Origin: Mobula hypostoma
Taxonomy: Eukaryota
Direction of reading: 5' to 3'
DNA: 64,000 nt
Assembly (NCBI RefSeq): GCF_963921235.1
Contig: NC_086107.1
Location: 107,510,001 to 107,574,000 of the forward strand
This document shows positions 1 to 64,000 of this stretch, piece by piece. Under the pieces are notes generated by a model. That model was not told where the DNA came from, did no database searches, and was given only the letters and a program-made list of their open reading frames with translations. A program made the position numbers and the translations under genes. Each line of letters starts with the position of its first letter. Positions within the stretch are counted from its first letter, which is position 1.

Positions 1-1812
1 GACAACAGAGCTTCGTTTCCAGATAAGCTCAAAGCCTTCTATGCTCGCTTTGACAATCAAAACATGGAGGAACCATCACGAACGCTCGCAGCCTGTGTTG
101 ACCCTGTGACTTCAGTCCCTGATGCTGATGTGCGAGCAGCCTTCAGGAAGGTGAACCCATGAAAAGCATCTGGCTCAGACGGGGTACCTGGCTATGTACT
201 AATGATCTGTGCTGATCAAGTGGCTGGAGTGTTCACTGAGATCTTGAACCTCTCACTTTGGCAATGTGTGGTAACCACCAGCTTCAAGCATGTTTCACCT
301 ATACCAGTGCCTCAGACGAACACGGTAACCTGCTTCAACGACTATTGTTTAGTAGCACTTACAACCACAGTGATGAAGTGTTTTGAGAGGTTGGTGATGA
401 AAAATATCAACTTCTGCCTGAGAAGCACATTGGATCCACTCCAATTTGCCTACTGGAGCAAAAGTACCACAGTAGTTGCCACCTCATTGACTCCTCACCC
501 AGCTCTGGAACATCTGGATAGCAAAGATACATACATCTGGATGATATTTATCGACTACCGCTCAGCATTTAATACCATCATCCACCCAAAACTAATCAAT
601 AAGTTTCAAGACCTTGGCCTCAATACCTCCTTGTGCAATTGGATCCCTGACTTCCTCAGTTGCAAACCCCAGTCAGTTCAGATTGAACAACACCTCCTCC
701 ACAATCTCCACCAGCACAGATGCACCACAAGGCTGTGTGCTGAGCCCCCTGCTCTACTCACTTTACACTTATGACTGTGTGCTCCAATGCCACATACTAG
801 TTTGCTGACAACACCACTGTCATAGGCTGAATCAATCGTGGTGATGAATCAGCGTATAGGAAGGAGACTGAAAAACTGGCTGAGCAGTGCCACAACAACA
901 AACTCTTAATCAATGTCAGCAAGACCAAGGAACTGGTTATTGACTTCAAGAGAAGGAAACCGGAGGTCCATGAGCCAGTCCTCGGTGGAGGATCAGAGGA
1001 GGAGCGGGTCAGCAACATTAAATTCCTTGGTGTTATTATTTCAGAGGATCTGTCCTGGGCCCAGCACATTAAGTGCAATTATGAAGAAAGCACAGCAATG
1101 CCTTTACTTCCTTAGGAACTTGTAAAGATCGGCGTGATACCTAAAACTCTGACAAACTTCTATGGATGAGTGGTGGAGAGTATGTTGACTGGTTGCATTA
1201 CAAGCCTGGTATGGAAATACCAATGCCCTTGAACAGAAAATCCTACAAAAAGTGGTGAAGTTGGTCCAGTACATCATGGGTGAAGCCCTCCCCACCATTG
1301 AGCTAATCTGTACAGAAGATTGTAGCAGGAAAGCAGCATCTATCCTCAGGGACCCCACCCACCACCCAGCTCATGCTCTCTTCTCACTACTGCCATCAGG
1401 AGGAAGGCGCAGGAACTTCAGGTCTCACACCACCAGGTTCAGAAACAGCTATTGCCTCTCAACTATCAGGCTGTTGAGCCAAAGGAGACACCTTCACTCA
1501 ACTTCACTTGCCTTATCATTGAAATGTTCCCACAACGTATTGGCTCTCTTTCAAGGACAGTTCATCTCATCTTCTTGATATTTATTGCTTATTTATTTAT
1601 TATTAGTAGTATTTCTTTCTTTTTTTTATTTGCATAGTTTGTTGTCTTTTGTATCCTGGTTGAATGCTCAAGTTGGTGTGGTCTTTCATTGATTCTACTA
1701 TGGTTATTACGGTATTATGGATTTATTAAGTATGCCCATAAGAAAATGAATCTTAGGGTTGTATATGGTGACATATATGTACTTAGATAATAAATTTACT
1801 TTGAACGTTGAA
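1..1812 (+). mobile_element. Decayed Rex1/Babar-type non-LTR retrotransposon (RT fragments plus 3' tail); runs off the window start
   Basis: ORF 202-774 has LINE RT motifs ([34 protein letters not shown]). Other frames give APQGCVLSPLLYSLYTYD and HPAHALFSLLPSG..RFRNS. There are frameshifts and stops. The tail ends in ATAATAAATTTACTTTGAAC, which recurs across the window. Confidence 0.85.
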
Positions 1813-1823
1813 TGTCCTTCTGA

Positions 1824-2072
1824 AGCGGAGGGAGGGAGGGAGGGAGAGAGAGGGAGGGGGAGAGAGAGGGAGAGGGAGAGGGAGAGGAAGAGGGAAGAAG
1901 AGGGAGGGGGAGAGAGGAAGAGGGAGAGGGAGAGGGAAAGAGGGAGGAAGAGGGAGAGGGAGAGAGAGAGAGAGGGAGAGAGAGAGGGGGAGAGAGGGGG
2001 GGAGAGAGAGGAGGAGAGAGAGGGAGAGAGAGAGAGAGAGAGAGAGAGGGAGAAAAGAAAAGGAAAAAAAAA
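1824..2072 (+). repeat. GA-rich polypurine low-complexity tract/microsatellite
   Basis: About 250 bp of almost pure G/A (GAGGGAGAGAGG...). It explains the spurious ER/SL-repeat ORFs at 1707-2209. Confidence 0.95.
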
Positions 2073-2379
2073 CAACACACACGTGGGGTGAAAAGGACCT
2101 GGTCCAACCAATAAAGAACAGTGCCCACAGGAGGAATCTTCTTGGGGGGGGCATGGAGAACCTTCAAGGCACTGGTACACGGTTCACTGTGACATCTCTG
2201 TAGCAACATGAATACCTGCAGCTTAGATTAGCCTGCGATGCAAGCAGATGCCCATGGGGTCTCTTCCTGCTTCTGTGAGTTGAAAGAAAAATCTGTTCTC
2301 AGACTGAGTGAGCACTCTAATACTGTGCTGAGCAGCAGACTGTAAAATATACTGTAGCGGAGGCTTTGATAGAGACCAG

Positions 2380-2665
2380 GGTTTGAGCCCGTCTCTCAGT
2401 CCTGTCAGTACTGAGTTTGCCCATTTTCCTTATGATGCATGGGTTTCCCGCTGGTACTCCAGTTTCCTCCCACATCCCAGAACATGCCAGTAGGTTAAGT
2501 GGCTGTAGTAGAAGGATCACCTGCAGGATAGAAGGATATCTGGGGAATCAGTGGGAAAGTAATGGGTGAGAGAGAATCAATGCAGGGAGTGGTTGGAATG
2601 GGACTGATGGGTATGATCTGAGAGCTAAGCATGGGCTTGAAGACTGAATGGCCCTTATGTATGCC
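2380..2665 (+). mobile_element. V-SINE/HE1-like tRNA-derived SINE copy
   Basis: Core GGGTTTCCCGCTGGTACTCCAGTTTCCTCCCACATCCCA resembles the V-SINE central domain. Related copies lie at ~3170-3365(-), 4530-4655(-), 8730-9020(+), 11010-11225(+), 12222-12445(+) and 30731-31008(+). Confidence 0.65.
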
Positions 2666-3630
2666 ATGGAGAAACATGAAGGGCAGCATCAGCTGGCAGG
2701 AGTAGTCCTGCAGAAACGAGAGGAGAAGGCAGCCCAAACGCACATCTGAGGCTCGGTTTGAGGCCTTAAGCCACACATCTCTGTGAGGCTAAAGGATGCA
2801 GTTCAAGTGTCAAGTAACATCTCACCAAGGGAACCAGTGCTAATAATTTTGTTAAGAGACACAGCACAATAACAGGCCCCTCCTGCACAATGAGCACTTA
2901 TATATTTTGTTAAACTTTAGAGATGCAGCACTGTAGCAGTTTGTTGCCTTCTGCACTCTGATTGATTTTTCATTGATCCTGTTATAGTAACGATTCTATA
3001 ACTTTGCTGAGTGTGCCCACAAGAAAATGAATTTCGGGGTTATGTATGATGACATAGATATACTTTGATAATAAATTTACTTTGAACTTTGGTATTCTTT
3101 TCCACAGATGCTGTCTGACCTGCTGAGTTCCTCCAGCATTTTGTGTGTGGCTTTGGTAACAAAGTAATGAACCCACACTGCCCAATTACACCCAGGTAAC
3201 CAATTATCCTTCTGTCTTTGGAATGTAGGAGGAAACCAGAGCACCCAGAGAAAATCCGCACAGTCACAAGGAGGATGTACAAACTCCTGACAGACAGTGG
3301 TGGGAATTGAACCTAGATTGCTGGCACTGTAATAGTGTTACACTCACCATTTGATATCATGCAGCCCCATTAGTTATTATTATGTTTCCAGATCACATAA
3401 AAAAACATATAAACAAGGGAATACAGTATGCTCTTACAATGTTATATAAAGCGCCCAAAGGAAACCCACACGGTCATGGGGAGAACGTACAAACTCCTTA
3501 CAGACAGCCACATCGCTGGTGCTGTAGTGGTGATATGCTTACTGCCACACTGCCATGCTGCTCAAAAAATCTGGCTATCCTGTGAGCAAATTAGAACAAT
3601 AATTTTTCAGACTTGTTGGATTACGGGAGA

Positions 3631-4356
3631 CTCACAATACACTGGAGGAACTCAGCAGGTCGGGCAGCATCCGTGAAAATGATCAGTCAACGTTTTGGGC
3701 CGCAACCTTTTGTCAGGACTGTAGGGGGAAGGGGCAGAGGCCGCTTCGTCGAGCACCTCTGCTCCGTCCGCCACAACAGACAAGATCTCCCGGTTGCCAC
3801 CCACTTCAACTCTGCTTCCCATTCCCATTCAGATATGTCCATACATGGCCTCCTCTACTGCCATGATGAGGCTAAACTCAGGTTGGAGGAGCAACACCTC
3901 ATATACCGTCTAGGTAGTCTCCAGCTCCTTGGTACGAACATAGAATTCTCCAACTTCCGGTAATTCCCTCCCCCTCCCTTCCCCTATCCCTATTTCACTC
4001 TGCCCCCTCCCCCAGCTGCCTATCACCTCCCTCATGGTTCTGCCTCCTTCTACTACCCATTGTGTTTTCCCTTATTCCTTCTTCACCTTTCCTGCCTAAC
4101 ACCTCCCTGCTTCCCCTCCCCCACCTTTTCATCTTTCTCCTTACTGGTTTTTCACCTGGAACCTACCAGCCTTCTCCTTGCCACCCTCCCCCCACCTTCT
4201 TTATAGGGCCACTGCCCCCTCCCTCTTCAGTCCTGACGAAGGGTTCCGGCCCGAAACATTGACTGGTCGTTTTCATGGATGCTGCCCAACCTGCTGAGTT
4301 CCTCCAGCGTGTTGTGAGTGTTGCTTTGAACCCAGCATCTACAGAGTATTTTGTCT
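3631..4356. mobile_element. Short Penelope-like element as a tail-out inverted pair (minus arm ~3631-3741, plus arm ~3741-4356)
   Basis: 15-bp TSD TTGGATTACGGGAGA at 3616-3630 and 4357-4371. GIY-YIG C-terminal residues RFVEHL..VATHFN..LEEQHLIYRLGSLQ in ORF 3613-3963. Hammerhead-like motifs at 3684-3721(-) and 4228-4265(+). Confidence 0.9.
4228..4265 (+). ncRNA. Minimal type-I hammerhead ribozyme motif (degenerate stem III/cleavage site)
   Basis: CAGTC-CTGACGA-AGG-GTTCCGG-CCC-GAAAC-ATT-GACTG: 5-bp stem I (CAGTC/GACTG), CUGANGA and GAAA core, short stem II. Confidence 0.65.
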
Positions 4357-5018
4357 TTGGATTACGGGAGAGTCTTACAGAAATGTGCTAGGATGAAGAT
4401 TAGCTTTCGTCACATGTGCATCATATAGTGAAATGCGTCGTCTGCGTCAACAACCAACCCAGTCCGAGGATGTTCTGGAAGGACAGGCCGCAAGCTTCGC
4501 CATGCTTCTGGTGCCTACAACTTACTAACCATAACCCAGACATCTTTGGAATGTGAGAGGAAACCAGAGCACCTGGAGGAAATCCACGGAGACCCTGGGA
4601 GAACATACAAACTCCTTCCAGACACTGGTGCGTAATAACGTTTTGCTAACTGCTACCACCCTAAGAATTCAGTTTATCCTATGAACAATTTTACAGACTT
4701 GTTGAATTTTGTGATGTCATATGGGAGAGTCTTACATGGGAAAGAGATGTTCCAGGAGGAAGGAAAACTCTGGTAACAAACAAAGGGAGGGATTTTCAAT
4801 AGACACCAAAGCAGCTAGAAAGCAAAACTGCTGTGCTCTGGTTTAACTCAGAATGTGTGTGAATGGTGAAATCAATGCTCCACATCACAGTGAAGCACTT
4901 AAGAGGAAGTGAGGTAACTCATGATGCAGAAAGGGTTGTCGTTAATATGTGGTTAAATAAGAAGGTGGGACATTTATATCGGATATGTACCCTTTTGGGG
5001 CAAATGGTCTGTATAATC

Positions 5019-5450
5019 AGTGGCTACTTTATTAGGTACATCTGTACAGCTACTCATTAATGCAAATATCTGATCAGCCAATCATATGGCAGTAATTCAA
5101 TGCATGACAACATACAGACAAGGTCAAGAGGTTCATTTGTTGTCCAGACCAAACATCAGAATCAGGAAGAAATATGATCTAATGACTTTGACCATGGAAT
5201 GATTGCTGGTGCCAGATGGGGTGGTTTGAGTATCTCAGAGACTGCTGATCTCCTGGGATTTTCACACCACAGTCTCTAGAGTTTACAGAGAATGGTGTGA
5301 AAAACAAAAAATGTCCAGTGAGCAGCAGTTCTGTGGGCAAAAAAGCTTTGTTAATAAGAGAGGTCAGAGGAGAATGGCCAGACTGGTTCATGCTGACAGG
5401 AAAGCAACATTAACTCAAATAACCAGGCATTGTAATAGTGGTTTGCAGAA
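5019..5450 (+). mobile_element. Non-autonomous Tc1-like element fragment
   Basis: Starts CAGTGGCTACTTTATTAGGTACA, a TIR-like motif also found at ~6110 and ~8021-8073. The body is homologous to 7577-7950, which encodes a Tc1 N-terminal HTH remnant (MGKKCDLSDFDYGMIVGAR). Confidence 0.75.
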
Positions 5451-6627
5451 GAAACTAGATGGGCTGAATGACCTAATTCTCCTTCTATATCTTATGGTCT
5501 TATAGGATGACCAGTGGTTCATATTTAAGGTTTTGGGCAAAAGATAGAAAAGGATTTGAGGAAGGACCTTCTCCTTTGAGCAGCAAGGGGTAATCTCCTG
5601 GAGAGTTGCCTACACACTGGAAGAAACAGAAATGATCAACGCTTTACAAAGAAAATCAGATACAAACTTAAGAGAACTTGTGGATTGAGCAGGAAAACGA
5701 CACAGAGAGGATTTTCCTGCAGAGAGCTGGCATGGGTTCAGTGGGCAAACATTGTGTTCTCGTGTAAGAAAGCAAATCTATGAATGTCAGACAAACATTC
5801 TGTAGTGAGCACATGAAAATCATAGACATGAAGTAACAATCAGACCCATCTTAGTCATACATTGGGATCCCTTCAACTTCCTGTGATGCATTACTCACTC
5901 CTGTTAGGTACCTGGGAAGGTTGTGCACTGAGTCTGCTGTGGCAGAGTAGGCAGTCCTCTCCCCCGTGTCTCAGAAGATCAGGGGTTGGTCCCATCTCAG
6001 AGATTTCAATAGGTTTCAATAGGCATGTTTAATGTCAAAAAAATGTATACAATATACATCCTGAAATTCTTTTTTTTTTGCAAATATCCACGATTTGAGC
6101 ATACACTCTCAGCAGCCACTTTATTAGGTACACCTGCACTCAAAGATTCAAAAAACATTTATTATCAAAGAATGTATAAATTATACAACCTTGAGATTTA
6201 TCTGCTTACAGGCAGCCACTAAGCAAGAAACTCAAATAACACAATTATTAAAAAAAGAAAGACCAAAAACCACTGCACAGAGAAAGAGAGGGAAAATAAA
6301 CACAAATCATGCAAACGAAAGAAGCAAGCCAATAGCATTCTGAACCAGATTGAGTCCCTAGATCCGCTCCTGGAGCAGCCAGAGTAGGCCCAAGCCTCAG
6401 TCCTAATTCATCACACCAGCGGGCAAATAACACACGGCTACCAGATCAGTTCACAGCCCTGGTGCCATGGAGAAAGAAAGAACATTCACGGGAGAGTGAG
6501 CAAAATCAGACCAACCCTCGCCTTCCAGTCTATTCATGCAGACATTTAAATTGTCCAAGCACCAGGTAGTGGCTCACGATCCAGCCTCACACCCAGGTTA
6601 GGTGGACCCTGCACGTTAATGCAAGTA

Positions 6628-7574
6628 CAGTATATTCCGATTAATTGGGACGTATCGGGATGAGTACATTTTGGCCCAATTAAGAGGCTGCTCCAATTAG
6701 TCAGAGTTTCATGCAAATAATTAAAAAGGTCTAGAATGAACAACTTCCATTTAACTGAGTAACAAATTAGGTACGTATTTAATTGAAATACAGAACAAAT
6801 TAGAACACTACCAATACTACTACAGTCCTATAAAACCGTGTATTAGCTCCTAATAGTTATCGATGGAGGAAATCATCTAGTGTACGTTGATGTGTTCTTT
6901 TGATTGACTGTAACGAACAAAAACTGCACAGACACCTAATGCAGATGATGGATTACCTTTATACAGTAAAGGCTTTTGGTGATTGCAAGATCCAAATCTT
7001 TCATTTTCAATTTAACATTCAAGATGATTGTCGACACATTCAAATTCTTCATAGTCCTAACTTGCTGAAGTAGTGAAATCATTTAATTTTCACTCCCTGG
7101 ACGAGAAGGGTCTTGGCCCGAAACATCACCTGTTTACTATTTTCCATTGATGCTGTCTGGCCTGCTGAATTCCTCCAGCATTTTGTGCATGTTGCTTCAT
7201 TTTCACTCCTGGCCATTTCTGGCATCTCCAAGCCTGAATGCTTGAAACTGCAGTGAGCAAAATAGTTCTGAATTGTCTTTCTGCTTCTTTCTCATCAACT
7301 ATAAGTGACAAAAATCACTGTTTTTTAAACATAAATGCATGCAACTGATACTATTTAAAAGCTGTTTGCTTTGAGTATGGCGTAGTGCCTAAAGGCCACA
7401 CAGGAGCATGCAACTGATGGTAGTTTGAAACTATTCAGCAACAGTTTCCTGTCCTAATTAAGTAGCATAGTGTCCCAAATAAATGAAGGGAATCCCAGCT
7501 CTTTACTTGATTAGTTTTTGTTCTTTAGGAGTTATCCCAAATAAGCGGCTGCCCCAATTAACTAGAATACACTG
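6628..7574. mobile_element. pogo/Tigger-like non-autonomous DNA transposon (MITE)
   Basis: TA-flanked, with imperfect 24-bp TIRs CAGTATATTCCGATTAATTGGGAC / GCCCCAATTAACTAGAATACACTG. A second, reversed copy lies at ~32305-34256. Confidence 0.75.
7101..7198 (+). mobile_element. Penelope 3'-end fragment (partial hammerhead plus downstream sequence) inserted in the MITE
   Basis: GAAGGGTCTTGGCCCGAAACATC...GATGCTGTCTGGCCTGCTGAATTCCTCCAGCATTTTGTG, with near-TSD ATTTTCACTCC(C)TGG at 7086-7100 and 7199-7212. Confidence 0.75.
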
Positions 7575-10500
7575 TATCTAATCAGCCAATCATGTGGCAG
7601 CTACACAACGCATAAAAGCATTCAGATATAGTCAAGAGGTTCAGTTGTTGTTCAGACCAAAGATCAGAATGGGAAAGAAATGTGATCTAAGTGATTTTGA
7701 CTATGGAATGATTGTTGGTGCCAGATGGGGTGGTTTGAGTATCTTAGAAACTGCTGATCTCCTGGGATTTTCATGCACAACAATCTGTAGAATTTACACA
7801 GAAATCATCTGGTGAGTGGCAGCTCTGTTGAAAAAAATGATTTGTTCATGAGAGAGGTCAGAGAAGAATGGCCAGACAGGTTCAAGCTGACAGGAAGGCA
7901 TCAGTAACTCAAATAACCAGATGTTACAACAGTGGTGTGCAGAAGAGCATCTCTGAACGCAAAACACATCAAATCTTAAAGTGGAAGGGCTACAGCAGCA
8001 GAAGATCACGACCATGAACTCAGTGTCCTCTTTATTAGGTACAGAAGATACCTAAAAAAGTGGCCACCGAGCGTATCTGTTTGGCACATTTTATGTAAGA
8101 GACTTGTTGGAACACTGTGACATTAGACATTTGCTTTGGCAGCTGACGTCCTCCGCGATTCCAAAGTAAGAATGGGAATCTTTGGTCTCATTTACGATAA
8201 CAATTAATCACATTGAAACTGCTGCAAACAACCACTGTGAAAAATCGTTAAAGTGGTGTTATTTTCCCATTTCCTTTAAGCACTTCTGTTCACTATTTGT
8301 CAAGATATTGATATAGGGTATGGTATCTGTACTGGGTAGTTGGAGGAAGAATGTCAAACTTCCAGTAATACCCTGGACAAAATTAGCAACGCAAGTCGTA
8401 CCATCAAGGTCAGAACGAGTGGAAATGATGATATAGTCATAGTCATAGTCATACTTTATTGATCCCGGGGGAAATTGTTTTTCGTTACAGTTGCACCATA
8501 AATAATAAATAGTAATAGAACCGTAAATAGTTAAATAGTAATATGTAAATTATGCCAGTAAATTATGAAATAAATCCAGGACCAGCCTATTGGCTCAGGG
8601 TGTCTGACCCTCCAATGGAGGAGTTGTAAAGTTTGATGGAATAGAACTCAAATCCCTAACTTTGAGTCTGTGGAACTATTAATGAGCTATTATGTGGGGT
8701 AAGCATAAATTAGAACTTTAAGAAAGGTTTTGTGTGGTTAACAGTAAAAGTTGTTTTACCCGCTTACAACTTTGTAAGACTGGGATATTGGAAACTCCTG
8801 CCGTTGTCTGTAAGGAGTTTGTACGTTCTCCCTGTGACTGCATGGGTTTCCTCCAGGTGCTCCTGTTTCCTCCCCCAGTCCAAAGACATACTAATTGGTA
8901 GGTTAATTGGTCATTGTAAATTGTCCTGTGATTAGGCTAGGATTAAATCGGGGGTTGCTGGACAGTGTGGCTCGAAGGCCCAGAAGTGCCTATTCCATGC
9001 TATATCTCAATAAGTAAATTTTTAAAATTTGTATACTGAGCCAGCTAGCACATAAAAGATACAGAACAAAGAAAAATAAAGATGTTGTTACATGACTGGT
9101 TGCAAAGGATGAGGAATATACTAACCTTCAAATGAGACCCTAGTGAAAGAAATTGATTCATTCTAAGCACATTGTGAACCACCTAGATATGAAACCAGTT
9201 TTGGTTCTTTACATGAACCAAGAGAGAATACTTCCAAAGTAGAGAGAATACTTTGAATTTTCTTTTAAAATGGAACAAAGGTTGTTGGCAGATCCAATAT
9301 TCTTTGCTGGATCCAGTACCTGAGCTCATTACCTTTACTTTACTTTATTGTCGCCAAACAATTGATACTAGAGCATACAATCATCACAGCGATATTTGAT
9401 TCTGCGCTTCGCGCTCCCTGGAGTACAAATCGATAGTAAATAGTAAAAATTTAAATTATAAATCATAAGTAGAAAATAGAAAAGGGAAAGTAAGGTAGTG
9501 CAAAAAAAAACCAAGAGGCAGGTCCGGATATTTGGAGGGTACAGCCCAGATCCGGGTCAGGATCCGTTCAGCAGTCTTATCACAGTTGGAAAGAATTTTA
9601 TACAACAGAGAACAGTGCCATGCAGTGCAGGCTCTTCGGCCCATGATGTTGTGCTGACCCTTTAACCTACTCCAAGATAAACCTAACCATTCCTTCCCAC
9701 ATAGCCCTCCATTTTTCTTTCATCCATATGCCTATCTTAAATGACCTTCTACCACTACCCCAGAAAGAGTGTTCCATGCACCAACTGCTCCCTGTGTAAA
9801 AAAGATACCTCTCACATCCCCCTCTACTTTCCTCTAACACCTTAAACTGGTGCCCTCTTGTATTAGTCATTTCCACTGTGGAAATGACTCTTATCTTCAT
9901 GTATAACTCTTTCAAGTCACCCCTCATCCTCTTTTACTCCAAAGAGAAAGTCCAAGTTTAACTAATTCGAAGCTGAGTTTAATATGGGAACTCCTGCATT
10001 AACCTCCATGTTGAACTCATGTATTAAGGTTGTGGCTTTGAACAATGCATCTACCTGCCATTTAACTCACAAACTTTGGTTAACATACGTGCTCAGGCTT
10101 TTATACAAATGCTATTGCCAGTTGCTGTTACAGACTTTGTAAGTAGAAAACGGCTTGTACTGTATATGAGAAATAGGGAACAGATAATCAGTAACGTTGA
10201 TGTTGACTAGGAGAGAAATTTTGGCAAAGACATAGAGATGACCTCTTTGCTCCTCTTTGAAGTAGAGCCATGGGAGTTTTAATTGTTCAGGTCTCATTTT
10301 AACATTTCACCCAATTGTCATGGGCAGTTGGTGTATTGCTATTACCTGGTCCCTCATTATCACCTCCCTGAACAAGAAGGCACAGCAGTGCCTCTACTTC
10401 CTAAAGTCATTAAGGCAAGTGAGGCTCACCCCACCCACCCACCCACCAGCTTAACTACTTTTTATCATTGAGAGCATCCTGACAAGTTGCATCTCCATCT

Positions 10501-13500
10501 AGTAGGGGAGCAGCCAAGCATCAGACCGAAAGTCCCTTCAAAGGACTATGAGAACAGCTGAGAAGATCATAGGGGTCTCCCTACCATCCATCGGGGACAT
10601 TTATCAGGGGCACTGCATATGCAGGGCCCTTAGTATTATTAAGGACCCTACACATCAATCCAGCATCCTATTTGACTTTCTACCATCAGGCAGGAGACTC
10701 TGATACATAAAGGCAAGAACGGTCAGGTTGGGAAATAGTTTCTTCCCCCAGACCATTAGGCTTCTGAACTCTCTGCCACATCACATTCGAAATGTCACCA
10801 GTACCTTACAATATTTAATATTAATGCACTTTAGTTTGTTACTTTTACGTGATTCATCTATAGATTTTATCTTAGCCTTCATAAGTTATCGTGTGTTATG
10901 TGCTTTACACCTTGGTTCTGAGAAACATTGTCTCGTTTCTCTATACATTATATGGTTATATACGTTATATACATGTATATAGTTAAATGACAATAAACTT
11001 GACGACTTGACTTACAGCGCCAGTGACCCGGGTTCAATTCCACCACTGTCTGTAAATAGCTTGTATGTTCTCCCTGTAGCCATGTGGATTTCCTCCAGGT
11101 GCTTTTCTTTACTCCCACATTCTGAAGTCACACGGGTTAGTAGGTTAATTAGTCACATGGATATAATTGAGTGGCGTGGGCTTGTTGGACTGGATGGACC
11201 TGTTCTGTATCTCTAAATAAATAAAACATATACAAATAAAAAATACTTATAATTCTGCAGATTATTGTAGGATGTGGCAAAAGTTAATCCCAGAAAAACG
11301 GATACAGATATGCAAAGCAGAGGAGACTAGAGATGTTGGATGGCCAATAACAGTACTATACGCATCAAAGTGCTCATCAAAATATAGAAGGTATTGGCCT
11401 TTCTAAGAGTTGAAAGTATTGTTTTCAGCAATATAGCTGTTTGAAAATGATATTCCTTGGTTGGATCTGTGCAATATGTATTTGAAAATGGAAATAGGGA
11501 GGACAATGAAGTCCATGCAGTAGATGAGATGCCTTTGTAGGTCAGATTTGGAACACCAATTGAAAGCAATGCATCTGGTACCAAATGAGGTCAATTGTGT
11601 GAAAGGAACACCCATTAGAAGGAACTATCCAAGATGTTGGTGCAAGGACAACTACTGCCATTTCCCTTTCCCCTCCCCACTTTCTTAATCTCTCTCTTCC
11701 CCCTTTCTTTCCAGTCCCGATATAGGATTTTAGCCTGAAACATCATTTGTTTATTCCTCTCCATGGATGCTGCATGACCTGTTGAGTTCCTCCAGCATTT
11801 GTGCGTGTGTTGCTCTGGATTTCCAGCACCTGCGGAACCTCTTGTGTCAGTAACATTTCAACTTGATTCCAAAGTGATATGTGATGTCCTCCCGAGGCAA
11901 CCCATCTATTTCAAAGAAAAGTAGTTAAATCCATATAGTCAAGTGTACCAGATCAGCTGGGACAAGCCCTGTGAAGGTAGTGAACCCAAAGATTCATGAG
12001 AATCTTTGTAACAATGTAGTTTTATTAAAATTGTAATGATTGTAAAAATGTAGTAAACTGGAAAGATGTCCAAAGATTCTTGGGAGTAATTTCTGTATGG
12101 CTTTGTAGGCTAATGAAGATTGATTCAATCCTATCCATGATTTCAGCCTCACAGGTAACCATGCACATCCCTGTAGTGCAGCAGAGACACTGGAAAGCAA
12201 ATGCCATCAAATCCTAAATGAGCACGGGCAGCACAGTAGTGTAGCGGTAAGTGTAACACTAATACAGTGCCAGCGATCCCGCCACTGTCTGTAAGGAGCC
12301 TGTATGTTCTCCCCATGACCCTTTGGGCTTCATCCCCCACTCCAAAGACTTAAAGGTGAGTAAGTTAATTGGTAACATGGATGTAATTGGGCGGCGGGGG
12401 TACATTGGTAGAGAAAGGCCGGTTACTGTGCTGTATCCATAAAGAAAATAGTAAGGAGAAGCAGTGGCAGTATGCTCTCACCTGTATCAGTGGCTATCAA
12501 GGATAAATTCAAAGTAGAGGCAGAGTCACTGACTAAAACAGTGACAGTGCCCCTAATACATAGACTTGCTCCCCATCTTCTCATTTGGTGTGTGTTACAA
12601 TATAAAGCAGCAAGCTGAGAATTCGGTTGGGTTCAAGAGATCTTAAAAGGGCTCAGAATAGTAGCCATGAAACTATAAAAGATTTTCTGATAGAGCTGAG
12701 AAGAGGGAAAAATTTTCAATGCATTGGATGTGGAGAATGCAAGAGAAGTACATACTTAGCCTGGTGCCACATATCATTTTAGATCATTGGAGATGACTGC
12801 TATTTGGAACCAACATGGCACGAGAGGAATTCTAGCAAAGCTGGTTGGTGTATGGGAAGGTCTCAATGGAGTAAAAATCATGGGAGATGATGAATTGGTC
12901 TTTGTAGAAGGACAAACAGGACAAAAGGCAGAATGAGTCCATGACTAGAAGCAGATGAAGGGAAAATCTCTGGAATACTGAACAACTAAATTTTGAAGTT
13001 CTGAGTGAAGAACACCACTTTCATGAGTCACTTCATTGGCAGAAATGATCTGAAGTGAGATCCAGCAAAAGTGAACACCATGAAGCAGATACCAGACCCA
13101 ACAGATTTTGCTGTGGTGCAGTTCTTTCTAGGGTTCGTCCGTCTTCTAAGCAATTTCTTGCCCTGGCCAAGTGAAATACTTGAAAAACTGTGACAGTTGA
13201 TTGAGTGGAAGTGATTTAAGTATTAGAACAAAAATAACTGGAAGGACTGGAAATATGAAAACCAGGGGATTCTGGAAGTGTTCAGCTGATCATTCAGGAT
13301 CAGTTGGGGAGAGAAGCAGAGACAATATTTTGGATCAAGGACTTTTCGTTGGTGTAGTGTTGGCTGGATCAGATGAAGCAAGGAAACATTCACACAGAAA
13401 AGACCGTTGTTCAATGATTTGCTGATAAGAAGGTGCCGTCTGTATATGCAGGCTTGTCTAGAAGATATTGGAGCAATGAACTATCTTGCTGCCATCAGGA

Positions 13501-14055
13501 AGAAGGTACGGGAGACTCAGAACCTACACCACCAGATTCAGGAACAGGTATTATCCCCTGACCATCAGGCTCCTGAACTATAGGGGATAATTTCACTCAG
13601 CTTCATTTGTCCCATCATTGAACTGTTTCCCCAACCAAAGGACTCACTTTCATGAACTCTTCATCTCATGTTCTCAATATTTATTGTTTATTTATTACTA
13701 TTATTTCTTTCTTTTTGTATTTACACAGTTTGTTGTCTTCTCCATGCTGGTTGACTCCCCAAATTAGTGGTCTTTCATTGATTCTCCCATGGTTATTACT
13801 CTACATATTTATTGAGTAGGCCAAAAAAGAAAATGAATCTCAGGGTCGTACATGGTGACATTAATGTACTTTGATAATAAAATTACTTTGAATTTTGAAG
13901 TAAAGGCTGCTAATGGTATACACAGCAGAGCTCTGTCAGATGTGGAGACGTATTACAAACCGTAAAAGAGCTACTTGTTGGCATCGTTGGACTGAAGAAA
14001 TGTTACCAGTAGCAATTATGGTAATGGTATGTGGGCACAGAGATCAGACATCATT

Positions 14056-15783
14056 TAAGAGGAGCAGATTGGGAGGCAGATTTTGGAAAGGTGCAAAAAT
14101 AACAGGGTTGTTATCATGGGTGACTTTAACTTCCCTAATATTGATTGGCACCTGATTAGTTCCAAGGGTTTAGATGGGGCAGAATTTGTTAAGTGTGTCC
14201 ATGATGGATTCCTGTCACAGTATGTGGACAGGCCGACTAGGGGGAATGCCATACTAGATCTAGTACGAGGTAATGAACCGGGTCAGGTCACAGATCTCTC
14301 AGTGGGTGAGCATCTGGGGGACAGTGACCACCGCTCCCTGGCCTTTATAATTATCATGGAAAAGGATAGAATCAAAGAGGACCAGAACATTTTTAATTGG
14401 GGAAAGGCAAATTATGAGGCTATAAGGCTAGAACTTGCGGGTGTGAATTGGGATGATGTTTTTGCAGGGAAATGTACTATGGACATGTGGTCGATGTTTA
14501 GAGATCTCTTGCGGGATAGAAAACATAGAAAATAGGTGCAGGAGTAGGCCATTCGGCCCTTCGAGTAAGGGATAAATTTGTCCCGGTGAGGAAGATAAAG
14601 AATGGTAGGGTGAAGGAACCATGGGTGACAAGTGAGGTGGAAAATCTAGTCAGGAGGAAGAAGGCAGCATACATGAGGTTTAGGAAGCAACAATCAGATG
14701 GGTCTATTGAGGAATATAGGGAAGCAAGAAAGGAGCTTAAGAAGGGGCTGAGAAGAGCAAGAAGGGGGCATGAGAAGGCCTTGGCGAGTAGGGTAAAGGA
14801 AAACCCCAAGGCATTCTTCAATTATGTGAAGAAAAAAAGGATGACAGGAGTGAAAGTAGGACCGATTAGGGATAAAGGTGGGAAGATGTGCCTGGAGGCT
14901 GTGGAAGTAAGCGAGGTCCTCAATGAATACTTCTCTTCGGTATTCACCAATGAGAGGGAACTTGATGATGGTGAGGACAATATGAGTGAGGTTGATGTTC
15001 TGGAGCATGCTGACATTAAGGGAGAGGAGGTGTTGGAGTTGTTAAAATACATTAGGACAGATAAGTCCCCGGGGCCTGACGGAATTTTCCCCAGGCTGCT
15101 CCATGAGGCGAGAGAAGAGATTGCTGAGCCTCTGGCTAGGATCTTTATGTCCTCGTTGTCCACGGGAATGGTACCGGAGGACTGGAGGGAGGCGAATGTT
15201 GTTCCCTTGTTCAAAAAAGGTAGTAGGGATAGTCCGGGTAATTATAGACCAGTGAGCCTTACGTCTGTGGTGGGAAAGCTGTTGGAAAAGATTCTTTGAG
15301 ATAGGATCTATAGACATTTAGAGAATCATGGTCTGATCAGGGACAGTCAGCATGGCTTTGTGAAGGGCAGATCGTGTCTAACAAGCCTGATAGAGTTCTT
15401 TGAGGAGGTGACCAGGCATATAGATGAGGGTAGTGCAGTGGATGTGATCTGTATGGATTTTAGTAAGGCATTTGACAAGTTTCCACACGGTAGGCTTATT
15501 CAGAAAATTAGAAGGCATGGGATCCAGGGAAGTTTGGCCAGGCGGATTCAGAATTGGCTTGCCTGCAGAAGGCAGAGGGTGGTGGTGGAGGGAGTACATT
15601 CAGATTGGAGGATTGTGACTAGTGGTGTCCCACAAGGATCTGTTCTGGGACCTCTACTTTTCGTGATTTTTATTAACGACCTGGATGTGGGGGTAGAAGG
15701 GTGGGTTGGCAAGTTTGCAGACGACACAAAGGTTGGTGGTGTTGTAGATAGTGTAGAGGATTGTCAAAGATTTCAGAGGGACA
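14056..15783 (+). mobile_element. CR1-type LINE ORF2 remnant (end of APE endonuclease plus RT)
   Basis: [80 protein letters not shown] and KFADDTK across ORFs 14083-15788. A ~47-bp antisense LINE-tail insert at ~14519-14565 breaks the frame. Confidence 0.92.
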
Positions 15784-16370
15784 GATGACAACGTATGATA
15801 GCCTTTTTGACCTTACTGGCTAGGAGAGCCATTTTATTGAAGTGGAAGGATTCTAATCCACCTACGGTCTTTTATTGGCTCTCCTCCATTATGTCCTGTT
15901 TAAGTTTAGAGAAAATAAGAAGTCGGACATTTGATACATCCTTTAAATTTGAGCAAATCTGGCGACCTTTTATCCAATATTTGCATTTAATTTGATTTAC
16001 TACTCTTTCAATCTTTTTTTTCCCTTGATCAGAAAGTCTTTCTTTCTTTTTTTTGGTCCTATCCTCAAAATGGACTGCCCAGTCCCTTTTTTTTGTTTTT
16101 TTTTTCCCTATAGTGTAGTGGGGGGGGGGGGTTTCCTTTTCATTTAAAACCCAATGTTTTTTCTTTTCTCATCATAAACTGATAAGAGGAGAATTGTTAT
16201 TTTCATTTTTTATTATATATTTTATACTAGTTTAACAATACCTATGATTTTGAAAATGTCTATCTTAATTTCGGTTTATATTGTTACTGATATATATGTT
16301 TGAGATAATTCTCCTCTTGATTGTATTTATGCTCCTTTTAAATCAATAAAAAGATTAATAAAGAAAGAAA
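15784..16370 (+). mobile_element. 3' end of an L1/Tx1-clade LINE inserted in the CR1 sequence
   Basis: ORF 15795-15995 (ARRAILLKWK..PPT..W..LEKI..F..IWRPFIQYL) resembles fish L1 ORF2 C-termini. It is followed by a T-rich UTR, AATAAA and an A-rich tail. Confidence 0.7.
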
Positions 16371-17240
16371 GGACTTAGACAGATTAGGAGGATGGACAAA
16401 GAAATGGCAGATGGAACACAGTGTCGGGAAGAGAATGGTCATGCACTTTGGTAGAAGAAATGAAAGGGTTGACTATTCTCTAAATGGAGAGAAAATGCAA
16501 AAAAAACTAAGGCACAAAGGGATTTGGGAGTCCTTGTGCAGTATTCCCTAAAGGTTAATTTGCAGATCGAGTCTGTGGTGAGGAAGGCAAATGCAATGCA
16601 GCCATTCACTTCAAATAGAAATATAAAAGCAAAGATGTAATGTTGAGACTTTATAAATCACTGGTGACCCTCACTTGGGAGTATTGTGAGCAGGTTTGGG
16701 GTCCTTGTCTTAGAAAGGATATGCTGAAAATGAAGAAACTGGAGAGGGTTCCAAGGAGGTTTACGAAAATTATTCCAGGATTGAATGGCTTGTCATATGA
16801 AGAGCGTTTGATGGCTCTGGGTCTGTATTATCTAGAATTCAGAAGAATGAGAGGTGACCTCATTGAAACCTATCGAATGGTGAAAGGCCTTGATAGAGTG
16901 AATGTGGAGAGGATGTTTCCTGTGGTGGGAGAGTCTAAGACCAGAGGACACAGCCTCAGAATAGAGAGGCATCCTTTTAGAACAGAGATGAGGAAGAATT
17001 TCTGCAGCCAGAGAGTGGTGAATTAGTGGAATTCTTGCCACAGGCAGTTTTGAAGGCAAAGGTCTTTATGTATATTTAAGGCAGAGGTTGATAGATTCTT
17101 GAGTGGTCAGAGCATGAAGGGATACAGGGAATTGGCAGGATATTGGGACTGAGAGGAAAATTGGATCAGCCATGATGAAATGTCGGAGTAGAAGCAATGG
17201 TCTAAATGGCCTAATTCAGCTCCTATATCTTATGGTCTAA
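16371..17240 (+). mobile_element. CR1-type LINE 3' portion
   Basis: Resumes at DLDRL..W..WQM. ORF 16640-17026 has LYKSLV, LERVPRRFTK, GLSYEERL, RGDLIETY and TRGHSLRI. The tail is AATGGCCTAATTCAGCTCCTATATCTTATGGTCT. Confidence 0.85.
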
Positions 17241-18200
17241 GGTGGTAGATGATAGGTGAAACCAGGAGAGGGTGAGGGGATGAAGTAAAGAGCTGGTAAG
17301 TTGATTGGTGGAAGAGATAAAGGGCTGGAGAAGGGGGAATCTGATGGGAGAGCACAAAAGACCATTGACGAAAGGGAAGGGGAAGGAGCACCAGAGGGAG
17401 GTGATGGGCAGGCAAGGAGATGTGAGAGGTAAACAAGAATGGCGAATGGTGAGGGGGCGGGCAGTAATTACCCGAAGTTCAAGAAATTGAAGTTCATGCC
17501 ATCACATCAGCTTGGAGGCTACTCAGATGGAATATGAGGTGTTGCTCCTCCAGCCAGAGTGTGACCTCATTGAGGCAGTAGAGGAGGACATGTTGGAATG
17601 GGAATGGGAAGAAGAATTGGGTTGTCACTGGGAAATCCAGGCTTTTATGGCAGATGGATTGAAGGTGCTCGACGAAGCAATGCCCTAATCTACGTTGGAT
17701 CTCACCGATGTACAGGAGGCCACTCTAGGAGAATCGGATACAGTAGATGACCCCAACAGACTTGCCGGTGAAGTGTCGCCTCAGCTGGAAGGACTGTTTG
17801 GGGCCCTGAATGGTAGTGAGGGAGGAGGTATAGCACTTATTCTCCCTTGCAAGGAAGTGCCCATAGCGAGATCAGTGGGGAGGGGTGAGTGGACAAGGGA
17901 GTTGCGTAGCCTACAATCCATGCGGAAAGTGGTAAGTCGGGGGGGGGTGGGATGTGCTTGATGGTGGGATCCTGTTGGAGATGATGGAAGTTACAGAGAA
18001 TTATATGCTGGATGCAGAAGCTTGTGAAGTAGTAGGTCAGGACAAGAGGAAATGTCAACAGTTTCACTTTCTGCAGATCTGAGAAAGTGTCTTTAACCTG
18101 GAAGTTTGACTTTGTTTCTCTGTTCACAAATGCTGCCTGACTTGTTGAGTGATTCTGTGTCGACTTCAGAATACCAGCATCTGCAATTTTTAGATTTTCG
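17241..18200 (-). mobile_element. Older Penelope-like fragment (minus, ~17241-18045) followed by a degenerate plus-strand tail (~18080-18200)
   Basis: Homologous to 39700-40470 (ORF 17837-18238 has IQHIILCNFHHLQQDPTIKHIP). The plus-strand tail ends CCAGCATCTGCAATTTTT. Confidence 0.7.
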
Positions 18201-20529
18201 AGATAATAAAGTAGTGGCTGAAGCAAAGGGTAGGGCAAAGATTGACTGTGAGGTTTAATCTATTTCAGACCATAGTTTAAATTGGGAGATAAACTCACCA
18301 GGCCAAATGACCCAATCTTTGTAGGCAAGGAGTAATTCCTAACAAGTCATAGTTGGGAGTGAAAGGATGCTTCTCTGGAGAGCAGAGGAACAATTACTGG
18401 GCAGGTATCTCAAGAATAGAATCAATAAAAGCAAATGTTTCATTCTTAACAAGTTCTAGACAGACCACAGGCGAACTGTTTTGCGTGAAGGCACACACTC
18501 AATATTCAGGAAGAGCCTCTTCCCCTCCTCCATCCAATTTCTGAATGGACATGAACACCACTTCACTACTTCTTTATTTCTACTTTTTTGCACTACTTAT
18601 TTAAGTTAACTATTTTATATATATAATTCACAACTTTTTTCTCTATTATTATGTATTGTATTGTACTGCTGCCGCAAAGTTAACAAATCTTACAACACAT
18701 GCCGATGATATTAAAACTGATTCTGATTCTGAGCTAGAGGGGAAGTTATGTGTGAAAGTTGTTACTTTGTGAATTCCTGTCAGATAGTAATCAAGCATTT
18801 ATGTTATATGCCTGCATTCACACAGACATTTTCTACATCGTTGTGCACGTTTTATTTAATGGGAACTGGTATGTTGCTTCAGTCAAAAGACATCAATGAT
18901 CACTCACAAGGTTTTAGTTTATTAGAGAAGCATCACTGAGATGCTGTTCATGATTGACAGGAAAAAAAATGTTGGAAATCTGAAATTAAGAAACAGAAAA
19001 TTCTGGAAACACTCAGTGGATCAGGCATTATCTGCACAAAGAGTTATTGCGAATGCTTCCTATTCTGGTATCTTTTGTCCCCATTTGTTTAATCAATACT
19101 ACTCGGTCCTCGAACGTTCAATAATGGAAGAAGTATTCCTTTTACTTTATCCGAACCCATTATTTTTTTCACCTCCATTGAATCTCCGCTGAACCTCCTA
19201 TGCACCAAAGAGAACAATCCCTGTTTCTCTAATCTAATTGTAGCTAAAATATCCCATTCTTAGACCTACTCTACAAATCTCTTGTGCACTCACTTTAGGA
19301 CCTCCATGTCCTTCCAAAAATTTGAAGACCAGAATTGGCCACAATAGGTTATAGTTGTGATCTAACCAATATCATCTATGAATAATTATGCCTTTTTTGG
19401 AAGATATGGGAAATTAGCTTTCAGTTTTTAAAAAAACTGCGGCATACCAAAATACTATTATTCCAGTGCTAATCATAAATTAATTTTAGCTTTTTAAATG
19501 GCTTGACTTTAAAATTGGCTTTAAATATGACCATTTAAAAAAAGTTTACCAATCCTTCCTAATTAATCCTCTACAATTTTGGAATCTTTCTGACAAGGGC
19601 ACCAGATCAGAAAGGTTTTTTTTTCACGGCCACTGCCGCAGACCTTCCTGACTTGGAAATGTATCATCATTACGCTGGGGCAAAATGCTGGAACTCATCC
19701 TAAAAGCATAGTGGGTATGCCCACTCCTCAAGGACTGAAGCTCACCTTCTCAAAGGCACCTTTGGATAGGCAATTATATGCTGGCTCAGCCCATGAAACC
19801 CACATTCCTTGAACGAATATTAGACCGATGATGCCTGACCTGATGAATGTTTCTCGCATTTTTGATTTTTATTTCAGATTTTCAGTATCTGCTTTTTAAT
19901 CATTTCATGTTCTTATTTTATACCGTGTGGGGAACCACACTCTGTACTTCACTTTCAATATATTCTACCACTTTCAAATGGCATCTACCGATCCAAGTAC
20001 GTACTTTAGCATTATGTCACAACTATGGTGCTCTTCTTACCTCTGAATCATAAGTGTTCCCTCCCTCTTTGGAAACTTCATTTAGGCTGGTGTTGTGAAC
20101 TATCAAGGAGCACTGCATTCAACTGATGGTTTCTAGCAGGTGGAACTAAGAGAAAGATCAGAGGACTTGGTCTAGGGCTGAAACCCATCCATAAACGAAC
20201 GTTGCTAAAAAAGGTTGCCTGCTGTTTCTGGAATCTTCGACTGTTGAAATTCAATGTGGTGTACCTTACAGCAGTTTTACACCTCAAATAGCACTTTATT
20301 ACCAGTGAATTGCTTTGGAATGGCATGAAAGGTACTGTAGACGAACAAGAATCTCTTTATTATTATTCAATAATATTCAATATTCCTAGATTTAAAGAGA
20401 AATTAGTAAACTGTATTATTTTATTTACATTTTATTATTTCTAAATCCTACCTTCCGCATTGCTTTTGCTGGTTCACTAAGCTGAGACACAATATATTTA
20501 ACTTAAAGCCTTGGGTTTAAAGGGCATTA

Positions 20530-21250
20530 AAGAGATAGTTAAATTGGCGCGAAGCTCTCGCAAATCGGAGTTTTGCAGGTAAATTTTTATTAGCCACTGC
20601 CCTCTTCTGGTCTGCTGGGCAGAAATTTGAATTTAGACGTCGAAAAACAATCATTTAAGACCTAGTCTGCTGCCATTATAAGGCCCAGAAAGAAGGTAAA
20701 CAGCAGCAAACAGCATGGAGGGCGGTACTCCTCGGATGGACGTTTCCTTCAACCAATCCTGTTCCACTGGCTTGGCCACGAGACACGTTTGGGGCGGGTT
20801 ATTTTTGTTTTTGATGGACGGCACTGTGCATACCTTTTGGCTCGAGAGCTTCGAGTGAGGTAATGTTAGAGTCGGCCAATGAAAAGAAGAACACACGCAA
20901 AACATGGTAAAGAATGTTTGATTGCCATTAAAATTATCCAATTAAAATACAACAAGGCAGGTCGACCTTGCGTAGTGGTGTTTTGATTGTCAACCCAGTT
21001 AGCCAATTCCATGTCGAATTTTGGATGAAGTAATAGTGACGAGAGAGTAGGCGGGCAGGTTCTTTGAGTGACTTCTCTAATGTCCATTCATCTAAAAGAA
21101 TAGGCGGAACTATTGATCGATGTGATGTTGAACCATTTACAGAAGCCTAACAGACTGATGGACATTTGTTCTATCCAATTACATTTTGAATCTGTACCGA
21201 AGGCTTTGGATCGGAAACCAATAGGATACACTGTCAGGGCAGAGGGCGTT
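20530..21250 (+). promoter_or_regulatory. CpG-rich RNA Pol II promoter with multiple CCAAT boxes, GC boxes and an E2F-like site
   Basis: CpG enrichment relative to the rest of the window. CCAAT at 20753, 20876, 20938, 21003, 21175 and 21218. GGGGCGGG at ~20790, GGCGGG at ~21050, TTGGCGCG at ~20544. Confidence 0.75.
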
Positions 21251-21457
21251 GCTCTGTGGCGGAGTTGTGTTGTGTTGTGATGGTCGGCGAGAAAGTTTTT
21301 TGGCGAATTCTCTGGCCCGTTTCGCGTCGCGGAGCAAGGAGAGAAGATCCTTAAGAGAAATAGCGGGATCGGAACCCTCGGAAGTCAATGGGATAGCCAG
21401 CAGCGCGAGTAAGAGCGGAGATACTTCCAGAAGATTCTGCGGGAGCCCAGGTTTACG
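21250..21457 (+). other. Probable non-coding first exon of the host gene (start approximate)
   Basis: CpG-rich segment ending in a strong donor CG|GTGAGT (GT at 21458), followed by a G-rich intron start. Only short upstream ORFs are present. Confidence 0.65.
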
Positions 21458-21924
21458 GTGAGTTTGGGCCAAATGGCTGTGAGGAGTTTAGGGAGGGAGG
21501 AGGGGGCACGAAGGGAACCTGTGGGTTGCTGGGTGGGAGGAGGCGAGGGGGTGGAGCGCTGCTGTGACGAGGTGGAGGTGTGAGGGATTGGGGGACTGGT
21601 AGGCGGGGAGGGGAGGAATGAGGGGGAGGGGGAGGGGCAGGGAATGCCGTGGAGGGGGAGGTCTGGGTTTAGGAGGTAGAAGTGGGATCTCGGAGGGCTA
21701 CTGGCGAGATGAAAAGGGGTAGGTGAGGGACTATGAAGGCGTAGACGTGGAAAGGGTGTATCAACATAGCAGAGGTGGGAGTAAGGATAGATGTAGGCTC
21801 AAGAGACTGCAGGTGATGGAATCTGGATTAAAAATAGACCGTTGGAGGAACTCAGAGGGCCGGGCAGCATCTGTGGGGTGGGGAAATGGAGTGCTTGGAT
21901 GCGATGTGTGGAGTGGCAAGTTTA

Positions 21925-22420
21925 CCATCACGGGTGAAGCTCTCCCAACCATTGAACACATCTACATGAAACACTGTCGTAGGAAAGCGGCGTCCATCAT
22001 CAGGGATCCCCACCACCCAGATAATGCTATTTTCTCGCTGCTGCCAAGAGTTAGAATGTTCAAGCCTCTGAACTCCCACCACCAGGATCAAGAACAGCTA
22101 CTAGTCTTCAACCATCAGGCTCTTGAACGAAGGAGGATAACTACACTCACTTGTCCACTTATTGAGATGTTCCCACAGCCAATGATCTCACTTTAAGGAC
22201 TTTACCTCGTTATCTCGTGTTCTGATTATTTATTGCTATTTATTTAGATTTGCATTGGCACAATTTGTTGTCTTCTGAACTCTGGTTAATTGTTCATTGA
22301 TCCTGTTATAGTTACTATTTTATAGATTTGCTGAGCATGCCCGGAGGAAAATGAATCTTAGGGTTGTATTTGGTGACATATATGTACTTCGATAATAAAC
22401 TTTAATTTGAATTTCAAACT
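21925..22420 (+). mobile_element. Rex1/Babar LINE 3' fragment
   Basis: ITGEALPTIEHIY..RRKAASIIRDPHHP in ORF 21723-22196, plus the family tail. Confidence 0.75.
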
Positions 22421-22719
22421 TTGGGTGGTATGTGTGTGTTTGGATGTGAAAGAAAGATTGGTGGTTGTTGGGGGGGGGGTGGTAGGCAATGAAGATGGCA
22501 GAGGTAGGAATATAGAGGGATGGAGCCTGAGTAGTGAGTAGGGGTGGAAGAGGAAGATGGACTGTTTTGATATGGTGGTTGGGAGAAAAAAGGATAGTGG
22601 GAAAGGAATTGGAGAGGGAAAGTGATCTTTACAACCCTAAGGATCAAGGCATCTCCTTGATCCTACTTGTAGGAGACCCCAGTTAATGATCCACTACTTA
22701 AATGCCTTCCATTAAAAGA

Positions 22720-24400
22720 CCATAAGGCTATTAAGACATGGGAGCAAAATTAGGCTATTCCACACATTGAGTCTGCTCTGGCATTCCCTCATGGCTGATT
22801 TATTATCCCTCTCAGTCCCATTCTCCTGCCTTCTCCCCGTAACCTTTGGTGCTCTGACTAATCAAAGGACTCGCCATCTCATGTTCTGTGATATTTATTG
22901 TTTATTTAGTTATTTTTATTATTTCTCTCTTTTTGCATTTGCACAGTTTGTTGTCTTCTGCTCGTTGTTTGAACGCCCAGGTTGGTGCGGTCTTCCATTG
23001 ATTTTTATCATGGTTATTATTCTATAATGGATTTATTGAGTATGCCCACAAGGAAATGGTTCTAGATCGTGACATAAATGTACTTCAATAATAAATTTTG
23101 TTTTGAACTTAACAGCCTGCACTTCAATTGTTTTGGCCTCCAAGGTTATCTGTGCCAGTGAATTCCACAGATTCACTACTCTAGCTAAATAAATTCCTCC
23201 TCATCCTCTGCTCTAAATGAATGTCCCTCTATTCTGAGGCTGTGTTCTCTTGTCTTGGACTCACACGCTTATCGGAAACATCTGCCCGACATCCTCTGTA
23301 TCCATTCTTTTCATTCCCAGAGTCATTCTCGTAAACTTCCTCTGGACCCTCTCCAATACCAGCACATCTTTTCTTAGATAAGGGGCCCAAAACTGCTCTC
23401 AGCACTCCAAGTATGGTCTGACCAATGCCTTACAAAACCTCAGCATTACATCTTAGCTTTTGTGTTCTAATCTTCTCAAAATGAATGCTAACATTTGCCT
23501 TCCTTATCACTGGCTCAACCTGCAAGTTAGTTTTTTGGGAATCCTGCACAAGAACTCCCAAGTCCCTTTGCACTTCTGATTTTTGGATTTTCTTCCCGTT
23601 TAGATAAGTGTCTATGTCTATTTCTTCTACCAAAGTGCATGACCACACTCTTCCCTACACTATATCGATCTGCTTTTTCTATTGTACATACTATTTATTA
23701 TGCAACACACATAAAAGTTGCTGGTGAACGCAGCAGGCCAGGCAGCATTTCTAGGAAGAGGTGCAGTCGACGTTTCAGGTCGAAAACATACTATAATTTA
23801 CATATTATAACATATTATAATTTACTATAAGTTGCACATTGCACATTAGGCAGAGACATAACGTAAAGATTTTTACTCATGTATATCAAGGATGTAATTA
23901 ATAAAGTCAATTCAACTCAACTCAATTCTTTGCCCATTCTCCCAATCTGTCCAGGTTCTTCTGCGGACTCCCTGCTTCCTCAGTACTACCTGCCCCTCTA
24001 CCTACCTTCACATTGTCTGCATACCTGGCCACAAAACCGTCAATTTTGTCATCCGTATCATTGAAATTCAACATGAAGAGAAGCGGTCCCAACACCAACC
24101 TTGTGGAATGCCGCTAATCACCAGCAGCCAAACAGTAAAGCCCTCTTTATTCCCATTCTTTGCCTGCTGACAGTCAGCCAATCTTATATCCATGTAGTGC
24201 CATGAGCTCTTATCTTGTTAATCAGCCTCGTGTGCGGCACCTTGTCAAAGGCATTCTGACTTTGACACCATCAAAGTCAGAATGCACCATCCACTGACTC
24301 TCCTTTGTCTATCTTGCATTTTATTTCCTCAAAGAATTCCAACAGATTTGTCAGGCATGGTTTTTTAAGGGAAACCATGCTGATTTTGGCCTTATTTTCT
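22720..24400 (-). mobile_element. Decayed CR1-type LINE (minus) with nested Rex1-tail and Penelope-end fragments
   Basis: ORF 23430-23648 has YLNGKKIQKSEVQRDLGVLVQDS. The CR1 tail is at ~22720-22780, a Rex1 tail at ~22866-23110, and a Penelope end with partial hammerhead at ~23701-23785. Confidence 0.7.
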
Positions 24401-25174
24401 CGTGGGTGATACCAGGATCACCTCTTAGACCTATGCTGCTCATCCTAGACCTGCTGATTAGTGATTATGCCCCGTGTCAGTTATATGTGTACTAATAATA
24501 GCCATAAATCCACAGCACCCACCCTCCATGTCTAATGGCATTTTACCAGTTCAATAATTGGCTAATTAAAAGGGATAATAATTACTAATATTTTAGCACC
24601 TTTCTGGTAGTTATGGGATGGGGAGAAAACGCTGATGTGTGATTATTAATTCCGTAAGATAGGGCAATTAACTTCTGCTCCTCAGTCAAGTATCATTATT
24701 AAAGTCTCGTTGTACACATTAGTCTCAGTTGTAATAAAAGATAGCTTTTTAGTTGGAAATCTGTTCAAGGCTGCGAGTAGAATTGCAGTGGATTCAGACC
24801 CAATCGCAGAATCACCAGGAGTATATTGTTCTGCATGATTCAACTCTGTAGTGGCTAGTCAAAATTTGATTCTTATCTAAAATTACCTAGTAATAAAATG
24901 ATGTTAAGAAGACTGAGTTTACTTAATTATCTAACTTGGAGAAATTCAAACCCAAAACATCGATAGAGCTTTGTAGGCAAATGTTTTCTAATTTATTTCT
25001 GGTATGCAGTGTTTTAAGTACTTTTATCTAAACAAGTTGATTTGAGGAAATCGGAATGTATTCAGTGTGGAAATTGGAACAGATTCACAGCAGAAATATT
25101 TCCAGTTGTATCCATGGATGCAAAGCCCTTTTGGCTAAAAGTGACTTTAGCAAGGAAAATTTATGAGTTCCTTG

Positions 25175-26900
25175 TTGCAGTCTTCCTGAATCAGAAACCC
25201 TGGATCAATGGTTCCGTGCGAGCAGCACTTACAGCGTGACATGGGGCGTACAACACTGGCGATCATCTGGAGCTCGAGAAAAGCAACTATGATCTGCACA
25301 AAGCTATCAAGGCTGCGAAAACAATATAGGGAGAAGATTGAGTCATGATTCACAAAGAATAGCACACGTGACTTGTGGCGAGGGCTGCATACCATTGCAG
25401 ACATCAAAGCTAAACGTTGTGGTGCCGCCAACATCGCAGCCTCTTTCCCAGATGAGCTCAATTGCTTTTATGCTCGGTTCGATGTCAGTAACTCTGAGCC
25501 TCCGAGCAAAGCCACTGCTATAATCTGCAACCTGGTCATCTCTGAGGCTGAGGTGCGCAGATGTTTCCAATGAGTGGGTAGTCATAAGTCTGCGGGACCA
25601 GACAGCATCCCAGAGCGAGTACTCACGATGTGCGCAGCACAACCGGCAGATGTGTTTACTGACATTTTTAATCTCTCCCTCTCCCAGTGTAGCGTGCCTT
25701 CCTGCTTCAAATTATTCACCATTGTCCCTGTACCAAAAAAGACCAAGGTAACGTGCCTGAATGACTGGTGTCCTGTCGCACTCACCTCAGTAATAAGCAA
25801 ATGCTTTGAGAGGCTGGTCAAGGGTTACATCTGCAGCTTGCAACCACCCAAACTGGACCCCCTACAATTCGCCTACCAACACAACCGATCGACAGATGAT
25901 GCAATTGCTACTGCTCTACATACTGTCCTTGCACATCTGGAGAAGAAGGATGCTCCGACCCTCTGACTCTCAATACAGGAGCCCCTCAGGGCTGCGAACT
26001 GAGTCCCTTCCGTTACTCTCTGTATACCCATGACCATATCACCACCCACAGCTCCAATCTGCTACTTAAATTTGCCAATGACACTACATTTATTGGTCTT
26101 ATCTCAAGCAATAACTGGGTGGCCTACGGGGAAGAAGTCATCTCTCTGACTCTGACACAGTGGTGTCAAGAAAACGACCTCTTTCTCAAAGTTGCAAAAA
26201 CAAAGGAGCTGGTTCTGGATTACAGGAGGAATGGAGCCGGGCTAACCCCTATTGACATCAATGGATCTGGGGTTGAGAGGTTAAACAGCTTCAAGTTCCT
26301 CGGCATCCATATCACCGAGGACCTCACGTGGTCTGTTCGCACCAGCTGTGTGGTGAAAAAGGCACAACTGCGCCTCTTTCACCTCAGAGACTTGAGGAAG
26401 TTTGGTATGGACCCCCAAATCCTTAGAACTTTCTAAAGGGGCACAACTGAGAGCATCCTGACTGGCTGAATCACTGCCTGGTTTGGGAACTGTATTTCCC
26501 TTAACCGCAGGACTCTGCAGAGAGTGATGCGGACAGTGCAGCGCATCTGTAGGTGTGAACTTCCCATGATTCAGGACATTTACAAGGTCAGGTGTATAAA
26601 AAGGGCCTGTTGGATTATTGGGGACCCAAGTCATCCCAACCACAATCTGTTCCAGCTGCTACCATCCCGGAAGCGGTACCAACCATAAAAGCCAGGACCA
26701 GCAGGCTCCGGGACAGCTTCTTCCACCAAGCCATCAGGCTGATGAACTCATGTTGATTTGAGTGTACCCTATATTACATTGACTGTTCTATTTATTGTAA
26801 ATTACTATGATTGCACATTTAGATAGAGACGTAACATAGAGATTTTTACTCTTCATGTATGTGAAAGATGTAAGAAATAAAGTCAATTCAATTCAATGTG
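25175..26900 (+). mobile_element. Decayed Rex1/Babar LINE
   Basis: [79 protein letters not shown] and KKAQLRLFHLR across broken frames. Confidence 0.88.
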
Positions 26901-29900
26901 TTTTTTTGAGGTTTATGTTTCGTGCTGTGCACCTTTGTCCGGAGTAACAAAACGTTTCATTTGGCGGTGTACATGTATGTGGTTGAATGACAATAAACTT
27001 GAGTTGAGAAGCAATGTTGATCTTTTGCTTCAGTTAAATCGAACCAACCTGAATCAGTTGTTGACAAAATCATTTGACGTGTAGTGATAAATCTGACTTC
27101 TGTACTCAATTGGGTGTGAGACCTTTGTCTGTTGGGGTCGACCAATGATGTTGCATCCTAGCTGTCTAGATATGCAGACCTGGGCAGTACAATATGGAGA
27201 GCAAACTGCTGCCAACGTAGCAAGCTCCCTCTCTCCATGCATCTGATGAACCCAAAGGAATAGCAGAGCCCGATACAGTTTGGCCCCAGTAGTATTGCAA
27301 GAATGTTTGGTCAGTGTTGAACTCAACATAGGGACTGCCTTAGGGACTCTGGCTCCGGAGTTTTCCCTCTGGGTTTATTACTCCATGAGTGGGTATAGTC
27401 GCAAGGCAGTGCAGAGTTTTCCTACTTTTAGATGAGCTCCCAACCGTGACTCATGAGCCCCATCTGCCTGAAGCGACTAGTTTTGAGGCGTCAGTAACCA
27501 GCCTTTGCCCTTTCTCCTGTCAGTAGAAACAGTTCTGCCAGGCTTAGTAGCTAAACCACACGTGAAGTGCCGGAGCTGGATTTGGTTGTCAGAGGCTATT
27601 TGAGTTGCACGGATTGGGAGCATTTAATAGGGAGCAGGAGCCTTACTGTCCTTGGCTATAAACATCTTAAGAAACCTTGTTGGGTGTGGTGAAATTTGTT
27701 GCCTGAGGGGAATAATTTTCAATTTAAAACTTTCTGAAAGTGTGTGTGCAAGTTAGGAATAGAGTGAGTATAAAAATGGGAGGGAGGAAGAAAGAAAGAA
27801 AGAGTGTACTAAAGGAGGGGGATGAGTTATAATGATCGATGAGCAATTGGAGAAAAAGCAGGTGATGCTAATAGAGGGTGCCTATTTAGAAGCTCCTTTC
27901 TGATGAGTACAGAACCTTTTTTTAGTCAGAAGAAATGTCATCCCCAGCTGTATGTTTCATCTTAGAACTGACTGTGGACAAGGCAACGGTGAACTGAAGA
28001 ATGAAGTCTTTATGACATTGTGCTTTACCAAATCAGTAGCGATTATATATCTGGTAACTTAATATGTTAGTCTAAGCGAATTAAAAAATAATTCCATGAA
28101 AATTTCTGGAAACTTTTAGCTAGATTTTGAGAACAAACTTTCAGTCAATGGATTTAACCTGTCTGAATCAAATTTAGTGCTCTTTACCCAATCCAGAAAT
28201 TTGATATAAATTGGAATCCAGATTGCTAGCTGAATTGTGTGCTGGAGTTTCTGAATTGGGGAATGGTTTACTGGATACTGCATCCACCCAAAGGAAGATG
28301 TCTGGGTATTATTACAGTGCCCTTTGTGGAAGCTTGAAGTATACAATTGGCTGTTAGGTTTTCTGTTAGACAAAATTGAAAAAGTGTACTAATTCTGTAC
28401 AGTGGGTTGAGGTTTGTAAACTCTGGTAGTTGGATTGATACTATAAAATACATACGTTAATGGTACTTGGAAGCATATATTACAGCAATCTTCCAATTTA
28501 ATATTGGGATGGCAGTCCTTGTACATACTGGTAAATGTACTGAGTAATTCTCTGAGCACGTTTCCACGGTTCCCAAAATACAAGAGCATGTTGTTACATG
28601 AAATCCATTATGATAAGTGATTGGTATTTAGAGGTTGTATTGTACAAGTTATGCTTTCTGTAATAAAATATTGTTAATATTATTCATAAACAAAGTACAA
28701 TTTCTGGAAAGAACTGGTTTTAAGAACCTAATCTTGAATTACTCCAGAGAGCCTGATTGTACACTTAAAATTGAAATTGTAAGTTTTTATTTTGTACATT
28801 TTATGCAGTGATTTCATGCACTTTTTTGTTTAGAAATGTTCTTATTGTTTGTTAATTTCAACTTTGAGTAATAATTCCCTTCCTTCATATTGTAAAAATT
28901 TTCCAGTTCAGCTCCACGTTGCCAACCTTTACTTCTGAAACTTCAAAGGTAATAAACAGTGCTAAATATTATTCTCAATTAAGAGAAAAAGAAATGCGCA
29001 TATGGGAGATGATTATATTTTTGATTGAATATCTTTCACTAAGATTTATTGTTAATTTAGTATAGAAAAGATCCCATGTTACATAGAAGAAATAAAAGCA
29101 GGTAGACTTTAAAATAGTTATATGGGAAGTTGCAGATAGTTGTACTAAAATCATTATGGTACCAAGTTAGTTTTGAGGAAAAAGTGAGCTGTGCTGTAAA
29201 AATTAATTCCTGAAAAATAATCCCTATGTTTCTATCTCTCATCTACGTATATTACAAAAGTGCCATTTCTTTGTCATTGCTAGTTACCTTTCCAGATATC
29301 CAACAAATCGTCCTCCATTTTCCGTATATTTAACAGATCATGGGATTAGTTTAACTGTCTAGGTCTCGCTTATTGTTATATTAAGCAATTGTAATTGTGG
29401 GAGTGTGCCTGTTCTGCAAAAACTTACTACTGCTAATAACTTCCACACTTGGAACCTTGTTGAATTATTTTACTTACAGCTTTTATTCAGTTTCCAACAG
29501 AGCCATTTTGACAACTTAATGCAAAAGTTGACCAGATAAAAATATTAATAGAATTAATGAGGAATTGTTGACCAATGTTGTTTCTGTGTATGAGTTCTTG
29601 CACATGCTCTTTGGGTTGTCTTTAAGGTTTTAATTTTATCTTCTGAAAAGGGATTTAAGTATGCCTGAGTTTAAAAAAAATCCATAGTCAAAGCTTTTAA
29701 TTTCAACTTTTCGAGAGTCTGAAAAATGTTCTGTGCACAGAATTAATTTCTGAGTTAGATTAGAATAATCGTAGCCTATGGTTTCAGTTTTCAAATTAAT
29801 CACTGATGGCGTTTTGGAACAGAAAGTGAAAGGAACTGAGCAATAGGGTGTGGCAAAATAAAAATACAACATGAAACTAAAGCTTTAAAATTGTAGCGAA

Positions 29901-32900
29901 AATGCAAATTGGCCTTAATCAAGGTTTCATTTCTGTGTTCAGATTTTGGTCATAATTTACCCTTCCAAGTGATTGGGGCATTAGTAAGAGTATCTTTGCT
30001 GCCTTCTGACTCTTCAACCATATACCCACCCAGACCCCCTACCGCAGCCATGTGTCCTTCCTGGGAGTTTGTCTATTAGATTCCTTCTTCTCCAGCCCTT
30101 GACCTTTCCCACCCATCTGGCTTCACCTGTCACTTTCCAGCTAGCCTCTTTTCCTTCCTCCACCTTTTTATTCTGGCATCTTGCCCCTTCTGAGTCCTGA
30201 AGAAGGGTCTCAACCCATAACGTCAATCATCTATTCATGCTGCTTGACCTGTTGAATTCCTCCAGCATTTTGAGTGCGTGTTGCAATAGTAAGAGTACTT
30301 GTTTCTATATTGTTTGAACCTTTGTAATGTTGCTGAAAGCCAGCATGATCTTAGGATTGTTCCAGTATGGATTGAACTTGTAACCTTGCTTCAACTGCAG
30401 TGTAATAAATCTTTAATACAATTTGAATTCTCTCACCAGCTATATTTATATGTCCCAAAGGACACTTTGCTCCCCAGATGCTGCAGTGCATTGCTGCTCC
30501 CATCTTTAATCTCCTTTTCTACAATCTCTGGAATTTCTAAAACTTCATTTCTCTCTTCGCCAGCTTCTACCTCTGTCTGAGAATTAAAGAACTGTAAAAG
30601 TGGACCTGACTGGTAAACCTATTCTAGTGCAGTTATCTGCAGCTAACAGCAGAAAACAAAAGTTTGATATCTATATGATCTGATTGATTTTCGCCACAGT
30701 AGAACAGTCCTTTTACAGCTCATGGTGTTGGAGCTCGGAGTTCAATTCCAGTGTCCTTTGTAAGGAGTCTGTATGGCCTCCCTGTTAATGTGTGGGTTTT
30801 TCTGGGTGCTCTCTTTTTCTCCCACAGTCCAAAGATGTACCGGTTAGTACTGCAAACTCATTGTCTTGCGTAATGACAATAAAGTTCGATTCTAGTAGGT
30901 TAACTAAAATTTTCTATGATTGGGCTGGGGTTAAATCAGTAGGTTGCTGGCAACACGGCTTGAAGGGCTAGAAGGGCCCATTCCACGTTGTATCTCTAAA
31001 TAAATAAGTAAGTCTCCCTGTAACTCTCTTAAATTTATAGACATATCAACCTCTTACCTCCTTTTTGGGCGAGTCCTTTGAGTGTCCTACTCAGTGTGGA
31101 TATTTCTATTTGTTCTGTTCATTCACATGCTGTCTCCTAAACTTCAGTGTGCTTTGTTGAGGTCAGTCAGGTTATGCTATACTGATACCTTTGATGACCT
31201 TGAATTATTTCTATTGGATCCCCTGTCATTCTGTAGAATAAATAGATAAATTAATAGAATACAACAAAATTGCAGTGTGATCACCATTCCTTAAGATTGG
31301 ACAAATATAATATTTGCATATAAAAGTACCTATGTAGATAATGTTGATCTTTTGAAGGTCTAATTTGTGCCATTGGATTGTCGGCACATGGTGCATCATT
31401 TCAGGCTAAGAGTTCTGTTGTACTTTTTGTTAAGTTAGAAATGTTTTTAACGAAACTATTTAACTTTAGTGCTTTGCATATGCATTTAAGAGCTCAAAAT
31501 TAGTAGCAGATTCAATGGGTTGAATGGCCTAATTCTGCTCCTACCTTATGGTCTAAAAGTGGAATCTCAACCTGAGAATTACTCTTTTCTGCTGGAAGCT
31601 ACAAATTAGTTCTATAGCAGCCTACTTCAGAATTACAGTTTCAAATGCCCTCTACATAAACCATCTGAGTTTATAAGGCCATTGCCTTTTTGCCTCATCT
31701 TGTTAAGCTCAATGTTTTGGTTTTCTACCCATGCTTTTTTTTAACATTGATCAATGTTTTGGTAGCTAATCAAGAAGAAAACTTACAAGCTGAGGAAGTC
31801 ACTGATATACAATTTAAATTGTAACAGTAATTCTCCAATGCAGTGTGTCTAGGGGCAATATCTGATGCAGAAAGTTGATGGTAAGCAAAGTATACTGGTT
31901 TCAAATTGTTTATTAAATGTGAAACTGTTAAGCTAGTTTCAACTTGGTGTTAATATTCCAATAGAATTTATCAACTTTAACTGTTATAATTTAATAATGA
32001 TCTGCTTAGTAGTGTAATCTGTTGCAACTTCTCTGAGCAGCTGAAATTATGTGGGTATCAAACTGAAACTAAAACTTAAAAAATGTTTCCTTTTTAAATA
32101 TAATTTTCCACCCCTGATCCCTCATCCCACTTCACCTATTGTCAGTGATATTTTTTCCCCCTGTAATTCCATTGTAACATTGTAAAATTTCTGGTACATT
32201 GAGAACTTTTGCTTTCAGAATTTCAATAATGACCTCTATGTATGTGTGTTTAGAATCTGTCCTTTGGTGTTGGCCCTGTCATTGTTTGAAGCTCTGCGGC
32301 AGATAAGGTCGATTCAGCTTAATCGGGGCAGCCACTTATTTGGGACAACTTTTAACAAAAACTAATCAAGAAAATTACTTTGATTTCCTTTGTTTATTTA
32401 GGACACCATGCTGCTTAATTGGGGCAAGAGACTTGCTGAACAGATTCTAACTAGCATCAGTCGCATGAACTTGTGTGGCCGTTAGACGCTACGGTGTACT
32501 TACAGCAAGCATTTTTTAGTAGCGTTGTTGTGTATGTTTCTGTTCTAAAGGCATTTATTTTTGTCACTGATAGTTGGTGAGAAATAAGCAGTAAGACAAT
32601 TCAGAACTGCGTTGCTCACTAGTTTCAAGCATTCAGGTTTGCAGATGCTAGAAACACCCACGAGTGAAAATGAAACTATTTCACTACTTCAGCAAGGTGG
32701 GAACTACAAAGAATTTGAAGGTATTGACAATCATCTTGAATGTTTTAATGAAAATGAAGGGTTAGATGATGCCTGCACTGATTTTGTTCATTGCGTACAC
32801 TGGATGAATTCCTCCATCGATAACTATTATGGAACTAATACAGTTTTATAGTACTGTAGTACTATTGCTAGTGTTCTAATTTCTTCTGTATTTCATTTAA

Positions 32901-33012
32901 ATACATAATTTGTTACTCAGTTTGTCTTTTTTTTGGTACCTTTTAAATTATTTCCATGGAACTTGGACTAATTGGGGCAGCCGCTTAATTGGGCCAATAT
33001 GTTCTGGTCCTG

Positions 33013-33556
33013 TGGATTACGGGAGGAATGGAGACAGGCTTGCCCCGATCAACATCAGTGGGACTGCAGTTGTGAGGGTAGGTAGTTTCAAGTTTCTCAG
33101 TATGCACATCACCAAAGATCTCACCTGGACTGTACACACCAGCTGTGTGGCAAAGAAAGCACAGCAGTGTCTCTTCCACCTCAGGTGGCTGAAGACGTTC
33201 AGCGTGAGCCCAAAATCCTCAAGACCTTCTACACGGGCACCATTGAGAACATCCTGAATGACTGTTTCACCATCTGGTATGGGAACTGTGCCAACCTTGA
33301 TTGCTCGCTGGGCACTGCAGAGAATGGTACAGCAGCCCAGTGCATCTGTGGATGTGAACCGCTCCATTGAGGACATTTGTAGCAGCAGGTGTGTAAAGAA
33401 GGCCTGGAAGATCATTGGGGACACCAGTCACCCCAACCATAAACTGTTTCAGGTGCTTCCATCTGGCAAATGGTACTGCAGCATTAAAGCCAGGAACAAC
33501 AGGCTACGGGACAGCTTCTTTCTACAAGCCATTAGACTTATAAATTCACATGTCTG
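33013..33556 (+). mobile_element. Rex1/Babar LINE 3' fragment
   Basis: FKFLSMHITKDLTWT..KKAQQCLFHLR and HPNHKLFQVLPSGK..RLRDSFF. Its tail resumes after 34149. Confidence 0.8.
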
Positions 33557-33558
33557 TA

Positions 33559-34147
33559 CGAGGGATGATTGATAAGTTCATGGCCTACGGTAGAAGGAGT
33601 CAATTTTAGAAAACCTAGCACATTTATTTTTCAACATCGTCCCCTCCTACATTTACACATTTAGTCCAGTGGTCGTGGAGCATACGGACCTCCAGAAAGT
33701 GTCCACATCAGGGGTGATTGATAAGTTTGTGGCCTAAGGTGGAAGGAGATGAGTTATACAACTCTCGTTGCATGCACATGCAGTTCAACTCTGAGTGATT
33801 ATGCAGAAAGTTTGAAGTTAATAATGCATCGGGGTGATAGATAATTTCGTGGCCTAAGGTAGAAGGAGATGAGTTCAAACTTCAGACTTTCTGCATAATC
33901 ACTCAAAAAGTTGACCCGCATGTGCATGTAATGGGAGCTGTATAGTTCATCTCCTTCTGCCTTAGGCCACAAACTTATCAATCACCCCTGCTGTGGACAC
34001 TTTCTGGAGGTCCAAGATCCGTATGCTCCACGACCGCTGGATTAAGTGTGTAAATGTAAGAGGGGACTATGTTGAAAAATAAATGTGCTAGGTTTTCTAA
34101 AATTAACTCCTTCTACCTTAGGCCACAAACTTATCAATCACCCCTCA
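33559..34147. mobile_element. Palindromic mariner-type MITE with internally repeated TIR motif
   Basis: TA-flanked. CGAGGGATGATTGATAAG... mirrors ...CTTATCAATCACCCCTCA, and arms of ~255 bp are reverse complements. The motif GGGGTGATTGATAAGTTTGTGGCCTAAGGTAGAAGGAG recurs at ~33560, 33711 and 33831, and inverted at ~33950 and 34107. Confidence 0.85.
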
Positions 34148-36989
34148 TATATCATAATGGAGTCTTAATGCAAAGATTTTTACTCCCTCACATTGTGGGA
34201 TGGATATCAGCTTTAAATAAATTCATTTCAATGTGTCCCAATTAACTAGTCCATTGTATTTTGGTTTTTTTTGGCATTCATTGGAACAATTATTATTATT
34301 GAAGTGGTTGTATTTTGGATTCCAATAATTCCTGGAAAAGAGAGACCTTGCATTTATATAGAGTTTCCTCTACTTTGGTATTATAATACTAGAGTAGTAT
34401 TGCAGCCAATCAGATACTTTTTGAAATTCTAGTCATAATTTCACGTAGGAACTGGGAGAGCCGTTTAACAGATGTTAAGGCCCTGTCTCAGTGTTTCAAC
34501 CTGAAACATTAACAGTTCCTTTCCTCCCATAGAATCTTCTCAACCCACTGAGTTCTTCCAGCAGGTTGTTTGTTGCAGCCAGTTGAGTCTTTCAGAAGCA
34601 GTTCTACAAACAACAGCGTGATAATGACTGGAAAATTCTGTTTAATTATGTTGTTTGAATGATACTTGCTTCACTTACTGTAATTCAGAATAGTGCTATA
34701 GAATCTTCAATGCTGGTTGGAGAAAGCAGAAGATATCTTTGTACACCAGTTCATTTCAGTGCTACACTGGCATGTCAGATCTCTGGAGTGAGAGTTAAAC
34801 CCACAAATTGTGAACAAAGTTTAAGAACTTGTTGGTTTTGGCCAACAGTACAGAATTCTGTTATGAATCCCAAGGTGTGCATATATCCACATTTTATTCA
34901 TGATAAACATAACAATATGCTTCTCATGAATACTTCTATGGCAGATTAACCTAAAATCTGCCTCTGTTTTGAGATGAATATGGATGCACTTTGTGTTCAT
35001 TTTCTGTGCCGATATTTCTAGGACCTGATTGTTGTCTGATGATGTTGTGCTTTGTTCAGAATTTAGTGTTATCCATTGTTTTGTTTATGTTGAAGATCCA
35101 GACTCAATTAATGTTCTACTCAAAGGTCACACATATGATGCGCCATGTTGTTTTGCAGTGAATGTGCAGCTTTGTTAGTGAGTTCTGGATTGTAGTCACA
35201 CCACTGAAGGCATGTACCAAATTGAAGTTGGCATACTTGTAAAGGAAGGGCAAAACTATGTTTGACAGCCTATTCTGCTTAATTTAGTTTTAATATTTCA
35301 CACTGCATTGTGAATTTTTAATTAATGTTTCCTTCATTTAGTCTTTCTTCATCATTGGGCTAAAATGACGCACAATGTATTTCCATATCAGGATAGTGTG
35401 CAGCATGAGGAGAACCTAAAGATGGTGGTGCTACTTTTGTTTTTCTTGGTGGTCGAGGTCATGGATTTGGGAAGCACTGTCTGAGTAGTCTGGGTGAGTA
35501 ACTATAATGCATTTTGTAAATGTTCACCTCAGCTACTTACTGCCAGAGGTGAATGGTATGAATGTTTATGCTGGTTAATGAGATGCGAGTCAGGTGGACT
35601 CCTTGGTTCTGGATGGTGTTGAGCTTCTTAGGTGTTGTTGGAGCAGCATTCATCTGAACAATTATTTCATTGAACTCCTAATTTGTACCTCACGTGGAAG
35701 ATCTTTGTTTGTCGGAAGGGAAACACTTTCCACAAGAGCCTCTGATCTGCTCTGTAACTGTATTTAAGTGGTGGTCCAGGTAAGTTTCTGGTCAACGGTG
35801 ACCTTTGGGTTGTCAGTGATGGGGGAACTCAGCAATGGTAGTGCTATTGAAAATCGAGGGTAGATAGCAATACTCTCTTGTTGGAGATAGCCGCTACTTG
35901 ATGTTTTTGTGACACGTGTATTTTCTGCCATTTATCACGCCTGGATGAAGTGCACCACAGAAAGAGCAGTTGTTTCAGCTGGAGTATCAATTTATAGCCA
36001 TTTGGGCTTTTAAAAGAGATTGGAATATGTTAAGCCACCATGAAGTGCAGAGGTACCAGGTGTCAAGGAACTGGGGCCATGAATGATGTGTGATTTGTAT
36101 TGAATCTCTCTTTATCTGGTTTGTGAGATAATGGCTTTTCTAGGTGTGTTTGCCCTTGTAAAGGTGATGGGAACTATTGCAGGCCATAAGGTGAAGATAC
36201 TCCCACTATTTTCCTAGATGGGGCTTCCAGGATTTGAGGCCCGTTAAAAGAATATTAATACTTTGAAATAAGAATGGTGTGTGACTTGGAAAGGAACCTA
36301 CAAGCAGCCGTGTTATTTTTAATATATGGTTATGGAAGGTGGTTTTAACAAGTAGAATAATTATCCTTTATTAATTTAAGTGGCTATACAGTTTGATTAT
36401 CAAACAAAATTTGACACTGAGCTGAAAAGAAGGGAAACAAGTTCAATTAACCAAATACTTGTAATTGGGGTAATTTTTAAGTCGAATTGTAAACGAGGAA
36501 AGGTAGACTGGGAGAAAATTCCAGAGTTGAGGACCTAGCAATTGAAGTTATGATTACTATTGGTGGAATGATTGAATTTGTAAATGCTTAAGGGCTGTAG
36601 TCATGAAAGCTCTTGGATAGTGAAAATTGAAGAGATGACAAATAACATTCAGGTAGCTAAGAATTCAGAAAACAAGAATAATTTTTAAAAATTCTTAATT
36701 AGATTATTTAGCAAAGTTCAGTTATGGATGAATGGGAATAGTGAAAGTTAAGATGGAGGCAGTGGAAGTTTGGATGGCTTTGTGTTATGGAGGTAGAAAC
36801 TGGGAGACAGGTCAGGTGTGTGTCGGATGAATTAAGAGGAAATGAAGGTATGCATTGTATATCTGAAACAACTGTGCTGCTCTATTAATTACCTGTTGCT
36901 GGTTTGACCCAGGGATTGCACTTAACGCACAATATGTTAGTGGAAGGTACTTCTATTTTTATTCCATATATATAATATCTAAATTAAAT

Positions 36990-37650
36990 AAGTAGTGCAA
37001 AAATAGAAATAAAAAAAAGTAGCGAGGTAGTGTTCACGGGTTCAGTGTCCATTCAGAAATAGGATGGCAGAGGAGAAAAAGTTGTTCTTGAATCATTGAG
37101 TGTGTGTCTTCAGGCTCCTGTACCTCCTTCCTGATGGTAACAGTAAGAAGATGGAATGTCCTGGGTGATGGTGGTCCTTAATGATGCCACCTTTTTTTGA
37201 GGCATCGCTCCTTGAAGATGACCCGGATGCTACGGAGGCAAGTGCCCATGATGGAGCTGACTGAGCTCGCAATTTTCTGCAGCTTCTTTTGATCCTATGC
37301 AGTAGCCCCTCTCCCCTCTACCAGATGGTGTTGCAGCCAGTTAGAATGCTCTCTGTGGTACATCTGTAGAAATTTGTGAGTGTCTTTGGTGACACACCAA
37401 TTCTCTTCAACCTCCTTATGAAATATAGCCGCTGTCATGCCTCCATCGTAACTGAGTTGATATGTTGGGTTCAGGATTGATCCTCAGAGATGTTAACACC
37501 CAGAAACTTGAAATTGTTCACCCTTTCTACTTCTGATGCCTCTATGAGGACTGGTGTGTGTTCCCCTGTCTCATCCTTTCTGAAGCCCACAATCAGTTCT
37601 TTGGTCTCACTGATATTGAGTGCAAGGTCATTGCTGCAACACCACTCAAC
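36990..37650 (-). mobile_element. Rex1/Babar LINE 3' fragment
   Basis: ORF 37471-37716 has LALNISETKELIVGFRK..VERVNNFKFLGVNISED. A similar minus fragment lies at ~60790-61310. Confidence 0.8.
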
Positions 37651-39522
37651 TTGCTCCTGTATCCAGTTAAAACTTCCAGCACATTGGAAAGTGATGCGTA
37701 TATTATGCTTAATCATTAAAAATAATCAAGTTGAGGATCTAGTCTGAATGTTTTAAGACCTGTGAAGGAAGATGAGGAAAAACAACACTGATGCAGAAAG
37801 TCTATATGAATTTTTAAATCAATTATAAGTACTAGGTATTTATATAATTTATTTCACTATTTTGTTATTATAGATAATGTTAGTGTTGTTATGTGTGATC
37901 CCACACACAGCGGTATGACCAGAATATTTGGAGTAATGTTAATTGAATTAAGTATCAGCAGCACACAGGATATATCCCCTAGTCTTCAAAATAATGCCGC
38001 GGAATCTTTTGCCTTTATTTGAGGAGGATTATTATAAAATTTGAAAGGTTGTACCTTGGACAGCCCAATGCTCTGGTAGTGGTGCTCAGAGTGTCGGCCT
38101 AGATTTTGTGCTCTAGCCTCTTAAAGTTTAGAGTTCAAATCCTATTTATGGCTTGTGGATGAAAATAAACTGAAGGGTGTTTTGAAGGTGTTCAGATGAG
38201 TTTGAGGTAAAGAATTGTACCTTTAAGGGAATAATAATCCAGTCATCTATTTTTGTTGCATTTTCTCCCATATTTCATTAGTTCCCTTTTATACAGAGCT
38301 GCTTAGAGTTTGTGTGGGCACTAACCCAATTACTTAATGTTGTGACTGTAATAGCAGGTTCATATGCAAAATCCTCTCCTGTAAACAACATTCCAGTGAT
38401 ATTGTTGGAGTAATGAACTTCACTACCAGATCTCCAAGAGTCTGCTTTATATAAACACAAGGGATTCTGCAGATGCTGGAAATCCAGAGCAACAGGCGTT
38501 TTGATTGTGTGTTTTTATATGTTGTTGAAGTCTGTTTGTCACCCTTTTGACTTCCCTTTGTGTTTAGGTAGATAAACAATTTCAGATAAGTGTAATTCTG
38601 ATCCCAGGGTGCAATGTTTTGTCTGCAGCTGATGTGTTATTGACATCCCTTTTTAACTATAATTTATCAGATTTTCACACTTTCCCTTTTAATGTTCTTT
38701 CCTTTTTTTTGAGAAGGGGTTGACTTTTTGAGTGCCTACTTCACATGCAGGTTGTTTTTGATCCTCCACCCAAGTGGCAATTTCTGTGAGAAGCATTCAT
38801 TTTTATAAATAATCTTTCATGACTGCAGGGCATTGCAAACTATTTCATAGACAATTAAGTACTTTTGAAGTGTGGTCTTTGATGATAATGAGCAGATGCT
38901 GATGACAGTGGTTGAGGAATAAATATTTGGCAAGTGCACTGGGGAACTTCACATGGCCGCTTTTGATTTGTATTAGATGATCTTCCATGTCCTTGTGAAA
39001 GGGAAGGCGGCATCTTAGTTTTTCCTCATGAAGGACAGCAACTCTGAAAACAGTGCTGTCCAGGTACTGCATGGAATGTGTGTTACCAGCAACAAGACTA
39101 ATCATGGGAGATTCCGTCAATGCTTTGGCCATTCCACAACCACTGTTATTGTTGTGGCTGAAAAAACAGCTGTGCTTGAACCAGTGTACATTCTTAAGTG
39201 GAAATACCGGCCATATTTCTCTGTCTGTGTGTCTCTGTCTGATATCTAACATTTAATCGCAGTCTTCCACTCCCAAGATTTCTTCTTGAAAGAACATAAC
39301 CGTAGGCAGGAGTGGATAGAAATGGAAAGGGAAACTTGTTCAATCACTGCATTTACTTACGGAACATGTTTCAGTTTTACAGTGTACATTTTAAACAAAG
39401 ATACCTCAGGGAATTGGTGTAGTTCCAGAATTTATATTGAAACTGGGTTATGTGATACAAATAACATACATCAAAGTTGCTGGTGAACGCAGCAGGCCAG
39501 GCAGCATCTATAGGAAGAGGCG

Positions 39523-39560
39523 CAGTCGACGTTTCAGGCCGAGACCCTTCGTCAGGACTA
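39523..39560 (-). ncRNA. Minimal type-I hammerhead ribozyme motif (intact core)
   Basis: Reverse complement reads TAGTC-CTGACGA-AGG-GTCTCGG-CCT-GAAAC-GTC-GACTG. Confidence 0.8.
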
Positions 39561-39855
39561 ACTGAAGGAAGAGTGAGTAAGGGATTTGAAAGCTGGAGGG
39601 GGAGGGGGAGATGCAAAATGATAGGAGAAGACAGGAGGGGGAGGGATGGAGCCGAGAGCTGGACAGGTGATAGGCAGAAGGGGATACGAGAGGATCATGG
39701 GACAGGAGGTCCGGGAAGAAAGACGGGGGGGGGGGAGTGACCCAGAGGATGGGCAAGAGGTATATTCAGAGGGACAGAGGGAGAAAAAGGAGAGTGAGAG
39801 AAAGAATGTGTGCATAAAAAAGAGTAACAGATGGGGTACGAGGGGGAGGTGGGGC

Positions 39856-41525
39856 CTAGCGGAAGTTAGAGAAGTCAATGTTCATGCCATCAGGTTGGAG
39901 GCTACCCATACGGAATATAAGGTGTTGTTCCTCCAACCTGAGTGTGGCTTCATCTTTACAGTAGAGGAGGCCGTGGATAGACATGTCAGAATGGGAATGG
40001 GATGTGGAATTAAAATGTGTGGCCACTGGGAGATCCTGTTTTCTCTGGCGGACAGAGCGTAGATGTTCAGCAAAGCGGTCTCCCAGTCTGCGTCGGGTCT
40101 CACCAATATATAAAAGGCCACATCGGGAGCACCGGACGCAGTATATCACCCCAGTTGACTCACAGGTGAAGTGATGCCTCACCTGGAAGGACTGTTTGGG
40201 GCCCTGAATGGTGGTAAGGGAGGAAGTGTAAGGGCATGTGTAGCACTTGTTCCGCTTACACGGATAAGTGCCAGGAGGGAGATCAGTGGGGAGGGATGGG
40301 GGGGACGAATGGACAAGGGAGTTGTGTAGGGAGCGATCCCTGCGGAATGCAGAGAGGGGGGGGAGGGAAAGATATGCTTAGTGGTGGGATCCCGTTGGAG
40401 GTGGCGGAAGTTACGGAGAATAATATGTTGGACCCGGAGGCTGGTGGGGTGGTAGGTGAGGACCAGGGGAACCCTATTCCTAATGGGGTGGTGGGAGGAT
40501 GGAGTGAGAGCAGATGTACGTGAAATGGGGGAGATGCGTTTAAGAGCAGAGTTGATAGTGGAGGAAGGGAAGCCCCTTTCTTTAAAAAATGAAGACATCT
40601 CCCTCGTCCTAGAATGAAAAGCCTCATCCTGAGAGCAGATGCGGCGGAGACGGAGGAATTGCGAGAAGGGGATGGCGTTTTTGCAAGAGACAGGGTGAGA
40701 AGAGGAATAGTCCAGATAGCTGTGAGAGTCAGTAGGCTTATAGTAGACATCAGTGGATAAACTGTCTCCAGAGACAGAGACAGAAAGATCTAGAAAGGGG
40801 AGGGAGGTGTCGGAAATGGACCAGGTAAACTTGAGGGCAGGGTGAAAGTTGGAGGCAAAGTTAATAAAGTCAACGAGTTCTGCATGCGTGCAGGAAGCAG
40901 CGCCAATGCAGTTGTCGATGTAGCGAAGGAAAAGTGGGGGACAGATACCAGAATAGGCACGGAACATAGATTGTTCCACAAACCCAACAAAAAGGCAGGC
41001 ATAGCTAGGACCCATACGGGTGCCCATAGCTACACCTTTAGTTTGGAGGAAATGGGAGGAGCAAAAGGAGAAATTATTAAGAGTAAGGACTAATTCTGCT
41101 AAACGGAGCAGAGTGGTGGTAGAGGGGAACTGATTAGGTCTGGAATCCAAAAAGAAGCGTAGAGCTTTGAGACCTTCCTGATGGGGGATGGAAGTATATA
41201 GGGACTGGACATCCATGGTGAAAATAAAGCGGTGGGGGCCAGGGAACTTAAAATCATCGAAAAGTTTAAGAGCGTGAGAAGTGTCACGAACATAGGTCGG
41301 AAGGGATTGAACAAGGGGTGATAAAACAGTGTCGAGGTATGCAGAAACGAGTTCGGTGGGGCAGGAGCAAGCTGAGACAATAGGTCGGCCAGGACAGGCA
41401 GGTTTGTGGATCTTGGGTAGGAGGTAGAAACGGGAAGTGCGGGGTGTGGGAACTATAAGGTTGGTAGCAGTGGAAGGGAGATCCCCTGAGCGGATAAAGT
41501 CGTTGATAGTGTGGGAGACAATGGC
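39856..41525 (-). pseudogene. Penelope-type reverse transcriptase + GIY-YIG endonuclease, 5'-truncated and frameshifted
   Basis: In-frame upstream of ORF 40179-41216 is FYLLPKIHK..PGRPIVS, followed by MDVQSLYTSIP, QTKGVAMGTRMGPSYA, RYIDN (catalytic D changed to N), LPFLDL and VYYKPTD. A -1 frameshift occurs in a C8 run at ~40356-40363, then the PCKRNKCYTC linker and VIYCVRCSRCGLLYIGET..RFAEH..HF..LEEQHLI endonuclease. Confidence 0.92.
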
Positions 41526-42584
41526 TTTTCATTCTAGGACGAGGGAGATGTCTTCATTTTTTAAAGAAAGGGGCTTCCCTTCCTCCACTATCAACTCTGC
41601 TCTTAAACGCATCTCCCCCATTTCACGTACATCTGCTCTCACTCCATCCTCCCACCACCCCATTAGGAATAGGGTTCCCCTGGTCCTCACCTACCACCCC
41701 ACCAGCCTCCGGGTCCAACATATTATTCTCCGTAACTTCCGCCACCTCCAACGGGATCCCACCACTAAGCATATCTTTCCCTCCCCCCCCTCTCTGCATT
41801 CCGCAGGGATCGCTCCCTACACAACTCCCTTGTCCATTCGTCCCCCCCATCCCTCCCCACTGATCTCCCTCCTGGCACTTATCCGTGTAAGCGGAACAAG
41901 TGCTACACATGCCCTTACACTTCCTCCCTTACCACCATTCAGGGCCCCAAACAGTCCTTCCAGGTGAGGCATCACTTCACCTGTGAGTCGACTGGGGTGA
42001 TATACTGCGTCCGGTGCTCCCGATTTGGCCTTTTATATATTGGTGAGACCCGACGCAGACTGGGAGACCGCTTTGCTGAACATCTACGCTCTGTCCGCCA
42101 GAGAAAGCAGGATCTCCCAGTGGCCACACATTTTAATTCCACATCCCATTCCCGTTCTGACATGTCTATCCACGGCCTCCTCTACTGTAAAGATGAAGCC
42201 ACACTCAGGTTGGAGGAACAACACCTTATATTCCGTATGGGTAGCCTCCAACCTGATGGCATGAACATTGACTTCTCTAACTTCCGCTAGGCCCCACCTC
42301 CCCCTCGTACCCCATCTGTTACTCTTTTTTATGCACACATTCTTTCTCTCACTCTCCTTTTTCTCCCTCTGTCCCTCTGAATATACCTCTTGCCCATCCT
42401 CTGGGTCACTCCCCCCCCCCGTCTTTCTTCCCGGACCTCCTGTCCCATGATCCTCTCGTATCCCCTTCTGCCTATCACCTGTCCAGCTCTCGGCTCCATC
42501 CCTCCCCCTCCTGTCTTCTCCTATCATTTTGCATCTCCCCCTCCCCCTCCAGCTTTCAAATCCCTTACTCACTCTTCCTTCAGT

Positions 42585-42622
42585 TAGTCCTGACGAAGGG
42601 TCTCGGCCTGAAACGTCGACTG
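42585..42622 (+). ncRNA. Minimal type-I hammerhead ribozyme motif (intact core; predicted cut after C42617)
   Basis: Stem I AGTC/GACT, core CTGACGA, stem II AGG/CCT with a 7-nt loop, GAAA, loop-less palindromic stem III (ACGT) and a GUC cleavage triplet. Confidence 0.8.
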
Positions 42623-43860
42623 TACCTCTTCCTACAGATGCTGCCTGGCCTGCTGCGTTCACCAGCAACTTTGATGTATGTTGCTTGAATTTCCAGCATC
42701 TGCAGAATTCCTGTTGTTATGTGATACAAATGTTATGAGGAACTTAAGCAATTAATTTTTCAGCCGAAGTGTTTATGGAATGGATAACTAAGTGAAATAA
42801 GCAAGCAGGCAGTTTGGTGCAGTTTGTTGAGTTTGAATACAATGTTCTGCTCAGTGATGTTGTTTTGAGTAAGGACAGTGCACAGGACCAAAGTGTTTTT
42901 TTCCTGAATTGCATGATTCTTTAAATTACTTTAAATTACTTTGGGGTAAGCCTGAATGCTTTGATGTTTCTAATTGTCCAAGTTTGCTGTCTGAAGAGAC
43001 ACTTCATCTGTGCAAAAACATTTACCAAACTTATGAAAGATTATAAATGGGGAAAACATCTTGGGAAAGTTTTTTTTACATAAAATGCACTTTCTCATTA
43101 TGATGGAAGAGTTTTAAACAATAATCTAACAGGGTAGGATATATGGAAACAGATTGTTGCTAGTGGTAGAGGGATTTAACCTGATGTGAGATAATGAACA
43201 GAGCCAAAAAATAGCATTTGAAATTGGAATTCTCTTTCAAGATTAGTAGGGAAGGAAAAATAATATGAGAGTTTTAATTTAGATTAAATAGATAGATGTT
43301 AGAAAAGGAAACCAGTTGGTAAATATGATATGGGCCATAAAGATACTAAGTGTAAACATAAGCTTGAATGGGCTGAATTACTGGTCTCTGATTTCACATT
43401 TCTGTTCAGCCTTTTAAATCTGAATTTTTGAATCCTGAATCAGAATTTCAATCCTAGCCAACTAGCTATAAAGTGCAAGCTTGATGATTTTGGTTATTAC
43501 GGTTAGAAATAATGGGGAGCAGTTTGTTTTTTTATGTACTATTAACTAATTGTAAAGCATTAACTTAACAGTAATTTGACATTTAGATGTTGAAGCCAAA
43601 TAAATAAAAATGGGATTTTCAGAGTGACAGCTTTGTGACATCTGTCTTCTATGTGAGTTGCACATTGGATTGTTATGTTTTCTGTAGTCTCTTTCTGACA
43701 GAGAGGTACATTGGAAAATTGCAGTTTTTGCATTAGTTGTGCGTATCCGGCATAATTTGTGTGGATAAAATGTAGAGATAGTTATAATCTGGAGAATCAG
43801 ACTGGAGGATCCTCTGTATCTGATCTTTCATGACGTGCCTATTTGTGATCTGGTTCCTGA

Positions 43861-43990
43861 GGAGGAGATACCTTCAAGCAACCATTCATCAGGACCTTAG
43901 TACCCAGCAAACACTGCTTTCCTACTGAGACTGAGACCAGAGTTCTCTTGTTGTTTTTCAAGTTCTGTGTGTCAGTTTTTTTAATTAGCG
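43861..43990 (+). other. Candidate alternative 5' exon, copy A of a duplicated module
   Basis: Similar to 46836-46952 and ends at donor CG|GTGAGT (GT at 43991). A TGACGTG motif lies ~30 bp upstream. Confidence 0.4.
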
Positions 43991-46656
43991 GTGAGTTCTA
44001 TTTAGCATTCCCAGCTCTTAATCAGAGTTGAAGTTACCTGCCACACTTAAATTGATGTTATTCCGTTAAGATTGCCAATCCTGGATTGTCGGGAGTCTCC
44101 TGGAATTAATGTCTTCCAGAGACTGCTAAGTACAACTTGGGAAATGGATTGACCTGTCTGTACGCAGAGATTGTGCACGTTCGGACAATGAAATTGATCA
44201 ACCCAGACAGCATGCTGAGGTCTAATTTTCCAGGTTGAATGGGGAGGGAGCACCAGCCCTCCCATCCAAGGCATTCACAGGTTTAGAAGTACAGTTGTGT
44301 CTGATAGGATAACTCACTTCCCCCTAACCCCATGAACTAGTATGTGTGTTGAGGAGGAGCAGTTGCTTGAACAGGAGCTCACAGCAGTTCAAATAGCACA
44401 CATACGCATGGGCAGTATACAGTCCTTATTGTCAGTGAGGTCTGAAAGCATTGGATCTAAACATTTCATGATGTGATTGAGTGACAGCATTATACAAGAT
44501 AAGGCTTATTTCAGTGTAAAAGAGAATAATGTTTGTACTTTGTTATTGTGCCTTCTCGCTACAAAATTGTGTGACTTACTGCTATTTGAAAAGTACAGAA
44601 TTTGTGGATGTGCTAGCTCGTTTTTAGATCAAATTAAATCTTGGTTTTGTGTTCCTGGCTACTCAATTGAGAAACATTTAGCACTAATCCATGGTAAATT
44701 TAGGTTTCATTTCTGCTACAATAGGTCACACAAAGGTTTTGTTGGCACTTCTATTATGAAGGTAAAAACTGGTGTTTTTTGAGGACTTGTCTTGAACCCT
44801 TGATTTTTGTGTACATGAAGTGATTGAAATCTTTAGCGATTTTTGTTCTTCACAGATAAAATCCAAACTCTGGTGCAACCGAGAATCATTTTATAATTGA
44901 GCAGCATGCACAAAATGCTGGAGGAGCTCAGCAAGTCAGGCAGCATCTGTGGAGGGGAATAAACAGTCAATGTTTCTGCCTGAGCCCCTTTATCAGGCTG
45001 GAAAGGAAGGGACCAGATTACTGTATAATTGTTTTAGTCATTTCTTTTCCTGCTATTGTATAACACTGTATAACCAAATCTAGTAGAAGGTGAAAAAGGA
45101 TCATTCAAAATAGTGTTTCTCACAAGTTTAACAAGTGGAATGATTTTTTAAAAATTGGTGAAAAAGCAAGAATGTGGGAGCATTGAGGCACATTGGTGTT
45201 CTCTGGTATTGCTGATATAAAAATGAATGGAAATGCTGAGTTAGTTTTGCAAAAATGTAGCAATTTTAAAGATAGTAAATATATTAATCAAGCTGATTAT
45301 CATTTTTGGTTTAAGTCAATGCTACAGTTAAAGATCAGGAGAGCACGTAAATTCTTCACCCTAGTAATGAGTAGTATTTTGGAGAATGCACACGCAGTGA
45401 GTTTTCAATGTCTGATGAGATTGTAAATCTGTTTAAACAGATTGTGATGCAGACACTTGGCTAAGTTATTTGAGTTTATCCTAATGCAGTTTTTAGGAAG
45501 TAATTTTTAAAAATTCCTGGAAAAAAGATCTAATTTAAAAATGCATCAATACCTACACTTCACTAGGAAACTACCTATCATTGTACATAAATATGCTTAA
45601 TGTGTTGCTCATTCATTTAATGCATTTTCTAAGATTTTAAATTTTGATGCTCATACAATTTCACAACATTTGTGAGAATCTTTAATATTATGTTCATTGA
45701 GCTGTGAAATGCACGTGAGATTGTTGCCCATCCATATTCTGGAAATGATCTGTGCCGATTAACAAATTCATTAATTGATGTAAATATTCATTTGTAATTT
45801 TGTCTATTTTTAAGGTGAAAGTGGTACCTTCTCAAGTAAAGCAAGGACTGAAAATCCAAAGATTATTGTTCACCTTGCCAAAAAATCTGTAGTTGTTAAC
45901 CAGTGAAGTTTCAAGTGATTTTGAGCAAATTAATCTAAATGGAGATAAAGCAATGTGCATTTGAAGAACTGTTCATGCTGGAGAAAGTTACAGCCAGATG
46001 CTTTTTTTAAAAATTGGACCTGTGAAAAGCTGAAGGGGGCAAGGCCTTTTAATATGTCTATGTCAGCCAACAGTTGGAAGTCCATTTGGCCTGCTACTGA
46101 TAACCTGATTTATTGAATTCTATCGGAGGATTGAAAAGTCTCCTTATAGAGTGAAAAGAAACCTCCCCTTTTCCCAAGAGCTTTGGCTTACGTAGGTGGA
46201 TTCATGGTCATTGTACAGTCCCAAGCAGCTTGATGTATGATTGGTCAATAGGATGGCTGCTAGTCACCCATTTGAGGGTAGAATAATTGGCATAAGGCAT
46301 CAAAACTCAGCCTGATGTGTCATGCTCTATGTATAAATACTCTTCCTTAGTAGTCGCAAATTCAAAAATCAATTGATAATTTCTTCGTAGAGCTCTGGAA
46401 AATTGTGGATTGTTTGCACCAGAACAGTTTCTTGATTAAAGTTTTATTTCCAGGAAAGAAAATTGTTGATTTTAGGTACCACAATATATGAGGAAAGAGT
46501 ACTCTTTTTCTTCCAGGGGAAACAAATACTGTTGCAATATAATTTGGAAGTTGTGTTATAATTAGGACCACGAATCTGCTTGTGGCAGACAAGGGTTAAT
46601 AAAGTTCTTTCTCTATTGCAATACTCGTGAAATTCCAGCCTCCATTTTCTCTACAG

Positions 46657-47079
46657 TCGCCTCGGCATAATTTTTTCAGTGCGATGTTGTGAAAACTACA
46701 TGGGTTTCTGATTTCTTTCCTTCTACACCTCCTCCCACCTTTTCATTGACAGTCATCCGTTTAGTTATGAGGTGGGCAAACTGCCAAATATGTGTGACAG
46801 CAATTAAATGTATGCAAAGCAGCGTTGAATTTTGGGGAGGCGGTGCCTGCAAGCAACCATTCATCAGGACCTCTACCCAGCAAAAACTGCTTTACTACAG
46901 AGAGCGAGAACAGAATTTTGTTGCCATTTTTCAAGTTCCCACTGTGTGTGTCTACATCCATGTGTTTTTTTTGTATTTTTAAAATTTCCTGTCCCAGTAT
47001 TTGGCTGGCTTTCAACCGTCGCAGAGATCTTTTGTCTTATTTTGTCGTTCTCTCATCGGTTGAGACGTGCTTGAGATTG
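46657..47079 (+). other. Candidate alternative non-coding exon containing copy B of the duplicated module
   Basis: Repeat-free segment with raised CpG. Possible acceptor TTTTCTCTACAG (ends 46656) and donor TG|GTGAGC (GT at 47080). Confidence 0.4.
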
Positions 47080-48615
47080 GTGAGCGTTAAATGGGAATGA
47101 AAAATATGCAATTTTTTTCCAAAACACAAAATGTACCCTGCCTCACTAGGGGGGAAAATAAAGGTCATAGTTAGAAAGAATTTCAAATAGTCAATTCTTG
47201 CTTATACAATCTTTGCAAAAAAAGATGTTACATCTTTTAATTCCCTGAGAAAATAACGACTTACTTGAGATGTTGTTTGAATTGATAATTTGGTTCAAAT
47301 TTCTTTCTTTTTAAGTGTTGGTTTGGTGTGCAGTGTTAATATTTGAATTTTATGTATCTTAGAGTTTAAAAAATTGTCTGATAATTTATTGCTAAATTTC
47401 AAAATGTTGCCCTTACAGTAATTTTACTGTTGCATATTTGTCATACTACATATTTCATAACATTACTTGATTTTTTTTTTGGGTCTCAAGCACATCTCTT
47501 CCTATGTGAAACCTTGCAATTTTTGTTTTGTTTTGCTGTGGATTTTGCCTCCTTTCCCTATTTCTCAACTCCACCCACTGGGCAAAGGACTGGTGGTGAA
47601 CACAGGTGCCAGTTCATTGTTGGGCTTTTGCCCAAATGATCAATCTCTGAATGTGAATTTTGACTGTGAAGATGTCAAATTCTTTGAAGGACGTATCACA
47701 GCTGATTGATGCTATCTCATCCAGTAACCAGGCATATGACTTTCTCAGCAATCTAGTTACCAGTCAGGAGGCATGGTTATTTTGCTTTCTCTTCCTTCTC
47801 CTAGGTGTGATGTGATAGTTGTAATATAACAATAATCTCCCAATGAAGTGAGAATAAGCTATGGCATAAAATAGAAAGATTATTAGCTCGGAATGTCGGA
47901 TCACAGTGGCTGGAACTAAGGCATGAAGAGCCAAAACATTGAGAAAAGTTTATGATGCCGCCTCTTCTTTTCCTCATTTCTCTCTCCACACCTGCTGTGT
48001 AGTTGTAATGCTAAGAAGGCTAAGCTCTGAAAATCAAAGGATAATGTCATCAGGTGCTATAGTCGATGGGAGCTTTGATGTTCGTGTAGATTGGACAGAC
48101 CAACAGAAGATGGGTTTATTATTTGATTTCATAGTTTCTTCTTCTGGCATATCCAGGGACCAACTAGGGAAAATGCATTTTGGACCAAGTTTTGTGCAAA
48201 GTTAGGCTAATCTCGTTGTAGAAGTATGTCAAGGGATGAGTTGACATAAAATAATTTTTATATTGAGTCTGAAAGTGAATTAGTTAAGTAACTAATTTGC
48301 TAGGTGTTGGCTATGTCGCATTGTGAAAGTAGATTTCAAAGTCAGTCGATTAGTTAAAGGTAAATACTCAATAAAAGGATTTGTATTGTAACTCCTAATT
48401 CAAAATTCCCTAATCAGGGGGAATAATTACCAACATCTACCCTTTCTTTAGGTCATTTAAGCTGGAGATTTGATGCATTTTAATTCTGTTAATTGTTCCG
48501 GTACTTGTTCTGTGCTAATACATTGAATGGATATTACTTTTATGGAATAAAATACTCAAATGCGATATAGTTGGTCCAAACATGAGCGCTGAGAAGTTGA
48601 TCAAGAAGTTTATAA

Positions 48616-48679
48616 GCAACACACACAATACTGGAGGAAATTCTTGGTTTTCCACCATCTGCAGATTTTCTCTTGTTTG
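48616..48679. mobile_element. Minimal inverted Penelope insertion (64 bp)
   Basis: 14-bp TSD CAAGAAGTTTATAA at 48602-48615 and 48680-48693. Minus-strand pre-tail GCAACACACACAATACTGGAGGAA is joined to plus-strand tail TTTCCACCATCTGCAGATTTTCTCTTGTTTG. Confidence 0.8.
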
Positions 48680-49768
48680 CAAGAAGTTTATAATATTGTT
48701 TTAAGACCATAAAATATAGGAGTAGAATTAGACCACTTGGCCTATTGTGTCTGCTTTGCCATTTCATCGTGGCTGAACCTTTATTGAGTAAAGAAACAAA
48801 TGAAAGTTGGAAGTTTAATTGAGAAAATTTTTAGAATTTGACTAAGGATGCTGTGCGGAGAAAACGGTGTGTGATAAAATAGAAAATGTATAATTTTTAT
48901 TTGTATGTAAACTGAGATGAGTAAAAGTAATTTGGATCCCAAACTAACACAGAAAGGAGAAATTATAAATTTAATTCTTAACAGGAAATGACAAAAAGAT
49001 TACACATTTTCATAATGTAAGTTAAATGTGTTCCAGAAATAATTGGGAAACCAAATCTCTGGTGAGAATGAGGAACTTAAAAACTAGTATTAGTACAGAA
49101 AAGATTTGGGAGTAACTAATAGAAAAAAAGCTATCAAGCTCCCAGACATGAAAGCTGGAGATTATTCCTGCTGGTTAGAATTAGGAGTTGGTCTCAAAAT
49201 TAGTTGGCCACTTAGACTGAGATTGTATGAAGAAAATTCTCCCAAAATGTTTTGTAATTCTCTATCTCTAGAGGACTGTGGATATTCAGATGTGTGTGTG
49301 TATATATATCAACATTTAATTGCTAGATTTTCAAATGCAAAAGAGATTAAGAGTTAATGACGATTGTTCTGACAATTAGAGTTGAGGGGGAATAACAGCC
49401 AATGATTAGAGTAGACATCGTTTGAATTGGCAGCTAGTCTACTTCTGCATAAATTGTTCCTTTCACATAATCATCTCAATGAGCCTTCCAGGGAATCAAT
49501 GCTGTTGGTAAAATAGATGAATGTATTGCATTAGTGCTTCCTGATTACACCATTCAAGGTAATATTCTACACAAGCATGAGATTGCTTTAGAAACCAAGG
49601 AGAAAATTCACAAAATTAGGGGTTTTCACTTTGATAATTTGGTCCTTCAAATTTACTGAGTGATGTCTAAGGTGTCGTGTCTGAGAATAAACATGAGGAA
49701 AAGTAAGCTTAATGTATTTGCATTTAACCATGCTAGAACAACTGTGATGGAGTTAAATTGAGGACTTA

Positions 49769-51513
49769 CCGTGCTGTGCAAAAGTATTAGGTACATATAT
49801 ACTACTAGGCTGCGTAAGACTTTTGCACAGAACTATAGTAATTTTATGCATTGTACTGTACTGTTGCCGCAAAAAAAAACAAATTTCATGAAATATGTGA
49901 GTGATGATAAACCTGATTCTGATATGGGTCTCTATTGTGGACTGAGAGTGGGAAGGGGGCAGGGAGAGGGAAATCATGATTGGGAAAAGGAGGAAGGGAG
50001 TGAGGTGGAAGCAGGAAGCATCATAGAGACATTCTGTAATGACCAATAAATCAATTTTTTGTCATCAAATTACCTTGATTGGTGTCTCAGGGCTGGATGG
50101 GTCTGCACCCGCACTACCTCCTCTGTCCCTGGCACTTCTCTGTCATTTGTCCCACACCCTTCCCAAGTTGCTCCACCCTCACCACTTCCAACATTCTTTA
50201 CTCCTGCCAGATTTACAAATTTGCTGTCTGCTCTAAACTGACAAATACAGTACTGTGCAAAAGTTTCAGGCACTCCAGCTGTATAGAGAGGTGTTAGAAA
50301 GTTTGTGAACTCTGTAGAATTTTCTCTATTTTTGCATAAATGTGACCTAAAATGTGATCAGATCTTCACAAGTTTACAAATGGAGGAAACTCAGTACTTT
50401 TGCTACTCTCCCTAGGAGTGGGCTTCCTGCAAAGACTGCACCAAGAGCACAATGTGCAATGCTGAAGGAGATGAAAAAGAACCCAAGGGTAACAGCAAAA
50501 GACCTGCAGAAATCTTTAGAACTTGTTAAAGTCTCTGTTCATGTGTCCATTATAAGAAAAGCACCGAACAGGAATGGTGTTCATGGAAGGACACCACAGA
50601 GGAATCCACTGTTCTCCAATAAAAAAACATCGTTGCATGTCTCAAGTTTGCAAAAGACCACCTGGATATTCTACAGGGCTTCTGGAACAATGTTCTGTGG
50701 ACAGATGAGATGAAAGTTGAACTTTTTGGCAGAAATGCACATTGCTATCTTTGGAGGAAAAAGGGCACTGCACACCAACACCAAAACCTCATCCCAGCTG
50801 TGAAGCATGGTGGAAGGAGCATCATGGTTTGGGGCTGCTTTGATGCCTCAGGGACTGGACAGCTTGCAATCGTTGAGAGAACAAAGAATTCAAAATTGTA
50901 TCAAGACATTTTACTGGAGAATGTCAGGGTAGCTGTCTGTTACTTGAAGCTTAATAGAAGTTGGATAATGCAACAAGACAATGATCTGAAAGACAAGAGT
51001 AAATCAACAACAGAATGGTTTAAAAAGAAAATTCCTGTTTTGGAATGGCCAAGTCAAAGTCCTGACTTTATTCCTATAGCAATGTTGTGGAAGGACCTAA
51101 GGGAAGCAGTTCATGCAAGGAAGCTCATCAACATCCCAGAGTTGAAGCAGTTTTGTAAGGACGAATGGCCTAAAATTCTTCCAAGCTGATGTGCAGGACT
51201 GATCAACAGTTAACAGAAATGTTTGGTTGAAATTATTGCTATATAAGGGGATCACACCAGTTACTGAAAGCAAAGGTTCACATACTTTTTCCAACAAATA
51301 CATATAGTATTAAATCACTTTTCTCAAAAAATAAACAAGTATAATATTTTTATGTTATTTATTGAATTGAGTTCTCTTAATCTAGTTTTAGGACTTGCAT
51401 GAAGATCTGATTACATTTTAGGTCGTATTTATGCAGAAATAGAGAAAAATCTACAGAGTTAACTGACTTTCTAGCGCCACTGTATCGGTGCCTAAGACTT
51501 TTGCACAGTACTG
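49769..51513. mobile_element. Tc1-type mini-MITEs (49769-49835 and 50248-51513); the second hosts the Tc1 transposon
   Basis: TA-flanked TIR CAGTACTGTGCAAAAGT..AGGCAC at 50248 and its reverse complement ending at 51513. The same TIR pair occurs in a 67-bp hairpin at 49769-49835. Confidence 0.7.
50284..51482 (+). mobile_element. Tc1 transposon with decayed transposase; left TIR partly deleted
   Basis: About 85 bp of TIR match (50290-50370 vs 51400-51482). ORFs 50354-50713 and 50710-51189 give LPRSG.P.K, KNPRVTAKDL, WTDE.KVELFG, VKHGGRSIMVWGCF, QQDND and WPSQSPDFIPIA (catalytic E lost). Confidence 0.9.
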
Positions 51514-52820
51514 TATGTTAAAGTTTCTTTTAATATATAAGGGGCAATCAACAACTGGAGCAAGCTGGCAAAGAATGTGTTAGGGTCAGAATGGAAGCTA
51601 TAATGAGAAGAAGGTATGGATGGCTTTCTAGTAGGTTGAATAAAATATAATTAAAGGCCTTCTCCATCTAAATCGATTTGATTGCTGTTGTTTTTACTTT
51701 TAGTTTTCAGTCAATAAATCCAAACTTTACAATGAAGGGATGGAAATCAGCAGATAAAACAAATGGTGAAAAGATGGAACATGCAAATACAAATTCAGTA
51801 ATGCAGTTACTTTTTGTGAAATAATTTGCAGCTAACTTAAATCGCTTTTATTCTTCCTCTTGTCTTATTAGACCATAAGACATTAAGAGCAGAATAGGGC
51901 CATTTGACCCATTGAGTCTGCTCTACCATTCCATCATTTATGTAATGTTTTGAGATAAAATTGGATTTGATGTTTATTTTTTGTGATTCTTGGGATGTGT
52001 ATGACACTAGCAAGGTTGTTATTTATTGCCTGGCCTTGGCTGTATTTGTGGAAGTGGTGATGATGATGATACCTGTTAATTTTAAGGATTCAAATTCATT
52101 GTTATGGAAATAGGGTGATGGATGTTTAAATTGGTGGCGTGTGATTTGAAGGGCATCTTTACATTGATACCTTTTACCTAATGGCTTTGAGTTTCCAGGT
52201 GTTGTAGGTTGTGAGTTTGGAAGATGCTGTTATGGAAGATCTAGCAAATTATAGCAGTGTATTTTGTGAAAGTTACCGACTGCAACAGTGGTGTGCTGAT
52301 AATAGAGGGAACGGGTTTTAAAGTCAGATGCAATTAATATTTACAATACTTTAGCAGCTTTTTCTGATGAATAGCTTCTATGCTGTGTCACCCAAAATTT
52401 GAAAAGAACAATTGGAATCTTACAGAACCACTGGTGTATCTATTGTGGATGGAATTTGTGTCGGGGAATTGTGAGTGACTTTTGTAATGCCCAAGATACA
52501 GTTTAATGTGTATTTGCTTATGCACTATTTTCTGGTACCATTCACATTCTTGAGATATTCCAAAATATTTTTCTCCCAGTATCTGTAATTGTTGTAATTT
52601 ACTAGAAAGTTCTAAGATTGGTATCATCTCACAGAAATGTACTAAGAATGTTTATGGATGCAGAAGATCTTAGAATATGCAATAAACACATCTTTTGAAA
52701 TAAATTGTATTTTTGTACAATTGAAAGATCAGCTTTTAATAATTAATATTGAATTCTTATGAAAAATTAAAGGTGGTAAAACATAATTAAAAACATAATT
52801 AATTGTTATTTATATTGCAG

Positions 52821-52890
52821 GATCTTTTCACCATATGTAGTTGGGAGAGAAGATCTGCTGGGCTATAAACGCCCTTGAAAACTGTCACAG
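52821..52890 (+). other. Candidate 5' UTR exon (70 bp)
   Basis: Acceptor TTATTTATATTGCAG, donor CAG|GTAATA. More GC-rich than the AT-rich flanks. All three frames contain stops. Confidence 0.55.
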
Positions 52891-53560
52891 GTAATATGTA
52901 TTTTCTAATTAAGTGGCTGGTGAACTTTATTTTTATTATGAAGCCCATGTGTAAATTTCTATTAAAATCTGCTCCTGAGCATGGAGTAGCAAGCCATCTA
53001 GTTTGATGTCTAGAGTGATGTAGCAGTTTAAGTTGTAGGAATTGTAAAAGTACCTCTTAGAATGCATTAAAGGATCTGAGTAAATAAGAAATGTTTGAAA
53101 ATGGGTTTTATGTTCTTGTAGATTACTTATAGTTCTTCCCATCTCCTCCCTTGTCTAAGAGCTAGATAGTGAAATAACCTTAAATAGTTTCAATATGTTT
53201 ACCATTAGATACTCAATTCTATTCGCACCTGATTGCTTGATGAGTGGTGTTGGAAATGGAAGACTGTCACCCTGGGGTGCAGTTGGGACTAATGCAAATT
53301 GTTAGTGCAGAATAATATGAACTATTCGACATTATTTTTAATTTTGATAAGCAGAAAATACTCCATTTCCCAACTCTAGAGCCTGGTTTCAGGTTATAAT
53401 AATGATTATATAGTGATACAGTAAAAGTCCTGCTGGTGGGGGAGGTGGGTCTCAGATTTAATTTAAGCACTTATAATGAAGCCTAATTATTATTTGAAAT
53501 AAATATTGCATTTGCCATGCCTGAGTTTTAATCTGTAAAAACATTTCTCTTTTCAAACAG

Positions 53561-53660
53561 TGTTTGTACAAAAGTGTTTGCGGATATTTGCACAGAAACC
53601 CTTCTCATGCAGGTTAATGACGGGTCAAGGCACCAGGAAGCAAATCCCAAGACCTTTAAG
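53561..53660 (+). CDS. Candidate exon (100 bp), possibly holding the start codon of an unidentified protein
   Basis: Strong acceptor TTTCTCTTTTCAAACAG and donor AAG|GTAAGG. Two open ATG options: MQVNDGSRHQEANPKTFK (ATG 53607, phase 0) or MTGQGTRKQIPRPL (ATG 53617, phase 2). Confidence 0.55.
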
Positions 53661-55555
53661 GTAAGGATGTCAGGTTTGGAGTTTTTGGATTATGTTTGTA
53701 ATATAATTTGATGGCCTTTGATTGCGATTGTTTTGACTGTTCTATGAAGGGGATTCATGGCCTGCTGGCAACACATAAGGTGCTGGGGGAACTCAGTAGG
53801 TCAAACAGCACCTGGAGGCAAATGGACAGTTGACGTTTTTAGTCGAGACTTTACCTGGACTATCCAGTGCCTAGGTGAAATGTTGATTGTTCAGGGTTTA
53901 CTGGAGATTCAGTGTCACTCCACCCCGACACTTTGAATTTAATGGTGACTTGTTTTCTGCTATCCCGGATTGAGCTTAACCTTCTTGTTCCTTTTCGCGT
54001 TCTTGGTATCTTGGCTTTTTTAAAAAATCAGCACTTCAAGGACTGGGAAAATGAAAGGCGTGTCACTCTTTGGTTAGGTTGTGATTATGTGGGCAGTGGG
54101 AAAATCATCTCTCTTGTGCTTCTTGATCTCATCACTCAAGATTCGGTGTCATGCAACTCTGCCACTTTGATCTGCTAAGTTCCTCCAGGGTGTTGTTCCC
54201 GATTCCAGCACACAGTCTCTTGTGTTTCAGTCTGATTTAGATGCCTTAAGCCTGATTCAATCTGGAAGTGCTATTATGGACCTCTGCACTCTGAGACTAT
54301 AAGAGAGGAAATTATCCAAATTCCAAAAGTGGTAATTGTCCTCCAACTGTTGATTGAAGCTATTGTGTCTGCAGATGTTATGATGTGCAAGAAACAGAAT
54401 AGTCTGTCAGTGCAGTGTCCAGGCTTGTTTTTTTAAACCAAGAACTGCAATAGCTTATAAACAATTAACCAAGTGTAGAGTGAGCAACACACATCAAAGT
54501 TGCTGGTGAACGCAGCAGGCCAGGCAGCATCTGTAGGAAGAGGTGCAGTCGACGTTTCAGGCCGAGACCCTTCGATCCAGTTTTAGTTGCTCAGTTTGAA
54601 TATAGGATTCCCAAATGAAAGTTGTACCAAGCATTTGTGTTTTTTAATCCATCAAACATTAATGGAAAATGTTGAAGTCCTCTTGGTTACACTGAATATC
54701 TGACATACCATATAAATTGGTGCATAAGACTTCAACCTCACTTTCTGTGGTTCTTCAGCTTGGGACTTCTGCTCAATCTTTTCACTGCACTTCGTTAAGA
54801 ACCAATCTGGTATAGGTTGGAAGCCCTTTATGCAGCTTTAAAAGCTCATCTATTGCAGGTGTGGAAAAAATAGAGACTAAATAATGATCATGTTACCATT
54901 TAAAACATAGTTTTAGTAGATAGTCAGCATGCTTGAACTATTTTTATGTCCAGGAAGTGATGCACGGCATTAATGTCGAAACTACTTTTAGAAACCTGCT
55001 CTTCTATACAAAGAATAACCACTCTGGGTATTTTACTTTGAGTAACTTTTAAGTAAGTTGAAATCTCTTAAGTCAATTGTCTTCTATCTGTTACAATATC
55101 ATAGTAGGGGTGAGTTAGATAATAAAGTTACAATTGGGTTTGCATACTGAGATTTTTTAGTGCATTTCCTTCTTCTTGGTTCAATTCTGTAAATTAATCT
55201 CATACAATCTACCACTCAGTCAGAATGTTTTCATTTAGCTATTACCACAGGACAAGAACATAAAATGTTCCAATGCAACATCTGAGGATTAATTATAATA
55301 GCCAAATGCTGATCTTTATCAGGATGTGTGATTGAGGCTCAGTATCTGTTCAAGTGGTCAGGTAAGTATTCAGAATGTTGCAAAGGAAGGAAAGTAAGGT
55401 GTTTTCCAGGCAACACACACAAAATGCTGGGTCAGGCAGCATCTGTGGAGGGAACACCAAAAGGCTGAATGGCATACCTCAGCTTCTATTTCTTTTTATA
55501 TTCTCAACAAAACTAGTATCTGCCTTACTGCAAAGTAGAGCAGTGTATAAAATAT

Positions 55556-56125
55556 AAACATGAGGAAGTCTGCAGATGCTAGAAATCCAAAGCAACACAC
55601 ACAAAATGCTAGAGGAAATCAGCAGATCAAGCAACATCTATGGAAATGAATAAACAGTTGCCGTTTCGGGCTGAGACCCTTCTTCAACACGAGAAGGAAG
55701 GGGGAAGATGCAGGAATAAAAAGGTGGGGGAAGGGGAAGGAGGCTAGCTAGAAGGTGATAGTGAAGTCAGATGGTTCGGAAAGGTTAAGGGCTGGAGAGG
55801 AAGGAATCTGATAGGAGAGGAGAGTGGACCATAGGAGTAAGGGAAGGAGGAGGTGGCCTGGGGGAAGTGATAGGCAGATGGAAAGAGATGAAAGGTCAGA
55901 GTGGGGAATGGGTAGGGGAGATTTTTTTTTTACCTGAAGGAGAAATCAATATACATGCCATCAGATTGGAAGCTACCAGATGGAATATAAGATATTGCTC
56001 CTCTACCCTGAGGATGGCTTCATCTTGGCACAAAAGGAAGGCATGGACCAATATATTGGAATGGGCATCGGAATTAAAATTTTTGCCAACAGGAAGTTCC
56101 GCTTGTAGCGATGGCGCAAAGGTGC
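55556..56125 (-). mobile_element. Penelope 3' fragment (endonuclease end, degenerate hammerhead, full tail)
   Basis: ORF 55896-56141 has CQDEAILRVEEQYLIFHL. GTTTCGGGCTGAGACCCTTCTTCA lies at ~55663-55686. Confidence 0.8.
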
Positions 56126-57730
56126 ATAAAATGTTAGCCAAGGTTGCCTAGGTAATAGCCATCTTGTACTTAAAATAAAATATGTAAGTAAGTTAGTGAT
56201 GTACCTGAGTGATGTAATTCTTTGTTATCTGCTCACCACTTTATTAAGATAATGATTTTTGTGTTTGTGATTGAGGTTTGCTCTATTGAGTTGCTTGACT
56301 TGCTACTTTAAAAGTCTGTAAAATTATGTAAGCATAAATGGATTTGCACCAGTGGAGGTTGCACGAGACATTTCATGTCATAAATTTCCTAGTACAACCA
56401 TAATAAAAACTATCTCAATTGTCTCAATAAGGTTCTATGTTCTTTATTTTCCCTATTTAAAATAGGATAGCCCGTCTGATTGCTCTAAAATTTGACAAAG
56501 TAGTGGAATATTTATGACTCCTCAATTGATTAGATTTGTCAAATATTCCAAGAAATCATTGTTGTCAACTTGATTGCTTCTTGGAGAAGCCATTTGAAAC
56601 ATTCATGGCTATCAATTTAAAAATAATTGTGTAATCAGTCTTACTTTGACCACACTTCTGAATTTATTATGGTGAACTGGGTCTATCAGAAAGCATTTCT
56701 TGAGGCAAACCTTGAAAGCTGAAAGGATTCTAGCCTGTGAGCCTTTTGTCTATTCTACATAAACTCAAGATTCTGCTGTTTCTCGCTGAAGCTGAAGTAT
56801 CTGATTCTAAGCTGAACAGTTTGTCTTTTCTAGCTATTTTCTGGCACTATCAGTGCTCTAGCTATAAGTATTACTGCAAAGACTTATTTTTATTATTCCT
56901 TATTCTTAATTGCCCTGAGTTTGAATTGAGTTTGACAGGCCACTTCGGGGCACCTGAGAATAAATCATATTGGTGTGAACGTGTGCACTACACTGAATTC
57001 ACTGTTTTGTTTACAAAGCACTGCATGACCCAAGAGACAATTTGAGTTATTTACTATTGAATGTACAGTTTCAATGGCAAGTACAGTGATATCTCAACTG
57101 TTTTCTATGTGGTAATATTTTTCTAGATTTTCCCCAGTTCCATCATCTCTTCAGTAAGTTATCTATATGTCCTTTGTTGCCCTCCATTTGGGTTGTGCTG
57201 TCTTTTTTTAAATCACTAGTAGTGGATTTATTTAAGTACCATTTTGGAGGCCTGTGCACATTAAAAATCTCAACAGTCCATTTTGTTTTGGATGAGACAT
57301 TAACCTGACACCTTGCCTGCCTGCCTTTCCAATTTGATAGGCTTGAAGGATCTTGTGGATCTCCCTCAGTTATTCTGGTTGATATTGCTCAGTTAAAGCT
57401 ACAAATAACAGTATCTAGTCATTTTCATTATACGTTTTATGCACAAATGAGTTCCTTTGTTTTCTGCAAGTCATTCCAGTCAATTGAAGTGAAAGATGGA
57501 ATGTAAATGCAGACCTGTCTTTACCTGATTCTTAATGATGAATATCAGTAAACTGTTTGTTTATGAAGCCAGCTGGTGGTGTAGTGGCATCCTCACTAGA
57601 TTTCAAGGTGAGCGGTTTCGGGTTCGAATCAGCTAGCTCCCTGCCTGCTTTCCATCCGTGCTATGTTGAGTGTCGAGCTAGTAACTCAGCCTTGTTAAAA
57701 AAACGAACAAAAATGCTAAAGAAATGGCAA

Positions 57731-58484
57731 CACGGGGAAATCTGCAGATGCTGGAATTTCAAGCAACACACTTAAAAGTTGCTGGTGAATGCAGCAGACC
57801 AGGCAGCATCTCTAGGAAGAGGTACAGTCGACGTTTCGGGCCGAGACCCTTCGTCAGGACTAACTGAAAGAAGAGATAGTAAGAGATTTGAAAGTTGGAG
57901 GGGGAGGGGGAGATCCAAAATGATAGGAGAAGACAGGAGGCCGCCCACTTTAATTCCATGTCCCATTCCCATTCTGATATGTCTATCCACGGCCTCCTCT
58001 ACTGCCAAGATGAAGCCACACTCAGGTTGGAGGAACAACACCTTATATTCCATCTGGGTAGCCTCCAACCTGATGGCATGAACATAACTTTCATTAATGC
58101 CCCACCTCCCCTTCGTACCCCATCCGTTATTTATTTATATTATTATATATATAATTATTATTTTTTTCTCTCTTTTTCTCCCTCTGTCCCTCTCACTATA
58201 CTCCTTGCCCATCCTCCGGGATTCCCCCCTCCCCTTTCTTTCTCCCTAGGCCTCCCGTCCCATGATCCTTTCATATCCCTTTTACCAATCAACTTCCCAG
58301 CTCTTGGCTTCATCCCTCCCCCTCCTGTCTTCTCCTATCATTTTGGATCTCCCCTCCCCCTCCCACTTTCAAATCTCTTACTATCTCTTCTTTCAGTTAG
58401 TCCTGACGAATGGTCTTGGTCCAAAACGTCGACTGTACCTCTTCCTATAGATGTTGCCTGGCCTGCTGCGTTCACCAGCAACTT
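57731..58484. mobile_element. Short Penelope-like element as a tail-out inverted pair (minus arm 57731-~57940, plus arm ~57941-58484)
   Basis: 14-bp TSD TAAAGAAATGGCAA at 57717-57730 and 58485-58498. Endonuclease C-terminus HFN..HGLLYCQDEATLRLEEQHLIFHLGSLQPDGMN. Hammerheads at 57825-57862(-, intact) and 58398-58435(+, GAAA mutated). Confidence 0.92.
57825..57862 (-). ncRNA. Minimal type-I hammerhead ribozyme motif
   Basis: Reverse complement reads TAGTC-CTGACGA-AGG-GTCTCGG-CCC-GAAAC-GTC-GACTG. Confidence 0.75.
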
Positions 58485-58758
58485 TAAAGAAATGGCAAGG
58501 TTGCTGCCCGATGCGCCACAAAGCACGGAAAGGAACAACAATTTGTCTGTAGGAGCAACTGAGCTTTAGCAAAACCTGTGCTGTCATTTGAATTTTCTCA
58601 TTGATACCATGTAGTCAAGCACTTGGTATAATTTCTGCCACTGTTTTAACTAGAAGAAGCTAAATTAACTCTGGGATGTTTCTTGTCTGGAAACTGAGCT
58701 TTTTGCTGGATAAATATTAGACCATGGGGAAAACTTAAGGAACATTTCAACATTTTAG

Positions 58759-58869
58759 TACACAAACAAGAGAAAATATGCAGATGCTGGAAATCTGAGC
58801 AACACACAAAACGCTGGAGGAACTCAGTGGGCCTGGCCTCAGTGGCCTCCAGCATTTTGTGTGTGTTTC
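58759..58869. mobile_element. Minimal inverted Penelope insertion (~110 bp)
   Basis: TSD TCAACATTTTAG at 58747-58758 and 58870-58881. A minus arm with full tail faces a plus arm CCTCCAGCATTTTGTGTGTGTT that has no tail. Confidence 0.7.
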
Positions 58870-59379
58870 TCAACATTTTAGCAATTTATTTTGGAATTTT
58901 GTTATGGTAAAGTTCCTACCTTAGGCTTAGACCTGCTTTTATTTTTTGTCTCTCCTTTCAAGCATGTTTGTAATTAATCAGAGCACCATGTACATTGTGG
59001 GGACTTTTAATTGCTTCCTGCTGTAACAGTAAGGAGATATGAGACTGTGACACCAGTGTGTAGGACGTGAACTGGATGCAGCTGACTGAAAGAAGTCATT
59101 GAGCCTGCGTTGAATTAATATTAGTGGAAATGAATTATCGATGTAAAACATGCTTCACTGACCCTGTCCTTTCAGCTGTCTCTGTTATTCCAATGCTTTT
59201 GTATCATCTGAATTTTTTTGTGAATAAATTGTATGAGGCTAAAAGGGAAGTTAGGAGTATGTAAATACTGAATTTCTGTTTATCCAATATTCTCCAGAAA
59301 TCAGTGGCTATCCTATATTTTGGTGAAGTGATTCTTGTTTATTAGTGAGCTTTGACAGTGACTGTTGCTGTGTGTCTGG

Positions 59380-59700
59380 CTTGGCTCAGTAAGTGCACTG
59401 TTGTGGATTCAAGTTACGAAATTTGAGCACTTAGTCTATGCTGATACTTCAGTTAATTCCTGAGGGAATCCTGTACTATGGTGATCCCCTTTATTTAAAG
59501 GGACATTAAAATTGGATTCTATCTACCCTCTCAAATGGATACAAATAATGCTCTGGTGCTATTGAGAGAACTGCAGAGAGTTATTTAAGTTACTTCTGTG
59601 CAGTTTACCCTTGAACAAACACTTCATGTATAATGCCTATTCATTTTCCAACTACAACGGTCTGCAGATCTTGCAAGCCTATTTCTCTTTCACCAGGACT
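59380..59700 (+). mobile_element. Ancient Deu-domain-type SINE relic (AmnSINE/SacSINE-like)
   Basis: TTTGAGCAC..TCTATGCTGATACTTCAG..CTGAGGGA..CCCTCTCAAATGGAT resembles my recollection of the DeuSINE body. Similar minus-strand relics lie near 34400-34800, 37900-38130 and 38800-39100. Confidence 0.4.
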
Positions 59701-62700
59701 TCTGAGTTTATGCTTTCTTTTTTTTAATTATCTTGTCACTTTTTTTGTTGGGTTAGGGTTCTTGTTCACAAAATGTCTAACTGTCTGTAGATTCCCTTCA
59801 TTTTAACCATGATGTCACTTCAGAAGTGTTCCATGAGATGTAAATTGCTTTAGGTTACTCTGAGATTTTGAAAACTTACTATAGAGATTGTTCTGTATTC
59901 CCATTCATCCTTGCGAGAAATTGAGGCCAACTGGATTCTGGTGTTCATTTTCAGTAATGCATCACTGACTTGTGTTAAGGAATGTGGAGCCCTTAACATT
60001 TTATTTGTTCACTAGTCCAGGCATGTAGGTGGTTTTCATAGCACTCGGCTTTTACTTAAAACCTTTAGCTTCTTCATCTGTTGCTTTTATTTGTTTCCTT
60101 GATCTTTGCACTCTTTTCAGAATTGAAAATAACAATGTATTAGCTGCTATAATGTAATACCATGCACTGGATTGTGTATTTTCTTCATTAATCGTGCAGT
60201 TTTTAAGCAGATGTGCTGTAAATGAGAATGCTGACTTCTGGAGCTGATCACTATCCTTCAAGATCCAAAGAAAGCGTGAATAGATATTGGGTGGGGATGT
60301 GTTCAGATACTTCTGCTACCCTCTCTGTGATTCTGAATGTTGTTAGGAAGGAGCCAACGTCAAAGTTATTTAACTTCAGATAACTGGTGTGCATGGGACC
60401 AAATCAAATCACTACATAATGAGAAAAGTGGGAAAAATGTGCAGGTTCATTGATTTTAAGTTTTAATCTAGGACTAAGGTATGCTTAGAAATGTCATGGT
60501 TCCTATTATGAAGTGATGTCCCATGAAGTCAGAGGCTAAATGCTGTTATTTTCTTGCTTGCCTACCATCCAAAATAATTTATGCAAGTATGGAGCATATT
60601 TATTATTTGTTCTCTTGTTTATTATTTATCAGAGACAAACTAATCAGAATCATTAAAAATAATTGACGTTCATTCCATTTCTACACTGGTTGAAAAGAGT
60701 TATCCAATTTAATTTCACCTCTCAACCGTAGACATATAGCCCTATCAGTTAATTGTACACATACATGTATTTTTTAAAGGTGATTATCAGAGTCAGTTTT
60801 ATTATCACTAGTGTGAAATGTGTTGTTTTATGGCAATACATAATAAGATATAAAAACAAATAGTGCAGCAAGAGAGCGAAAGAATACGGTAGTGTTCATG
60901 GGTTAACGGACCTTTCAGAAATCTGAGGGCAGAGGGGAAGAAGCTGCTCCTAAAGTGTTGTGTGTACCTCCTCCCTAATAGCAGTAATGATAAAAGGCCA
61001 TGTCCTGGATATTGAGGATCCGTAATGATGGATGCCATTTTCTTGAGGCATCTTCTTTTGAAGGTATCCTCGACGGTGAGAAGGACTTTCTAGTGCCTGT
61101 GTTGGAGCTTGCCGAGTTTACAACATTCTGCAGTTTTTTTCACCTTCTGTGAATTGGTGCCTCCATACTAGGTGGTGATGCAAACAGTCAGAAGGCTCTC
61201 TGTGGTACATCTGTAAAAAAAAATATTGTTTGTCTTGGGTGGCATACCAGATCTCCTCAAAATTGTAATGAAATATAGCTGCTGGCATGCCTCATTCATA
61301 ATTGCATAAGGATGAAGAGTATACATTTTTTCTAAAACACCGCATTAGAGGTTCTCCATAGCCCAGTGGGGCCTGATTTAATTTTTCCTATTGAAGACTG
61401 ATGAGTTTTTTTTCATATCTATTTTTGAGGCGCACTTCTGAGATTTTCTTTTGAATTAGTTGTTTCAAATTTGAGCTTATTCATCTCAATTGAAAATTAT
61501 ACCTATCATTACCTTGCCACGAAAGAATGAGTGATTGCAGAGCGTCATTAGAAAGATGTGTGTGACCTGCATTTAGCTCAGTAGCAAAACAACATAGAAA
61601 TCTGTGTTTTGGCAAGTTAGGTTGAGCATAGAATGTGCACTGCATCTTTAATTTTTCTAAAATCTCTATAGGGCCCCTCCAAAGCCTTAAGGGGGTCTAA
61701 TTATAATTCTTCTCATTGAAATTTGATGAGATTCTTTCAGATCTATTTCTGAGGTACTTAGTATTTGGGTGGACCTGACTTCAGTACTTTTGACTGATAC
61801 CAGTACCTGAACCACAAAGGGAAACTGAAAATTTGTGCATCAGGTGGGAAACCAGCTACAATTAAATCATAGACAAGTATATCTGAGAGAAAGAGCCACA
61901 TTTAGTGAGATACGGAATGAATGCCTTTTATTTACAATGACCGAAAAATCTTTCTTTTTGGATCCCAGTGGTGGAATGGATAAAACTTGCCATATTAATC
62001 TATTTCTAACTAAAGTTTGAAAGCAGAGCTTGATTGCCCTGGCTGTGCCATCATTAATACTTTTGACTTGGGGGGCGGCGGGGGGGGGAAATTGCACACT
62101 TAACCCTTAAATGGCAAATGTGGGGATTCCCTAAGTGGTTAGGGAACTGCAAAAGAAAAATATGTAAAAGATTGTAAACTGATTGACTGAGATGAATATA
62201 CAATGGTTTATAAAGCAGCTGTTGAAGCCTTAGTTCAAATGGTATATGATCATAGACAAGAAAAAATTGGAGATGTTACTTTAGGCGTAGCTAGATATTT
62301 TTATCATGTGTTACATTTATTTGACATTGTATGAAAGCAGATGAATTGAAAGCTTGTACTAAAACATCATTTATTTGGGAAAATGTTAAATAGTTTGACC
62401 TGATAAACAATATGGAAATATATTTGACATTGGTAAGAAAGCTTGCTTCAAATTTACTCAGATTAGAAAATGGTGAAGTTTAACAGCAAGGGGCAAGGAT
62501 TTGTTTATAATGTATTGGCCTTAATCTTAAAACTCAGTGCTTTTTTCAAAGTCATTTATATATTATTTGTCCAGAGTTGGAAGTAAAACAAAATCTAAAT
62601 ATTCTTAAAAATACAAAGTCAATTTATCATCAAAGTACATATATGTACCTATACAACCTTGAGATTTGTTTTTCGCTGGCATTCACAGTAAGTACAAAGA

Positions 62701-64000
62701 AACACAATAGAATCAATGAAAGATGGACAAACACCCAATGTGCAAAAGACAACAAACTGCAAATACAAAAAGAAAAAAGATAATAAAGTGATATGTAGTG
62801 TATTCTGAATACTACAACATTGATATCAAGTAAATTTACACATTGTTCATGGATACAAAAATACTTGTAGAGAAACATGTTAAATGTAGTTTTTGATACA
62901 TAATTTCAGTGTGTATGTTTTTATTATCTTTAACCCTCTATTTATAACAATGGTATTCAAATTGTGTTTAATTCACAAGGAGTGTTATAAAATCTGATTG
63001 CATTGAAATAAAAGCATATGTCATTATTGCCAACATGATAATCTAAGCATGGCAGGGTAAATCTACACAATACTCAACTTTTGGACTAAGTAGTGTTTTG
63101 TGAAGATCTGTCATAGCTCCCTACTCTGATATTCTACATCTTGCCTTTTTACCACCCTAATAAAAACTGCTTTAGGATCAGTGGACATACTTTTATAGTA
63201 TTTGTATCTGGGGTGTATATTTGTAAATATGCTGCAGGCTGAGGCAATGAAGCTGTGTATAAGGAAAGAAGGAAAAACAATCATAAATCTTAATCTAACA
63301 TCTTCTTACTCTGATACTGTGATCAGTTTTGCATTTCAAATTCAGGAAGTGTGCTGGGCAGGTCCATAAATGTCACATGGCCAACTTAAAGTTATTTACC
63401 TTTGTGCAAATACAGTTCACATACTAAGGGCTTTGAACTATAGACCTTATGATTTGGATGAGGTCGGTACCAGATTTAGTAAAGTGGAGGCATTAGAGAC
63501 TGCAGATGCTGGAATCTGGAGTGGAAAAAACACAACCTGCTAGAGAGTCTTGGTAGGTCAGGTAGCATCTGTAGAGTGTAAGTGGACAATTGACAATAGA
63601 GGGGAATGGACGGTTGATGTTTCTGGTCAGTCCAGATGAAGGGTTTCGATCCAAATATTAACTATTATTTTTCTTTCTGCAGATGCGCCCTGACCTATTG
63701 TGTTCCCCAGCAGTTTTTTTTTCCTGGCTTTGTGCCAGATTATCTACCCAAAGCTATAAGATATGATTCTCATTTGCCTTTCTCCAGTGTATTACATAGG
63801 CTCTTGCCATTAAACAGTGAACCAGATTATTGTTCATTCTGGATCTCAAGGATAGCATCCTCTGGAATGTTTTATTGTCTGTTTGTGAGGCATTTGCAAG
63901 TACATGTTTTCTGTTTTCTACCCTCACTTTCTCTTGCTCTCACTTTCATTTTATTTTTCCTCACTTAATTGTGTTTTCTTGCATGTGTGTTTCTTTGGTC

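What the first reader, a model, noticed from the sequence alone, without database searches (positions are those of the whole stretch)
3616..58881. Recurrent insertion rule: tail-out inversion, 12-16 bp TSD, one arm missing the terminal ~33-45 nt
Seen in five independent insertions from at least two subfamilies: 3631-4356 (TSD 15, extra tail 38 nt), 39463-42715 (TSD 16, tail 33 nt), 57731-58484 (TSD 14, tail ~45 nt), 48616-48679 (TSD 14) and 58759-58869 (TSD 12). Arm lengths range from ~25 bp to 2 kb, but the tail-less arm always begins near the (T)TGTGTGTTGC motif. Solo tail-less ends at 7101-7198, ~23701 and ~54483 stop at the same place. Inference: a fixed internal priming or processing site plus a 3'-end priming site gives a stereotyped dual-priming integration mechanism. 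Unlike L1 twin priming, it duplicates the 3' region.
Basis: partly seen in the sequence, partly recalled or inferred. Interest (0 to 1): 0.85.

Follow-up and report, generated by a model that had tools for sequence, protein, structure and literature searches.

The report
Penelope-like retroelement insertions, one-tailed inverted pairs
The inverted, duplicated insertions with an extra 30-45 base tail on only one arm are copies of a Penelope-like retrotransposon, and this lopsided structure is a published hallmark of that class, here confirmed and counted across a whole genome.

Summary
All five insertions have the stated ends, exact 12-16 nt target-site duplications (TSDs) and a 33-45 nt tail on one arm only. 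The elements are Penelope-like elements (PLEs). The 2 kb arm encodes a reverse transcriptase followed by a GIY-YIG endonuclease, collinear with an 806-aa relative. The arms carry the minimal hammerhead motif typical of PLEs. The rule is already in print: an inverted 5'-truncated copy plus a 30-40 bp tail, often at one end only (PMC8557442, PMC3846280). The tail is reported as the stretch between two adjacent internal reverse-transcription start sites, with both DNA strands cleaved and extended (PMC11167929). What I add is counts. In 264 kb, 12 of 12 inverted pairs have one tail and 11 have a TSD. Genome-wide, 3,097 of 3,410 short pairs (90.8 %) have one tail, 5.0 % two and 4.2 % none, against 44-50 % expected if the ends were independent. 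The opposite orientation is about 240-fold rarer. So "always" is overstated, the dual-priming inference is supported, and the finding is known biology with a useful new number.

The parts
3616..3630 (.). TSD copy 1 of insertion 1 (TTGGATTACGGGAGA)
   Evidence: exact 15-nt word, second copy at 4357-4371
3631..3742 (-). Insertion 1, tail-less inverted arm (112 nt, subfamily B)
   Evidence: pairs with 4207-4318 at 87 %; ends at reference B position 130
3743..4356 (+). Insertion 1, tail-bearing arm (614 nt). It holds the end of the GIY-YIG coding region, the hammerhead core at 4233-4257 and the tail at 4319-4356.
4357..4371 (.). TSD copy 2 of insertion 1
7101..7198 (+). Solo 5'-truncated tail-less copy with its own TSD (ATTTTCACTCC core)
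23702..23783 (-). Solo tail-less 3' end fragment stopping at GTTGC
29994..30284 (+). Solo tail-less copy with a 12-13 nt TSD (TAGTAAGAGTA core)
39447..39462 (.). TSD copy 1 of insertion 2 (GTTATGTGATACAAAT)
   Evidence: second copy at 42716-42731
39463..41530 (-). Insertion 2, tail-less arm (2,068 nt). It encodes a reverse transcriptase (40179-41528) and, after one frameshift, a GIY-YIG endonuclease (39856-40377). Hammerhead core at 39531-39555.
41523..42715 (+). Insertion 2, tail-bearing arm (1,193 nt). GIY-YIG ORF at 41769-42290, hammerhead core at 42590-42614, tail at 42683-42715. It overlaps the other arm by 8 nt at the junction.
42716..42731 (.). TSD copy 2 of insertion 2
48602..48693 (.). 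Insertion 4 with both TSD copies (CAAGAAGTTTATAA at 48602-48615 and 48680-48693). Tail-less arm at 48616-48642 (-); right arm at 48643-48679 (+) is tail only.
54483..54574 (-). Solo tail-less 3' end fragment, no clear TSD
57717..57730 (.). TSD copy 1 of insertion 3 (TAAAGAAATGGCAA)
   Evidence: second copy at 58485-58498
57731..57940 (-). Insertion 3, tail-bearing arm (tail 57731-57763, hammerhead core 57833-57857)
57939..58484 (+). Insertion 3, tail-less arm, ending about 13 nt before the usual GTTGC end
58747..58881 (.). Insertion 5 with both TSD copies (TCAACATTTTAG). Tail-bearing arm at 58759-58837 (-); tail-less arm at 58838-58869 (+).
11696..11845 (+). Older tail-bearing 3' end, apparently solo
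55563..55735 (-). Older tail-bearing 3' end, apparently solo

Best explanation
These are insertions of Penelope-like retroelements (PLEs), which encode a reverse transcriptase fused to a GIY-YIG endonuclease.

**Likely mechanism**
1. The element's protein nicks both strands of an AT-rich target, 11-16 bp apart.
2. Each free 3' end primes reverse transcription of element RNA.
3. Synthesis starts at one of two fixed sites about 33-45 nt apart near the 3' end of the unit: a proximal site at ...TGTGTGTTGC and a distal site after the tail.
4. The two cDNAs grow towards each other. Both are usually 5'-truncated. They are joined head to head by microhomology or a few filler bases.
5. The result is an inverted pair with 3' ends outward, flanked by a TSD.
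6. In one event the two strands almost always use different start sites, so one arm carries the tail and the other does not.

**What is shown here**
- The anatomy, the TSDs and the protein content.
- The bimodal end-points.
- The one-tail bias and the orientation bias.

**Taken from print**
- Cleavage and extension of both strands, and the two start sites.

**Inferred**
- That the two starts are coupled within one protein-RNA complex.
For: **Identity**
- A reverse-transcriptase ORF and a GIY-YIG ORF lie on the same strand of the 2 kb arm.
- Pfam gives GIY-YIG at 23.5 bits, above its 22.6 cut-off. RVT_1 scores 20.8 bits, which is below its cut-off.
- 321 longer relatives were found. By my count 33 of the 120 listed carry PF01541 beside PF00078.
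- The two ORFs align collinearly to residues 252-641 (57 % identity) and 637-800 (49 %) of P0009.
- The hammerhead-like core occurs 4 times against 0 expected and fits the published PLE min-hammerhead features.

**Anatomy in 264 kb**
- 12 of 12 inverted pairs have one tail.
- 10 have exact 11-16 nt TSDs, one has a 13-nt TSD with one mismatch, and one has none.
- Each arm can hold sequence the other lacks. The tail is on the shorter arm in 3 of 5 clearly unequal pairs.
- The 39463 junction has an 8-nt overlap.

**Genome-wide**
- 3,097 of 3,410 pairs have one tail.
- The tail fraction among all ends is 67 %.
- The 3'-ends-inward arrangement occurs at 8 loci, against 1,903 for ends-outward.
- TSDs are 73 % AT against a 59 % background.

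**Literature**
- PMC8557442 (passages).
- PMC3846280 (passages).
- PMC11167929 (outline and main text).
Against: - Rfam found no hammerhead at gathering score in the window, nor at E up to 10 in 42500-42760.
- RVT_1 is below Pfam's cut-off.
- One of 12 local pairs (101721-103712 in the extension) has no TSD and a complex interior.
- About 5 % of short pairs carry the tail probe on both arms and about 4 % on neither, so coupling is not absolute.
- In the published in-vitro system the two strands showed no difference in start-site use, so the coupling seen here is not explained by that work.
- No full-length or tandem (pseudo-LTR) copy was seen in the 264 kb.
- Copy counts are not event counts.
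Confidence: 0.9

Rival explanations
1. Self-priming (snap-back). A single cDNA folds back on itself and is copied, giving the inverted arm. This was proposed for PLE head-to-head repeats with palindromic junctions.
For: - PMC3846280 discussion.
- Several short pairs are nearly symmetric, with both arms starting within a few bases of each other: 166962, 180425, 181460, 193566 and 58759.
- By eye, in the first 50 loci listed, no pair had arms differing at 2 or more of three subfamily-diagnostic sites, and some pairs share private variants.
Against: - In 39463-42715, 57731-58484 and 150770-152449 the tail is on the shorter arm and the longer arm has unique sequence, so neither arm can be a copy of the other.
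- A fold-back copy should run into inverted flank, not end 33-45 nt early next to a direct TSD.
- The arms of 39463 and 150770 differ at two diagnostic sites.
Confidence: 0.15
2. Endonuclease resolution. The tail difference arises after synthesis, when the element's endonuclease cuts a symmetric intermediate at the tail on one side. It would not come from two start sites.
For: [quoted passage not shown]
- PMC11167929 cites earlier work in which the tail was needed for endonuclease recognition.
- The existence of about 5 % two-tail pairs could be unresolved intermediates.
Against: - Two start sites flanking the tail were mapped directly in vitro.
- Solo tail-less copies with clean TSDs exist at 7101-7198, 29994-30284, 238014-238350 and 258391-258987. 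This shows the proximal end can arise without a partner arm.
Confidence: 0.2
3. Two independent insertions that happen to lie in opposite orientation, for example one element inserting into another.
For: - The family is very abundant, with 80,265 tail-bearing ends, so neighbours occur.
- One local pair lacks a TSD.
- By eye, about 4 of the 50 listed two-tail pairs have arms of different subfamily type.
Against: - One TSD flanks the whole pair in 11 of 12 cases.
- The ends-outward arrangement is about 240 times commoner than ends-inward at the same spacing.
- One-tail pairs are 90.8 % against 44-50 % expected.
- By eye, the 8 ends-inward neighbours look independently assorted: 4 two-tail, 3 mixed, 1 none or unclear.
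Confidence: 0.03
4. A cut-and-paste DNA transposon or miniature inverted-repeat element with terminal inverted repeats and a TSD.
For: Inverted ends plus a TSD, as at 3631-4356.
Against: - The arms range from 25 nt to 2 kb and are unequal.
- One end has 30-45 extra bases.
- The interior is reverse transcriptase and GIY-YIG coding sequence in two orientations.
- No transposase was found.
Confidence: 0.01

Closest known systems
Canonical endonuclease-containing Penelope-like elements (Penelope/Poseidon, Neptune and related clades) and their 'tail' signature
   Same: - Reverse transcriptase with a C-terminal GIY-YIG endonuclease.
- A minimal hammerhead motif near the 3' end.
- Frequent 5' truncation, with an inverted 5'-truncated copy adjacent.
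- A 30-40 bp tail at one end.
- Short TSDs of variable length.
- AT-rich targets.
   Different: - Nothing essential differs.
- TSDs here are 11-16 nt, against 8-10 bp in the rotifer examples.
- No tandem or pseudo-LTR full-length copy was seen in the 264 kb.
- The clade within PLEs was not determined.
- The roughly 91 % one-tail frequency is a number I did not find in the passages I read.
L1 twin priming (recalled from general knowledge; not read here)
   Same: Both target strands prime reverse transcription, giving an inverted structure inside one TSD.
   Different: In L1 the second primer anneals inside the same RNA, so the product is an inversion without duplication. Here both arms start in the 3' region, so that region is present twice, and the two starts are offset by a fixed 33-45 nt.
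R2 / LINE target-primed reverse transcription
   Same: Nick-primed cDNA synthesis at the target, 5' truncation, and junctions formed by microhomology.
   Different: [quoted passage not shown]

Membership tests
Penelope-like elements (EN+ PLEs) | Reverse transcriptase and GIY-YIG endonuclease in one polyprotein, with the endonuclease C-terminal | tested here: met
   The ORFs are collinear with residues 252-800 of an 806-aa relative that scores GIY-YIG above Pfam's cut-off and RVT_1 just under it (29.4 against 29.6). The window copy has one frameshift between the domains, and its RVT_1 score is below cut-off (20.8 against 29.6).
Penelope-like elements (EN+ PLEs) | Hammerhead ribozyme motif in the terminal repeat | tested here: inconclusive
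   The motif CTGANGA-N-GG...CYGAAAC occurs 4 times against 0 expected. It fits the published min-hammerhead traits: an extra base after position 9, a G-C closing pair and a palindromic ACGU. Rfam models give no hit. Cleavage was not tested.
Penelope-like elements (EN+ PLEs) | Inverted 5'-truncated copy adjacent, forming inverted repeats around the insert | tested here: met
   12 pairs in 264 kb. 3,410 short pairs genome-wide in two size classes.
Penelope-like elements (EN+ PLEs) | 30-40 bp 'tail' present at one end only | tested here: met
   Tails of 30-45 nt. 12 of 12 local pairs are one-tailed. 90.8 % of 3,410 pairs genome-wide are one-tailed.
Penelope-like elements (EN+ PLEs) | Short TSD of variable length | tested here: met
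   11-16 nt, median 14, in 11 of 12 pairs. Permutation control maximum 10 nt.
Penelope-like elements (EN+ PLEs) | Partial tandem copies forming direct pseudo-LTRs around a full ORF | tested here: not met
   No full-length or partial-tandem copy was found in the 264 kb examined. All copies there are 5'-truncated, so the feature could not be seen. This is absence in a small sample, not in the genome.
L1-type twin priming | Second priming inside the same RNA, giving an inversion without duplicated sequence | tested here: not met
   Both arms cover the same 3' region, with up to 1,161 nt shared at 99.3 %.

The most novel reading that the evidence does not exclude
The two adjacent reverse-transcription start sites may not be alternatives chosen at random. 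They may be used once each within a single integration complex. Either one RNA molecule is copied twice, first from the proximal site and then from the distal site with displacement of the first cDNA, or an asymmetric protein dimer holds two RNAs in staggered register.

This reading would explain four things:
- The roughly 91 % one-tail rule.
- The 50:50 left/right split.
- The near-symmetric arms of many short pairs.
- The shared subfamily type, and shared private variants, of the two arms.

The published in-vitro work saw no strand difference in start-site use, so such coupling would be a new constraint on PLE integration.
Probability: 0.3. Interest if true: 0.6.

Novelty: already known. Interest (0 to 1): 0.3.

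Why it matters
PLE integration is still only partly understood, and the authors of the in-vitro study say later steps remain to be validated.

- **Resource.** This genome holds at least 80,000 ends of one young family and thousands of short, well-preserved inverted pairs with intact TSDs. That is a large natural record of integration products.
- **Quantitative constraint.** One tail in about 91 % of pairs, two in about 5 %, an even left/right split, and an excess of about 240-fold for the ends-outward orientation. Any model of how both strands are primed must reproduce these numbers.
- **Annotation.** These structures are easily mistaken for terminal-inverted-repeat DNA transposons or foldback elements.

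Tried and rejected
- **Rfam.** The gathering scan of the window gave 0 hits. The permissive scan of 42500-42760 gave only chance-level hits: mir-483, UnaL2 and ar14, with E of 1.8-3.1.
- **DNA search of the own genome.** A 157-nt query found nothing because common words are skipped. Pattern searches worked instead.
- **De-novo TSD search for solo copies over 4 kb.** It had too high a background, with control words up to 14 nt. Only short-range TSDs were accepted after inspection.
- **Clustering of arm differences.** My idea that the arm-to-arm differences of 39463-42715 cluster near the 3' end was wrong. The 8 differences are spread over positions 468-1113 of 1160.
- **Conserved hairpin in the tail region.** RNAalifold gave only -1.47 kcal/mol, so no claim is made.
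- **Earlier notes of this scan.** None exist for this genome.
- **Literature search for 'Penelope' with 'twin priming'.** It gave 2 incidental hits.
Full report
**What is there.**

The window is eukaryotic DNA from a 3.48 Gb assembly. At each of the five stated places there is an insertion made of two copies of the same element in opposite orientation. The 3' ends point outward and the (usually truncated) 5' ends meet in the middle. An exact direct repeat of target DNA flanks the whole.

| Insertion | TSD |
|---|---|
| 3631-4356 | 15 nt |
| 39463-42715 | 16 nt |
| 48616-48679 | 14 nt |
| 57731-58484 | 14 nt |
| 58759-58869 | 12 nt |

In each insertion one arm runs 33-45 nt further than the other. 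The shorter end stops at or just before ...TGTGTGTTGC. Two subfamilies about 74 % alike are involved.

**What the element is.**

- The 2,068-nt arm of 39463-42715 carries a 449-codon open frame with a weak RVT_1 match (E 3e-4, below Pfam's cut-off). After one frameshift it carries a 173-codon frame with a GIY-YIG match above cut-off. The other arm repeats the GIY-YIG frame.
- A search for longer relatives found 321 proteins. The 120 listed are mostly 800-950 aa, and by my count 33 of them carry PF01541 beside PF00078.
- The two window frames align in order to residues 252-641 (57 % identity) and 637-800 (49 %) of one such protein.
- According to the papers read, a reverse transcriptase with a C-terminal GIY-YIG endonuclease is the architecture of Penelope-like elements.
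- About 65 nt upstream of the short end, the arms hold CTGAnGA-A-GGG...CCY-GAAAC-GTC. This occurs 4 times in the window against 0 in shuffles.
- That motif has the published traits of the PLE minimal hammerhead: a base between positions 9 and 10.1, a G-C closing pair, no helix III loop and a palindromic ACGU.
- Rfam's hammerhead models do not score it, so I rate that feature inconclusive.

**What is already in print.**

- PMC8557442 (passages): PLE insertions are highly 5'-truncated. Often an inverted 5'-truncated copy sits next to the 5' end. A 30-40 bp tail is often present at only one end of the insertion.
[quoted passage not shown] The paper discusses self-priming as a source of head-to-head repeats.
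- PMC11167929 (outline and main text): a purified lizard PLE protein cleaves and extends both target strands, starts reverse transcription at two adjacent internal sites of the RNA, and prefers AT-rich DNA. The authors equate the tail with the stretch between the two start sites.

**Local census.**

I added 200 kb downstream of the window and mapped every 3' end onto real copies from the window.

- **Tail call.** The tail score is bimodal: at least 28 with the tail adjacent, or 22 and below.
- **Pairs.** There are 12 inverted ends-outward pairs, and all 12 have one tail-bearing and one tail-less arm.
- **TSDs.** Ten have exact TSDs of 11-16 nt and one has 13 nt with one mismatch. One (101721-103712) has none and a complex interior.
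- **Control.** Mismatched flank pairs share at most 10 nt (n = 132, mean 5.6).
- **Target composition.** TSDs are 73 % AT against 59 % for the region.
- **Solo copies.** Both classes have TSDs of their own. Tail-less solos: 7101-7198, 29994-30284, 238014-238350 and 258391-258987. Tail-bearing solo: 150004-150629. Either site can therefore serve alone.

**Genome-wide test.**

Pattern counts over the whole assembly gave 0 for every reversed-pattern control. The probes were exact 12-nt cores at the proximal site and a 5-nt tail probe.

| Size class (span) | Pairs | Tail left only | Tail right only | Both | Neither |
|---|---|---|---|---|---|
| 184-214 nt | 1,903 | 908 | 845 | 83 | 67 |
| 154-183 nt | 1,507 | 667 | 677 | 88 | 75 |
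| Together | 3,410 | 1,575 | 1,522 | 171 | 142 |

- One-tail pairs make up 90.8 % of the total. The per-arm tail frequency is 0.504.
- Independence predicts 50 % mixed pairs (chi-square 2,274).
- At the family-wide tail fraction of 67 % (42,206 of 62,764 ends), independence predicts 44 % mixed and 45 % two-tail.
- The two exception classes are upper bounds. A 5-nt probe can be lost by mutation, and it can be met by an end that stops a few bases late.
- The opposite arrangement (3' ends inward, same spacing) occurs at 8 loci against 1,903. By eye those 8 look independently assorted.
- These counts are of copies, not events. However, the junction sequences printed differ from locus to locus.

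**Mechanism.**

- In three of five clearly unequal pairs the tail is on the shorter arm while the longer arm has unique sequence. Neither arm can then be a copy of the other, which argues for two separate reverse-transcription starts rather than a simple fold-back.
- The 39463 junction shows an 8-nt overlap. Other junctions have 0-2 nt overlap or 1-19 nt of filler. One has three to four tandem 38-nt units.
- Many short pairs are nearly symmetric. By eye, in the first 50 loci, no pair had arms differing at two or more of three subfamily-diagnostic sites. The long pairs 39463 and 150770 do differ at such sites.
- I therefore favour dual target-primed synthesis with coupled use of the two start sites.
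- I cannot exclude fold-back for symmetric short pairs, or endonuclease resolution of an intermediate.
- Nor can sequence alone tell one RNA copied twice from two RNAs in one complex.

**Verdict.**

What is new here is the quantification, and the hint that start-site use is coupled within an event. The published in-vitro data do not show such coupling.

Noticed in passing
window 40179-41528 (-), residue about 204 of the ORF: The reverse-transcriptase catalytic motif reads YIDN in this copy where the relative P0009 has YIDD. With the frameshift before GIY-YIG, this young-looking copy is probably not autonomous.
   Followed up: partly
extension 166962-167198 and 181460-181695 (loci L011, L012); junctions printed: The 5' ends of arms in short pairs recur at the 5' edge of the hammerhead motif (AGTCCTGACGA). 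They do not fall at the predicted ribozyme cleavage site about 33 nt downstream. Cause unknown.
   Followed up: partly
window 57939; extension 150014, 151840, 258391 (loci L009, L020): Several independent copies begin at nearly the same internal point, inside the end of the GIY-YIG coding region. The junction of 150770-152449 holds three to four tandem 38-nt copies of that point.
   Followed up: partly
whole genome (G000): One PLE subfamily alone has 80,265 tail-bearing ends within 2 mismatches of a 33-mer. PLEs are therefore a major repeat of this 3.48 Gb genome.
   Followed up: partly
window 33557-34149: A cluster of inverted and direct repeats of an unrelated unit of about 45-135 nt (GGGGTGATTGATAAGTTTGTGGCCTAAGG...) at 87-96 % identity.
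   Followed up: no
window 49764-51526: Inverted repeats of 36-86 nt, 1-1.7 kb apart, containing CAGTACTGTGCAAAAGT-like ends. This may be a DNA-transposon remnant.
   Followed up: no
window 14001-18000 and 20001-22000: Strong positive GC skew of 0.26-0.35 over several kb.
   Followed up: no
G000:C136:209066-209250 and G000:C137:394163-394347: Two small contigs show the same pair of facing ends with nearly identical flanks. They are probably the same locus assembled twice.
   Followed up: no

What the first reader, a model, noticed from the sequence alone, without database searches (positions are those of the whole stretch)
39463..42715. Penelope retroelement inserted as a 1.16-kb tail-out palindrome with a hammerhead ribozyme motif in each arm
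Seen: one 16-bp TSD (GTTATGTGATACAAAT) encloses two opposed copies. Arms 39463-40623 and 41523-42682 differ at only ~8 positions by eye and surround a ~900-bp RT spacer. The junction has a short GGC overlap, and the right arm has a 33-nt extra tail (42683-42715). Known: Penelope-like elements can form inverted pseudo-LTR structures and carry minimal hammerheads. Inference: this was one recent insertion event in which both target-DNA ends primed reverse transcription, one at the RNA 3' end and one ~33 nt inside it.
Basis: partly seen in the sequence, partly recalled or inferred. Interest (0 to 1): 0.85.

Follow-up and report, generated by a model that had tools for sequence, protein, structure and literature searches.

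The report
Penelope-like retroelement inserted as inverted pair
This is a real single insertion of a Penelope-like retrotransposon as two opposed, truncated copies with one 33-base tail, a layout already described for this class of elements and very common in this genome.

Summary
A 16-bp direct repeat (39447-39462 and 42716-42731) flanks a 3,253-bp insert. The insert is a 2,060-nt minus-strand copy and a 1,193-nt plus-strand copy joined head to head at a GGC microhomology. The arms differ at 7 bases and one 1-nt indel. Only the right arm carries the 33-nt tail.

[quoted passage not shown] Its CX4CX2C linker fits Neptune/Nematis rather than Penelope/Poseidon. Each arm has a minimal hammerhead motif (0 hits in 100 shuffles), but Rfam finds none.

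Contigs of a sister species join 39446 directly to 42716, an empty site with one copy of the 16-mer. So this was one insertion event.

The layout is routine here. The genome holds 70,122 exact 3'-end anchors. Fourteen of 100 sampled ends pair tail-out, and 19 of 20 unselected pairs carry exactly one tail.

Published work already describes inverted copies, a tail at one end, hammerheads, extension of both target strands and two RT start sites. The verdict is a correct reading of a known architecture, with low novelty.

The parts
39447..39462 (.). Left copy of the target-site duplication GTTATGTGATACAAAT
   Evidence: (D13). The sister-species contig has only one copy.
39463..41522 (-). 5'-truncated PLE copy of 2,060 nt. 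Its 3' end faces outward (left) and stops at the internal start site ...GATGTATGTT, without the tail.
   Evidence: 98.9% identity to L042 positions 1547-3618 of the 3,646-nt reference stretch.
39463..40623 (-). Left arm of the inverted repeat (1,161 nt)
   Evidence: 7 mismatches and 1 indel against the right arm.
39524..39559 (-). Minimal type-I hammerhead motif: helix I AGUC/GACU, core CUGACGA, bulged A, helix II, then GAAACGUC with a palindromic ACGU
   Evidence: descriptor; 0 hits in 100 shuffles. Not found by Rfam.
39856..40377 (-). Reading frame with the CX4CX2C linker and the GIY-YIG/CCHH endonuclease. It is out of frame with RT at a C8 run.
   Evidence: GIY-YIG E=6.7e-5, 23.5 bits against a cutoff of 22.6.
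40179..41528 (-). RT reading frame (449 aa, open at its 5' end), including the 899-nt spacer 40624-41522. Motif C reads YIDN here, a private change.
   Evidence: RVT_1 E=3.4e-4, below the cutoff; 19 of 21 copies read GACGAC.
41523..41525 (.). GGC microhomology at the head-to-head junction
   Evidence: the two matches overlap by 3 nt.
41523..42715 (+). 5'-truncated PLE copy of 1,193 nt, with its 3' end facing outward (right) and carrying the tail
41769..42290 (+). Linker plus GIY-YIG endonuclease frame of the right copy
   Evidence: E=2.3e-4, 21.9 bits, just under the cutoff.
42586..42621 (+). Minimal hammerhead motif of the right arm
   Evidence: Identical in 36 of 40 family copies examined.
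42683..42715 (+). 33-nt tail, the stretch between the two RT start sites. It encodes codons 2-12 of the element's ORF.
   Evidence: frame read in L041.
42716..42731 (.). Right copy of the target-site duplication

Best explanation
This is one retrotransposition event of a young, very abundant endonuclease-bearing Penelope-like element with a Neptune/Nematis-type linker.

Proposed mechanism:
1. The element's GIY-YIG nuclease cut both strands of the target 13-16 bp apart.
2. Each exposed 3' end then primed reverse transcription of element RNA. The right-hand end started at the outer site, giving a cDNA with the 33-nt tail. The left-hand end started at the inner site 33 nt upstream, giving a tail-less cDNA.
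3. Both cDNAs stopped short of the 5' end, after at least 1,193 and 2,060 nt.
4. They were joined head to head at a 3-nt GGC microhomology, by a template jump or by end joining.

The product is dead on arrival. Both copies lack the N-terminal third of the ORF.

Shown: the anatomy, the single-event origin, the recurrence of the layout, and the one-tail rule. Inferred: priming on both strands, and the way the junction was made.
For: Anatomy:
- The TSD, arms, junction and tail are as described.
- PLE identity rests on RVT_1 plus GIY-YIG in one 860-aa frame in copy L042, a DKG motif and a roughly 930-codon frame in L041, and CCHH and CX4CX2C read.

Single event:
- Contigs of organism B join window 39446 directly to 42716. 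They are X5 record 9 (2,889 nt), X6 record 16 and X7 record 23 (3,190 nt each), all from one sample.
- The flanks of A and B differ by about 2% (22 letters in 1,132, plus gaps).
- The arms differ by 7 of 1,160 positions (0.6%). This is consistent with insertion after the species split.

Recurrence:
- 9 of the 30 best loci for the right arm are head-to-head pairs. All 9 have 11-16-bp TSDs, and 7 of the 9 junctions overlap by 1-5 nt; the others show a 9-nt overlap, a 7-nt filler and a complex junction.
- With a query that excludes the tail, 23 of 40 ends have the tail and 17 do not. Six pairs lie among them, and all 6 have exactly one tail.
- Genome-wide there are 70,122 exact 3'-end anchors, of which 32,786 have the tail start.
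- Among the first 100 anchors on contig C1, 14 (-,+) neighbour pairs lie within 5 kb, against 2 (+,-) pairs. Thirteen of the 14 have exactly one tail. The binomial P is 9e-4 at the observed tail frequency of 0.48.

Same source for both arms:
- An A/G marker at the end of the arm agrees in 11 of 11 pairs where both arms reach it, including two G/G pairs.

Literature:
- The Anolis PLE protein cleaves and extends both strands. RT starts at two adjacent internal sites, and the tail is the sequence between them (PMC11167929).
Against: - No read or contig of organism A that I could see bridges the inner junction at 41522/41523. The only organism-A run laid comes from the same sample as the probable assembly source.
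- The in-vitro paper reports no difference in start site between the two strands. It therefore does not by itself predict the strict one-tail rule.
- Arm-to-arm divergence in the 9 sequenced pairs is 0.34-1.04%, only modestly below the between-locus mean of 1.04%. Arm identity thus gives weak evidence for a shared template.
- Some one-arm variants recur in other copies, for example position 1102 (a CpG) in 7 other copies. Different templates are not excluded.
- Three of the six pairs in the unselected census were read only at their 121-nt ends.
- The 14 pairs on C1 are defined by spacing and orientation only. Their TSDs were not checked.
Confidence: 0.78

Rival explanations
1. Self-priming (fold-back). 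One cDNA snaps back on itself at a microhomology and copies itself, making the second arm. This was proposed for head-to-head PLE repeats in rotifers.
For: - It is proposed in PMC3846280 (passages read), based on palindromes at the inverted junctions.
- Two of the 9 sequenced pairs here have almost no spacer: L035 about 13 nt and L032 about 27 nt.
- Most junctions show short microhomology.
Against: - A copy of the first cDNA would end where that cDNA began, so both arms should have the same end. Instead 19 of 20 unselected pairs have one tail and one tail-less end.
- In the window the spacer belongs to the tail-less copy. A fold-back of that cDNA could not produce the 33-nt tail on the other arm. 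The same holds for L036 and L038.
- A fold-back that ran into the primer would give an inverted flank, not the direct TSD seen in 9 of 9 pairs.
Confidence: 0.08
2. The copies come from double priming, but the tail asymmetry arises afterwards. The element's endonuclease resolves the intermediate by cutting at the tail boundary on one side, as suggested in the PLE literature.
For: [quoted passage not shown]
- PMC11167929 recounts that the D. virilis endonuclease needed the tail sequence for recognition and cleavage.
Against: - Solo insertions also end at either site. Of the 28 ends outside pairs, 17 have the tail and 11 do not. This fits two start sites better than a pair-specific resolution step.
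- The in-vitro start sites map exactly to the two genomic ends.
- Tail-less ends vary over about 6 nt and often share 2-6 nt with the target, for example L034 and L038. This looks like priming rather than cleavage.
Confidence: 0.1
3. Assembly artefact: a fold-back chimera or a mis-join of two repeat copies.
For: - PLE inverted and tandem structures are known to cause assembly problems (PMC8557442).
- No listed organism-A contig bridges 41522/41523.
Against: - The arms differ at 8 positions and have different ends. A fold-back chimera would give identical arms.
- An organism-A contig runs from the left flank 24 nt into the left arm (38900-39486). Another runs from the tail into the right flank (42695-43300).
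- The insert is bounded by an exact TSD whose single copy marks the empty site in the sister species.
- The same layout with TSDs occurs at 8 other sequenced loci.
Confidence: 0.02
4. Two independent insertions, the second landing next to the 5' end of the first.
For: The family is extremely abundant (70,122 anchors), so chance neighbours do occur. One C1 pair with two tails and differing A/G markers looks like such a case.
Against: - One TSD encloses both copies, and no second TSD lies at the inner junction.
- The sister species lacks both copies precisely.
- The (-,+) orientation is enriched 14 to 2 over (+,-).
Confidence: 0.02

Closest known systems
Canonical PLE insertions with an inverted 5'-truncated copy and a one-sided tail, e.g. 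Pen2a_Av of Adineta vaga (PMC3846280) and the general scheme in Craig et al. 2021 (PMC8557442, Fig. 2 legend)
   Same: - There is a head-to-head inverted copy next to the main copy.
- One variable-length TSD surrounds the whole unit.
- A 30-40-bp tail sits on only one end (31 bp in Pen2a_Av, 33 bp here).
- A hammerhead motif lies in the repeat.
- The repeat end contains the first codons of the ORF, and the tail extends that coding stretch.
   Different: - Here neither copy is full length and there is no direct pLTR, so this is the minimal two-arm form.
- The arms are long (1.16 kb), with a 0.9-kb unique RT spacer.
- The family is far more abundant than the rotifer elements.
Poseidon PAc of Anolis carolinensis, in-vitro integration (Frangieh et al. 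2024, PMC11167929)
   Same: - Both target strands are cut and extended.
- Reverse transcription starts at two adjacent internal sites, and the tail is the stretch between them.
- The start sites lie at the beginning of the ORF.
- AT-rich targets are preferred.
   Different: - PAc belongs to Penelope/Poseidon. This element has the Neptune/Nematis-type CX4CX2C linker.
- In PAc the start sites lie 111-118 nt into the ORF. Here they lie at about +5 and about +38 from the likely ATG.
- The paper reports no strand difference in start site. The genomic pairs here almost always combine one of each.
Twin priming of human L1 (recalled from memory; no paper was read here)
   Same: The second target 3' end primes on element RNA, giving an inverted segment inside one TSD, with microhomology at the inner junction.
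   Different: Twin priming inverts a different, adjacent part of one RNA, with little or no duplication. Here both arms copy the same 1,160 nt, so two passes over that stretch are needed, on two RNAs or on one RNA read twice.

Membership tests
Endonuclease-bearing Penelope-like elements (EN+ PLE) | [quoted passage not shown] | tested here: met
   The L042 860-aa frame has RVT_1 (25.9 bits, under the 29.6 cutoff) followed by GIY-YIG (19.9 bits, under the 22.6 cutoff). The window's left copy scores 23.5 bits for GIY-YIG, above the cutoff. Scores are weak, but order and spacing are as expected. The nearest Atlas clusters are animal RVT_1/GIY-YIG proteins (a lead only).
Endonuclease-bearing Penelope-like elements (EN+ PLE) | CCHH zinc-finger motif with two cysteines between GIY and YIG | tested here: met
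   Read by eye in the translation (...VIYCVRCSRCGLLYIGE...AEH...H...). The criterion comes from PMC8557442.
Endonuclease-bearing Penelope-like elements (EN+ PLE) | PLE-type RT (DKG motif; sister group of telomerase RT) | tested here: inconclusive
   The DKG motif is present (KPADKGGAVVVW). No phylogeny was made. phmmer against PDB chains found nothing at E<=1.
Endonuclease-bearing Penelope-like elements (EN+ PLE) | Partial-tandem (pseudo-LTR) and inverted insertion forms, with frequent 5' truncation | tested here: met
   L041 has a 540-nt upstream partial copy, about 90 nt, then the body. Inverted pairs make up 9 of 30 loci. Nearly all copies are 5'-truncated.
Endonuclease-bearing Penelope-like elements (EN+ PLE) | 30-40-bp tail present at only one end of the unit | tested here: met
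   The 33-nt tail is on the right arm only. Exactly one tail is seen in 6 of 6 and 13 of 14 unselected pairs.
Endonuclease-bearing Penelope-like elements (EN+ PLE) | Minimal hammerhead ribozyme in the repeat | tested here: inconclusive
   The core, the bulged nucleotide after A9 and the palindromic 15.1-16.1 ACGU are present. The 10.1-11.1 pair is G-U in the young family and G-C in the older copy at 57826-57861. Rfam finds no match, and the fold is no better than shuffles. Cleavage is not testable here.
Endonuclease-bearing Penelope-like elements (EN+ PLE) | Target-site duplication of variable length | tested here: met
   TSDs of 11-16 bp in 9 of 9 sequenced pairs.
   The linker reads C-KRNK-C-YT-C upstream of GIY-YIG in both arms. 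PMC8557442 assigns this motif to Neptune and Nematis and says it is absent in Penelope/Poseidon. An RT phylogeny was not made, so the clade remains tentative.
L1-type twin priming product | Inverted and direct segments derive from adjacent, non-overlapping parts of one RNA | tested here: not met
   Both arms cover the same 1,160 nt.

The most novel reading that the evidence does not exclude
The near-absolute rule of one tailed arm and one tail-less arm may mean that both target 3' ends prime on the same RNA molecule, or on one dimeric RNP. If so, the two adjacent start sites exclude each other within an event. The upstream-primed cDNA would be displaced by the downstream-primed one, and the two would then be joined.

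That would be a concerted double-ended TPRT specific to PLEs. The published in-vitro work saw both strands extended but reported no site coupling. This genome has tens of thousands of young copies and empty sites in a sister species, so it would be a natural data set to test the idea.
Probability: 0.3. Interest if true: 0.55.

Novelty: new member of a known kind. Interest (0 to 1): 0.25.

Why it matters
The locus itself is an ordinary dead-on-arrival transposon insertion, and its layout is the one textbooks give for Penelope-like elements. Its value is as a clean, dated example. It has an exact TSD, an empty site in a sister species, two start sites 33 nt apart and a microhomology junction.

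The family behind it is very large and young: at least 70,000 3' ends, with about one 3' end in four lying in such a pair. That makes the still unresolved integration mechanism of these elements countable in vivo. In particular, one can ask whether the two start sites are coupled within an event.

Tried and rejected
- **Rfam scans:** two runs gave no hammerhead family at E<=1 or E<=10, only chance-level hits (PVX_3, UnaL2, PrrB_RsmZ, MIR444).
- **Monomer RNA fold of the motif:** z = 0.01, no support. This is expected for a dimer-dependent minimal hammerhead.
- **phmmer of the 860-aa ORF against PDB chains:** nothing found.
- **Paralogous empty site:** the left flank 39063-39462 is unique in the genome, so none exists.
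- **Larger census:** I then read only the 121-nt ends. As a result the inner structure of three pairs (C58, C2, C5) was not seen.
- **Reads:** no listed organism-A piece bridges 41522/41523. All organism-A runs come from the sample that may be the assembly source, so there is no independent individual.
- **Arm identity as a test of a shared template:** it discriminates too weakly, 0.34-1.04% within pairs against a 1.04% mean between loci.
- **The YIDN in motif C of the left copy:** it looked at first like a family-wide dead RT. It is a private CpG change, since 19 of 21 copies read DD.
- **My first guess that the unit's 5' start follows the tail directly:** wrong. About 90 nt intervene.
- **Literature search for 'twin priming' with PLEs:** two unrelated papers, listing only.
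- **Earlier findings of this scan:** none.
- **Tandem Repeats Finder on 36-46 kb:** nothing.
Full report
**Observation**

- The 16-mer GTTATGTGATACAAAT stands at 39447-39462 and 42716-42731, and abuts a 3,253-bp insert on both sides (D13).
- Inside, 39463-40623 is the reverse complement of 41523-42682. The two differ by 7 mismatches and one 1-nt indel in a G-run.
- The 899 nt between the arms (40624-41522) continue the left arm without a break. They carry an RT reading frame on the minus strand.
- The insert is therefore two 5'-truncated copies of one element set head to head with their 3' ends outward. One is a 2,060-nt minus copy, the other a 1,193-nt plus copy.
- GGC at 41523-41525 fits either copy.
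- Only the plus copy has the extra 33 nt at 42683-42715.
- Other copies end ...CCTGTTGTT(T). The first GTT of the right-hand 16-mer may therefore be element-templated, which makes the duplication 13-16 bp with a 3-nt target/RNA microhomology.

**What the element is**

- Both arms encode a GIY-YIG nuclease. The left copy scores E=6.7e-5 and 23.5 bits, above Pfam's cutoff. The right copy scores 21.9 bits, just below it.
- The spacer gives a weak RVT_1 match (E=3.4e-4).
- In a longer copy (L042), RT and GIY-YIG lie in one 860-aa frame.
- In L041 the frame is open for about 930 codons and contains the PLE-typical DKG motif.
- The two cysteines between GIY and YIG (the CCHH motif) and a CX4CX2C motif in the linker are visible in the translations.
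- According to Craig et al. 2021 (PMC8557442; passages read), CCHH is universal to canonical PLE nucleases. The CX2-5CxxC linker marks Neptune and Nematis and is absent from Penelope/Poseidon.
- So this is a Penelope-like element in the class sense, probably not of the Penelope/Poseidon clade. No RT phylogeny was made.
- phmmer against PDB chains found nothing. The ESM Atlas neighbours are animal RVT_1/GIY-YIG clusters (a lead only).

**Hammerhead motif**

I wrote a descriptor from the features listed by Cervera and de la Peña 2014 (PMC4209133; passages read). The features are:
- helix I;
- the CUGANGA core;
- an optional bulge after A9;
- helix II;
- GAAA;
- a complementary 15.2/16.2 pair, U16.1 and H17;
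- the helix I complement.

Results:
- The descriptor hits 42586-42621 (+), 39524-39559 (-) and an older copy at 57826-57861 (-). It has no other hit in the window and none in 100 dinucleotide shuffles.
- The motif is identical in 36 of 40 family copies.
- The bulged A and the palindromic ACGU are as published.
- The 10.1-11.1 pair is G-U in the young family and G-C in the older copy.
- Rfam reports no hammerhead, and the monomer fold is unremarkable.
- The motif is thus present in each arm, but activity is untested.

**One event**

- Contigs of a run set labelled as another organism join window position 39446 directly to 42716. They are organism B, runs X5-X7, all one sample.
- The joining contigs are X5 record 9 (2,889 nt), X6 record 16 and X7 record 23 (3,190 nt each) (table 8).
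- The flanks of A and B differ by about 2% (22 letters in 1,132, plus gaps). The two arms differ by 0.6%. The insertion is thus younger than the species split, but not brand new.
- In organism A one contig runs from the left flank 24 nt into the left arm. Another runs from within the tail into the right flank.
- That run comes from the sample that may be the source of the assembly, and no listed piece bridges the inner junction. Independent read support for the full palindrome is therefore still missing.
- An assembly fold-back is nevertheless unlikely. The arms differ at 8 positions and end differently, and the same layout recurs elsewhere.

**The family**

- The 23-nt anchor just before the inner end occurs 70,122 times in the 3.48-Gb assembly. 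The reversed control occurs 0 times.
- 32,786 of these continue into the tail.
- The best 40 matches to the right arm are 98-100% identical. Sampled copies differ from each other by 1.04% on average.
- Longer copies show a unit of about 3.5 kb. In L041 a 540-nt upstream partial copy (a pseudo-LTR) with tail is followed by about 90 nt and then the body.
- The ORF frame opens right after a stop codon at the inner end. The A-variant carried by both window arms has an ATG there. The tail then encodes codons 2-12, MLLEFPASAEFLL by analogy with the L041 frame (read by eye).
- Arkhipova et al. 2013 describe the same relation: the pLTR holds the first 12 aa, and 22 aa with the tail (PMC3846280).
- Several copies read on past the tail (GTTTGCGTTTAAA...). 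Both end points are therefore internal to a longer RNA.

**How common the layout is**

- Of the 30 best loci for the right arm, 9 (including the window) are head-to-head pairs.
- All 9 have TSDs of 11-16 bp. Seven junctions overlap by 1-5 nt; the others show a 9-nt overlap, a 7-nt filler and a complex junction. Arm-length differences range from 13 to 1,035 nt.
- That sample was selected for a tail, so I repeated the search with 300 nt that exclude it. I read all 40 ends.
- In that second sample 23 ends have the tail and 17 do not. Six pairs lie among them, and all six have exactly one tail and a matching TSD. Three of the six were seen only at their ends.
- Among the first 100 anchors on contig C1 there are 14 (-,+) neighbour pairs within 5 kb. 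There are 2 (+,-), 5 (-,-) and 3 (+,+) pairs. Thirteen of the 14 have exactly one tail, P = 9e-4 given a tail frequency of 0.48.
- The exception carries different A/G markers in its two ends and may be two insertions.
- The window itself holds a second, older pair at 57736-58485, with one tail and an 11-13-bp TSD.

**Mechanism**

The geometry is what results if both 3' ends of a staggered double cut prime reverse transcription:
- the bottom strand gives the plus copy on the right;
- the top strand gives the minus copy on the left;
- each copy is attached to its own copy of the TSD.

Frangieh et al. 2024 (PMC11167929; main text read) showed for an Anolis PLE that:
- the protein cleaves and extends both strands;
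- RT starts at two adjacent internal sites;
- the genomic tail is the stretch between those sites.

A simple fold-back of one cDNA was proposed in 2013 for rotifer elements. It does not fit here, for three reasons:
- In the window the spacer belongs to the tail-less copy, which cannot template a tail.
- Fold-back predicts equal ends.
- Fold-back predicts an inverted flank rather than a direct one.

Several points stay open:
- whether the two cDNAs come from one RNA or from two;
- whether the junction is a template jump or host end joining;
- why the two sites are almost always combined one of each.

The agreement of the A/G marker in 11 of 11 pairs points to a common source. Arm divergence is too close to the family background to prove it.

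**Comparison and verdict**

The following features are all in print:
- inverted 5'-truncated copies;
- one-sided 30-40-bp tails;
- hammerheads in the repeats;
- variable TSDs;
- ORF starts inside the repeat;
- extension of both target strands.

I therefore file this as a new member of a known kind.
- the clade is probably Neptune/Nematis, not Penelope/Poseidon;
- both RT start sites are internal to a longer RNA;
- the insertion is only relatively recent;
- the hammerhead is a motif only, with activity untested.

The part that might repay further work is quantitative. The one-tail rule and the sheer number of young, datable copies in this genome could be used to test whether PLE integration is a concerted two-ended reaction.

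Supplementary figures of the cited papers were not read. Fig. S1 and S2 of PMC11167929 may bear on start-site coupling.

Noticed in passing
window 57736-58485: A second, older tail-out inverted PLE pair (84-92% identity to the young family). The minus arm 57736-57940 ends with a tail. The plus arm 57939-58485 ends tail-less. The TSD is AAAGAAATGGCA(A), 11-13 bp. Its hammerhead motif (57826-57861, minus) has the canonical G10.1-C11.1 pair.
   Followed up: partly
window 38454-38494 (-), plus 3737-3976, 4229-4345, 7105-7204, 17474-18051, 23702-23783, 54483-54574, 55557-56104 and 58765-58837: About ten further old PLE fragments lie in the window, mostly 3' ends. They include an isolated tail-like piece of about 45 nt, 1 kb upstream of the insert.
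   Followed up: no
whole assembly G000: The 23-nt 3'-end anchor occurs 70,122 times (35,153 plus and 34,969 minus; reversed control 0), and 32,786 of these have the tail start. Contigs of the sister species lay on the element at similarly huge summed depth. The family was therefore expanding in both lineages.
   Followed up: partly
L041:4681-7500; window 42676-42715: The element's ORF opens immediately after a stop codon at the inner RT start site. The A-variant has an ATG there, and the 33-nt tail encodes codons 2-12. The G-variant (GTG) would have to start 27 codons later. Only tandem (pLTR plus body) copies can therefore hold a complete ORF.
   Followed up: partly
window 40911-40916 (-) and the C-runs near 40360 and 41783: The left copy has a private YIDD to YIDN change in RT motif C; 19 of 21 copies read GACGAC. 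Both arms share a C8 run that puts the nuclease out of frame with RT. Eleven of 16 matched copies also have C8, while L042 has one continuous frame. Homopolymer length may be an assembly error.
   Followed up: partly
L037, L056, L062, L063; loose ends at window 42712 and 42718: Some copies continue past the tail with GTTTGCG(TTTAAA...), the start of the roughly 90-nt stretch that precedes the body in tandem copies. Reverse transcription therefore sometimes starts even further downstream.
   Followed up: no
L042:5246-5662 and L041: A 197-nt tandem duplication lies in the 5' (N-terminal) region of the long copy L042. The L041 match is split at the same place.
   Followed up: no
window 50351-51189 (+); window 32901-33257 (+): There is a Tc1/mariner transposase remnant (HTH_Tnp_Tc3_2 E=8.7e-7; DDE_3 E=7.2e-8) and a weak ALKBH8_N-like match (E=2.4e-4). 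The neighbourhood looks like repeat-rich non-coding DNA.
   Followed up: no
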